A model generated the notes under the pieces. That model did not search any database, was not told where the DNA came from, and worked only from the letters and a program-made list of their open reading frames with translations. This document shows positions 1 to 64,000 of a DNA stretch of 64,000 nucleotides, one piece after another. The first letter of the stretch is position 1; each line of letters begins with the position of its first letter. The position numbers and the translations under genes were made by a program. The DNA lies in NCBI GenBank assembly GCA_951406725.2, contig OX597831.1, positions 66,588,001 through 66,652,000 on the forward strand. The letters run 5' to 3'. This DNA comes from Octopus vulgaris (taxonomy: Eukaryota).

Positions 1-1145
1 AAACAGTTTTTAAATTTTCACTCCATTCAGGTGCCAATTCGTTTTCTTTATCGCTGTTGGAGCTCTCGAATTCACTGTTTTCACTTTCAGAAAATGAAAC
101 ATCAGATTCATTATCAAATACCATGTGCTTTTTTTTTTCAGTCATAGAGTTAGATTTATGAAGGTCTTCAGTAGAAAATCCTTCGTATTCTGACTCGCTG
201 CTTGATATAATGAAATTCGTATCCATTTTTTGTCAGAATTTTTGTCACAAAGTGACTCTAATTGCAGGTAGATACAGGTAAATTCAACAAAATATAAAAT
301 TATTAAAATTTTGTTCAAACATCGCTATAGAAAATGGGTTATTAGCTATACAACAAAATTGGGTATACAACAAAATTTTACGATAGAATTTGTTATTCTG
401 GGTAACTTTCTGATACCCATAATAATATTCACGGCAAAATAGTCTTAATTTCATATAAGGTTATGGGAAACCACAAACTATCGTTTCTTTCGCTTTGTTT
501 AAGTTTAGCGTAGCGGTTCGTTTCCGCCGTAATGATTTCAAATAGGCTCATTCGAAAAAGTAAAAAGAAATAGTCTAAGGCTTTACTCTTCTGGGAAAGT
601 CTGTGGCTTGGTCCAGTTTCTTCAGAAAAATCACCAAAAGAAACAGTTTTTAAATTTTCACTCCATTCAGGTGCCAATTCGTTTTCTTTATCGCTGTTGG
701 AGCTCTCGAATTCACTGTTTTCACTTTCGGAAAATGAAACATCAGATTCATTATCAAATACCATGTGCTTTTTTTTTTCAGTCATAGAGTTAGATTTATG
801 AAGGTCTTCAGTAGAAAATCCTTCGAATTCTGACTCGCTGCTTGATATAATGAAATTCGTATCCATTTTTTGTCAGAATTACAAATTTTGAAAACACAAG
901 AGGAACAAATTTCGGAAAAAAATCTCTCAAAATTCAGGGAATTAAAATTACACTTCGATTATTGTACAAAACTGTAGTTGAACTGTTTACGAAGTATAAT
1001 ACGTGTTTTCACGAATGTACTAAAGAGATTTGCTCTGATATTCTCATTTAAATATGAATAGGTAAATTCGGGCGGCTTTGGGCGGTTTGGTCACATTAAC
1101 CAAAATTTTTTTCGGACGGCTTTGGGCGGTTTGGTAACGAAAGGG
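1..1145 (-). mobile_element. Internally deleted piggyBac (PGBD4-like) element with an internal ~640-bp tandem duplication; other end lies outside the window
   Basis: Ends GTAACGAAAGGG|TTAA (TTAA at 1146-1149). ORF 429-866 (acidic N-terminus, DYFFLLF..IITAETNRYA) resembles a piggyBac transposase N-terminus. 1-240 repeats 641-880. Same family as 37165-38253. Empty TTAA site in the paralogous intron at 30482-30485. Confidence 0.85.
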
Positions 1146-1268
1146 TTAATGGGTATTAGACTCTATTTGGATGTTTATTAAATAAATATATTAATTAATA
1201 ATTGGATTTAATGTATATAGTTTAAAGTGTTGTATTTAGTTTTCATTTAATGTATATTTTGTATCTTA

Positions 1269-1431
1269 TCATCATCATCATCATCGTTTAACGTCCGTTT
1301 TCCATGCTAGCATGGGTTGGACGGTTCAACTGGGGTCTGGGAAGCCAGAAGGCTGCACCAGGCCCAGTCTAATCTGGCAGTGTTTCTACAGCTGGATGCC
1401 CTTCCTAACGCCAACCACTCCGAGAGTGTAG
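1269..1431 (-). mobile_element. SINE family A 3' fragment with (GAT)n tail
   Basis: catcatcgtttaacgtccg...ggatgcccttcctaacgccaacc recurs more than 12 times in the window. Confidence 0.8.
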
Positions 1432-1794
1432 AGGCAGATGTAATGGGGTGGTGGTGGGGGACATTTTTTGGGTAAGCAGGGCACAAACTGTCTTTCTTAG
1501 GGGAGTGGTCAAAAGAATCAGTGATAAAGTAAATAAATGAATAAATAGAATAATTGAATAGAGTTTTAGGTAAATTAGAAGACTATCGCTTTTAGTCAGT
1601 TTGTTGTTGTTGTTATTAAGTTGAGGGAAGAAGTAGATATGTATACATAAAAGAACATATAAAATAAATATACATACAAACCCAGATACATACACATGCG
1701 AATATCCATACACATACATATACATATGCCCATGTATATACATACAGACACACACATACATACATATAAATACACTAGCACATATATATATATA

Positions 1795-1834
<40 letters not shown>

Positions 1835-2348
1835 CACATACACACACATACATATATATGCATATATATACATACACATATATATATATACAAATACACA
1901 TACACATACATGCAAACACACAAACACACGCACACCTATATCTACACATATATAAATATACACACCCATACACACACACACACATATATATATATATATT
2001 TTTCTTCTCTCCTCATCTTCCTCCCTTATTTTATTTTTATTTTCCCTTGACTGTCTTCCAGATCATAAAAGGTATAATATATGACCTACCTACCCACCGA
2101 CACACATTTAGTGGCGCTAGAGTAGACAAACGCCAAAAGTTCCTATAATTCCCCAGGGTTCCAGCAGGCCTAATGGAATCCATCTACCGCTCCCTTCTCC
2201 CTTCCTTTCTATCTCTTTACCCACGGATACAAATGCAAACACTCACACACACTCACACGCACACTCATACACATACACAAACACACATGTTCTCTCACTC
2301 ATTACCTCCTCATCCACTTATACATATGTATATATCTCTCTCTACTTG

Positions 2349-2403
<55 letters not shown>

Positions 2404-2924
2404 ATATACACACACAAGTACTCATATGCATACATACATAAATGTACCCACTTTCACATAAACGTATACATAACTATGTACACACAAACACACATATATA
2501 AACGTACTTCAGTACACATAAACACACATAAATATCTGCCCGCATATATAAACGCATATGCTCATATAAAAACATATGTGCATATAAACATACATACGCA
2601 TATATACGCATCCATATGCTTATAAATACATATATGCACACATGCATGCATACATGTGCACATAAATGCATACATGCATATACATACCTACACACATATA
2701 TACCTACATGCACATACATACACATACGTACACGTACATACATATACATACCTACACACATACACATACATATATACACATACAAAAATCTACAAGTCCA
2801 TATATATATATATATGTATATATATACATATACATATACGTATATACCTGCACACACATACACATATATACTTCCACCCATACACCAATATATACATATC
2901 TACATACACATACATATACATATA

Positions 2925-2966
<42 letters not shown>

Positions 2967-3194
2967 CTTACACCCATACACAAGTATACAAGCATATATA
3001 CATATATATATACACAAATACACATATATACACACAAATACACATACGCATACATAAATATATACATATACATGCATACACACACACACATATATATATA
3101 TACATATTTAAAAAAGTCTACAAGTCCATACATATACGCACATACATATACATACACACATATATACACATATATATATACCTATATATATATA

Positions 3195-3565
3195 TTGTTA
3201 TATTTCGGAATGGTCATATTGCCAGTTTAGCCAATAAAAACACATGCACTATATATTTGGTGTTATTTTGCTTCAGTGATACTTATTTTTTACATTAATC
3301 TTAATCTTATTTCGGCCAAAGTTCTTTCGTCACACTCCTGTGACCGCATCAGTGGTCCTTTGTTTTCTTCTCACTTATTTGTGTCTCTCCTTACTAACCG
3401 TCAGCCATTTTGTATTTCTATTGCATGTCTTCATTTGCGCATGCTTATATCTCTATGTGCATCTATGTTTATTTAGTGTGTGGCTAAACTGGCAATATGA
3501 CCATTCCGAAATATAACAGTATCTGTTTCAACACATGACTTCACATAAAAAATCTTGCACAACAA
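3195..3565 (-). mobile_element. Short non-autonomous element with a 38-bp inverted repeat and a hammerhead-like motif, inserted in (TA)n
   Basis: tgttatatttcggaatggtcatattgccagtttagcca (3195-3232) is inverted at 3481-3518. Absent from the right arm of the palindrome. Confidence 0.55.
3314..3358 (-). ncRNA. Variant type I hammerhead-like motif
   Basis: Minus strand reads cca-CTGATGC-g-GTCAC(aggagt)GTGAC-GAAAgaaCTT-tgg; the core deviates from CUGANGA. Confidence 0.4.
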
Positions 3566-3601
3566 ATATATATATATATATATCTATATATATATATATA
3601 T

Positions 3602-4758
3602 TGTTGTGGTTCGGCCGGCACAGTATTTCTTGACCTACTTTGTTGAGAGGTGAGACGGAAGGTCTGGAATAAAAAGCTACAGCCCTTTGTTTACTGGAAG
3701 AGTAATGGCTTTTGGAGGGACCTTTGGCCTTGTGCCGGTCGATTAGGGGTCAGAGAGATGTGAGGGCCGAGGAAGATAGAGTAAGGAAGAATCCAGTGAC
3801 AGTGAAGAAGAGGAAGAAGAAAGTAGTGAGAAAGACAGAGTAAGGGATCTGAGAGCTGTCATGAGAGAATGACAGTGACAGCGTCGATATAGATAGGCAG
3901 ATAGGGCTGAGAGCAGATAGAGAGGATATTAGTGTGCAGAGACAGATTGAGGGTAGTGATAGAGGACAGTCGGTATTCGGTCGTCAAAGCGAGCAGTCGG
4001 TTTTTGGGAGTCGAGGCGAGCGGTTGGAATTTAAGCAGTCGGCGGTCTTGGAGTATTGGGACAGAAAGAGATATATACAGAGGAATAGGCGGCGGTGGAG
4101 ATGGGGTACAATATGAGGCGTTGGCTAATGTAAGGTACGTGAATTGTGCATTGATATGTGAAGAAAAAGAAGGACAAGGAATCGAAATGAACAGTGAAAA
4201 GAAATGAGACAGTAAAAAGGAATTTAAAGAACAATGTGAATTGTGTAAGGACATTGTGTACAGTGTTGTGATTTGAACATTGTATAATGAACAATGAACT
4301 GTTAGGCCTGTAATGTCCTTTGAACTGTATATGACTTGTTGATGTGTTTTGAAATAGAACTGTGTCTTCGGACGTGTACCTTTGAAATGCTGATGTATTG
4401 ACCTTGATGTGTTGTGACCGGACGGTTATATTGTTACTTGCATGTTTAAATGCTTTGATCTGTGGTATACCTGTTTGATGTATTGAGTTGTCACGTGCAT
4501 GTCCTCTTTTAAATGTATCTGAAATGTATTTGATGTTGTAACAATTGATTGTCATAAACTAGTGTTAAATGTAAGCCAGTTGTGCCTTGCCTCTTTGTGT
4601 CTCTCTCGGTTGCCTCTGTATCTCCTCTGTGCTGCTGTTGTGTTGTTGTATCTCTCTCTCCTCTCCGAGTTTCCGTAGCGAAAATATTCGCTGCATCGAA
4701 CGGGCCTTGTGTGAGGGATTCCGTAACAGTTCGAATCGGAGGTCCCCACCTCGTAACA
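3602..4758. mobile_element. Probable solo LTR (Gypsy-like), 1157 bp
   Basis: TGTT...AACA termini with ATAT on both sides (3598-3601, 4759-4762). Non-coding and absent from the other palindrome arm. Confidence 0.6.
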
Positions 4759-4798
4759 ATATATATACACATACATACACCCATACACAAGTATACAA

Positions 4799-4837
<39 letters not shown>

Positions 4838-7800
4838 AATACACATACATACATATACACAAATACACATACGCATACATAAATATACATATGTATATAC
4901 ACATGCATACACATACACACACACACACGCATCTATATATACATAAATACATACAAGCATATATACATATACATATACACATACATACACGCATACACAA
5001 ATAATAAATATATATACATGCAAATACCTATACTTACACATACACATACGCGTACATATACATATACATATATATATATATATATACATAAAAACACACA
5101 TGCGTACATATACACCTATACATACATACATATACACACATAGATACATGCTCATAAGCACATACATATATATATATATATATATATATCCATATTCCTA
5201 TTCATATTCATATCCATACCCGTATTCATATCCATATATATATAAAAATATATACATATATAAATATACATACATATATACATACATATATTCATATTTA
5301 CATTCATACACATATATATATGTACATATACACATACATAAACATATACACATGCATATACCTACACATAAATATATATTCGTGTACACACACATACATT
5401 AATACATACACACACATATATACACACATATGCACATATACACACATACATATACACACATATATATATATATACATACACATACATACATATATATCTA
5501 TATATACATACATACACATACATATACACACACATATATATACACATACAAAAACATGTACACATATACTCATACACACGTATACACGCCTTCACATACA
5601 CATGTACATACACAGTTGCACACACTCACATACAAATACATATATGCACTCATATACATATATGTGCACATATAAACATGCCCACATCCATATATATGTA
5701 TATAGTCTTAGGAGAGAGGGTAATTGGGGGTGCTGAAGGAACGGTGGGGTGGGGGGTTTTTGTGGGTGGGGTGTCACAATCGGGTTGCCGAGTGGGTCTG
5801 TAGTTTTTGTAGTTTGCATAAATTTTGTGCATACAGTTTGGGGAGTGTTCCGAGATATTGTTCAGGAGAGGGCCTTTGGCGAACAAGATCTCTAGGCTCT
5901 CAGAAATGCAAAGGTCACAGCAGGTATGGCCTCCTGTGTAAGAACGCGCCCTCTGTAGTAGTCTCCACTTGATCTTGAAGGGGATGGAGTTCCTTTTAAG
6001 GTGCCAGATATGGGCGGCGAGAGTATTCTGGTTAGATTTGTCAGGTCGCCGGAACGAATGTGTGTGGGCGTACCAGCGAGTCTTAAAACTATTTGACGTC
6101 ATTCCGATGTACGATTTTCTTTTATCATCGGGGCCTGATCGTACATCGCATATGTAGACGAGATTCTTCTGTAGGCAGTTGTTGTTGAGGGGGCAAGTAG
6201 TCTTATCAGGGCAGTTGCAATTGCTGTCGGATGTTGGATGGGCTTCGGAAAAAGTAGATTTATTAAGTTTTTTTACGTTATTGTTGGCTAGGTTCCTGGC
6301 TAGATTGGGTGTGGTGGAGTAGGAGAGTCTAATGGTGTTCTTATTAAGGATTGTATAGTACTTATGTTGGGTGGGGAAGTGTTTTTGTAGGAGAGTGAAG
6401 AAAATTTTAGCTACAGGTGTTGAAACTTCACGGTTGAAGGGTGGGGTGTACCAGCTAATGTGTCTTCCCCTATTTTTCCTGGGTTGGCGTCGGGCTATGC
6501 TAATGTAGGTGATCTTATCTTTAAAGCCACTGCGGGCCAGGGCCTCGTTGTAATAGGGGGCTGCGGCATTAAAGATATCTTTAGTGGCAGAAAGGCTAGA
6601 TATTCCAATGGAGACACTTTTCACTAGGTTGTCTAATATATTTTTGGGGTGGTTAGAATTAATGTCTATGTATCTGAGGGATTCATTTGGTTTATTGTAC
6701 GGGTAATAAAGGGAGGTTTTTAAATCGAGGGTAACGTCAAGGAAGTTAGCTTTGGTTAAGTCCGAATCTAAGGTAATCCTAAGGCCTAAGTTTTTAAAAA
6801 AAAGTGTAAAGGTTTTTCCGGAACCCATCCGTGGTCCTGGGGTTTATTTTGTAGAGGGCAAAAAGGCCATCATCGCGGTAGAGACCACCGGAGAGGCCTG
6901 TGAATAGGGTCTTCAGCCTATGGAGGAAGAAAAGGCTCACAAGGTCACTTATTTCAGCCGAGTCGCTAGCATCCATGCTGATGTCGAAGGGGGTCACGGA
7001 TTTTTTGTTGATCCAGTGGGATCCGTCATGGTAAAGAAAGGTCTTACGTGCATGGAGGATCACATCTTGCTCGGCTTCGGTGATGGTGGAGAACATCCTA
7101 GTGAAGTTAATCGTGTCAATCAGCAGGCTCTCCGATATGGAGGCGTAATAATCCTCGATATCTAATTGTAGGAATCGGGTGTTGCTCTTGTCAGGTAAAT
7201 CCTGGAACCAAGTTATTGCCTCGGAGGTCCTATTCCAGAGTGGAAGGGGTGAAGCTTTGGTCCGACTGATTAACCCAACCAAGTCTGACATCGGATCTGT
7301 CAGCAAGAAGATCCTGGACAGGATTTTACCTAAAATAGGTGAAGCTTCACCCCTTCCATTCTGGAATAGGACCTCCGAGGCAATAACTTGGTTCCGGGAT
7401 TTACCTGACAAGAGCAACACCCGATTCCTACAATTAGATATCAAGGATTATTACGCCTCCATATCGGAGAGCCTGCTGATTGACGCGATTAACTTCGCTA
7501 GGATGTTCTCCACCATCACCGAAGCCGAGCAAAATGTGATCCTCCATGCACGTCTCCATTAGAATATCTAGCCTTTCTGCCACCAAAGATATCTTTAATG
7601 CCGCAGCCCCCTATTACAACGAGGCCCTGGCTCGCAGTGGCTTTAAAGATAAGATCACCTACATTAACATAGCCCCACGCCAACCCAGGAAAAATAGGCG
7701 AAGACACATTAGCTGGTACAACCCCCCCCTTCAACCGTGAAGTTTCAACACCTGTAGCTAAAATTTTCTTCACTCTCCTACAAAAACACTTCCCCACCCA

Positions 7801-8879
7801 ACATAAGTACTATACAATCCTTAATAAGAACACCATTAGACTCTCCTACTCCACCACAACCAATCTAGCCAGGAACCTAGCCAACAATAACGTAAAAAAA
7901 TTTAATAAATCTACTTTTTCCGAAGCCCATCCAACATCCGACAGCAATTGCAACTGCCCTGATAAGACTACTTGCCCCCTCAACAACAACTGCCTACAGA
8001 AGGATCTCGTCTACATATGCGATGTACGATCAGGCCCCGATGATAAAAGAAAATCGTACATCGGAATGATGTCAAATAGTTTTAAGACTCGCTGGTACGC
8101 CCACACACATTCGTTCCGGCGACCTGATAAATCTAACCAGAATACTCTTGCCGCCCATATCTGGCACCTTAAAAGGAACTCCATCCCCTTCAAGATCAAG
8201 TGGAGACTACTACAGAGGGCGCGTTCTTACACAGGAGGCCATACCTGCTGTGACCTTTGCATTTCTGAGAGCCTAGAGATCTTGTTCGCCAAAGGCCCTC
8301 TCCTCAACAAGATCTGTGTATGTACATGTGTATGTGAAGGCGTGTATATGTGTACATGTTTTTGTATGTGTATATATATGTGTGTGTATATGTATGTATG
8401 TATATATGTATGTATATATAGATATATAGATATATATGTATGTATGTGTATGTATGTATATATAGATATATATGTATGTATGTGTATGTATGTATATATA
8501 GATATATATGTATGTATGTATGTGTATGTATGTATATATATATATGTATGTATGTGTATGTATGTATATATATATATATATGTATGTATGTGTATGTATG
8601 TATGTGTATGTATGTATATATATATATATGTGTATATGTATGTGTGTATATGTGCATATGTGTGTATATATGTGTGTGTATGTATTAATGTATGTGTGTG
8701 TGTACACGAATATATATTTATGTGTAGGTATATGCATGTGTATATGTTTATGTATGTGTATATGTACATATATATATGTATATGAATGTAAATATGAATA
8801 TATGTATGTATATATGTATGTATATTTATATATGTATATATTTTTATATATATATGGATATGAATAGGAATATGGATAT

Positions 8880-8921
<42 letters not shown>

Positions 8922-8989
8922 GCTTATGTGCGTGTATCTATGTGTGTGTATGTATGTATAGGTGTATATGTACGCATGTGTGTTTTTAT

Positions 8990-9037
<48 letters not shown>

Positions 9038-9275
9038 GTATATGTATATGTACGCGTATGTGTATGTGTAAGTACAGGTATTTGCATGTATATATATTTA
9101 TTATTTGTGTATGCGTGTATGTATATGTGTATATGTATATGTATGTATGCTTGTATGTATTTATCTATATATAGATGCGTGTGTGTGTGTATGTGTATGC
9201 ATGTGTATATACAAACGTATATTTATGTATGCGTATATGTATTTGTCTATATGTATGTATATATGTGTATTTGTG

Positions 9276-9317
<42 letters not shown>

Positions 9318-9341
9318 TGTATACTTGTGTATGGGTGTATG

Positions 9342-9373
<32 letters not shown>

Positions 9374-9775
9374 GGTATATATATGTGTATATATGTGTGT
9401 ATGTATATGTATGTGTGTATATGTATGGACTTGTAGACTTTTTTATATGTGTATATATATATATGTGTGTGTGTATGCATGTATATGTATATATTTATGT
9501 ATGCGTATGTGTATTTGTCTATATATATATATGTATATATGTGTGTTTGTGTATATATATGTATATATGCTTGTATACTTGTGTATGGGTGTAGGTATGT
9601 GTATATATATATATAGGTATATATGTATGTGTATGTATATGTATATGTATACGTATGTGTGTATATGTATGGACTTGTAGACTTTTTTTTATATTTATAT
9701 ATGTATATATATGTGTGTGTGTATGTGTGTAGATATGCGTATGTGTATTTGTATGTGCATGTGCTTATATATATA

Positions 9776-9827
<52 letters not shown>

Positions 9828-10852
9828 TATATGTATATGTATGTGTATGTAGATATGTATATATGTATATATTGGTGTATGGGTGTATGTGTATGTGTGT
9901 GTAGGTATATATGGACTTGTAGATTTTTGTATGTGTATATATGTATGTGTATGTGTGTAGGTATGTATATGTATGTACATGTACGTATGTGCATGTAGGT
10001 ATATATGTGTGTAGGTATGTATATGCATGTATGCATTTATGTGCACATGTATGCATGCATGTGTGCATATATGTATTTATAAGCATATGGATGCGTATAT
10101 ATGCGTATGTATGTTTATATGCACATGTTTTTATATGAGCATATGCGTTTACATATGCGGGCAGATATTTATGTGTGTTTATGTGTACTGAAGTACGTTT
10201 ATATATGTGTGTTTGTGTGTACATAGTTATGTATACGTTTATGTGAAAGTGGGTACATTTATGTATGTATGCATATGAGTACTTGTGTGTGTATATGTAT
10301 GTGTATATGTATATATATATATATATATGTGCATGTAGAGAGAGATATATACATATGTATAAGTGGATGAGGAGGTAATGAGTGAGAGAACATGTGTGTT
10401 TGTGTATGTGTATGAGTGTGAGTGTGTGTGAGTGTTTGCATTTGTATCCGTGGGTAAAGAGATAGAAAGGAAGGGAGAGGGGAGCGGTAGATGGATTCCA
10501 TTAGGCCTGCTGGAACCCTGGGGAATTCTAGGAACTTTTGGCGTTTGTCTACTCTAGCGCCACTAAATGTGTGTCGGCGGGTAGGTAGGTCATATATTAT
10601 ACCTTTTATGATCTGGAAGACGGTCAAGGAAAAATAAAAATAAAAATAAAATAAGGGAGGAAGATGAGGAGAGAAGAAAAAAAAAATATATATATGTGTG
10701 TGTGCATGGGTGTGTATATTTATATATATATGTGTAGATATAGGTGTGCGTGTGTTTGTGTGTTTGCATGTATGTGTATTTGTATATATATGTGTATGTA
10801 TATATATGTATATGTATGTATGTGTATATGTATATATATATATATATATATA

Positions 10853-12350
10853 CCACCATCCACACCGCCCTTGCCAGAGCAATTTCTGTGGACCGTGTAT
10901 CTGCTCTCCCTCCCTGAACCCGCCCTGTAGTCTCCCGCCTCCCTTTTCCCCTCACTTACTACCCCACGACCCTACCTCTCCAACGCACCATTCTTCGAGC
11001 TTTCCGTCATCTCCAGTCCGACCTGTCCACTTCACACCTCTTCCCTAACCGACCCCTCCCCTCTTTCAAACGAGCGCATAACCTTCGAGACCTTTTGGTC
11101 TGTAGCTCCTTCCCTGACCCTACCTCCCAACCTGGCTCGTTCCCCTGCTCCTGCCCACGTTGCCGCACTTGCCCTTACCTCTCCAACACTACCCTCCTCA
11201 CTGGCACCCATCATCGACCCTATCGCATTATCAACTCCTTCACCTGCACCTCCAGCAATATTATCTATTGCGTCTCTTGCTCTCTCTGCCATTCCCTGTA
11301 CATCGGACAAACGGGACGCCGCTTGGCTGACCGGTTCGCGGAACACCTTCGTGACATCCGCCTTGCGAACGACACACTGGTTTCACGCCATTTCCGCTCC
11401 ACCGGTCACTCCTTGCAACACCTGTCTGTGTTCGGTTTGTCCTTACACAGAGGCCATCCGGATTCCCGTTTGCGCCGTGAACAGGAATTAATCTTCTCTC
11501 TTCGTTCTTATACGCCATTTGGTCTCAACTCTCCCCCTCCTCATCTAACCCCCCTCTCCCCCTCCTCATCTAACCTCCCCTCGACCCCTACTTCTTTTCA
11601 GTCCTTCATCCTTTCACCCCTACTCCTCTTCCCTTCTTCCCTCTTTCTCCCTCCCTCCTTCTTCCCTCTTCCCCTTCCCTCTTTCTCTCTGCTCCCTCAC
11701 TCCCCTTCTCTCTCTCTCTCCCCCTCTCCTCCTCTCCCCTCCTCTTCTCTCCTTCCTTCTCCCCCTTCTCTCCCCTCCTCTTCTCCTCTTCTTCCTTCTC
11801 CCCCTTCCCCCCTTTCCTTCTCCCCTCTTCTCTTTCTTTCTCCCACCTCCCCGTTCTCCCCCCTTACCTCCCCATCTTCCCTCATCTCCTCTCTCTGCAC
11901 TACACCATACGACTTTACACATCACATCATATATACATACACACGTCCAGACCTCTCATACGCACTAATACTCACTCATACACACACACACACTCTTCTC
12001 ATATACACACACACACACACTCTTATGTTGGAGCGAGGTCATTTAACCCTATTATCTCCCCTAATTTCGCTCTTGCGTCTCACGTTTGATCTTTGACTTC
12101 TGGCCGAAATCAGATCGCCATGTTGATTCGCTAGCCTCTTCACACATTTTTTTTCTCTCCTTCTTTCTGTGTTTTTTCTCTGTGTATCTTTCTGTTGAAG
12201 AGCGTAGGCTCGAAACATTAAAGACTTGTTTTATTTATATTTCCTGAGCGCCATACTAATACAATTGTTTGTTTGTATTCCACCTGCCTTCGTCTTTTGT
12301 TTATTTCTGTAAACCTGCCTTTGTCTTTTGTCTATTTTCATAAAGCTTCC

Positions 12351-12352
<2 letters not shown>
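10853..12352 (+). mobile_element. Penelope-like element 3' part (Neptune-type GIY-YIG) nested in (TA)n
   Basis: NLRDLLV..PCSCPRCRTCPY..FTCTSSNIIYCVSCSLCHSLYIGQTGRRLADRFAEH..PFGLN, a pyrimidine-rich 3' UTR and a hammerhead-like motif near 12190. Confidence 0.85.
12186..12224 (+). ncRNA. Minimal hammerhead-like motif (variant core) at the Neptune 3' end
   Basis: tcttt-CTGTTGA-a-GAGC(gtag)GCTC-GAAAcatt-aaaga; related copy at 58805-58843. Confidence 0.4.
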
Positions 12353-12393
<41 letters not shown>

Positions 12394-12396
<3 letters not shown>

Positions 12397-12810
12397 TCAT
12401 CATCATCATCATCATTTAACGTCCGCTTTCCATGCTAGCATGGATTGGACGGTTCAACTGGGGTCTGGGGAGCCCGAAAGCTGCACCAGTCCAGTCAGAT
12501 CTGGCAGTGTTTCTACAGCTGGATGCCCTTCCTAACGCCAACCACTCCGAGAGTGTAGTGGGTGATTTTATGTGCCACCGACACAGGTGCCAGACGAGGC
12601 TGGCAAACGGCCACGCTCGGATGGTGTTTTTTATGTGCCACCGACACAGGTGCCAGACGAGGCTGGCAGACGGCCACGCTCGGATGGTGTTTTTATGTGC
12701 CACCGACACAGGTGCCAGATGAGGCTGGCAAACGGCCACGATCGGATGGTGTTTGTTACGTGCCCTCAGCACGGAGGCCAGTCGATGCGGTACTGGCTAC
12801 GGCCACGTTA
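12394..12810 (-). mobile_element. SINE family A with internal ~61-bp tandem repeats
   Basis: Three copies of tgtgccaccgacacaggtgccaga.gaggctggca plus the family tail. Confidence 0.8.
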
Positions 12811-13205
12811 TATATATATATATATATGTGCTAGTGTATTTATATGTATGTATATGTGTGTCTGTATGTATATACATGGGCATATGTATATGTATGGATA
12901 TTCGCATGTCTATGTATGTGGGTTTGTATGTATATTTATTTTATATGTTCTTTTATGTATACATATCTACTTCTTCCCTCCACTTAATAACAACAACAAC
13001 AAACTGACTAAAAGCAATAGTCTTCTAATTTACCTAAAACTCTATTCAATTATTCTATTTATTCATTTATTTACTTTATCACTGATTCTTTTGACCACTC
13101 CCCTAAGAAAGACAGTTTGTGCCCTGCTTACCCAAAAAATGTCCCCCACCACCACCCCATTACATCTGCCTAAATGTATAAATGCCAGATCTTATTTTGA
13201 CAGCA

Positions 13206-13256
13206 AGCTTCCTGATGATTTCATTTGAATGAAACAGTTCTAGTCCTGTAGAAGCT
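13206..13256 (+). ncRNA. Type I hammerhead ribozyme motif
   Basis: AGCTTC-CTGATGA-t(TTC attt GAA)t-GAAA-CAG(ttctagtc)CTG-TA-GAAGCT; stems I and III are perfect, stem II is weak. Confidence 0.65.
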
Positions 13257-13338
13257 CCTTCTATAAAATAAATTAATTTACTCTGCTATGTATTGAGTAC
13301 CTTATTTACTGTGGTTAACCCCGACTCAACCCGGGACC

Positions 13339-13379
<41 letters not shown>

Positions 13380-13381
<2 letters not shown>

Positions 13382-13973
13382 TGTGCGCGAAAAGACCAGG
13401 AAGGACAAGTGAGTCCAGCCCACTTATGCATGCCTTCCTCCCTTGGACACACAAAGACCTGTTGAGGCAAGCGAAGTCGATATTGAACCTCATCTGACGA
13501 TGGGCACCTATGCCTGTTGGGGCAAGTGGAATCGAAATTGAACCAATCCTATGACTGGCACCCGGCAGATGCCAGGACCCCTGGACTGGAGATACGTAAA
13601 AAGCACTATCTGAATCGTGGCCGATGCCAGCGCCGCCTCGACTGGCGTCCGTGTCGGTGGTACGTAAAAAGCACCATCCGAATCGTGGCCGAAGCCAGTG
13701 CCGCCCCGACTGGCTTCCGTGCAGGTGGCACGTAAAATGCACCAATCCGACCGTGGCCGATGCCAGCCTCGCCTGGCACCAGTGCAGGTAGCACGTAAAA
13801 AGCACCCACTACACTCACGGAGTGGTTGGCGTTAGGAAGGGCATCCAGCTGTAGAAACATTGCCAGATAAGACCGGAGCCTGGTGCAGCCTTCTGGCTTC
13901 CCAGATCCCCGGTCGAACCGTCCAACCCATGCTAGCATGGAGAACGGACGTTAAACGATGATGATGATGATGA
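13380..13973 (+). mobile_element. SINE family A, long subfamily
   Basis: Ends ggacgttaaacgatgatgatg; inverted near-copy at 40146-40700. Confidence 0.8.
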
Positions 13974-14066
13974 TATATATATATATATATATATATATTT
14001 TAAAGAATATATTTATATTTCAAAAGTATATTTATTAATTAATTATTTTATTATTGTAGTTATCTT

Positions 14067-14170
14067 TAACCTGATGAGTGGCTATATTTATATTGAAGTG
14101 ATTTTCATACTACTACTAATATTTTTACTATAATCATTTCTTAAATATAGCCACGAAATGCGTGTCGTTA
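14067..14170 (+). ncRNA. Type I minimal hammerhead with a long stem II
   Basis: taac-CTGATGA-GTGGCTATATTTA...TAAATATAGCCAC-GAAA-tgcgtg-TC-gtta; paralog at 30710-30813. Confidence 0.6.
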
Positions 14171-14420
14171 TTCTACCAAATATTTACGTTTTATTTATTA
14201 TTTTGCACTTTACTTTATCATCGTTATATTTTTTATTTTATATTTAATCTTTCTATAATATGTAATTTTCTAGATGTTGTAATTTAATTTTTCATTATTG
14301 AATTGATAAAAGGGTTTTTTTTTCTAATTTATATATATATATATATTATATTTTGTGAAATTTTATTTAGTATTTCTAAATTGAATTTTTCCCTGTAAGT
14401 TTGGAATAATATTCCCTCAT

Positions 14421-14469
<49 letters not shown>

Positions 14470-15161
14470 CCATTATTAGCAGTGGAAGCAATGTTGGTTC
14501 TGAATAACTTTCGGTATGTTTTACTTAACATTGATATACTATTGAAAACCACAAAACTGCAATATTAATCTCAAGTAAGCTTCTGTTATTGAGCTGTAGT
14601 GCTAAATAAGTATATCTGAAGCAGATGTAAAGCATTCACCAGCTGTGGTAGAATTGCAAAGTCATGATTTTTGTGTCTTCACACATCATCAGTAGCAAAT
14701 ATCTATTACCAACTACTTGCTTAAACAAGTTTCATTTCTACTCATATATATTTCTTTACTGCCCACAAGGGGCTAACGTTTCTACCAGCTCACCGCCTTT
14801 CACTTCTACTGATATAGTAAAACAGTGATGACAAGTCTGGTGTTACAAAAATTTGTTATTGACAGTAGAAACAATATTTGTTCATAGTCTTATTCTGTAT
14901 GTCTTGCTTAATGCGAATATGTTATTGAAAGCCACAAAACTGCAATATTTGTTTTTTCCCAATTAAGTAGCTGATGCTGGTGTCTTAGTAATTACTATGA
15001 CACAGAACATATCAGAACTGCCCAGCTTACCAGAAATACTCTGCAAAACTGACAACTCATCACTTGAAGAGCCATAGTAAACCAACGATTACTGTTTCTG
15101 TTTATTCTGTATACGACATTCCTTTGAGCCAGTGTAATGTTGTCACATATCTGTTTTCTAG

Positions 15162-15328
15162 TGAACTCGACTATCAGAAGAACTGTTTGAATTTGGTGTT
15201 GGAGTTTGGCGACATTGACCTTGCAAGTTTGTTCCGTAGCCAATATAAGACAAACAAAATACCCCAAATGATGGTCATGTGCTACTGGACCCAGATGCTG
15301 GAAGCTGTTCTGGTACTCCATAAAGAAG
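15162..15328 (+). CDS. TTK: Mps1/TTK-like kinase domain 1, hinge exon (first exon in the window)
   Basis: AG/GT boundaries. (Y)ELDYQKNCLNLVLEFGDIDLASLF..YWTQMLEAVLVLHKEG aligns with human TTK YDYEI..MECGNIDL..YWKNMLEAV. Confidence 0.92.
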
Positions 15329-15512
15329 GTATTGTATCATACAGGTATTTTTCTAGTGGTGTCATAAAGAAGTTATGTTGTACGGGTGTTTTCCTTAAGA
15401 TTACAGTTGCAATTTTATGGAATTCCAAATGCTTCAAAGCCTGAAAATGTAGAGATATTTCAACATCATATGTTATATAGTACTGTTGTTTGCCATAATA
15501 TAGTTGTGTTCA

Positions 15513-15816
15513 CGAGAACACAACTGTATTATGGCAAACAACAGAGGAAACGGCAAAAAACAGACCACTCTGAAAAACCACCATCCATGAGGGAACGGCG
15601 ACTTTCGAGTCAAAAAGGTCTGCAGAGCTGGAGGAGAAAAGACGACGACGGAAGGAGTGCCAACAACAACCACGTGCGACTCTCCCTTCCGGCACTAGAT
15701 GTCCGCACTGCGACCGATCATTTCAAGCAAGAATTGGTCTTATCGGTCACCTACGGACTCACCAGTAAATTTGCGCGAAGACCATCATCCTCAACCTTGA
15801 TGGATTGCCATCACAT
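15513..15816 (+). mobile_element. RTE-clade LINE 3' fragment with a C2H2 finger
   Basis: ..EEKRRRRKE..CPHCDRSFQARIGLIGHLRTH. 9-bp TSD ttgtgttca at 15504-15512 and 15817-15825. Empty site near 33335 in the paralog. Confidence 0.8.
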
Positions 15817-15881
15817 TTGTGTTCAGTAATGTAATCATGAAAAAGAGTTAGCATAGTAAAATGATATAGTAAAATAACATA

Positions 15882-16154
15882 GGCGCAGGAGTGGCTGTGT
15901 GGTAAGTAGCTTGCTTACCAACCACATGGTTCCGGGTTCAGTCCCACTGCGTGGCATCTTGGGCAAGTGTCTTCTACTATAGCCTCGGGCCGACCAAAGC
16001 CTTGTGAGTTGATTTGATAGACGGAAACTGAAAGAAACCTGTCGTATATATGTTCATATATATATATATAGCTATATATGTATATGTGTGTGTTTGTGTG
16101 TGTGTCCCCCAACATCGCTTGACAACCGATGCTGGTGTGTTTACGTCCCCGTCA
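15882..16154 (+). mobile_element. tRNA-derived SINE family B, truncated by a deletion
   Basis: ggcgcaggagtggctgtgtggtaag..gggttcagtccc head; longer paralog at 33398-33858. Confidence 0.8.
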
Positions 16155-16428
16155 TTTTTAATTTTACCTCATTTTTCTTTCTCCAGTCACTTACTTCATT
16201 AAAAGTTTGCCATGCCAAAAAGGTTGTTGGTCATCAGTAGATTACCTTATGTTTTAAATCAATTTATTACAATAGTGTTTCACCACCTGACCCTTTGGTA
16301 CTTTTCATAGTCTACTTTGTTCTAGGCATTCAAGCCGGGCCTAATGATAATTTCTTTGCACCATTCATGACAGACTTGAACTGGATTGTGAGTCCTTTCT
16401 GCTCTGACTGAAATGATTTTCTTTTCAG

Positions 16429-16622
16429 GTATAGTACATTTGGATTTGAAACCTGCAAACTTCCTGATTGTTGGAGGCCAATTGAAGCTCATAGATTTTG
16501 GTATTGCTGATGTAATACAGACTGGTAAAACTGGCATTAACCAGGAGATACTGATGGGGACACCTGATTACATGAGTCCAGAAGCAATTGCTGTCTACCT
16601 GGATAACTCTAGAAGCCAAAAA
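16429..16622 (+). CDS. TTK: Mps1/TTK-like kinase domain 1, catalytic and activation-loop exon
   Basis: [39 protein letters not shown]; ttttcag|..|gtaagg. Confidence 0.95.
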
Positions 16623-17049
16623 GTAAGGTTTTTAATAATATTTATTCAAATAATTTTACAGGCACTTTTGCTACTTTATTAAAAGACATAAAATTTCCTT
16701 TGTTGTTGTATGAAGTTGCATGGTGTGTAGATTCAATTCAAAAAAAGGAAGCAGATAAATGCTAAAAGAAAAGAAAATATGGAGTTAAATGTTTATATAA
16801 TTGACATGAAAAGTTTTCTGATGATTTATCCTTTGATATGTACATCACATTGAAGGCATTTTCTAAATTAGCTGGTTCTTGCTTTTTAAAACATAGAGGA
16901 CTGTGGTACAGTCACTGAATAGCTTTTGCTATCAACATTGTGTGAAGCATATAGTTGTGTGTAATATCTGGTTGGTGCCAAATTAATTGTAGTTTTTAAT
17001 CATCAACTTTAGGGAAATATTTCAGCTCAGAATAAATCTTATTAATTGA

Positions 17050-17350
17050 AATACAAACATTTTAATGTATACATTTTTCCCATAAAAAAAAACAAATCTA
17101 TCTCTTCCAATAGCATAGAATTCTGAAGTCCTGTAACTGATGACCTTTTTGAAGGACTTTTGAGCTGGTGCATGTTTGTTGAAGACCTTCTTTTGCAGGA
17201 GATGCTTGCAAAAGTAGAAGTCAGTAAAAGAGAAGTGTAGAGAGTAAGCTGGATGTAGTAGAGTTTCATCTTTATTTTGAAGGTTCTCCTCTTCACTATG
17301 AAATTTTTGAAACCAATGTTGAGGTGTGCATTTATGATGGTCCCTTAACC
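17050..17350 (-). mobile_element. Possible degenerate hAT transposase C-terminal relic
   Basis: TFASISCKRRSSTNMHQLKSPSKRS loosely resembles the hAT dimerisation-domain motif. Confidence 0.25.
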
Positions 17351-18642
17351 AAATGCTTTGCATTCCATTTCGAACTTAATTGGGTTTTTTTTTCTATCTT
17401 TAATTTACAGTCTAAAGTAGACACTATTCTCAGTGAAAGCAAAACCATTAGTATAAATCAACAGACTGAAAACAGTGCTTCAAAATGGTACAGTTAGTTA
17501 CATAAATGTCTATTTCAGAATAAGGACGAGAATTTTTGTTTTTAAATGGTTTTTCTGCAAATTAGAAAAGCACCTAGAATTTTTTGACTAGTAAATACAG
17601 CTTATTCATGAGATTTGCGATTTGTAAATTCTGAAATATCTACTGTGTTTCTGAAGAAGAGTGACAGCTCTGATAGCTAGTTAGAATTTTGTTAATTTGA
17701 AATTGTATAAGTTGTAAGGCTGGAGAAATTGGTCCTAAGAAGGGAAGTTTGCATGTAATGTATTAGTGAAGTTACAGAGTATATAGCAAAATTCCCAAAA
17801 GAAAAGTTGTTGTCAAGCCCAAATGACATGTCATGTAATGTAATAGTGAAGTTATAGATTTAAAGGTTTTAATAAAGATATTTTTGCTCAGGTTGACAAG
17901 ATTCCCAATAGTCGATGATGTTTCCAGTAGTAAGTACTCTATAGGTAGACATCATTTTGCTAACAACTCAAGCATGAAATACAAAGGCTATTTATTTATT
18001 TCATAGAGGTAAACTAAAGGAATGATAGTGTTCTGGCAATATGCTATCAGTTAAGCATGATTACATTGACTGCTAGCTTGACATGTATAAGTATTTATCT
18101 CAAAATGGGATATAATCCTTGTGGTCAATTGCATTTGTGATTTGACGTCTCTTCACAATGAGAAATTCTTAATGACTTCATCTATAAAATCTGGATTTTA
18201 GTTTACTTCATTTTACAGATAAAGATTTTTGGTGGGGTTTTGCAACTGTGATTTGTCAAAAAAAGACATCATGAATGCTTTTTAAACTGCAAACTATTTT
18301 CTCTCTATAAGATTGGTCTAACTTCATAAAATGTTTAATTTAGTATAATTTATTTACCTTGGGTTACACCATACTGAGGATTCCAAAGGAGGATGAAATG
18401 GCACTATACATGCTACTAGTGACTGGAAATTTAAATATGTATATTCTGTATGCCTTCTTCACTCTTCGATTTAAATTTCAAACTTCCAAACCCAACTCAG
18501 CTTAACTTAATCCAGAAGTCTTCCCTGTGATAGCTGACCACCTGGGTAAACAATGTATAAGCTTCCCTAGATTGTTTTCGACTGTATATATTTTAAACCT
18601 CTGTCTTAATCTAGCTTACATATTATTTTTATCCGATTCCAG

Positions 18643-18819
18643 ATAGGCTTGAAGAGTGACATTTGGTCTCTTGGTTGTATTCTCTATTTTATGGTCTACG
18701 GTAAAACTCCATTCCAAGAGATTAGAAACACAACAGAAAAACTGATAGCAATAAGAAGTGATAAGTTCAAGATCAAATTTGCTGATGTCAGAAATAAAGA
18801 GCTATTGGATACAATGAAG
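18643..18819 (+). CDS. TTK: Mps1/TTK-like kinase domain 1, subdomain IX-X exon
   Basis: IGLKSDIWSLGCILYFMVYGKTPFQ..LLDTMK; 177 nt, phase 0/0. Confidence 0.95.
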
Positions 18820-19296
18820 GTACGTTTCAATTGTTTGTATGAAATAGTTCAAATTGGTGGTTGATGTTTGTGTGGAATTAGGTGATCTACCTACACTCAG
18901 ATGGCTGGTGTTTGTGTGGGTTTTTGATGAAATATTCACACTCTGGAAACAAGAACATGTATAATTACATGGGATTAATCCAATCTGTGATCTATGTATG
19001 ATTAGATGCAACGGTGTACAACTAGTGGCTGGTATGTGTGTTATTAGATGGAATAGTCTGCATACTGGTAATTGATGGCTTTGTGTATGAGTAGATGAAA
19101 TACTCCACATTCTGGTAGATGGTACATGTATGTGTGATTAGACAGAATGGTCCATGCACACACACATGCACGCGCGCGCGTACACTGATGGTTGGGATTA
19201 AATGGTAGTTGGTGGGTGTGTGATTAGATTGAATGGTCTACACTAGTGATTGCTATTAGGCTGAATAGTCCATGGTCTTGTGGTTGGTGTAAATGT

Positions 19297-19690
19297 CATC
19301 ATCATCATTATCATCATCATTTAACGTCCGCTTTCCATGCTAGCATGGGTTGGACGGTCCAACTGGGGTCTGGGAAGCCAGGAGGCTGCACCAGGCCCAA
19401 TCTGTTCTGGCAGTGTTTCTACAGCTTGATGTCCTTCCTAACGTCAACCTCTCCGTGAGTGGAGTGGGTGCTTTTTACATGCCACCGGCACAGGTGCCAG
19501 ACGAGGCTGGCAAATGGCCACAATCGGATGGTGCATTTTACGTGCCACCGGCACAGAGGCCAGTCGGGGCCGCGCTGGCAACGGCCATGTTCGGATGGTT
19601 CTCTTACATGCCACATGCACTGGTATCACAGTACAATTTCCATTGATTTTGATCGAGATTTCACTTGCCTCAACAGGTCTTCGCAAGTAG
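19297..19690 (-). mobile_element. SINE family A
   Basis: Family tail and internal repeats; partial paralog at 38837-39170. Confidence 0.75.
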
Positions 19691-20198
19691 AGTTTATCTA
19701 CATGTATATTCAGATAAACTGATCCACCTCTGTTGGAGAGTGCTTGTATATAATATTAGATGGAATCATTCACACCCTAGTAGCTAACAGATGTATGGAT
19801 TAGCCTACACTTTGGTGGCTATTGCGTGAGATCAAATGGAATAGTTCTCATTGAGGTAGGAGTATGTATTAAGATACAATGATCCACATTCTAGTCGATG
19901 TATATCAGTAGATGAAATGGTCGTCATTGGTGTCTGCTGCGTGTATGCATGGATGTAAAAAGAACTAATCTACTACTGTTTATCTATCTCTTGAACTCTC
20001 TATTTTCTAGCAAGCTGTATACCCTGCCTCTTTCCTTCCTTCCATCATTCCTTCACTTTTTATTTATGTTCAATCTTTTCACACACGTCTCACATATTCA
20101 CACACCCATACATTAACACATATTGAAGAAAAATTCCAACAAGATTATGTGGATACCAGTATATAGGTTTTGAGATCAAATCCCCTCCAAATGTTTAA

Positions 20199-20418
20199 CC
20201 TTTTAGTGTTTAAACTGGCCATATCTGGCCCAGATATTCTACATGTTTTATATTCAAACTGGCAATATCTAGCCTCTCACACCTACCTGACAATATCATT
20301 TTAAATATAAACAATCACATCATTGAAACCTCAAAGCTATAAGATAATGCATGATTAATTCAAAACAACTTGAGTGGAAAAGTATTACATTTAACAGAGT
20401 AATCTGAACACTAAAGGG
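20199..20418. mobile_element. piggyBac-type MITE, 220 bp
   Basis: TTAA|CCTTTTAGTGTT...AACACTAAAGGG|TTAA; empty TTAA at 39665-39668 in the paralog. Confidence 0.85.
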
Positions 20419-20623
20419 TTAATTGTAATTATATGCAAGGCATCAAGCTGTGGTCCATGTAGCCATGGAGAGTAGGCATTAGATTACCTCAGAATGTTAC
20501 ATGCAACAAACGAGTGTTATCCCTCTAATTTATGTTTTGTACCCTTGAGATATATTTATGATGTTACACACATGCACGCACACATCTACACTTTATATAT
20601 ATCTTACTCTGTTTCTTGTGCAG

Positions 20624-20705
20624 TGCTGTCTGTGCAGAGATCCCAAAGAAAGACCGTCTATTGAAGAAATTCTGCAGCATCCATATTTGAGTGAAATGAC
20701 GATAG
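20624..20705 (+). CDS. TTK: Mps1/TTK-like kinase domain 1, subdomain XI exon
   Basis: CCLCRDPKERPSIEEILQHPYLSEMTI; human TTK has [21 protein letters not shown]. Confidence 0.93.
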
Positions 20706-21750
20706 GTATTTGAGATATTTTTCATCACTACTTAAAATTATTGATAGTAACTTGTATAATGTGTGTAGATATAGTTGTTTTTGTTGATGTGTTACTGTGG
20801 TTATCCCTGCTTGAATAGGGCTCTGCTCTGTAAATCATTTAATTCTTAAAGCTCTGTAGTACTTCTCTATATAAAACTTCATGTCCTATTAGATACATTT
20901 TGCTGATACAATAATATAATAATAACTCTTCTGCTCTTCAGAGATATAAAATTTGAATTTTGTATAATATATCAAATGGTAGTTTTTTTTTAAATTTGAA
21001 GTAATATTATAAAATGGTGTTTGTTTAAAATATAAATTAAAATTTAAAAATTAAAATGTAATAATTAAAATTAAAATGTAAAATTTAAAATTTAAAAATT
21101 AAAATGTAAAAATTAAAATTTTTAAATTACACCAATCAACTTAAGTAAATTAGTAAACAATATAATAATTGTTGGCATACATTGTGAATGTGGGCTTTAC
21201 CTCTTATCATGTCACTTCTACCCGCCAAGGTAGATTGAATACATATAAGTGGATTAGTTGTGAGTATTTTAACATATATTTACAAGATATTGACTCATGG
21301 GTATTGATTTTCTATCTCAGAATTAATTTTATGCTCCATTTAGTCTCTGTAACTTCAAAACTGTATGACTTTGATTAGAAAAAGTATTCAATGGTTTTGT
21401 AAGGCCCAACAGATTAAGTGTTGTTTGCTCTTATTAAAATAATTATGCTCTCCTCAGAAACCCTGCAGTATGCTAAGAATCTACATTTAAAACAGATCTG
21501 TAATTTTTTTTTAATCTTTACCACTCACTAACAAAAGTACCAATACAACAAACAACTATATGATAGCTCCACTCCTGTTCAGAATCCCTTAGAAATAGCT
21601 CTCAGGCTAAAACAATGCAAACGCATTGTGACTAGCGATGTGTAGCAACATCTGATGGTCTGTTCGGTCACGTGATCACGTGATATATAAATATACTTAA
21701 CATTTTCATTCTTATTGTTGTAACTTACTTTAATGTTCCTTAAATTCTAG

Positions 21751-21850
21751 GAAACCTGAAGCCTGAAGAGAAACCACCTATACCAGATTCAGATTTACCT
21801 GTTGGTACTGTGAAAAATAAATTCCTGGCAAGTTTGGCTACTTCAAATGG
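21751..21850 (+). CDS. TTK: Inter-kinase linker exon 1
   Basis: ttctag|GA..GG|gtaagc; open frame GNLKPEEKPPIPDSDLPVGTVKNKFLASLATSNG; phase 1 to 2 fits both neighbours. Confidence 0.75.
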
Positions 21851-22060
21851 GTAAGCATTTGATACTTTTGAATTGAAAATGGCCACGTTGCTAAGAGAGT
21901 GGACAGTTTGATTGTTTTTAGGTCATGTCTGCTGCAGGTATTTTGCTCTGTAACATTTCATTTAACATTGCTGAGATCAGTTAGCTATCAAGAATAAAAA
22001 GTACTAGATTACCTGGAGACATTACCAACGATAAACTAATATCCTATCCACAAGGAAAAT

Positions 22061-22080
22061 TGGTGACCCCGACGTGATTT
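22061..22080 (+). mobile_element. tRNA-Trp primer-binding-site-like sequence (LTR element relic)
   Basis: TGGTGACCCCGACGTGATTT is complementary to the eukaryotic tRNA-Trp 3' end including CCA; an AATAAA-containing segment precedes it. Confidence 0.55.
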
Positions 22081-23289
22081 CCTATAGGTGGTTTTAGGCT
22101 GCCATGAGCTTTCTCTTAAGTTATATTAATATTGTATATTCTCTAATTAGTTTTGTTACAGTAATGTAATGCTATTTATTGCGTTTCCTATTTGGAAATA
22201 GATTATTTTATTTGGCTTTTTAAGTAAGGGTGTATATAATGATTAAAACGTCACTTATAACTTAAGTGTTATCATTATACGCAAACCCGAATTTCAGTAT
22301 ATAACGCCATAGAGAAATATACTTACGGAACGCTAAGAATATTAGCGTCATGTATGTATAATATTATCTTCATGTTCATTTAACCGCTATAAGAAAATAT
22401 AATCTAATGATTACAGAAATGAATATTTATTTATACACAGTTGAAAAACGTGAAGAGAAAACATTTTCTTAATTAGTTTTATTATATAAATATAACATTT
22501 TATATTATGTACATGTGAAAGAAAAGATTATTTTCGTCGTGTAGAAGTACGACTATATATATTCACTAGCTAATTCATAAAGCTAACTAATAGATGAATC
22601 AACAATTCAAAATAGACTTGTTGACTTTCCTTTGGACATGGCATGAAAAATTACCAATGTCTCAAAGGAGTGAGTGTCATGGAGTTTCATTACATCCAGT
22701 AAACACTAAAGTTTTTTCCAAAATCCAGGGTTTTTATAACTGCTCAACTTGACTTAAAAGAATCGAAATCCATTACAAATATTCTTTACGTAATTTTTTA
22801 GAATTCTTATATGAGCAGTTATATTAACCAATTGAAAAAACGACCACAATAATTCTTCGGCAATGCGACATTACGTCATATTGCCAGCTACTGCAAATTG
22901 GCGCGTTATTTTAAAATGGCTAAAATGGCTACTTGCAACATATAGCCTTTGGCCAGAAAAATTGTTAAAATTTTGCGAAAAAGAAATTCGTAATACATAT
23001 ATATTTCAATACAACATTTGAATTAATAGTTACAACACATCAATATATACAATGCAGTTATAAATTACATGTTAAACATATGAAATTAGCCTTTCAATAC
23101 GGCTTTACAATTATAATGTTCATATACAGTTCATTTCAGTTCATTGGAAAAAAAAAATCTCTTTTTCTTTTTTTTATACCTGTTTCTGTCTGTCCCACTC
23201 TAACCTTTCATCATCTGGCACAAGACCACTTCCTTGAAAGCCCCCTTCTCTCTCAAATGATCTTTGTCTTGCAAGTTACTTGGTGGCCC

Positions 23290-23577
23290 TGCTAGAGCTG
23301 GTGCCATGTAAAATGCATCCATTGCACACTGTATAGTGGCTGGTGTTTACATTCAGCTGTAAAACCATTCTAAAACTGACCTCACCTGTGTTTGTGCCTC
23401 ATAAAAGCACTCAGTCCACTCTGCTGGGTGGTTGGTGTTAGGAAGGGCATCCAGCTGTAAAAACCATGCCAAAACAGACACTGAAGCATGATACAGTCTT
23501 TTGCTTAGCCAGCTTCTGTCAAACCATCTAACCCATGCCAGCATGGAAAGTGGGCATTAAATGATGATGTTGATGAT
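23290..23577 (+). mobile_element. Older SINE family A copy
   Basis: ggaagggcatccagctgtaaaa..catggaaagtgggcattaaatgatgatg. Confidence 0.65.
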
Positions 23578-23794
23578 AGTACAAGTGGAGTATTTTGGTT
23601 AGCCATATAGTAACAAAAGGTTTAAGAAGCTTGCTTTCAAATCATGTGGTTAGGGGTTTGATCCCACTGAGTAAATATTGTTCTACTATAGCCATGGACC
23701 AACCAATAATTTGTGAGTGAAATTGGTTGTTAGAAACAAAAGAAGCCTGTTGTGTTTGTGTGTATTTCTCACTGCGTTCATGCAGTGGAAACAC

Positions 23795-23972
23795 CTTTCT
23801 TCACCTGCAGGGAAGATGATGGCCTCAGTTTTGAGGGATGCAAAAGGCATTGTGTTTTTTGACTGTCTTCAAAAGGGCCACACCATCAATTGAGAGTACT
23901 ATGCTAACTTACTGAGGCTGTTATGAAAGACTATCAAGACCAAATGCCCAAGAAAACTGATAAAAAAAGGTC
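23795..23972 (+). mobile_element. Mariner transposase relic
   Basis: AGKMMASVLRDAKGIVFFDCLQKGHTIN*EYYANLLRLL. Confidence 0.75.
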
Positions 23973-23974
23973 TT

Positions 23975-24285
23975 ACAGTTCTATATTTAAGAGATGAGGA
24001 ATTATGTACATTATTTACATTTGACGGATATTTGTCAAATGTTGGCATAGTGGTTGAGAGTGTGGGCTACTAACCCCAAGATTCCGAGTTCAATTCCAGG
24101 CTGTGACCTGAATAATAATAATAGTAGTAATAATAATAACATTGAAAAATACCTCAGGAATGAGAACCCAGGTTCAAAATTTCCCCAAGACACCTGATGA
24201 AGGCTGGAGGGTATATCAGCTGAAAGATTGTGTTAATAACAAACAAGATGAGGACAAATATCTGTCAAATGTAAATAATGTAAAT
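23975..24285 (+). mobile_element. tRNA-headed SINE-like element with a hammerhead and a 30-bp inverted repeat
   Basis: A box TGGCATAGTGG (24043) and B box GAGTTCAATTCC (24086). acac-CTGATGA-aGGCTG..CAGCt-GAAAgatt-gtgt at 24190-24233. Inverted repeat 24007-24036/24253-24282. Confidence 0.55.
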
Positions 24286-26209
24286 AATAATCAGGGCAAT
24301 GGTTTCAATGACTAGATTAAATACCAGTAATATTAAAGGGATAAATTACATAACTGTAATATTACTATGTATTATCCTTACATAAGTGAACTCACCGTCA
24401 TTTTAATAGATCAAAATTTAACTTAGTCTAATCTAAGTGTTCACCTTAAGCATAGTCATCATCTCCCAACTTGAAACAATCTGAACTACTTAATTGCAAT
24501 AGAGATTCAGTCTGTGTGGTTCCTATTAAATTCATTGTATCAAGCAGGTTATATTGAACCTTGTTCTAGGTGCAATAACAGTGGTTCCTTATTAAATGTT
24601 GTTTAAAATATTATAAATTCAATGCTCATTGTCAGTGTAAAATCTTTATTGTTTTTATATATATTAGGTTGTTTGGAAATACTGATTTTTCGCAAACATG
24701 TTTTCAAATTTGATTTAAGTTGTTATTTTTGTAATGTTTTACATGAAATTTTACATGCTTAATAATTGATGTGTACTCATCATCATCATCATTTAATGTC
24801 TACCTTCCATGCTGGCTTGGGTTGGATAGTTTGATAGGAGCTAGCCAGACAGGAGCCTGCACCAGACTTCTGTGTCTGTCTTGGCAGGGATTTTTATGGC
24901 TGGATACCCTTCCTAACACCAACCAACCAACCAACAGAGTGGACTGAGTGCTCTTTACGTGGCACAAGCACAGATAAAGTCAGTTTTACAATTTCAACCA
25001 ATCATTGACGTCTATTGAGGTAAAAACATTCTGTGTCGTATGAATATGTCCCTCGTTTAAGAAACAAATTGGATTTATTTACATTTGTGAAGAAAAAAAG
25101 ATACCCTTCCGTCCACCCCTAACCCTAACCCAGATTGAAATGCAATAGATCGATACCAGGGTCATAATTATGGGTGACAATTTCATATGACACCGCTAGA
25201 AAAAATTGCCGTTCAAACCGAAAAGATCCTTTTATAGTGACTATTAATGGCAGTGCTTACAACTGGATATAATTTTTAAAATTTTGGTAGTTTCAGAAGA
25301 GAGACAAGTTAAAATATTTGACTTTTAAAGTAATTTATTGCAGTTTCTTGTCTCTGTTGCTTCATCATTTCTTGCACTTTGATCAAAGATCAACGTGCAG
25401 CTAAACTGGAATAATGATGAAGATGTGATGATTTAGTCTGTAATACTGAAACAGCAGTGATGAAACTGAATTTTAGCAGAATATTGAAATAGCAGTGATT
25501 AAATGGAATTTTAGCAGAACCAACCCTGATTCCCTTGCGTATCATTTTCCACAAATGATATCTAATATAGTAATGTGTATCAACCACAAATATCTTACAA
25601 ACCATAGAATTTTCTCAATAAAGCCAAGAGAAAAAGATGTGTTATAAACACATTCTATCAGTATACGAAGTTTAAAATTTTTTAGGTACCTAGAAATTAT
25701 GTTAAAAACTGCCATTCAAACCGAAAAGATCCCTAAATAGTTTGAAGAGGAGGGAAGTTACTGAAGTCTTCATAGAGCTGTTGTAGATGATGCTGAGCTT
25801 GAACTTGTGTAGGAAGACACGTAAAGGAAATGTTTAAGCAGTTCATTCTTGAGGGTTGCAGTCACGATAGAAATGCCCAGGCAAATTATTTATTACAAGA
25901 AATAGGATTAATGAGAGGAACAGTGAATGTGGAGTGCTACTTGTTTGGTCAGAATACCAGCAACTGCTATAGTAGCAGTAGAAACATTTGAGAAATAGCA
26001 CCTTGTTATATGTGCACTGTGATATTGAGAGTTAAGTATTTTTATCAGAGACTCGATACAAGCAGTATTCATTTACGTTTCAGTTGAATGTACCTGTTGT
26101 ATCCACTGAAAAGTAATAATAAAGCTCAATGATTGTTAGTTGTTTGTACAATCCCCTGTTCCTCAAAATAAAGATCATTGTATCTGTTTGAATAACACTT
26201 AAACATTTA

Positions 26210-26728
26210 AACATCGACTGGCCTCCATTCCGGTGGCATGTAACAAACACCATCCGATTGTGGCCGTTGCCAGCCTGGCCTGGCCTCCGTGCCGGTGGCA
26301 TGTAAAAAGCACCATCTGAGCATGGCAATTTGCCAGCCTCATCTGCCACCTGTGTTGGTGGCACGTAAAAAGCACCATCCGATTGTGGCCGTTCGCCAGC
26401 CTGGCCTGGCCTCCGTGCCGGTGGCACATAAAAAGCACCATCCGAGCGTGGCCATTTGCCAGCCTCATCTGCCACCTGTGTTGGTGGCACATAAAAAGCA
26501 CCATCCGATTGTGGCCGTTCGCCAGCCTCGTCTGGCACCTGTGTTGGTGGCATGTAAAAAGCACCCACTACACTCACGGAGTGGTTGGCGTTAGGAAGAG
26601 CATCCAGCCATAGAAACACTGCCAGATCAGATTGGGCCTGGTGCAGCCTTCTGGCTTCCCAGACCCCAGTTGAACCATCCAACCCATGCAAGCATGGAAA
26701 GCGGACGTTAAACGATGATGATGATGAT
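26210..26728 (+). mobile_element. SINE family A with internal tandem repeats
   Basis: About five repeat units and a ggacgttaaacgatgatg tail. Confidence 0.8.
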
Positions 26729-26826
26729 TTAAAAATCGCACTGTTATGTAGCAGATTGTAGCTTTTATTTATTGATGACTTATTTGGAGGAGCTTGTTTC
26801 TTTTATTGTGTTGTTATGTCTTTCAG

Positions 26827-26908
26827 TCCTGCTAGTATCGATGCAGTCATCACTCCGCAGGTAAAGGATACTGCTCCCTCTGCAACGAATCTTGTACAGT
26901 TAGAGAAG
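26827..26908 (+). CDS. TTK: Inter-kinase linker exon 2
   Basis: ctttcag|T..AAG|gtaggt; PASIDAVITPQVKDTAPSATNLVQLEK; phase 2 to 0. Confidence 0.75.
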
Positions 26909-27021
26909 GTAGGTACTTTGGTTTTGTTATCAGCCACACCTCCTCTGGCATTCTGTGTGTTTGTAATCTGTGATATATCCATCCACTTGATATAGTAACA
27001 TAACCTATTTTAATATTTCAG

Positions 27022-27096
27022 AAACTACGTTCTTTAATGGTCAACAATAAAGTGTACACAGTTGTAAAGAAGGTTGGCAAAGGTGGAAGCAGTACA
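27022..27096 (+). CDS. TTK: Mps1/TTK-like kinase domain 2, Gly-rich loop exon
   Basis: KLRSLMVNNKVYTVVKKVGKGGSST; human TTK has [21 protein letters not shown]. Confidence 0.92.
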
Positions 27097-27266
27097 GTAA
27101 GTACTTATTTATTTTATCTATGTGTGCTCAGGTGTGGCTTTATGGTTAAGAAGCTTGTTTCCTAACTGTGTGGTCTGAGGCTTAGCCTCATTGTACAGCA
27201 CTTTATACAAGTGTCTTATAATATAGTGTGTGCATGTGCTCTTCTCTTCGCATCATATGATGATTG

Positions 27267-27682
27267 GGATCTTTTCGGTTTGAACGGCAGTTTTTAACAT
27301 AATTTCCAGGTAACTAAAAAATTTTAAACTTCGTATACTGGTAGAATGTGTTTATAAAACATCTTTTTCTCTTGGCTTTATTGAGAAAATTTTATTGTTT
27401 GTAAGATATTTGTTGTTTTTTTTCTTCAATTTCTTCAATTTCAACTGTCCATTGAGGTAAATAACATTCTGTGCCGTATGAATATGTCCCTCATTTAAGA
27501 AACAGATTGGGTTTATTTACATTTGTGAAGAAAAAAGATACCCTTCCCCCACACCCTAACCCTAACTAACCCTAACCCTAAAACAGATTGAAATGCAATA
27601 GATCGATACTAGGGTCATAATTATGGGTGACAATTTCATATGACGCCGCTAGTAAAAACTGCTGTTCAAACCGAAAAGATCC
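27267..27682. mobile_element. MITE with a 24-bp TIR and 8-bp TSD
   Basis: GATGATTG|GGATCTTTTCGGTTTGAACGGCAG...CTGCTGTTCAAACCGAAAAGATCC|GATGATTG; fragments also at ~24990-25228 and ~25590-25732. Confidence 0.85.
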
Positions 27683-28033
27683 GATGATTGTAAATGAGCA
27701 TCATTTACAAGTGATGCTGCTTGTTTCTAGTCATGGATTGAAAACATGTCCGGCTATGGGAAAATATTGCCTTGCTTGGAAACAGGTGAGGGTTGATGAC
27801 AGGAAAGCATCGAGCTGTAGAAAGCCTGCCTCAAATTCTGTATGATTCATGCAAGCATAGAAACATGGGCTAAATGATGATAAGGATGATGAGTAGGGAC
27901 GTAGTTTCTGGGGATTGGATAAAGCCTTCAGTAAGGTTTTTTTAAGAGTTGAGGGCATATTAGAATGCCATTGGGATGATGAATAGAAAATAAAAAGAGA
28001 TGGAGGAATTACATAAAATACACACACTATTTA

Positions 28034-28195
28034 GGCGCAGGAGTGGCTGTGTGGTAAGTAGCTTGCTTACCAGCCACATGGTTCCGGGTTCAGTCCCACT
28101 GCTTGGCACCTTGGGCAAGTGTCTTCTACTATAGCCTCGGGCCGACCAAAGCCTTGTGAGTGGATTTGGTAGACGGAAACTGAAAGAAGCCCGTC

Positions 28196-28231
<36 letters not shown>

Positions 28232-28528
28232 GAATGAATGTTTTTATATATAATGAACGTGAAACACAGGAAGGGACGAACACGGAACACAGACAAATCA
28301 TTCGAAGCCTTCAATCTTCATATATGTACGTGTATGTTTGTGTGTCTGTGTTTGTCCCCCTAGCATTGCTTGACAACTGATACTGGTGTGTTTATGTCCC
28401 CGTCACTTAGCGGTTCGGCAAAAGAGGCCGATAGAATAAGTCCCGGGGTCGAGTTGCTCGACTAAAGGCGGTGCTCCAGCATGGCCGCAGTCAACTGACT
28501 GAAACAAGTAAAAGAGTAAAAGAGAGAG
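28034..28528 (+). mobile_element. tRNA-derived SINE family B
   Basis: Family head and an (aagagta)n tail. Confidence 0.8.
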
Positions 28529-29157
28529 TATTTGCTATTGTTAGCTATGTACAACTTCTGCTGTAGTTGTTTGTTATGTACTAGATGCACACGAGTTGCT
28601 ATTTGATAAAAAAGGTGTTATGCAATTGCACAATTCAGTTGTAAGTGAAAGGCAACAACAACTTTTACTCCAGTTCTCATATTAAAACAAATATTGAATC
28701 CCTGCTCTTTTCTTTCCCTCTTTTGTTGGTTTGGTATCTTGTATTGCATTACCGGTTGTTTAACCCCCGGGTCAGTCCTGACTGAGCAAACATAATCCAC
28801 CCTGCTCCCATTATGTTTGTACTCCTTTTATTCTTTTTTTCATCAAGCTGTAGTATTTATTTTTTTTCAAGATGGGTATGATTTAAGAGAAATTCACCTG
28901 CTACTTTTAGCAGGCATAGCACTTGTGTAGATGCTCTCCTGCAGTTCACGTATTGCTAGTTGGCTCTGACTGTAGGAGTTGCAGTGAAATACCATTCACC
29001 TGTCAAAGAACACTTGTTTTCTTTGATATGATATGAAAGTGAATGGAATTGAGATAAATCACATCTACTTTGCATGCCTTTTATTTTAGTTTTGTAAAGA
29101 AATATGTCTCTCTTATATGGAATAAAAGTAATAAACATTTTTAAAGAATTTCATTTA

Positions 29158-29535
29158 TGAGTGGCTGTGTGGTAAGTAGCTTGCTTACGAACCACATGGT
29201 TCCGGGTTCGGTCCCACTGCGTGGCACCTTGGGCAAGTGTCTTCTACTATAGCCTCGGGCCGACCAAAGCTTTGTGAGTGGATTTGGTAGACGGAAACTG
29301 AAAGAAGCCCGTTGTATATATGTATGTGTGTGTGTCTGTGTTTGTCCCCTCAACATTGCTTGACAACCGATGCTGGTGTGTTTACGTCCCCGTCACTTAG
29401 CAGTTCGGTAAAAGAGACCGACAGAATAAGTACTAGGCTTACACAGAATAAGTCCTGGGGTCGATTTGCTCGACTAAAGGCGGTGCTTCAGCATGGCCAC
29501 AATCAAATGACTGAAACAAATAAAAGAGTAAAGAG
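29158..29535 (+). mobile_element. tRNA-derived SINE family B
   Basis: Family head and tail. Confidence 0.8.
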
Positions 29536-29851
29536 TATATGTCTGGTCCATCTGAGTATTCGCTCTTTATCTACTGTAATTACAATAACCCTTACTTTTC
29601 TGAACCTGCTAAAAGTGCTGACAGTTTGCAAGTTATTAGAATAAGTCACATACTAAACAATATGGATTTTATTCCTACATTCCAGAGCTAAATTTACTCT
29701 GAAACTTTCTCAACTTAAAATTGATAATCAGGGCCTTGTTGATGAAATCATAAAAGAAAACATTTTTTTTGTCGGAATTTAAAAGGAGAAAAGTCAACTG
29801 AATTTCTATCAGTTTTTGTAATATTCATCTTATCCATCTCAACCCCCACAG

Positions 29852-30006
29852 GTGTATGAAGTATTTGACCAGAGTGGAAATAGAATGGCAGTTAAGTGCA
29901 TTACTTTTGGTGACGCTCACGCAGTTACCATAGGGAGCTACAAAAAGGAGGTGATCCTTCTGAAGCAGTTGCAGTACAGTGACCGAATCATCAAACTCTA
30001 TGATTA
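29852..30006 (+). CDS. TTK: Mps1/TTK-like kinase domain 2, beta3-Lys and alphaC exon
   Basis: VYEVFDQSGNRMAVKCI..SYKKEVILLKQLQYSDRIIKLYD(Y); cacag|..TA|gtaagt. Confidence 0.93.
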
Positions 30007-30080
30007 GTAAGTGATATATTCTACCGCTGCTGTGTCTTGATTGCGTAGTACATTGATATAAATGATATAACACACAAAGA

Positions 30081-30310
30081 CGGCAAGCTGGCAGAAATGT
30101 TAGCACGCCGGGCGAAATGCTTGGCAGCATTTCGTCTGCAGTTACGTTCTGAGTTCAAATTCCGCCGAGGTCGATTTTGCCTTTCATCCTTTCGGGGTCG
30201 ATAAATTAAGTACCAGTTACGCACTGGGGTCGATGTAATCGACTTAATCCGTTTGTCTGTCCTTGTTTGTCCCCTCTATGTTTAGCCCCTTGTGTGGGTA
30301 ATAAAGAAAC
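30081..30310 (+). mobile_element. tRNA-derived SINE family C
   Basis: gctggcagaaa.gttagc..gagttcaaattccgccgaggtcga..taagtaccag; other copies at 31977-32215 (-), 49790-50015, 50165-50577 (partial dimer) and 63195-63570. Confidence 0.8.
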
Positions 30311-30600
30311 ATATATTGTTGAATGATATATTAAATCTATAGATACTATATTAATTATATAGTTAGTTTATATAATGGGTGTGTGTATATTTGAACCATT
30401 TCATATTTTTGATTCTAGTATTTATGGCTTGTACTAGCATTGTGTATATTAATTAACATTAAGATTTTTAGTATTAATTGCTTAATGGGTATTAGACTTT
30501 ATTTGGATGTTTATTAAATAAATATATTAATTGATAATTGGATTTAATGTATATAGTTTAAAGTGTTGTATTTAGTTTTCATTTAATGTATTTTTTGTAT

Positions 30601-30640
<40 letters not shown>

Positions 30641-30709
30641 AAAGAATATATTTATATTTTAAAAGTATATTTATTAATTAATTAATTATTTTATTATTGT
30701 AGTTATCTT

Positions 30710-30813
30710 TAACCTGATGAGTGGCTATATTTATATTGAAGTGATTTTAATACTACTACTAATATTTTTACTATAATCATTTCTTAAATATAGCCACGAA
30801 ACACGTGTCATTA
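30710..30813 (+). ncRNA. Type I minimal hammerhead with a long stem II (paralog of 14067)
   Basis: taac-CTGATGA-GTGGCTATATTTA..TAAATATAGCCAC-GAAA-CACGTG-TC-atta; palindromic stem III. Confidence 0.65.
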
Positions 30814-31076
30814 TTCTACCAAATATTTACGTTTTATTTATTATTTTGCACTTTACTTTATCATCGTTATATTTTTTATTTTATATTTAATCTTTCTATA
30901 ATATGTAATTTTCTAGATGGTGTAATTTAATTTTTCATTATTGAATTGATAAAAGGTGGTTTTTTCTAATTTATATATATATATATATTATATTTTGTGA
31001 AATTTGATTTAGTATTTCTAAATTGAATTTTTCCCTGTACGTTTGGAATTAGATTCCCTCATGTTATTATTATTAT

Positions 31077-31665
31077 CAATAATAAATCTCTGGACGAGAT
31101 GTAAACAGTAACTGCATGACAATGTGAGGTATACTAGCCATCCCAATATGGCTAACTACTAAGGGTGGGTGTTACTGTAGCTTGTAGCCCATGGAGAACA
31201 TCGTCTCCAGCCGGCTTTAGGCACGCTTTCTGTACCCTTATGATATTTGCAAAGGGAGGTCATCCCTCCCTCGTCAACCTAAGTGATACGCACGGACTGC
31301 AGTTTCTAGGTATTGAACTGTTGTCGGCGTACAACAATCACCGGTTTTCGATGAAGGGAGTCCCAATGCAAATCCTTATAACGTTTTTCCAGTAACTTTT
31401 CGTCACTGATCTCGAAAAACTGTATGCAAGCAATAATAAATCTCTGAACGAGATGTAAACAGTTCAATACCTAGAAACTGCAGTCCGTGCGTATCACTTA
31501 GGTTGACGAGGGAGGGATGACCTCCCTTTGCAAATACCATAAGGGCACAGAAAGTGTGCCTACAGCCAGCTGGAGACGGTGATCTCCTGGGGCTACAAGC
31601 TACAGTAACACCCACCCTTAGTGGTTAGCCATATTGAGATGGCTAGTATACCTCACATTATTATT
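31077..31665. repeat. Fold-back insertion with ~200-bp inverted arms, in (TTA)n
   Basis: 31121-31322 is the reverse complement of 31459-31659; absent from the paralog near 14420. Confidence 0.8.
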
Positions 31666-32356
31666 AGTATTATATATATATATATAAATCCATTATTAGC
31701 AGTGGAAGTAATGTTGGTTCTGAATAGCTTTCAGTATGTTGTACTTAACATTGATATACTATTGAAAGCCACAAAACTGCAATATTAATCTTGAGTAAGC
31801 TTCTGTTATTGAGCTGTAGTGCTAAATAGCACAGAAGTATATCTGAAGCAGATGTAAAGCATTCACCAGCTGTGGTAGAATTGCTAAGTCATGATTTTTG
31901 TGTCTTCACACATCATCAGTAGCAAATATCTATTACCAACTACTTGCTTAAACAAGTTTCATTTCTACTCATATATATTTCTTTACTGCCCACAAGGGGC
32001 TAAACACAGAGGGGACAAACAAGGACAGACAAACGGATTAAGTCGATTACATCGACCCCAGTGCGTAATTGGTACTTATTTAATCGACCCCGAAAGGATG
32101 AAAGGCAAAGTCGACCTCGGCGGAATTTGAACTCAGAACGTAACAGCAGATGAAATACTGCTAAGCATTTTGCCCGGCGCGCTAACGTTTCTACCAGCTC
32201 ACCGCCTTTCACTTCTACTGATATAGTAAAACAGTGATGACAAATCTGGTGTTACAAAAATTTGTTATTGACAGTAGAAACAATATTTGTTCATAGTCTT
32301 ATTCTGTATGTCTTGCTTAATGCGAATATCTTATTGAAAGCCACAAAACTGCAATA

Positions 32357-32760
32357 CCCTTTACTCTTTTACTTGTTTTAGTCATTTGACTGCGGCCATG
32401 CTGGAGCACCGCCTTTAGTCGAGCAAATCGACCCTGGGACTTATTCTTTGTAATCCCAGTATTTATTCTGTCGGTCTCTTTTGCCGAACCGCTAAGTTAC
32501 GGGGACGTAAACACACCAGCATCGGTTGTCAAGCAATGCTAGGGGGACAAACACAGACACTCAAACACACACATACATATATACATATACATATATACGA
32601 CAGGCTTCTTTCAGTTTCCGTCTACCAAATCCACTCACAAGGCATTGGTCGGCCCGGGGCTATAGCAGAAGAAACTTGCCCAAGATGCCACGCAGTAGGA
32701 CTGAACCTGGAACCATGTGGCTGGTTAGCAAGCTACTTACCACACAGCCACTCCTGTGCC
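32357..32760 (-). mobile_element. tRNA-derived SINE family B, cassette-2 specific
   Basis: Absent near 14947 in the paralog. Confidence 0.8.
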
Positions 32761-32990
32761 TATGTTTGTTTTTTTTTTTGTTTTTTTCCAATTAAGTAGT
32801 TGATGCTGGTGTCTTAGTAATTACTATGACACAGAACATATCAGAACTGCCCAGCTTACCAGAAATACTCTGCAAAACTGACAACTCATCACTTGAAGAG
32901 CCATAGTAAATCAACGATTACTGTTTCTGTTTATTCTGTATACGACATTCCTTTGAGCCAGTGTAATGTTGTCACATATCTGTTTTCTAG

Positions 32991-33157
32991 TGAACTTGAC
33001 TATCAGAAGAACTGTTTGAATTTGGTATTGGAATGTGGCAACATTGACCTTGCAAGTTTGTTCCGTAGCCAATACAAGACAGAAAAAATACCACAAGTGA
33101 TGGTCATGTGCTACTGGACCCAGATGCTGGAAGCTGTTCTGGTACTCCATAAAGAAG
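32991..33157 (+). CDS. TTK: Mps1/TTK-like kinase domain 2, hinge exon
   Basis: ELDYQKNCLNLVLECGNIDLASLF; ECGNIDL matches the human TTK hinge. Confidence 0.95.
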
Positions 33158-33397
33158 GTATTGTATCATACAGGTATTTTTCTAGTGGTGTCATAAAGAA
33201 GTTATGTTGTACAGGTGTTTTCCTTAAGATTACAGTTGCAATTTTATGGAATTACAAATGCTTTAAAGCCTGAAAATGTAGAGATATTACAGCATCATAT
33301 GTTATATAGTACTGTTGTTTGCCATAATATAGTTGTGTTCAGTAATGTAATCATGAAAAAGAGTTAGCATAGTAAAATAATATAGTAAAATAACATA

Positions 33398-33858
33398 GGC
33401 GCAGGAGTGGCTGTGTGGTAAGTAGCTTGCTTACCAACCACATGGTTCCGGGTTCAGTCCCACTGCGTGGCACCTTGGGCAAGTGTCTTCTACTATAGCC
33501 TCGGGCCGACCAAGGCTTTGTGAGTGGATTTGGTAGACAGAAGCTGAAAGAAGCCCATCGTATATGTGTATATACATATATATGTTTGTGTGTCTGTGTT
33601 TGTCCCCCTAGCCTGTCGTATATATGTATATGTATATATATATAGGTGTATATGTGTGTGTGTTTGTGTGTGTGTCCCCCAACATTGTTTAACAACCGAT
33701 GCTGGTGTGTTTACGTCCCTGTCACTTAGCAGTTCGGCAAAAGAGACCGATAAAATAAGTACTGGGCTTACAAAGAATAAGTCCCGGGGTCGAGTTGCTT
33801 GATTAAAGGTGGTGCTCCAGCATGGCCGCAGTCAAATGACTGAAACAAGTTAAAGAGA
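33398..33858 (+). mobile_element. tRNA-derived SINE family B
   Basis: Same site as 15882 in cassette 1, so it predates the duplication. Confidence 0.8.
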
Positions 33859-34208
33859 GCATAATACATTACAAAAATTGATCTTGTACCTTATCAAAAG
33901 AAATGTTTTTAATTCTCAGTTGATACCATTTTGCTTCATTTGGTGAAGGAAAACAAATATCACAAAAACAGTTTCTCTGTGATCCATGTCAGAATTCAGT
34001 ATAAGAAATTGTAAGTTCCAAGCAAGCAGAATCTGGCAGTTTCAATTCACATAGTTTCTCTATTATAAGTCTGAATCTTTGCATCTGTGAAAAATACTCA
34101 AATTCTAATTTAATCTGTATAACTCTTAGCTTTTTGGAGCATTTAGTTCTCAAGGGTAGAAGTAATTTGTTAAAAAGGAAACAATATATTAGCAAGTATA
34201 ATAGCGTT

Positions 34209-34621
34209 GGATCTTTTCGGTTTGAACGGCAGTTTTTTCTAGCGGTGTCATATGAAATTGTCACCCATAATTATGACCCTAGCATCGATCTATTGCATTT
34301 CAATCTGTTTTAGGTTTAGGGGTTGGATGAAGGGTATTTTTTTTTCTTCACAAATGTAAATAAACCCAATCTGTTTCTTAAACGAGGGACATATTCATAC
34401 AGCACAGAATGTTTTTTTACCTCAATAGACGTCAGTGATTGATTGAAATTGCAGATACTGAAGAAAAAAACCCAACAAATATCTTACAAACTATAGAATT
34501 TTCTCAATAAAGCCAAGAGAAAAAGATGTTTTATAAACACATTCTACCAGTATACGAAGTTTCAAATTTTTTAGTTACCTAGAAATTATGTTAAAAACTG
34601 CCGTTCAAACCGAAAAGATCC
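34209..34621. mobile_element. MITE of the same family as 27267-27682, opposite orientation
   Basis: GGATCTTTTCGGTTTGAACGGCAG TIRs; TSD ATAGCGTT/ATAGTGTT. Confidence 0.85.
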
Positions 34622-34786
34622 ATAGTGTTTTGTATCAATTGTCTGCTCTATTTAAAAGACATAAAACCGTTTACAAGGTGGTTCCATGTAAGCTGATCTG
34701 ATCACAAACTACTTTTTAGCAGTTCTATAAATTAGTTCAGGCCTCCCCCTTTCTCCTTTTAGCTTTTGAGACTTAAGGTACATTAA

Positions 34787-35007
34787 CCCTTTTGATACTA
34801 ACCCGGCCAAAACCGGCTCTGGCTGTGTAGTATAAATGTCTTGTTTTCATAAGTGTTTCATTAAAATATACCACCAAACCTTAGGCACAATTTATGATCC
34901 TAACATTAGCTTAATGATAACTAAGTTATTTTACTAAATTCTTTGTTATATTTACAATTAATTGAAAGAAACACAGAGCATCTCAAAATGAATACGGTAA
35001 AAAAGGG
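34787..35007. mobile_element. piggyBac-type MITE
   Basis: TTAA|CCCTTTTGATAC...GGTAAAAAAGGG|TTAA; inverted relative at 47202-47421. Confidence 0.75.
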
Positions 35008-36548
35008 TTAATTAATGCTGGTATAAGTTTTAAGTGAAAGTATGAGAGCTAGCATAAAAATAGTGAGAGAAATTATGAAGTTATTTTCCTTAGTAGCAAA
35101 TCAGTCGTCTCTTTGTACATTAGTTATATTGTAAGAGGTGTATGTAAAGTGAGTGCATCATGCAACCTGGCAATATAAGCCACTAAACAAGAACCCCATG
35201 TGAAGGTTGCAGAAGAATGACTTACGTATGATCTGTTGGACGCATAAGAAAGTGGTACACTAAGTGAAATAAAAAAGTGATTGGTTATTAAAGAAACAAG
35301 AAGAAATTTTTGAGATTACATCTTGAGGATCTAGGAATGCCAATATGTATGCAATAACCTAAAGCTAACTTGTATAGAAAAACAGACCTTAAAATGATGA
35401 ATTAATGACCTACCATGGGTACTAAATAAAACATAAACCAACAAAGGAACCTGCTAGAAATAGTAAAATTTTCATTAAATCATACCTCAGTATCCCAGAA
35501 ATTATATATCTATGATTATATTGGATAATGTAGTATTAAATCTTTTGTTCAAATATCCTTTAAAATTCATCTGGCTGTAAATATTCAACCAGTTGTTGAG
35601 CAATTCTTTCTGAATTCATTCCAGTTTTCCAAAAGAATTTTCTTGCGATAATGTGATTTTAGCTCTTGTAGCTGTTAATTTAATACTCTGCTAATTCTAA
35701 ACTAAGTGTAACATGCCCTTTTTTAAGGGAAAGAATGACACAACCTTCAGTTCATTTATTGGTTGTAGACATTTGAAGAAATACAGCATAAAATGTTCCA
35801 GTTTTCCTGAGCTTCAGAAGTAATTTTCCTGAAACCAGAGACATTTCAATTTTAATCTTCGCTTATGTTAGAAAGCTTGCCATTTTAATTTTCAGTTTGT
35901 AATTTGTGATTGTTTCAGCAGGCTTGTTAGTAATTGTTACACATTCATATCTATGTGTATACGTAGGTATACGGGTGTAGAATACATCCCCACTTTTGGC
36001 ACTATTTTGTTAGTAAACAGTACGAACTGTGTCTAAAGTATATATATATTACTACACTGAATGTTGACAGTTCGGGTAACAGGTAAAGTAAATAATCACG
36101 TAAAACAATAACAATGGCTTCATTGAGTTGTCTATCACCCATTGAGAACGAAACTACACATAACAGTAATGATGGAAGGTTTCTCAAGAAAATTCTGGGA
36201 GGTTTCTCAAAAAGATTTCATTTCTGGAAGAGGTCCTTTTATTAGTGTAAGTGATTCTGTTGACTTCCAGATTTTTAATTTTACCTCATTTGTCTTTCTC
36301 CAGTCACTGACTTCATTAAAAGTTTGCCATGCCAAAAAGGACTGTTGGTCATCAGTAGATTACCTTATGTTTTAAATCAATTTATTACAATAGTGTTTCA
36401 CCACCTGACCCTTTGGTACTTTTCATAGAGTCTACTTTGTTCTAGGCATTCAAGCCGGGCCTAATGATAATTTCTTTGCACCATTCATGACAGACTTGAA
36501 CTGGATTGTGAGTCCTTTCTGCTCTGACTGAAATGATTTTCTTTTCAG

Positions 36549-36742
36549 GTATAGTACATTTGGATTTGAAACCTGCAAACTTCCTGATTGTTGGAGGCCA
36601 ATTGAAGCTCATAGATTTTGGTATTGCTGATGTAATACAGACTGGTAAAACTGGCATTAACCAGGAGATACTGATGGGGACACCTGATTACATGAGTCCA
36701 GAAGCAATTGCTGTCTACCTGGATAACTCTAGAAACCACAAA
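36549..36742 (+). CDS. TTK: Mps1/TTK-like kinase domain 2, catalytic and activation-loop exon
   Basis: [12 protein letters not shown] and MSPE motifs; differs from domain 1 only at the end (NHK versus SQK). Confidence 0.95.
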
Positions 36743-37164
36743 GTAAGGTTTTTAAAAATATTTATTCAAATAATTTTACAGGCACTTTTGCTACTTTATT
36801 AAAAGACACAAAAGACATTCATGATATTAAAAGATATCATGAATGCTTTTTAAACAGCAAACTATTTTCTCTCTATAAGAATGATCTAACTTCATAAAAT
36901 GTTTAATTTAGTATAATTTATTTACCTTGGGTTACACCATACTGAGGATTCCAAAGGAGGATGAAATGGCACTATACATGCTACTAGTGACTGGAAATTT
37001 AAATATGTATATTCTGTATGCCTTCTTCACTCTTCGATTTAAATTTCAAACTTCGAAACCCAACTCAGCTTAACTTAATCCAGAAGTCTTCCCTGTGATA
37101 GCTGACCACCTGGGTAAACAACGTATAAGCTTCCCTAGATTGTTTTCAACTGTATATATTTTAA

Positions 37165-38253
37165 CCCTTTCGTTACTATATTTCTGACCAAAATACACCC
37201 CTTATGTGTTTCAATTAATTTCTAACATAATCATAAATTTAGTCTGGTTTCATTAAACAACTATAACTTTTTTTTTTATCAATATATTAATGTGATTTTT
37301 GGAAGATAATTTAATGAAATGTTCTCAACCAATTCTATACTATAATTTTTGTCACAAAGTGACTCTAATTGCAGGTAGATACAGGTAAATTCAACAAAAT
37401 ATAAAATTATTAAAATTTTGTTCAAACATCGCTATAGAAAATGGGTTATTAGCTATACAACAAAATTGGGTATACAACAAAATTTTACGATAGAATTTGT
37501 TATTCTGGGTAACTTTCTGATACCCATAATAATATTTATGGCAAAATAGTCTTAATTTCATTTAAGGTTGTAGGAAACCACTAACTATCCTTTCTTTCGC
37601 TTTGTTTACATTTAGCGTAACGGTTCGTTTCCGCCGTAATGATTTCAAATAGGCTCATTCGAAAAAGTAAAAAGAAATAGTCTAAGGCTTTACTCTCCTG
37701 GGAAAATTTGTGGCTTGGTCCAGTTTCTTCAGAAAAATCACCGAAAGAAACAGTTTTTAAATTTTCACTACATTCAGGTGCCAATTCATTTTCTTTATCG
37801 CTGTCGGAGCTCTCGGATTCACTGTTTTCACTTTCGGAAAATGAAACATCAAATTCATTATCAAATACCACGTGCTTTTTTTTTTTCAGTCATAGAGTTA
37901 GATTTATCAAGGTCTTCAGTAGAAAATCCTTCGAATTCTGATTCGCTGCTTGATATAATGAAATTCATATCCATTTTTTGTCAGAATTACAAATTTTGAA
38001 AACACAATAGGAACAAATTTCGGAAAAAAATCTCCCAAAATTCACGGAATTAAAATTACACTTCGATCGTAGTACAAAACTGTAGATGAACTGTTTACGA
38101 AGTATAATCACTTGTTTTCACAAATGTACTAAAGAGATTTGCTCTGATATTCTCATTTAAATATGAATAGGTAAATACGGGCGGGTTTGAGCGGCTTGGT
38201 CACATTAACCAAAACTTTTTTGGGCGGCTTTGGACGGTTTGGTAACGAAAGGG
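37165..38253 (-). mobile_element. Complete non-autonomous piggyBac (1089 bp), cassette-2 specific
   Basis: TTAA|CCCTTTCGTTAC...GTAACGAAAGGG|TTAA; transposase N-terminal remnant at 37581-37871; empty TTAA at 18593-18596. Confidence 0.92.
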
Positions 38254-38303
38254 TTAAACCTCTGTCTTAATCTAGCTTACATATTATTTTTATCCGATTC
38301 CAG

Positions 38304-38480
38304 ATAGGCTTGAAGAGTGACATTTGGTCTCTTGGTTGTATTCTCTATTTTATGGTCTACGGTAAAACTCCATTCCAAGAGATTAGAAACACAACAGAAA
38401 AACTGATAGCAATAAGAAGTGATAAGTTCAAGATCAAATTTGCTGATGTCAGAAATAAAGAGCTATTGGATACAATGAAG
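38304..38480 (+). CDS. TTK: Mps1/TTK-like kinase domain 2, subdomain IX-X exon
   Basis: Translation identical to 18643-18819. Confidence 0.95.
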
Positions 38481-39869
38481 GTACGTTTCAATTGTTTGTA
38501 TGAAATAGTTCAAATTGGTGGTTGATGTTTGTGTGGAATTAGGTGATCTACCTACACTCAGATGGCTGGTGTTTGTGTGGGTTTTTGATGAAATATTCAC
38601 ACTCTGGAAACAAGAACATGTATAATTACATAGGATTAATCCAATCTGTGATCTATGTATGATTAGATGCAACGGTGTACAACTAGTGGCTGGTATGTGT
38701 GTTATTAGATGGAATAGTCTGCATACTGGTAATTGATGGCTTTGTGTATGAGTAGATGAAATACTCCACATTCTGGTTCGTACTGTTTACTAACAAAATA
38801 GTGCCAAAAGTGGGGATGTATTCTACACCCGTATACAGGTGCCAGACGAGGCTGGCAAAAGGTCACGATCGGATGGTGTCTTGTACGTGCCACCGGCACA
38901 GTGGCCATACGATGCTGGCAACGGCCACAATCGGATGGTGCTTTGTACGTGCCACCAGCACAGTGGCCAGACGAGGCTGGCAATGGCCATGATCGGATGG
39001 TGCTTTTTATGTGCCACCGGCACGGAGGCCAGTCGGGGCTGCGCTGGCAACGGCCACATTTGGATGGTTCACTTATGTGCCACCGGCACTGGTATCACAA
39101 CTACAATTTCCATTGATTTTGATCGATTTTGATTTCGATTTCACTTGCCTTAACAGGTCTTTGCAAGTAGAGTTTATCTAAATGTATATTTAGATAAACT
39201 GATCCACCTCTGATGGAGAGTGCTTGTATATAATATTAGATGGAATCATTCACACCCTAGTAGCTAACAGATGTATGGATTAGCCTACACTTTGGTGGCT
39301 ATTGCGTGAGATCAAATGGAATAGTTCTCATTGAGGTAGGGGTATGTATTAAGATACAATGATCCACATTCTAGTGGATGTATATCAGTAGATGAAATGG
39401 TCATCATTGGTGTCTGCTGCGTGCATGGATGTAAAAAGAACTAATCTACTACTGTTTATCTATCTCTTGAACTCTCTATTTTCAAGCAAGCCTCTTTCCT
39501 TCCTTTTTATTTCCTTCACTTTTTATTTACGTTCACCCTTTTTCATACACATCTCACATATTCACACACATTAACACATACATTAACTCATATTGAAGAA
39601 AAGTTCCAACAAGATTATGTGGATACCAGTATATAAGTTTTGAGATCAAATCCACTCCAAATGTTTAATTGTAATTATATGCAAGGCATCAAGCTGTGGT
39701 CCATGTAGCCATGGAGAGTAGGCATTAGATTACCTCAGAATGTTACATGCAACAAACGAGTGTTATCCCTCTAATTTATGTTTTGTACCCTTGAGATATA
39801 TTTATGATGTTACACACATGCATGCACACATCTACACTTTATATATATCTTACTCTGTTTCTTGTGCAG

Positions 39870-39951
39870 TGCTGTCTGTGCAGAGATCCCAAAGAAAGAC
39901 CGTCTATTGAAGAAATTCTGCAGCATCCATATTTGAGAGAAGTGACTATAG
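39870..39951 (+). CDS. TTK: Mps1/TTK-like kinase domain 2, subdomain XI exon
   Basis: CCLCRDPKERPSIEEILQHPYLREVTI; ends in phase 1. Confidence 0.93.
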
Positions 39952-40145
39952 GTATTTGAGATATTTTTCATCACTACTTAAAATTATTGATAGTAACTTG
40001 TATAATGTGTGTAGATATAGTTGTTTTTGTTGATGTGTTACTGTGGTTATCCCTGCTTGAATAGGGCTCTGCTCTGTAAATCATTTAATTCTTAAAGCTC
40101 TGTAGTACATGTATATATGTATATATATATATATATATATATGTA

Positions 40146-40700
40146 TCATCATCATCATCGTTTAACGTCCATTCTCAATGCTAGCATGGGTTGGACGGTT
40201 CGACCGGGGATCTGGGAAGCCAGAAGGCTGCACCAGGCTCCGGTCTTATCTGGCAATGTTTCTACAGCTGGATGGCCTTCCTAACGCCAACCACTCCGTG
40301 AGTGTAGTGGGTGCTTTTTACGTGCCACCTGCACTGGTGCCAGGCGAGGCTGGCATCGGCCACGGTCGGATTGGTGCTTTTTACGTGCCACCGACACGGA
40401 AGCCAGTCGAGGCGGCGCTGGCCTCGGCCACGATTCAGATAGTGCTTTTTACGTATCTCCAGTCCAGGGGTCCTGGCATCTGCCAGGTGCCAGTCATAGG
40501 ATTGGTCCAATTTCGATTCCGATTTCACTTGCCCCAACAGGTCTTCGCAAGCAAAGGGTGGTAGGCATAGGTGCCTGTCGTCGGATGAGGTTCGATATTG
40601 ACTTCGCTTGCCTCAACAGGTCTTTGTGTGTCCAAGGGAGGAAAGGCATGCATAAGTGGGCTGGACTCACTTGTCCTGCCTGGTCTTTTCATGCACAGCA
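40146..40700 (-). mobile_element. SINE family A, long subfamily
   Basis: Reverse complement of 13380-13973. Confidence 0.8.
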
Positions 40701-40721
40701 TATATATATATATATATATAT

Positions 40722-41355
40722 ATAAAAGTAAATAAATGGTACAACGAAGCACCGATATTTACTGGAAAATAGCGAACATAATAAATATGACGCTAATGTA
40801 TAGCTTCACTGCGTATGTACTAGTAAAGATGCGTGTGTGCAACAAACATGAAAAAAATTGTCTTACCTCTAGGAAGAACATCTGAAAAATGAAAAACTTA
40901 GATAACGGATAATGCAGTACCAGTTTCGGATTTTTCAAAATACAAATGCCAAACATATATTTGATTTATCTTCATCAGCTGCATAAACCTCGACAATATT
41001 TCAAATGTTGCCACATCTATGCCAGTACACTCGTCTGAACGCCAAAACGTTAACAGAACGAGAACAGTGAAGAAGTTTCAATGAAAATAGTAATGCAATA
41101 CGAGAGTATTGCTTTCCAGTAAAGGATAGCCCGTGAGGGTAAAACTATACATAAAAGTAAATAAATGGTACAACGAAGCACCGATATTTACTGGAAAATA
41201 GCAAACGTAATAAATACGACGCTAATGTATAGCTTCACTGTGTATGTACTAGTAAAGATGCGTGTGTGCAACAAACATGAAAAAAATTGTCTTACCTCTA
41301 GGAAGAACATCTGAAAAATGAAAAACCTAGATAACGGATAATGCAGTACCGGTTT
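40722..41355 (-). repeat. ~430-bp unit in ~1.5 tandem copies with a hammerhead (retrozyme or pLTR-like)
   Basis: 40722-40925 repeats at 41151-41355; hammerhead at 40912-40984. Confidence 0.7.
40912..40984 (-). ncRNA. Type I minimal hammerhead ribozyme
   Basis: Minus strand reads ATGCAG-CTGATGA-aGAT..TCAAA..TTTGA..ATCc-GAAAC-tg-GTA-CTGCAT. Confidence 0.65.
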
Positions 41356-41699
41356 GTTAGTGGTAAGACCATAGCGGATCTTCTTCTAGTAAAATGGATG
41401 TCCACTTACAGTTCATCCCTCTTATATAATAGTTTCAGTATTAAAGTGAATGCATAAAAGTGCAAGTATCTGACATTACAATTGAGAGATGTTTTTGTTT
41501 TACTTTTGACACGTAATACTGAAATAGTAGAGAAGATATGATATTGCTGTGGGCTTGCACTAGGCAAGAAGTTAAACATTTTCTTTGCCCACGACACTAC
41601 ATGGACCCTAAGTAAGGCATGTGTAAAATTTGAATGAAATTAGTTGTGTAGTTCTCAAGTTTTAGGGATTCATACAGACAGACAGACACATATTCTCAT

Positions 41700-41749
<50 letters not shown>

Positions 41750-42129
41750 ATTTTTTTGTTTTACTTGCTTCAGTCATTTGACTGCAGCTATGCTTGTGTA
41801 CCACCTTTAGTTGAACAAATTGACCCCAGGACTTATTCCGTGTAAGCCTAGTACTTATCCTGTCTTCCTCTTTTGCTGAGCCGCTAAGTTACAGGGATGT
41901 AAACACACATGTGTATGTATGTATATATATATATATAGAATATATATACAAAATACAGTGTACATTTAGACACATAAGGAATCCACTTGTGGGATTCAAC
42001 ATGCTAGAAAGAACAGCTAGGTTCTATAATCACAAAATTAGGGATAAAATTCAACAGGAATGAAATGAAAAAATAAAAACATTTTACCATCTAGTTTCCT
42101 GGACCAATTGGATTTTGATTTTTGTTTAG

Positions 42130-42332
42130 ATGCTCATTTGACATTGTTTCACCACACACCACACATGATGAGCTTGGTTTGTCAACATCACCAGACCAAT
42201 AAAATCCAAATTTCAAATAATTTTCACAGTACTGTCGATTAATGTTTCTCTTTTTGACAATAGAGGTTGATGGTTGGTCACCTCTGGACTTAAACTCATC
42301 ACTAATACCTTTCTTTTCAAATATTTATCCAT
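42130..42332 (-). mobile_element. hAT (Buster/Charlie-type) transposase N-terminal BED-finger relic
   Basis: MDKYLKRK (frameshift) ..RQYCENYLKFGFYWSGDVDKPSSSCVVCGE. Confidence 0.65.
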
Positions 42333-43786
42333 TGTAAAGAGTCATGAAATATCAATATGACAGTTTTGGGTAGGATTGTCTAAATTGAGGTGATAGTGTT
42401 TTTCGGTCCCACAAAACCTTCTCGTTCATGTACAAACACAACAAAACAATAAAAATATGTCTTCCTACCTAAAATTGATGTTTTATGAGACCATGTTGAG
42501 CTGGAAATCATCAATTTTCAATGTATTATGCACAAAAATAGTCAATGTTTGAGCATTGACAACACATCATAAAGCCACCATTTTTACTATGTCCCACACA
42601 CCAGTAGACAACTACAGACCTCTACTATACTGTCATTAGCATAGGATGATGAAACATTGGAACCCTCCGGTGTAAAAAGCCAGAAAATTTATCTATATTG
42701 AACAAGCAAATGCACATCGAGCTTCCTTTTTGGCTACACTCAACGAATGGCACCTGCTGATTGGTCCAGCACATCACATGACAATGCCTTCTCCCATCAC
42801 ATGACTATGCCCTCACCCATCATAATGTAAACATAGCAGCCAACTCACTCTTCCAATGGGATAATCCCCCAGAAAATTAGGAAATTAAGGTATATAGAGA
42901 TGAAGTAAAACAAAATATATGTAAAGGGAAGCTAACATGGACTCTTTAAGTTTCTAATCTCTGCAGGCAATTTTCTCAAAATTTCAAAGTTCTTTCCAGA
43001 AAATCTACCCGATAGATTTGCTTGAAATTTTGAGGAGACCGTAGCTTCATTGTGACAGAAGCCTTTTTCGAAAAATTCTGCTTCGAAAAAATGTTATAGT
43101 CACTTTTAGCAAAAAAAAAATGTGATATTTTTCAGTTTTTTTACTGTCCAGCATACTAATGACAATAACATTTTTGTTTTTCAAAATATCAAAAAATGGC
43201 TTTTGTTACCATACAATGACTAGATTTCTGATTTGAAAAAAATGTAAAAATCATCTTCATAGCTTATTTGGTTTTTCTCAAAAGAACTCTGAAAGTTATG
43301 CTATTTTTCAACCATTTTTGGTCATATCTCAGCAAAAATTTGGACTTGATGAAAAAGAAATATATCATTTGTCTCAGTTTTAGAGGTAGATTCTACCATA
43401 AAAGTGAAAAAAAAGATGCATAATATAATAATTTTTTTTTTCTTTCGGGGTGTCCCACCTTAAAACAAGTCATCATCATCATCGTTTAGTGTCCGCCCTC
43501 CATGCTAGCATGGGTTGGACTAAGTATGACCAATATTCATTTTATATGATCAATACTAATGACAAGCAAAATGATAAATGATATAAAATTTTTAGCATTG
43601 CGACACATTTGGAAACATTTCACTCATCCCTAAACGAACAAAGCTATGTGGTGCAACATTTTACACCACAGACTAAATACTCAAATGGGATCGTGGGTTT
43701 TTTTCACATTTTCTTAGTCTGTCGTTCAAAATTTCCTAGCACACTTAGGAAAGTCGTGGCACACTGGTTGAGAATCCCTGACATAG

Positions 43787-44197
43787 ACTCTTTTACTCTT
43801 TTACTTGTTTCAGTCATTTTGACTGCGGCCATGCTGGAGCACCGCCTTTAGTTGAGCAAATCGACCCCGGGACTTATTCTTTGTAAGCCCAGTACTTATT
43901 CTATCGGTCTCTTTTGCCGAACTGCTAAGTGACGGGGACGTAAACATGCCAGCATCGGTTGTCAAGCAATGCTAGGGGGACAAACACAGACACACAAACA
44001 CACACACACATATACATATATATATACATATATACGACAGGCTTCTTTCAGTTTCTGTCTACCAAATCCACTCACAAGGCTTTAGTTGGCCCGAGGTTAT
44101 AGTAGAAGACACTTGCTCAAGATGCCATGCAGTGGGACTGAACCCGGAACCATGTGGTTGGTTAGCAAGCTACTTACCACACAGCCACTCCTGCGCC
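43787..44197 (-). mobile_element. tRNA-derived SINE family B, full length
   Basis: Reverse-complement head and tail. Confidence 0.8.
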
Positions 44198-44428
44198 TGA
44201 TCAACTTTGTCTGAAAACTCAGTTTTTCATTGTTACCATTTAGACATTTAGTATCATAGCTATGTCTACCAATATGAATTTATATCATTCTGAGCACAGA
44301 AGTTGTAGGTTGCAAAGCAGTTCTCTTGAAATAATCTTTCGCATAGGTTTTGAAAGAGATGTTCACATTTCTATGAATGAATCAGTAAAAGCTTTTTGTA
44401 ACAGATTTAAATGCTCTTGTAATTTCAG

Positions 44429-44529
44429 CTCCAACAGCAGTGACCCCTCCGAGGAGTGATGATTTGAAGCACAATAAACTTGTTGATAATAAATCATTGC
44501 CATTGAATTCTGTAAAGACATCATCACAG
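44429..44529 (+). CDS. TTK: C-terminal tail exon 1
   Basis: aatttcag|CT..CAG|gtaggt; APTAVTPPRSDDLKHNKLVDNKSLPLNSVKTSSQ; phase 1 to 0 bridges its neighbours exactly. Confidence 0.72.
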
Positions 44530-44654
44530 GTAGGTTTCTTCTATTTTTTTTTCTGAATATCTATCTCTAGAGCTTTTAGCATCTTCTCTATCATCTCCTC
44601 ACAAATTTAGCTTTTATCATTAGTGCTGGCTTTTCATGCAAGATTTTTGCTATA

Positions 44655-45048
44655 TCTTTATATATAAAAGAGAGGTTGTGTGCTATCTGTCTCCTACGAT
44701 TTAGATTCCTAACTACTCCCACATTTTGCAGTGCAGTTTAACCAAAACCGGGTATCTTATAGTCGTGATTCATATCAAGCCCTTCTGGGTATTAGCGCGC
44801 GTCTACGATGAGTCTACGATTTAAAAAAATATTTACCATCAATTTTTCCCATTTTTAATGCATTTTTGGCATATATAAGGGAAGTAACTCTCTAAAAATT
44901 TATTATTAAATCTCAGAACGTAAAAAGCTACAGTAACCCCCCCTTTGTGGTTAGCCATATTGAGATGGCTATTATACTTTACATCTCTAAAAATGCTTAT
45001 ATAGTTATTTCCCTTACAAACCCGAGCAACGCCGGGTGATACTGCTAG
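44655..45048 (+). mobile_element. Non-autonomous Helitron
   Basis: A|TC start, CCCGAGCAACGCCGGG hairpin, CTAG|T end. Confidence 0.8.
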
Positions 45049-45410
45049 TAACGCATAAAATTAAAACCTTTGTCAACTATCATCATCATCATCATTTAAC
45101 ATCCGTTTTCCATGCTAGCATGGGTTGGACGGTTCGACCAGGGTCTGGTAAGCCATGGAGGCTGCACCAGGCTCCAGTCTGATTTGGTAGTGTTTCTACA
45201 GCTGGATGCCCTTCCTAACGCCAACCACTCCGTGAGTGTAGTACACTGATTAAAAATTTATATGTGTATGTGTGCATGCTGTAGTTTGCTTGAAATATTG
45301 CAGAGCGACCCATTGTTCTATGCCTGAATAAAGGTATAAATATTCAACAAAGAATTAAGTAAAAGAAAGAAAACAATATTGAAATATAAGAATCATTTAA
45401 TAATCAAAAT

Positions 45411-45925
45411 ACATCATCATCGTTTAATGTCCGCTTTCCATGCTAGCATGGGTTGGACGATTTTGACTGAGGGCTGGCGAGCCAGATGGCTGCACCAGGC
45501 TCCAATCTTGATCTGGCAGAGTTTCTACAACTGGATGCCCTTCCTAACGCCAACCACTCCGAGAGTGTAGTGGGTGCTTTTTACGTGCCACCGGCATGGG
45601 GGCCAGTCAGGCGGTACTGGCAATGACCTCGCCCGAATCTTTTTACACATGCCACCGGCACAGATGTCAGTAAAGCGACGTTGGTAATGATCACGCTTGA
45701 ATGGTGCCCTTTTATGTGCCACGGGTACGGAAGCCAGTTGGCTGCTCTGGCAACGATCATGCTCAGATGGTGTTCTTGGCACCCTACTAGCACAGGTATA
45801 AGTGCCAGTAAGGTGACGCTTGTAACGAACATACTCGAATAGCCGCTCTGTCAATGATCACACTCGTATGGTGCTCTTCGCACCCCGCTAGCATGGATGC
45901 CAGTCATTGAAATGATTTTGACATA
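45411..45925 (-). mobile_element. SINE family A copies (others at 45079-45242, 46675-47010, 48617-48757, 52148-52427, 52915-53490)
   Basis: Shared tail and ggatgcccttcctaacgccaacc core. Confidence 0.75.
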
Positions 45926-47201
45926 TTTATTTTTAATTGTTTTTATTTCTACATACAACATTGAATACATCAAACTGCAGACTGAGTGTACTGGGTGCTT
46001 TTGATATGACACCAGCACCAACAAGGTCACCAGGTACCTTGCAACAGGAGGAGACAAAAAGTTACACCAGTAGGGAAAAGAGATCATAGGTGAAGAGAGA
46101 GAGAGAGAGAAAGATGTGTCATGCTGCACCCTCGAGTTACAGGGAAGTATATATTAGTGAAGTAGTACAGTGGTTTTGTTAAAGTGAGTGGACAACTAAT
46201 TTCAAAAGAATGCAAAAAGAGAGAGAGAGAGAGACCGAGGTAGATGGTGAAAAGAAAATGCAATGTTGGGGAGAGATTTGTCAGGTATAGATTATGTGCA
46301 GTGGTATAGAAATACATAACATACCTTTAGGACTCCTTTTCCATTAGATTGATGGGTCTTCTAAAGCGCAGCAAACTATCACTCATCTCAGTCGTTTGTC
46401 ATCTATGTGAGACTTAACATCTAAAAGTCATTTTTCACCACTTTGTCTCACACCTTCCTAGGTCTTCCCCTTCCACAGGTTCCATTCACATTTAGCGATC
46501 AGTACTTCGTTATGTCACTGTCCTCATCCATATGCATCACGTGACCATACCAACACAGTCTCTTCTCCTCTACGCTATATCTGATGCCTCCTATGCTTAA
46601 TTTCTCTCTCAACACTTATACTTTGTTGTACTGACACTCCGCCGCCAGCAGGGCATGTTGCCTTCACATGCTCTCATCATCATCGTTTATCATCTACTTT
46701 CCATGCTAGCATGGGTTGGATGGTTCGACTGGGGTCTGGGAAGCCAGAAGGCTGCACCATGCCCAGTCTGATCTGGCAGTGTTTCTACAGCTGGATGCCC
46801 TTCCTAACGCCAACCACTCCGAGAGTGTAGTGGGTGCATTTTACATGCCACCAGCACGGTGCCAGGCGAGGCTGGCAATGACCACGATCGGTTGGTACTT
46901 TTTATGTGCCATGCCCGTCGGGGCGGCGCTGGCAATGGTCACGTTCAGATGGTTCTTTTACGTGCCACCGGCACTGGCATCACAACTACAATTTCCATTG
47001 ATTTTTGAGCGATAGTCCATGCTTCACTACCATATAGCATACATGTCATGCACAAGTTTCATACAATCTGCCTTTTATTCTGAAAGAGAGGGGCATTTAG
47101 TTACCGCCAAAGTTAAAAGCTCTTTGAACTTTTCCCATCCAGTTCTTAATACCTCTGTAATTACTTCTCTATGGAGCATCTCCCTTACTATTGCTTGTTA
47201 A

Positions 47202-47421
47202 CCCTTTCGTTACTGTATTTATTTTGAGATGCTCTCTGTTTTTTTCAATTGCTTTAAATATAACAAAGAATTTAGTAAAATAACTTAGTTATAATTAAGC
47301 TAGTGTTAAGCACATAAATAGTTACTAAAGTTTCGTAGAAGATATTAATACAAAACTTATGGAAACGAGACATTTGTACTCTGAGCCAGAGCCAGTTTCA
47401 GCCGGGTTGGTAACGAAAGGG
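47202..47421. mobile_element. piggyBac-type MITE
   Basis: TTAA|CCCTTTCGTTAC...GTAACGAAAGGG|ATAA; TIR identical to the 1089-bp element. Confidence 0.8.
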
Positions 47422-47665
47422 ATAATTCTCCTACACCAGTCATTGGATAGATCTTCCTAGACAATCTTATCAACAATACTGGGGCGTATCACACTCCACT
47501 AGATATTTTAAGCATCTCAGCAATAATTCCTGATGGACCTAGAACTTTCCTTGTCTTCATATCCTAAATGCATTTTCTATCATATTGCTGTCATCTCAAT
47601 AACTGGTATAAAGAATTTCTCCTCAGACATACTTATTTTCACACACACATCGCACATATATATAA

Positions 47666-48045
47666 CTAGCAGTATCGCTCGGGTTTGTAAGGGAAATAAC
47701 TATATAAGCATTTTAAGAGAGTTATAGCCAAAAAATAGCAAAAAAATGCATTCAAAATGGAAAAAAAATGATGTTAAATTTTTTTTTAAATCGTTGACTC
47801 ATCGTAGACATTTTTAGAGAGTTACTTCCCTTATATAATAGCGAAAAATGCATTAAAATGGAAAAATTGATGGTAAATTTTTTTTAAATCGTAGACTCAT
47901 CATAGACGCGCGCTAATACCCAGAAGGGCTCGATATGAATCACAACTATAAGATACTTTGGTTAAACTGCACCGCAAAATGTGGGAGTAGTTAGGAATCT
48001 AAATCGTAGGAGACAGACACACAACTTGACTTTTATATATAAAGA
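47666..48045 (-). mobile_element. Non-autonomous Helitron
   Basis: Reverse-complement relative of 44655-45048 with TC/CTAG ends; short relative at 55567-55729. Confidence 0.75.
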
Positions 48046-49049
48046 TGTTCCATACATAGATGTATCTATAGATAAATATACACAGATGTGTGTGCTCTCT
48101 CTCTTTCTCTCTCTCTATCTCTCTTTCTCTCACACACATACACCCACACATTTTTAAGAAGCCACAGTCTTTCCAAGAAAATGAAACCCTTAAATTACTT
48201 TTTTTACTCTTTCCGTTGAAGTGATTGTTGTGGAAATGAATTGTTACACAGAACATAAACAAAGAGGAAAAAAATGATAGCTTGAGGTTTCCCACATGCT
48301 TGGAAGCAAAATTAGAAATCCTAGCATTTTTAGGAATATCGTGTGTGTGTGCATGCGTGCACATACACACACGTACATACACACACATATGTATAAAGTC
48401 AATTCAAATAAACAAACAATTCAAAATTTTAAAAATTCAAATAAAAAGACCAAAAAAAAAAGCCAAACATGAGGATGTGCACAAGAAATATATTAGCTTG
48501 ACACTCAGCGAAAGGATAGAGTTTGACATTTTGAGCATAGCTCTTCATTGGAAAGGAGAAAAGGAAAGGTCCAAGGGTGAAGAAGAAATCGCCAACACAT
48601 GTGGTTACATTTGATTTCATCATCGTTTAACGTCCGTTCTCCATGCTAGCATGGGTTGGACGGTTCGACCGGGGATCTGGGAAGCCAGAAGGCTGCTCCA
48701 GTCTGATCTGGCAGTGTTTCTACAGCTGGATGCCCTTCCTAACGCCAACCACTCTGTGATAAATAATTTTTTAAAATTTGCTTCATCTTTATTGCCTGTA
48801 AGATGTGTGACAAATTTTGATTAATTTGGATTGTGAACCATTATTATATGTGTTTCTGTGTGTTTATATATGCATATTTCATCTGGTTGATGGCTTATAT
48901 TTCATCTCTTAGTCTTGCGATAGCATGATAGATAGATGAGTCAAAGATAATAAGATGTGGAATACTGCCACAACATAATAGTGGCAACAAGAATATTACA
49001 GTGCCGACATTAACATACAAGTGGATGAGGATCCACATTATAACAATAT

Positions 49050-49423
49050 TGATTCCGTGGCTGCCCTACTCACCAAATTTAGCACTTGCGGACTTTCATC
49101 TCTTCCCCAAGATGAAAATGCATCTCAAAGGTCACTGTTTTAACACCACTGTTGAGATCCAGAGTGAATCACAGAAGGTCCTCAACTCGCTTACAGAACA
49201 CGACTTCCATGTCAGAATCCAAAAGTAGCAGGATTGGTGGGATTGGTGTATTGTTGCACAAGGCGACTATTTTGAAAGAGATGGTGTTAGAACTTACATC
49301 CTTAAAATCCTTAAAAATCCTTTAAAATGTTTTAGCCCGAAGGCCACGGCCATGCTGGGGCACCAAAGTTATTTTTTTTTATTAAACATAACTAGTATGG
49401 GAACCTTTTGATACCACCTTGTA
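49050..49423 (+). mobile_element. Mariner transposase C-terminal relic and probable 3' TIR
   Basis: LPYSPNLALADFHLFPKMKMHLKG..WDWCIVAQGDYFE. Confidence 0.8.
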
Positions 49424-50643
49424 TCTTATGTGCATTTAGTTAAGCTGATAGATTATCCAGTAATTTGCACAATTCTACTATGTTAAAATTTTGCTGTATA
49501 CTCCTTGAATATAATAACTCACTTTCTATACTGATATTTAAACAAAATTTAAATAATTTTATAACTATGTTGAATTTACCTGTAATTAAATTTATTTTGA
49601 GACAAAAATTATGAAACACATTTGGTTAAGGACCTTTTGTTAAATTGTGTTCCAAAATTCACATTAATATATTGATTAATAAAAAAAAGAGTTGTTTTAT
49701 GAAGCTAGCTTAAATTCATGATTACTTTAGAATTTATTGAAACTCATAAGGGGTGTATTTTGGTTAGCTATATAGTAACAAAAGCTTAAGGCGGTGAGCT
49801 GGCAGAAACGTTAGCATGTCGGGCGAGATGCTTAGCGGTATTTCGTCTACCGTTACGTTCTGAGTTCAAATTCCGCCGAGGTCGACTTTGCCTTTCATCC
49901 TTCCAGGGTCGATAAATTAAGTACCAGTTACGCACTGGAGTCGATGTAATCGACTTAATCCCTTTGTCCTTGTTTGTCCCTTTTATGTTTAGCCCCTTGT
50001 GGGCAGTAGAGAAATATATATAGTAACAAAAGGGTTAAGTAGATGCTGAGGTTAAGGGGTTCAGAAATTAGAAATGAGTGACAGTGACTCCTCCCTTCCC
50101 TCCCTCCCTCTTTCTTACTGCTCTTCTCCTCTGCACCATAAGATGCTCTATATTGTATTCCAAAGGCGGCGAGCTGGCAGAAACGTTAGCACGCTGGGCG
50201 AAATGCGTAGCCGTATTTCGTCTGCCGTTATGTTCTGTGTTCAAATTCCGCCGAGGTCGACTTTGCCTTTCATCCTTTCGGGGTCGATAAATTAAGTACC
50301 AGTTTTGCGCTGGGTCGATGTAATTGACTTAATCCGTTTGTCTGTCCTTGTTTGTTCCCTCTGTGTTTAGCCCCTTGTGGGTAGTAAAGAAATAGGTATT
50401 TCGTCTGCCGCTACGTTGTGAGTTCAAATTCCGCCGAGGTCGACTTTGCCTTTCATCCTTTCGGGGTCGATAAATTAAGTACCAGTTAAGCACAGGGGGT
50501 CGATGTAATCGACTTAATCCGTTTGTCTGTCCTTGTTTGTTCCCTCTGTGTTTAGCCCCTTGTGGGCAGTAAAGAAATATATATTGTGTTCCAAAATATT
50601 ATTCACTCGCTTATTTTATTTGTTTGAGCTTCTTTTTTTCCAG

Positions 50644-50781
50644 ATTGTAGAGGACAAAGAAAACATCGTGGTGGATAGGATGAATTACAAGACCAAATCC
50701 AAGCCAGCTGTTTATTGTGGTACTTCAAAAGAAATTCGAACTCCATTACAGTCTTTGACTGTTGCAGATGACCAGAAATAG
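50644..50781 (+). CDS. TTK: Terminal coding exon
   Basis: Strong polypyrimidine tract plus cag acceptor; IVEDKENIVVDRMNYKTKSKPAVYCGTSKEIRTPLQSLTVADDQK*. Confidence 0.75.
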   Translation: MVEDKENIVVDRMNYKTKSKPAVYCGTSKEIRTPLQSLTVADDQK

Positions 50782-51275
50782 CATCACTCAAAAGTTTGCC
50801 ATAGATCTAATAATGATTATGATGGTGATGATGGTATGATGGTGGCGGCGGTGGTGGTAGCACCGCCACCACCAGTGATGATGATAACAGCAGTGATGAT
50901 AACAGTAATGACATTTAATATCATCATCGTTATCGCTCTATTTGTATCGTGTTTGATAAAGCAAGAGACGATTATAGCAAATGTTCCTTTCTCTGATTCA
51001 ACTTTGCACTTGAATCTGTTTCTATATAAATTAATACACATAAACAAACATGCTTGCAAACATATTTACTAAACTTCTATGAACACGCTAGCAAATGAGA
51101 AGTTTTGTAAAGTGCTTTTGTCAGTCAGATTATTTTTATATTACTTCATTAATGTAATACAAAAACGGCTGTGCATCAGCATGGCCGCAGCTCTGAGCTG
51201 AAACTAGAAAAAAAAAAAAAAAAAGTAATAATATTACTTTTGATTCTGCATGTATGTGCATTTAAATATGCATTC

Positions 51276-51315
<40 letters not shown>

Positions 51316-51989
51316 CATACTTAGTTTCAAAAGAGAAAAAAATTGTCAGTATAAATATTAATTAAATAAATATTAAATATTAAAGTAGTATTAAATTAAT
51401 TAAATAAATATTAATTAAATAAAGCTGAAGTTTCTCTGAACAAATGCTCCATTTATCAGGAGAGTAAATAATAGACATCATGCAAAAAAAATTATGTGCA
51501 TGGTGCATGTACATATGTGTGTGTAAGTATGTGGTTTGAGTATATATGTATGTATGTTTGTATGCATGCATGCGTGCATAAATGTATACATGTGTGTATA
51601 TTAATTAAAATAATGATGTATACATTTATAATGTATATAATAGAATGTCACAAACCATGTCTCAAAGAGATGTACAGTTCTCTGAAATAAAATATTGGTT
51701 AGGACCATTCTATATTTGTACATACACATCACTTTATATATATATATAATGTCTATGTATACATGTGCATTTTTGTTAGTATGTAACTATGTGAGTGTAT
51801 ATGGCATACACACACACACATACGCACATGACTAAGTCTATATGCACATATATGGATAAGTTACCAATAATATGGTGACTAAAGTTGGAAATGTACTTTT
51901 GGGACTGGGTTCACAGGTATAGTTGGTTCAGTAATTAAAATTGTGCTTTTTCCTAATTTTTAAAATAAAAATATTTGTTGAATAAAATT

Positions 51990-52900
51990 AATAAACTCCC
52001 AGTTTTATGACAAAATCGCACCCTTAATACATAAGACCTTTCCTCTCTCTAATGTTGTCAAAGAGTCATTCTGAAACCTCAAGTCAGAGCTCGAAGGTGC
52101 TGCTTTGGTCACCACTGACCATCAAGTGCCTTTGGTCGTTGAGAGAGATCATCATCATCATCGTTTAACGTCCTTTCTCCATGCTAGCATGGGTTGGACG
52201 ATTTGACCAGGGATCTGGGAAGCCAGAAGGCTGCACCAGGCTCCAGTCTTATCTGGCAATGTTTCTACAGCTGGATGCCCTTCCTAATGCCAACCACTCC
52301 GTGAGTGTAGTGGGTGCTTTTTACGTGCCACCGGCACAGGTGCCAGGCGAGGCTGGCATCGGCCACGGTCGGATTGGTGCATTTTATGTGCCACCAGCAC
52401 GGAAGCCAGTCGAGGCGGCACTGGCTTCTGATATTGCTATTGCCACAATCTTGAACCAGAATACACTTGTGGCTTTCTTCTCCAGAACACTTCACAGTGA
52501 ACAGAACCATTCCTGTTATTCATTGACTCTGCTATTTTTTACTTTTGGACTCCCTTCTTTCATCCATTCTGATCATGGCACTGCTTTCAGGTCAGCTGAA
52601 CTAAGACAATTTGTCCATAATGACCGGCAGGATGACCCCATACGATCCAGCAAGAAATGGCTAGGTTGAAAGGCCCAATTAAACCTAATGGAAAGCCATT
52701 ACTTTCGCACTAAAATCTAAGCGATTGAGTCTGAGTCATTGGCAGTGAGTACTACTTGATGTTCTACACTTCCTCCTCTGTATGGCCACTAACACCATGC
52801 GTCATGAGAGGCTGTTCAGTTTTCCCTGCTGCTCAACTTCCGGGACCTCACTACTAGAATGACTAGATGGAGCTGTGCTCCTGAGGAAACAACAGCAGTT
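51990..52900 (+). mobile_element. Degenerate Gypsy pol relic (RNase H and integrase) interrupted by a SINE
   Basis: SDIAIATILNQ..VAFFSRTL, then FGLPSFIHSDHGTAFRSAELRQF..TPYDPARNG*VER. Confidence 0.7.
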
Positions 52901-53642
52901 CTCTAGTTTTGCTTCATCATCATCATTATCATCGTTTAACGTCCGTTTTCCATGCTGGCATGGGTTGCACGGTTCGACCGGGGATCTGGGAAGCCAGAAG
53001 GCTGCACCAGGCTCAAGTCTGATCTGGCAATGTTTCTACAGCTGGATGCCCTTCCTAACGCCAACCACTCTGTGAGTGTAGTGGGTGCTTTTTACATGCT
53101 ACCTGCACAGGTGCCAGGGGAGGCTGGCAACGGCCACGATCGGATTGGTGCATTTTACGTGCCACCGGCACGGAAGCCAGTCAAGGCGATGCTGGCATTG
53201 ACCATGATTCAGATAGTGCTTTTTACGTGCCACTGGCACGGAAGCCAGTCTAGGTGGTGCTGGCATCAGCCACGTTCGGATGGTGCTTTTATGTGCCACC
53301 GTCTCAGAGATCACAACTGCAGTTTTCATTGATTTTGATGTTGGTGTACTTGACTCAATGGATCTCCTCAAGCACAGGGTCGAAATGGTGTTTCTCCACT
53401 TGCCACTTGCACAGGAGTCAGTCCAGCGGTCCTGGCAACTGCCGGGTGCCAGTCATAGGATTGGTTCAATTTCGATTCCGATTTGCTTGTTTGATAAAAT
53501 TACACTGATCAACAAAAAACTTATTTTCTAGCATAAAATCTTAGGGCTGTTTTAGACTAGTTTTGGATACTGATTCTGAAACTGACCCCAGATTTGCTCT
53601 ATCACCTTACATTTTTGTACTATCAGTATATACCTTTATTTA

Positions 53643-54230
53643 CCTTTGAAGTCGCTTAAATTCTGTGGCTTTTTGGTTGTTTTGACTGTCTCCTTGCGTG
53701 TAGAAATTGCCTGTTATAGGTAATTTCTCTTCGTATTTAAATGTATACTATTTTATATTGAATGATATGTCGTCTATTGACTTATTATACATGCTAGGCT
53801 ACTGGTAGTGAAATTTATAAAAATTAACTACCCTATATAGATATCTAATGTATTGATAATAGCTTTTCAAACTTCGTTTCGGCATTTTTCATTTTCTGCC
53901 GATTGAAACTTCGCTTGCGTAGTGGCTTTTGAAAAAACTATACCATATAAAGATGAGACACATGCTATTGGTCTCATAATTATAGGTTAGTCTTGGATCG
54001 CTTGGTTACTGATGAGGATTTGCCTAGTAAATTAAATTTAAATTATTTTATTTGCTAAAAAATCCGAAACCTATAAGTATAACCGTAAAAACAAGGTAAA
54101 AGTTTTTTTTTACATTCCCTTTGAAATTGCTTAAATTCTGTGGTTTTTCGGTCGTTTTGACTGTCACCCTAGCATGTAGAAATTTCCTGTTATAGGTAAT
54201 TCTCTTTGTGTTTAAATGTACACTATTATA
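53643..54230 (+). repeat. ~475-bp unit with a ~110-bp direct terminal repeat and a hammerhead (retrozyme or pLTR-like)
   Basis: 53643-53752 repeats at 54118-54228. Confidence 0.65.
54004..54084 (+). ncRNA. Type I hammerhead ribozyme with a canonical core
   Basis: GGTTA-CTGATGA-GGATTT..AAATCC-GAAAC(ctataa)GTA-TAACC. Confidence 0.8.
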
Positions 54231-54249
54231 TTATATATATATATATATG

Positions 54250-54548
54250 TGGAGGCGCAATGGCCTAATGGTTAGGGCAGCGAACTCGTGGTCGTAGGGT
54301 CGCGGTTTCGATTCCCAGACCGGTTGTTGTGAGTGTTTATTGAGCGAAAACACCTAAAAGCTCCACGAATCTCCGGTGGTGATCCCTGCTGTACTCTTTC
54401 ACCACTCTTTCTCTCACTCTTTCTTCTGTTGGCCTGCTCGCTTAGCCAGCGGGGTGGCGTCATTCGAAGGCTAAAACAATGCGAACGCATTGTGACCAGC
54501 GATGTGTAGCAATATCTGATGGTCTGGTCGGTCACGTGATCACGTGAT
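54250..54548 (+). mobile_element. tRNA(Arg)-like SINE family D
   Basis: ggaggcgcaatggcctaatggttagggcag..ggtttcgattccc head and cacgtgatcacgtg tail; 3' fragment also at 21603-21684. Confidence 0.75.
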
Positions 54549-56459
54549 ATATATGTATATATAATTAAAATGTCAATAAAAGAAAATGGAGAGGAAAAAT
54601 TAAAAAGACACTTGGTTTGTTTTATTGGAAAAGTAATGCAAATTAAAAGATGAAAAAATATACCTATAGGAGTATAAAAGGAACTGCCTCAACCAACAAA
54701 ATAACCCAAAATTATCAACCCCCCCCCAGATATTCTACATATATGTATATATGTTTCGATATAACAATATTTAAGAATCATCAATAATTATAACTTTAAA
54801 AGATGTATATTGTTAGATCTCTTCAGGACAATGCTTAGATATTTTCAAATGTAAACAAACTTACTTTAAAAGACGCATATTTCATGTGCTTAGAAAGTTA
54901 TTTAAAATTTAGCTAATATTGAATGTTAAAATGCTACTTAAACATCAAATCCATTTGAAAAGAAATTCACACTTACTTATTACACATTATGTTATATTTA
55001 TATTCATATTTACACCTATAAAGGTTAACACGATGGATGTAGCAAAAGGACGGCCGTAACGCCTTGTGAGTGGTGTGTAGCGTACAACTTGTGTGTTTGA
55101 TGGAGTGTGCGATATGGGCGAGAGAGTTAACTGAAATTTTGTCATTCACTTGTTACAGTGAGAGAAAATGTGAGTGAGTAACAGAGAAAAAGAGAGAGGG
55201 TTATGTATGTTGGCGGGGGGGATATTCTATTAGAAAAGTTTGCCAGACAGAGGGAGAGGGAAAGAGAGTGAGTAGAAGCTGTGGAAAGCCGTTATAGAGA
55301 TAAAGAGGAGGGAAGGGAGTAAGAGAAAGATGGAAGAAGAAATGGTGATAACCATTAAAGAGAAACAACAACCACTTGTCAATTTTCACTCTCTTTGCCA
55401 TAGCAACCACCTATTTATAGCTTGCAAATTTTAACCATCGCAGGTCGGATCCTCACCATGCATTTAGTATTCCTGCCAATTTTCAGCTCGATCCTAGCAC
55501 GTCTAGTGCCATTGAATCCTTACCAAAGCCAAGGTGTCAAGTTTTTTCCTCTTTTATATAGGTAGACTAGCAGTATCACCCAGCTTTGCTCGGGTTCGTT
55601 TCGACCCTTTAGAATTGGAATTTTTGAAAATTAAAAATGTTGCATTGTAAATTTGAATGAAATTGGTTGTGTAGTTCTCAAGTTTTAGGGATTCAGACAG
55701 ACACACATTCTCAGTTTTATATATATAGATAAGCCCGGTTTCATCCAGTCTGTTTGAATGTTGTGACTGTGATCGTTTTCGGTTAGGCATAATCTATAAC
55801 AGCATTTCTCAACCTTATCATTTCGGGTCCCCTGTTTCGATTGGAGCCTCCAGCTGTATGAAAATCACTCCCCCACCCCCGTCAAAAAACAGCTTCAGGA
55901 GTTGTAAAGAAAGAATTTGTACATAGTCTGTTTCTGAGAGCTATTGTATTGGACCTCTGTTCAATCATTAAAACATTTATTTAATTATGAACATAGAAAG
56001 AAATTATACATTAATCCCTATTTTTGTAAGCAGTTGTATCCATAAAAATTTTATTTGCAGATGGCAATAATTGAAAGAAGATATGTGAAAAGGACGTGTG
56101 TGTGTGCATGCGTGCTTGCGCGTGTGTATGTGAGAGAGAAAGAGAGATAGAGTGAGTGAAGTGAAAATATCTTCGCAGAAAGCAGCTTCAGGAGTTGTGA
56201 AGAAAGAATTTGTTTCTGAGAACTATTCTATTGGATCTCTGTCTAATCACGTCTTTTAAGGTATACACACATACATAGAAAATGTGAGGTCATAGAAAAT
56301 TTTTACGTTAGATATTGTTTTAATTTGTTTTTTGTCTAATGTAGAAGATGGCGTTCCGTGTGTGTGTGAGTACTTTGTGTTGGCTATTTTATGATCAGAT
56401 TCATAGATATTGTTTCAAATTTTTTGTCTAATGTAGAAGTTGTTCGGTGTTTGTGTGTG

Positions 56460-56774
56460 TTAGTTAGTTAGTTAGTTAGTTAATTTGGCTCAAAAGCAAA
56501 TAGCAAGGCCATGTAGGGGGACATGGAGTTAAGTACAGGGTGGTGTTCATGTAAAGAGTTCAGGCCACTTGAGGTCCAGGAGGCTTTGAACAAAGCGGTC
56601 GTTGGCATCTTCACCATCTCATCTGGCAGCTTGTTCCACGGATCCGCAACCCGGACGGAGAAAGCTCCTCTCCTTCGATTGAGATGAAATCGTCGCAGGT
56701 AGAGCTTTTCGGAATGACCCCGCAGCCGACGCTCCGGAGCAGGAGTGAAGAACAGCTCTTTCGAGAGGTTACAC
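56460..56774 (-). mobile_element. CR1/L2-like LINE 3' end
   Basis: RLRGHSEKL..RRGAFSVRVADPWNKLPDEMV..FK, with a (TAAC)n tail. Confidence 0.8.
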
Positions 56775-58640
56775 TGGCCCAATACGGTCACGGAAAGTTT
56801 AAAAAAAAGACAGTGTTGGGAAGGGAATTATACACTGTTGACTTACGGTATGTCTCTTTCTGGCGGAATGGCGTAATATATACGGATGGGCTAAACTGCT
56901 GGGGCGGTCAGTTAGAGAGATGACAGGATGAGAGGCAGTCAGCGGAAGACCGGACAAGGGGGTAGACGTGGTCTGGCAGATCGACCAGGCGAGTTGTGTA
57001 GTGGGAGACGTAGAATCAAGAAAATGTTGCAGACGCGAAGTTAAGAGAATGTGCCTGTAAATGCTTTTGTGTTTTAAACTGTGATGTTTAAATGTTAAAA
57101 AAAGAAAACGTTGTGTTGTTAAATGTTGAAAAAAAAAAGACTCTGACGTTAACTGTTGAAAAGAAAAGAAAAAAAAGAGCTTGTAAATGTTAAAAAAAGA
57201 TAGAGTAAGACTGTTTGAAAAGAAAAGAAGAAAAAAAGAAATGAGTTGTTGACTGTTTTTAAGAGAAGGGAAGAAAGAAAAGAAGAACTTTGAGAACGAA
57301 CTCTCTGTGTTAGAAGAAATAGAATTGTGTTAAAAAAGGGAAAGAACTCTGTATTGTGTTGCATAATGCTAAATGTTTGAGAATCGAACTCTGTTAAAAA
57401 AAAGAATTGTTCAAGCTGTTAAATGTTTGTTAACCTTTGTTGTTGAATGTTTGTTAAGCAAAAAAATAACTGCTTTGATTACACAACGCCTGTGTGTTTT
57501 ATTCTTTTTGTTGTTGTTGTTCTTGGCTACTGGCTGCGTTCGCAGCCTCCCCCCTCCCGGAGTGGATTTCTGATTTACTGAGCGCTGCCGTCGCACGCGG
57601 GCTTTTTGGGTGAGTGTCGTGTGGGCGATCTGTTTGATGGCTGCTTGGGGCTGGTGAAACCCGACAGGCAATGCAAAATGAAAGCTGTAGTGACGGTCGG
57701 ACGGACCCTGGTAGAGGCAGAAGCGGATGAAGCGCTGGTTGTGTCAGCCAAATTTCTCGGAAGTGGCACAAGAGATTTGTAAAGGACAGATCTTGGGACT
57801 GTGCCAGGCATTGAACCAGTGGCAGGGTCAGTTGCGTCACTGCAGGAAGGTAGTTGAAGGAGGTGGTGGTCTGCCTGTGCATTTGCAGGATCGGTTCGCA
57901 CGGAGTCGCCAGTGCTTAGATGACACTCAAGTGTTGAGGTTGAAGCAGCTGCTAGCGAGGTGTGCAGGACATCTAGACGTTGGTTGCACGGACCCTGGTG
58001 GAGTACCATATCAACACGTTCGTCCAGCAGTATTCAGGACTTCCACCTCCGTCGCCTTCATCTTATCGACGCCAACAACATTTCTACGTACACAGCAAAC
58101 TTCGCTCTAGTTTAATTTCTCACAAGCTCAACCTGCGCGAACCTTCTGTACCAAGTAACCCGGCAGCGGCATTGTAGCCACAACTGCTTACACGACATGT
58201 GCTTTCGACCGGCTATGCTTTTTACGCCTGAACTTCTTGTTTCAGAACTTCAACTATTGCGTACCTTACTACGAACTGGTATGTATCTTCATTGTGTCTG
58301 AACTTCTTCTAGCGTTCTATTATAAACTCTTTCTATGCTCTGTATTTTATCTCACACGCATACACCCTTGTTTGTACACACATACACATTATGTATGCTT
58401 GACGGCTTGTCTATTATTGTTCTTATTATATATGTACTTATGACGCACATACAGACACACACCCTGCTAACATCTAAATAAAACCTTTCTCTTAACATTC
58501 TACGGTTGTGTCGTCTTTCATTTCATTCTGGTACTCATACACATTTATCGCATTTTGGGCTTTTATTGTAAGCGACCGTGCGCTGTACTAAAGGAGTCAT
58601 TCATTCGTCACCTCTCCTTTTGCAAGGTCGTTCTACAATT
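56775..58640. mobile_element. Unclassified LTR-like sequence(s)
   Basis: Higher-GC non-coding block with candidate TGT/ACA ends (57666; 57687-58637) and AATAAA motifs; no TSD verified. Confidence 0.3.
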
Positions 58641-58724
58641 TTTCTTCTTCTTATTATTTAATTAAAATGAAAATAATAATTTTAACGCATGTGTAAACAC
58701 ACATATACACATACTGATAATAAA

Positions 58725-58928
58725 TGTCTCTCTCTCTCTCTCTCTATCATTAGCTACTACACACATTTTTTCTCTCCTTGTTTCTCTTGTTTTTTTTTCT
58801 GTGTATCTTTCTGTAGAAGAGCGTAGGCTCGAAACGTAAAAGACTTTTCTATTCCTGAGCGCTATACTAATACATCTGTTTGTTTGTACACCACCTGCCT
58901 TCGTCTTTTGTTTATTTTCGTAAATTTT

Positions 58929-58932
<4 letters not shown>
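58725..58932 (+). mobile_element. Neptune-type Penelope 3' end fragment in (TA)n with a hammerhead-like motif
   Basis: Homologous to 12130-12352. Confidence 0.7.
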
Positions 58933-58993
<61 letters not shown>

Positions 58994-59191
58994 TATATAT
59001 AAGGGAAAAGTATAAAGAAAATGTACACTAGGTATAAAAGTAATGGCCTTTTTTAAAATAAAAAACGAAGATATATACATACAAATAAATGATTTGAGGT
59101 GGAATTAAGAAGTATAAAAATCATTATTATGTGTCTACTTTTCCCTTATTTATAAGACGTGTAGTCTTTTTCTTTGAAACCTGTTTCTATG

Positions 59192-59274
<83 letters not shown>

Positions 59275-60016
59275 AGTAGTTGTAACCAACTAAGGGATAA
59301 AATATCCGTATATACTATCAGCATCCGTTACTTGTGCTATCTCTGGGCAATGGTGTGCAGGGACACCATATACGTTGAGCGCAGGTGACTAGGATAAATC
59401 AATGTTTATCCATTAGAAAATGGAGAAAAACATAGATTAACCAGTGCATCGATAGCACCACATAAATGACACCAGAAACACTCATACTATTCCATAATAG
59501 TACTTATAACCCACAGTTTTTAATTAGTAACACATGTTAGTTTAATGCAGGGTCTACATCTTACCCCTTTATTTCTGTCATGCTTAGAAGTATTGAGTCT
59601 CATGTAGGCAGTTTATTTACAACACCCCACTTCTACCCCTTTTCCTAAGTCTTATTTGTTACCCCCCCCCCCCACAATTAACTCTTTCCTTTTCTTATAA
59701 TTATAAACTTTAGATATATTTAACTACCCCATATTAGTATTTATAATCCCACAGTATATTAATAGGAGCTTCTTTTAGTATAATGGGGTTTTTTACATCT
59801 TAAATATTACCCGCCTAACAATCAGTACCATTTTATTTTTACCCTGTAGAGCACCTATTTAATATACTCTTATTACATACTAGTACTTAATTTTTTACTA
59901 CAATTCGCTATATATGTTGTTCAGCCATATTTTGTTTCCCTTGTTTTCATTGAACTGCTGGCCTACCGCGACCTGTTACTTCCCTTAACCACTTAGTTGT
60001 TGGTCTCTATGTTCCC

Positions 60017-60390
60017 AGAAGAGAATTAATGCATTCGAGCTTTGATGTTGGAGAAGACTTTTGCGGATTCCATGGACAGCGAGGCTCACCAATGGAGAAG
60101 TTCTTAAGCAGATAAGGCCGAAAATGTCGCTAGAAGCTGGGATCACCAAGCGTAGATTGGCATATTTCAGTCATATTATGCGGAGAGAATCCCTGGAGAA
60201 GGACATCATGCTCGGAATGGTCAGTGGCAAGAGAGGAAGAGGCCGACCAAGAACCCGCTGGCTTGACACCATCAAGAGTGATACCGGAATGGACATGGCC
60301 AATCTGAAGGAAGCGGCCCAGGATAGAACTGACTGGAGGACACTGATCCAACGAGTGACCGAGAGTCGACTTCGACTGAGCGGATAGAGA
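60017..60390 (+). mobile_element. RTE-BovB-like LINE 3' fragment
   Basis: RRINAFEL*CWRRLLRIPWTAR..LEKDIMLGMVSGKRGRGRPRTRWLD. Confidence 0.88.
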
Positions 60391-60712
60391 GATGGGATCT
60401 TTTCTTTTTGAAAGCAAGATTTTTCTAGTTAACTAAATAATTTGAAGCTTCGTATACTGGTATACGTGTCAAAAGAAAACAATAATTTCAACTAGTTTTT
60501 TTGACAAAAATGTATTTTATAAGTTTAAACGGAGTTTAAATCTGCGAATTTTAACCAATCGTATTCTCTGTATTGAGTTGAAATTATTTGCCCCGTCTAA
60601 ACATATTGTTACTGTGACGTAAACAACTCTTTTGTGATGTAGTTAACGTAAACAGCTAAATTCGATGTGAAAGCTTGACTTGCATTGCTTTATAGAATTT
60701 GAAAGTTATTCG

Positions 60713-61115
60713 TTTTACTCTTTTTTACTCTTTTTACTCTTTTTACTTGTTTCAGTCATTTGACTGCGGCCATGCTGGAGCACCACCTTTAATCGAGCAA
60801 CTCGACCCCGGGACTTATTCTTTGTAAGCCCAGTACTTATTCTATCGGTCTCTTTTTGCCGAACCGCTAAGTGACAGGGACATAAACACACCAGCATCGG
60901 TTGTCAAGCAATGCTAGGGGGACAAACACACACACATATATATACATATATACGACGGACTTCTTTCAGTTTCCGTCTACCAAATCCACTCACAAGGCTT
61001 TGGTCGGCCCGAGGCTATAGTAGAAGACACTTGCCCAAGGTGACACGCAGCGGGACTGAACCCGGAACCATGTGGTTGGTAAACAAGCTACTTACCACAC
61101 AGCCACTCCTGCGCC
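60713..61115 (-). mobile_element. tRNA-derived SINE family B, full length
   Basis: Reverse-complement head and tail. Confidence 0.8.
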
Positions 61116-61360
61116 TATTTTGTATAAAATTATTATTCGTTTCGTCTTTAATAAATATATATGTGCACAACAAACGTGCCTGCACACGTACTGTTTACTT
61201 TGGATGAATAATAAACACATATTCAGTGTTTTTGTATAGGCTTCGGGTGTTTTCTCTATACAATGTATATATTTACTATAAACTTGTGCACACGCTTTGA
61301 TTCTTCAGTTTGACACACGTCTTGAACCGGTTATTTGGCTTGTATGCACCCACATACACA

Positions 61361-62617
61361 CATCATCATTGTTCGACCGTGGTCGAGACAATGGAATTTA
61401 CCATGTTGCGCCAGACTTCACGGTCCATCATAGCATTACGGAGGTCCTGTTGCTGGATGCCTGTATCCCTGGAGATTACATCAGGGTAGGAGAGTGTGCG
61501 CCCTCTGGTGTTGCGAGTAGATGGCTTACAGAGGAGAAGAATAGAAATTACTTCTTTTTCAGCTCTACAACAATGTCCAGCAAACTGGACTCTCCTACCC
61601 TTCACAAGAGATGACACAGGTGGTAATTTCCCATATATTTGCATTTTAGTTGGATGGCGCCTCCACGAGAGATTTTGAGCTCTCATAAGGAGGCGAGTGT
61701 AGGTTCCATCCAACCGCCTCTCAAGCTTCTTTGATAACGTCCAGGTTTCTGAGCCATATAGTAGGATTGGTTCGACTGTGGCTTTGAATATTTCAAGTTT
61801 GAAGTCTCTACTTAGATTTGATGACCAGATCTTATGCATGTCATTACAGGCTGACCAGGCCATACCCTTTCTAGTTAGAAAGTCTTTTCCAGATGATGAT
61901 ATGTATGACCCAAGATATTTATAATTAGAAACCATATTTAAAGGTGCACTGTTGAGAGTGTGGATGATGCAATCACTGTTGGACAGGCACTTGTTTATGT
62001 ATTCAGTTTTGGCCTCATTGAGGTAAAGACCTACACAATTTGAGGCTTGTTCAAGAGATTGTAAAAGAGACTGGGCATTGGAGAGAGAATCACTGATAAG
62101 AGCGATGTCGTCAGCAAAGTCAGTGTCTGTCAAGTACTCAGCTGGGTGTCTGGAACTTCTTCTTGGTTTTATTTCAAAGCCCTTGCCAGAGATGGTATCA
62201 ACTGACATACGTAGCACATAATCAACAACAATGATGAAAAGAAATGGGGCGAGTGTGTCTCCCTGCAGTATTCCGGCTCCGATCGAGAAAGATGATGTTT
62301 CTCCATCAGGGGTTAAGATGGTTGAAGACGTATCTGTGTAGAGGACCTTGATGGCAGAAATAATTTTGTCTGGTATCCCATAGAGCTTAAGGATTTCAAA
62401 CATCTTGTACCTATCTACAGAATCGAACGCTTTAGAAAAGTCTACAAATACCATTGCAAGATCGCGATTAAATGCTTTTGATTCTTCAATAAGTCTGCGC
62501 AGGCATAGTATCTGGCTCAGCGTTGAGCGCCCATGTCTGAATCCATTTTGGTTCTTTCGGAGCAAAGGTTCAACAAAAAGGACAAGACGATTTAGGATCA
62601 GTTTGTTGTACAGTTTT
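61361..62617 (-). mobile_element. 5'-truncated RTE-clade LINE with an uninterrupted RT ORF
   Basis: QNGFR, VDFSKAFDSV, GILQGDTLAPFLF and FADDIAL motifs; (TGA)n tail; possible tacacac TSD. Confidence 0.92.
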
Positions 62618-64000
62618 ACACACACGTACCCATCCATACGCATACTCGCACATAATCACGGCCCCTCTGCGTTTTCGCTCGTCGATGTGCTAGGAATAAC
62701 ACCCAAATCCCCTTAAAACCATATACTACTGGGTTAAAGGAAGGGTACATTGGCTAATATAATCATAGATGCTATATCTGAAAAAAAAGGGGGGGCGCAA
62801 AAATACGGGTTTGTCATAGTTAGAACCCTTTGATCCTCAACCGGGTTTATCAGGATGACCTGAGTTAAATAGCAATAACAATATATTTGTAATATTGATT
62901 ATAGACACAAACATATATTTTGGGGTGAGTGGAGGGTATAATCATTTATATCGATCTCCAATACTTGATCGATGTATTTTCTCGACCGAGGAAGAACAGA
63001 CGGCTTGTTTTGAATTCCGGTGAGGGTTGAAACCCGAACGTATAGGACCGTATCCCTAAACATTTTAACAGTCCTTTACCAAGCCCTTGTCAGAATGTAA
63101 TATCATCTGATCCACATTATCTCTCTATTATTTGTCCACGCGTAAAAATATATCAAGGTGACATAGTTAAACTTCGACGAAAAATATAATGTAAAGCTGG
63201 CAGAATCGGTAGTGCATCGGATAAAATGGCTAGCGTCATTTCTTACGAATCTTTACGTTCCGTGTTCGAATATTGCTGAGCTTTCTTTCTTTCGGGCGGC
63301 GCTTATAGAATAAGTACCAGTTGAATACAATCGACTAGTTCTTCCCATCAGCTTCAGGCCTTGTACTTGCTGGGGAAAGAAATATTATTAAGGAAGGGGA
63401 TGGGGCAAGCTGGCAGAATCGTTCGTGCGTCGGACAAAATACCTTGTGGCATTTCTTCCGACTCCTCACGTTACCGTCGTCGTCGACTTTACCTTTCATG
63501 ATCAATTAAGTACCAGTCAATGTAATTGATTAACCCCTCCTCCCAAATTGTTGGTCTTGTGCCAAAATTTTGTGCAATTTTATTTTTTATATCGAAACTA
63601 AATATATAGTTTTAGCTCTCAAGGTGAACTCCAAGCAATTACCTATGATAAAAGGTATTCTAGGTTTGATCATCCCAAGTGTGACACCTACTCCAAAGGC
63701 ACGATGAAGTGGTGGGCAGTTAAAATGTTTTAAAACGTGGATTTTTCAGAAAAATAAGATTTAATGCGAATTACATGTATTTTAGAGTGACGAAAATTAC
63801 CGAAACCCCTCCAAAAATTTACTATCGAAATTTCATTTTATTCTCGACAGCTATTTCGAAAGCCCGCCGTATTTTTATTATTATTCTGTCTGTTTAGAAC
63901 TTTGTTATATGGGACGGTGATGTTTACATTTTAGCTATGTTAACTACGTCACAAAATAGCTGTTTACGTCACAGTAACAATATTTTCAGAAGCAGTAAAT

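Follow-up and report, generated by a model that had tools for sequence, protein, structure and literature searches.

Mps1 is thought to be switched on by clustering at unattached kinetochores and by mutual phosphorylation. Its mode of dimerisation is named among the questions still open (PMC6119859). A stretch of 64,000 nucleotides of the Octopus vulgaris genome (contig OX597831.1, positions 66,588,001 to 66,652,000; hereafter the window) bears on this issue, as a preliminary description had proposed that it holds an Mps1/TTK-like gene with two tandem kinase domains in one reading frame. The locus raises the question of whether two Mps1 kinases are carried on one chain, how such a pair arose, and what it may mean for activation.

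Organization of the octopus Mps1 gene

The 14 exons of the window, all on the plus strand, were re-joined and gave 1891 nt with matching phases, a single open frame, and a sole, terminal stop, as had been stated; the remaining two frames contained 58 and 54 stops, all acceptors were AG, and 13/13 donors were GT. The joined product is wholly contained in P0121 (CAI9736307.1), an annotated O. vulgaris protein. With the upstream DNA included, a single splice solution of 28 exons, stop-free and again with AG acceptors and GT donors, recovered 2549 residues of P0121 in the order T-A-(B-C-D)x3-E..K-A'-E'..K'-L-M. The stretch A..K is a phase 1-1 unit, and re-checking of the phases bore out the proposal that linker and kinase form a symmetric module bounded by phase-1 introns; B-C-D is a phase 2-2 unit present three times upstream of kinase 1.

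Kinase cassette 1 starts 2.5 kb upstream of the window and occupies positions 1..20872 within it, is collinear with cassette 2 (26542..40118), and carries a 12.7-kb insertion at 1270-13972. Kinase 1 is complete, with its N-lobe 1.0-2.2 kb upstream of the window (L001:7802-9037), and continues in exons H1 (15162..15328; hinge and helices D-E), I1 (16429..16622; catalytic loop, activation loop, and SPE), J1 (18643..18819; DIWSLG and helices F-G, identical to J2), and K1 (20624..20705; kinase end, ending in phase 1). The 77-residue linker between the kinases is encoded by exons A2 (21751..21850; phase 1 to 2) and E2 (26827..26908). This linker had been described as unique; however, A2 is a copy of the N-terminal exon A0 (G000:C18:66564630-66564729), from which it differs at 3/100 nt, and E2 is identical to E1 (L001:7802-7883), which precedes kinase 1. 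Kinase 2 follows in exons F2 (27022..27096; strand 1 and the glycine-rich loop GKGGSS), G2 (29852..30006; AVK lysine and helix C), H2 (32991..33157; hinge), I2 (36549..36742; catalytic loop, DFG, activation loop, and SPE), J2 (38304..38480; DIWSLG), and K2 (39870..39951; kinase end, again ending in phase 1). The gene closes with the C-terminal tail exon L (44429..44529), which is single copy within the 184 kb searched, and the last coding exon M (50644..50781), which ends in TAG, has one genome match, and is followed by AATAAA/ATTAAA hexamers from 51361.

Genome searches returned two catalytic-loop exons and three B exons, whereas the tail exon and the last TPR exon were each recovered once. 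Because the two kinase cassettes share these single exons, they belong to one gene. More kinase copies had been considered possible upstream; annotation there recovered the N-lobe of kinase 1 but no further kinase copy in 100 kb, and what repeats is the B-C-D module. No third kinase cassette was found genome-wide; the third genome match was 48% identical and represents another kinase.

For the NTE-TPR region, the last TPR exon alone was located in the genome, and searches of 300 kb upstream and of the whole genome did not find the initial 132 codons, which cover the NTE and the greater part of the TPR; the equivalent O. sinensis residues are found in a separate model, P0372, whose contig equals that of P0001 in length. 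The exon that opens model P0121 is located beyond a sequence gap 36 kb upstream, is unlike the N-termini of relatives, and is probably spurious. In the middle region, the motif KFLRIKKMPQRV occurs three times in P0121. A middle-region pattern, chosen post hoc from the alignment, matched 100/114 TTK N-termini versus 6% of shuffles, and the PFGR and LPQR motifs reported in bioRxiv 10.1101/2023.11.22.568383 resemble the octopus motif. Judging from these sequence similarities, the B-C-D module likely carries a putative Ndc80/Nuf2-binding motif with an invariant terminal arginine.

Identity and divergence of the two kinases

The assignment to Mps1/TTK was supported. The kinase domain matched human TTK over 276/278 residues in the PDB search (E = 3.3e-78), 22/22 PDB matches at E <= 1e-40 were TTK, the best homologues carry the names TTK/MPS1, and the kinase tree placed both domains within the TTKs of cephalopods and other animals. 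Pfam identified two Pkinase stretches in P0121, confirming the tandem domains, and two in the O. sinensis model P0001; one was found in each of P0122 (O. bimaculoides) and P0003 (Argonauta hians). Both copies retain the Gly loop, the beta-3 Lys, the helix-C Glu, HxDLKPAN, DFG, xPE, and DxWSxG. At the positions that align with T676 and T686 of the human activation segment, both copies have threonine. Both kinases are complete and intact, and they are predicted to be active.

Compared with human TTK (PDB 5n7v, 3cek), the octopus protein shares the kinase domain, along with a predicted TPR at the N-terminus and a putative middle-region motif that closes with arginine; however, human TTK has one kinase domain whereas octopus Mps1 has two complete ones, which departs from the canonical architecture with one C-terminal kinase, and the middle-region module is present three times, unlike in human TTK. 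The catalytic loop reads HLD in the octopus tandem but HSD in human, O. bimaculoides, and Argonauta. The gene did not match the class of kinase-pseudokinase or mixed tandems (JAK, RSK/MSK, obscurin) either: the copies differ at 15/932 exon nt and in the residue of 8/310 codons (97% protein identity), and none of these eight residues lies within the catalytic motifs, all of which are kept.

Four of the seven exon pairs are identical, and 10 of the 15 differences fall within a single exon (10/167 nt between H1 and H2). The 932 exon bases contain no stops or indels, whereas the 4575 intron bases that could be aligned contain 18 indels, 8 of them small and 10 large, a contrast with P of about 0.03 for all indels and 0.20 for the small ones only. 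The introns differ at 84/4575 aligned bases (1.8%), based on 11 collinear blocks of >=100 nt and >=95% identity after two repeat-crossing blocks were dropped, a filter that pushes the divergence downward. Between the copies, pN/pS was 0.34 (Fisher p = 0.05), and nonsynonymous change was not significantly lower than intron change (p = 0.17-0.29). These comparisons give a borderline signal of selection on the kinase copies, and gene conversion without selection could produce the identical exon pairs and clustered differences. In the 60-nt exon flanks, at most one base differed between the copies in 6/7 upstream and 7/7 downstream comparisons.

Relatives and age of the duplication

The O. sinensis RefSeq model P0001, derived from another assembly, matched 733/734 residues from exon E through the C-terminus, and showed the same tandem, the same A'-E' linker, and 7/8 of the copy-specific residues. 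Both two-kinase proteins, P0121 and P0001, are gene-model predictions, and their agreement speaks strongly against an assembly artefact. The tandem that the domain count recovered in the O. sinensis model did not extend to the other relatives: O. bimaculoides (XP_052830151.1, P0122), Argonauta hians (P0003), and the Logan cluster P0027 have one kinase each, and one middle-region motif each. The O. bimaculoides Mps1 otherwise contains the same exon-encoded blocks in the same order, with a kinase identity of 94%, and the four octopus tandem domains grouped beside its single domain in the tree (support 90/92, not starred). Given the tandem in O. sinensis and the single kinase of O. bimaculoides, Argonauta, and the Logan relative, the origin of the duplication likely falls in the interval from about 34 to 2.5 million years ago, the split of O. 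vulgaris and O. sinensis being placed at 2.5 Mya in the literature.

A tandem screen of 371 proteins from the Mps1 searches flagged seven, including P0001 and P0121. In the sturgeon protein P0124, which is marked unverified, a truncated domain accompanies a full one; in the algal P0125, a portion of the C-lobe is repeated; P0333 combines Mps1 with a kinase unrelated to it; and P0005 and P0006, at only 64-77 bits for each domain, are not Mps1. Neither the protein nor the literature searches yielded another complete tandem-kinase Mps1, in line with the preliminary description, and the literature searches found no published description of the octopus one, an architecture already implicit in two public gene models.

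Proposed origin, activation, and alternative explanations

We proposed that A..K was duplicated, most likely via unequal crossing-over in the repeat-rich introns; that B-C-D was lost from the second copy or never carried there, its loss reducing the distance between exon A and the kinase from ~650 residues to the 77-residue linker; and that B-C-D was multiplied within the first copy, with every one of these events preserving the frame. Because the splice sites are intact and there is no premature stop, default splicing would include both cassettes. The internal duplication would place two kinases in one frame, likely giving one two-kinase protein with intramolecular cross-phosphorylation, a proposal on which our judgement is evenly balanced.

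In such a protein, two predicted-active kinases on a 77-residue tether, which would permit any dimer geometry, may phosphorylate each other's activation loops with no need for a second molecule; one NTE-TPR and three likely Ndc80/Nuf2-binding motifs would bring two kinases to the kinetochore, and with two kinases per delivery, less clustering would be needed before autoactivation. By analogy, covalently pre-dimerised activation is plausible because inducing dimerisation switches human Mps1 on (PMC6119859, PMC5863767). The tether need not activate, however, because in other kinases activation-loop phosphorylation can occur in cis (PMC10359097; bioRxiv 10.64898/2026.10.08.757607) and human Mps1 is also restrained by its NTE (PMC5863767). 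A bolder reading, which we consider less likely than not, is that the spindle checkpoint of common octopuses runs on a self-contained Mps1 dimer with three Ndc80-binding motifs, cross-activating without clustering; its activation and silencing would then depend on controls (NTE, phosphatases, splicing choice) unlike those of any studied species.

A two-kinase protein could also be made from a duplication that is a tolerated accident, with NTE release and kinetochore clustering still activating it and the second domain contributing dosage only. The triplicated B-C-D, a partial copy of exon A, and many insertions mark a gene that duplicates readily, the symmetric exon phases hold such events in frame, the two copies are of recent origin, and selection on them is borderline; yet both cassettes are intact despite 10 large intron indels and the 2.5-Mya species split, and the B-C-D loss specifically shortened the inter-kinase distance, and we consider this account doubtful. 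It is unlikely that one cassette is spliced at a time, by skipping E1-A2 or A2-K2 or by forming a hybrid, to give alternative one-kinase isoforms. The frame would be kept if either cassette were skipped or the 5' half of one joined to the 3' half of the other, the 12.7-kb insertion in the G1-H1 intron, with its long inverted repeats, could promote skipping, and read-through of the K1 donor gives GI-stop, the same ending as in the truncated O. bimaculoides model P0123; however, the near-identical 60-nt flanks make the splice sites equally good in both cassettes, the two-kinase mRNA has no premature stop that would eliminate it, and poly(A) hexamers are absent from the first 167 nt past K1.

That two haplotypes of a single-kinase gene were set head to tail in the assembly is highly improbable. 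The intron divergence is near the 1.22% heterozygosity given for one O. vulgaris specimen (bioRxiv 10.1101/2023.05.16.540928), the locus lacks its 5' exons and has the gap 36 kb upstream, and the O. sinensis evidence consists of protein models, with no DNA; but the assembly of the second species agrees in order, in the A'-E' junction, and in 7/8 copy-specific residues, which sit in the same copy, an A-to-E junction lacking B-C-D is not an allele of an O. bimaculoides-type single-kinase gene, and there is no N run between exons T and M. It is scarcely credible that the cassettes are two separate genes: a joining transcript was not seen, but cassette 1 lacks tail exons, cassette 2 lacks its own TPR, B, C, and D exons, exon T, like exon M, matches once in the genome, and exon A2 starts in phase 1 behind an acceptor. 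Among the homologues retrieved, there was no transcript-derived Mps1 protein of O. vulgaris or O. sinensis. For the K1-A2 stretch, three sequencing runs held 0.59-0.68 of its words, and 26% of the words recur in the 384 kb of sequence covered; because the non-recurring remainder is partly dispersed repeat, these shares do not show the junction in other animals. The small shares (0.05-0.10) in 14 of the 24 runs listed are uninformative either way, and none of the listed runs is recorded as RNA.

Returning to the preferred reading of a two-kinase protein with intramolecular cross-phosphorylation, the tandem may be adaptive or merely tolerated. Because the sole Mps1 found in the species has two kinases on one chain, it offers a natural test of whether proximity alone suffices and of how a kinase that is already paired is kept inactive. 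JAK, RSK/MSK, GCN2, and plant tandem kinase proteins also carry two kinase folds in a single chain. Obscurin and SPEG are natural proteins with two kinase domains (PMC10129394). These systems are ancient and combine differing domain types or a pseudokinase with a kinase, whereas the octopus pair is recent, nearly identical, and intact in both halves. When Mps1 was fused to FKBP, dimerisation activated or rescued autophosphorylation (PMC5863767, PMC6119859), and there, as in the octopus tandem, two Mps1 kinase domains are held together; however, the FKBP system joins two whole molecules on demand, whereas the octopus link is predicted to be covalent and permanent, with one NTE-TPR per two kinases. 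The two halves differ at the position of human Cys604, with Phe in kinase 1 (hinge EFGDIDL) and Cys in kinase 2 (ECGNIDL, as in human Mps1). Because of this difference and because human C604F cells resist Cpd-5 and MPI-0479605 (PMC4867491), inhibitors of this type might, by analogy, separate kinase 1 from kinase 2.

Exon structure and copy number of the Mps1 gene

Positions are given in window numbering (negative upstream; genome position on contig G000:C18 = 66588000 + number). The 14 exons previously joined in one frame held up: their 1891 nt form a single open frame with canonical splice sites, and the encoded sequence is contained entirely within P0121 (CAI9736307.1), the annotated 2572-aa TTK-like protein of Octopus vulgaris. 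The observation is genuine and far exceeds what chance would produce. A six-frame scan of the window revealed two exons with a 14-residue motif, two with DIWSLG, and one with GKGGSS. In the window plus 100 kb upstream, residues 24-2572 of P0121 were encoded by exactly one splice solution, with 28 exons spanning -26425 to 50781 in the order T (last TPR exon), A0, B1-C1-D1, B2-C2-D2, B3-C3-D3 (N-terminal/middle region), E1-K1 (kinase 1), A2, E2-K2 (kinase 2), L, M (tail). Exons E1, F1, and G1 were located at -2198 to -963, thereby completing kinase 1. The A..K unit starts and ends in phase 1 and the B-C-D unit in phase 2, and the reading frame would be kept in every skip that leaves out either cassette. 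The linker, which the preliminary description considered unique, consists of two copied exons: A2 matches A0 except at 3 of 100 nt, and E2 is identical to E1. The end of kinase 1 and the first strand of kinase 2 are separated by 77 residues; O. bimaculoides has 651 residues between exon A and the kinase.

Genome-wide searches, with the best candidates scored, placed two copies of the catalytic-loop exon, three of exon B, and one each of exons T and M at the Mps1 locus and none elsewhere; thus, the further kinase copies suspected upstream did not materialize, and no separate single-kinase Mps1 turned up among the best-scored candidates. Searches of the O. vulgaris assembly did not recover the first 132 codons. 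A gap of 100 N (G000:C18:66551796-66551895; window -36204 to -36105) adjoins a 238-bp tandem repeat 10 kb ahead of exon T, and a separate O. sinensis model, P0372 (NTE-TPR-T-A0, then part of B), holds the missing residues. This gap is the most likely place for the missing exons; their true loss is a less likely alternative.

The B-C-D module, present three times in frame (L003-L001; G000:C18:66565824-66585225; window -22176 to -2775), is a second feature, overlooked previously. Its first D copy carries an in-frame 27-nt deletion. Each B-C-D copy contains MPQR, within the best-conserved short motif of the Mps1 middle region. This motif resembles two tetrapeptides that bind Ndc80/Nuf2, PFGR in human Mps1 and LPQR in Aurora B (bioRxiv 10.1101/2023.11.22.568383), and three such putative motifs might add kinetochore avidity. 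A partial third exon A copy (G000:C18:66571764-66572015; window -16236 to -15985), comprising the 3' half and donor without an acceptor, marks one breakpoint in the duplication of B-C-D. The O. sinensis two-kinase model P0001 begins inside a D exon and continues through B-C-D, which indicates that the module is at least doubled there.

Authenticity, age, and selection of the kinase duplication

The two cassettes are collinear over 11 blocks of 95-99.8% identity, and their introns show 84 base differences in 4575 (1.8%), plus 8 small and 10 large indels. Since this is near the 1.22% heterozygosity of one O. vulgaris specimen (bioRxiv 10.1101/2023.05.16.540928), divergence alone would be compatible with a false duplication. 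Over the stretch that begins with exon E and runs to the C-terminus, P0001 (XP_029645935.1, RefSeq) and P0121 agree at 733 of 734 residues; P0001 also includes the A'-E' linker, with the proline typical of A2, and has 7 of the 8 copy-specific residues, each in the corresponding copy. This nearly rules out a false duplication, O. sinensis being known here from protein models alone. We concluded that the kinase cassette doubling is real, recent, in frame, in the sole Mps1 gene found, and common to two sister octopus species; we hold the DNA arrangement to be almost certainly real.

One kinase each was observed in O. bimaculoides (P0122), Argonauta hians (P0003), and a Logan cluster of 19 members (P0027, 60% identity). 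Six residues common to both octopus copies, including HSD to HLD, differ from the state shared by O. bimaculoides and Argonauta. In a tree of 14 domains, which left out two molluscs missed by the anchor pattern, the four tandem domains formed a group adjacent to that of O. bimaculoides (90/92, not starred). Combining the single-kinase and tandem species with the published splits quoted by bioRxiv 10.1101/2023.05.16.540928 (about 34 Mya and 2.5 Mya), we concluded that the duplication likely falls between about 34 and 2.5 Mya; the date would shift if the O. bimaculoides assembly collapsed a duplicate or if gene conversion hid an older event.

Coding differences between the cassettes numbered 15 of 932 bases (14 codons, 8 residues), with pS 0.034 and pN 0.012 (ratio 0.34, Fisher p = 0.05). 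The nonsynonymous deficit was not significant against intron divergence (p = 0.17-0.29), and the absence of exon indels had P of about 0.03 with all intron indels counted and 0.20 with small ones alone. These results are compatible with purifying selection on both copies, short of proof. Exons E, F, G, and J show no differences and exon H has 10, an unevenness that suggests patchy gene conversion.

A tandem Mps1 should give about double the kinase-search score (1172 bits for P0001 vs 627). No other double-scoring protein occurred in the best 120 of 2968 matches (8000 candidates, 652-2078 aa) or in the 150 top matches among 1.84 billion cluster representatives, a search that hides members behind their representative (P0001 itself was absent), so rare cases may escape. 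Two complete Mps1 domains were present only in P0001 and P0121 among 371 retrieved proteins. In agreement with the preliminary description, a two-kinase Mps1 is undescribed in the literature searched (mostly open-access, main texts).

Predicted activity and expression

Kinase 2 can be aligned end to end with human TTK, every catalytic motif is present, and none of the 8 residue differences touches a catalytic motif. Both copies carry threonines at the positions aligned to the human sites in the activation loop and the P+1 loop. The hinge reads ECGNID in kinase 2, as in human, and EFGDID in kinase 1; Phe at that position also occurs in O. bimaculoides and Argonauta, and human C604F cells maintained growth and checkpoint under inhibitor (PMC4867491). 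Together, these features lead us to predict that both domains are active.

Human Mps1 is activated by trans-autophosphorylation, for which induced dimerization is enough, and is autoinhibited by its NTE (PMC6119859, PMC5863767). The octopus linker, in which P, K, S, and T are abundant, could be long enough for the kinase pair to sit face-to-face, and the tandem would likely make activation less dependent on clustering. Cis activation of other kinases, shown or discussed in the portion of PMC10359097 covered here (where Mps1 is unmentioned) and in bioRxiv 10.64898/2026.10.08.757607, calls for caution regarding tether-driven activation; we give altered activation by the tether roughly even chances. 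Expression is the weakest link of the case, and the two-kinase mRNA is probably a major product.

Related models and repeats

In P0124 (Acipenser sinensis, labelled unverified), a full Mps1 kinase domain accompanies a truncated one; the model may record a comparable partial duplication or may have been joined wrongly. P0003, an Mps1 orthologue named "Nek7-like" in its source, carries a KPEITDN repeat behind the TPR and seems to be without the large exon D.

A 12.7-kb insertion (1270-13972) that cassette 2 lacks interrupts the G1-H1 intron and contains nested inverted repeats (1432-1802/12809-13171 and 5853-6615/7552-8315, 98%). Its ORFs (5650-6843 and 6794-7447 on the minus strand; 7673-8785 and 10918-12096 on the plus strand) gave no significant Pfam match; their motifs are reminiscent of a Penelope-like RT and GIY-YIG nuclease. 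A 429-aa open frame (61366-62655, minus strand) encodes a non-LTR retrotransposon reverse transcriptase (RVT_1, E = 1e-26). The A2-E2 intron holds a dispersed repeat (22078-22940) with at least 40 other genome copies at 75-94% identity. Two copies (95%) of one 0.9-kb element are placed non-equivalently, in the G1-H1 intron of cassette 1 (237-1149) and the I2-J2 intron of cassette 2 (37344-38257), and positions 1-240 are repeated at 641-880.
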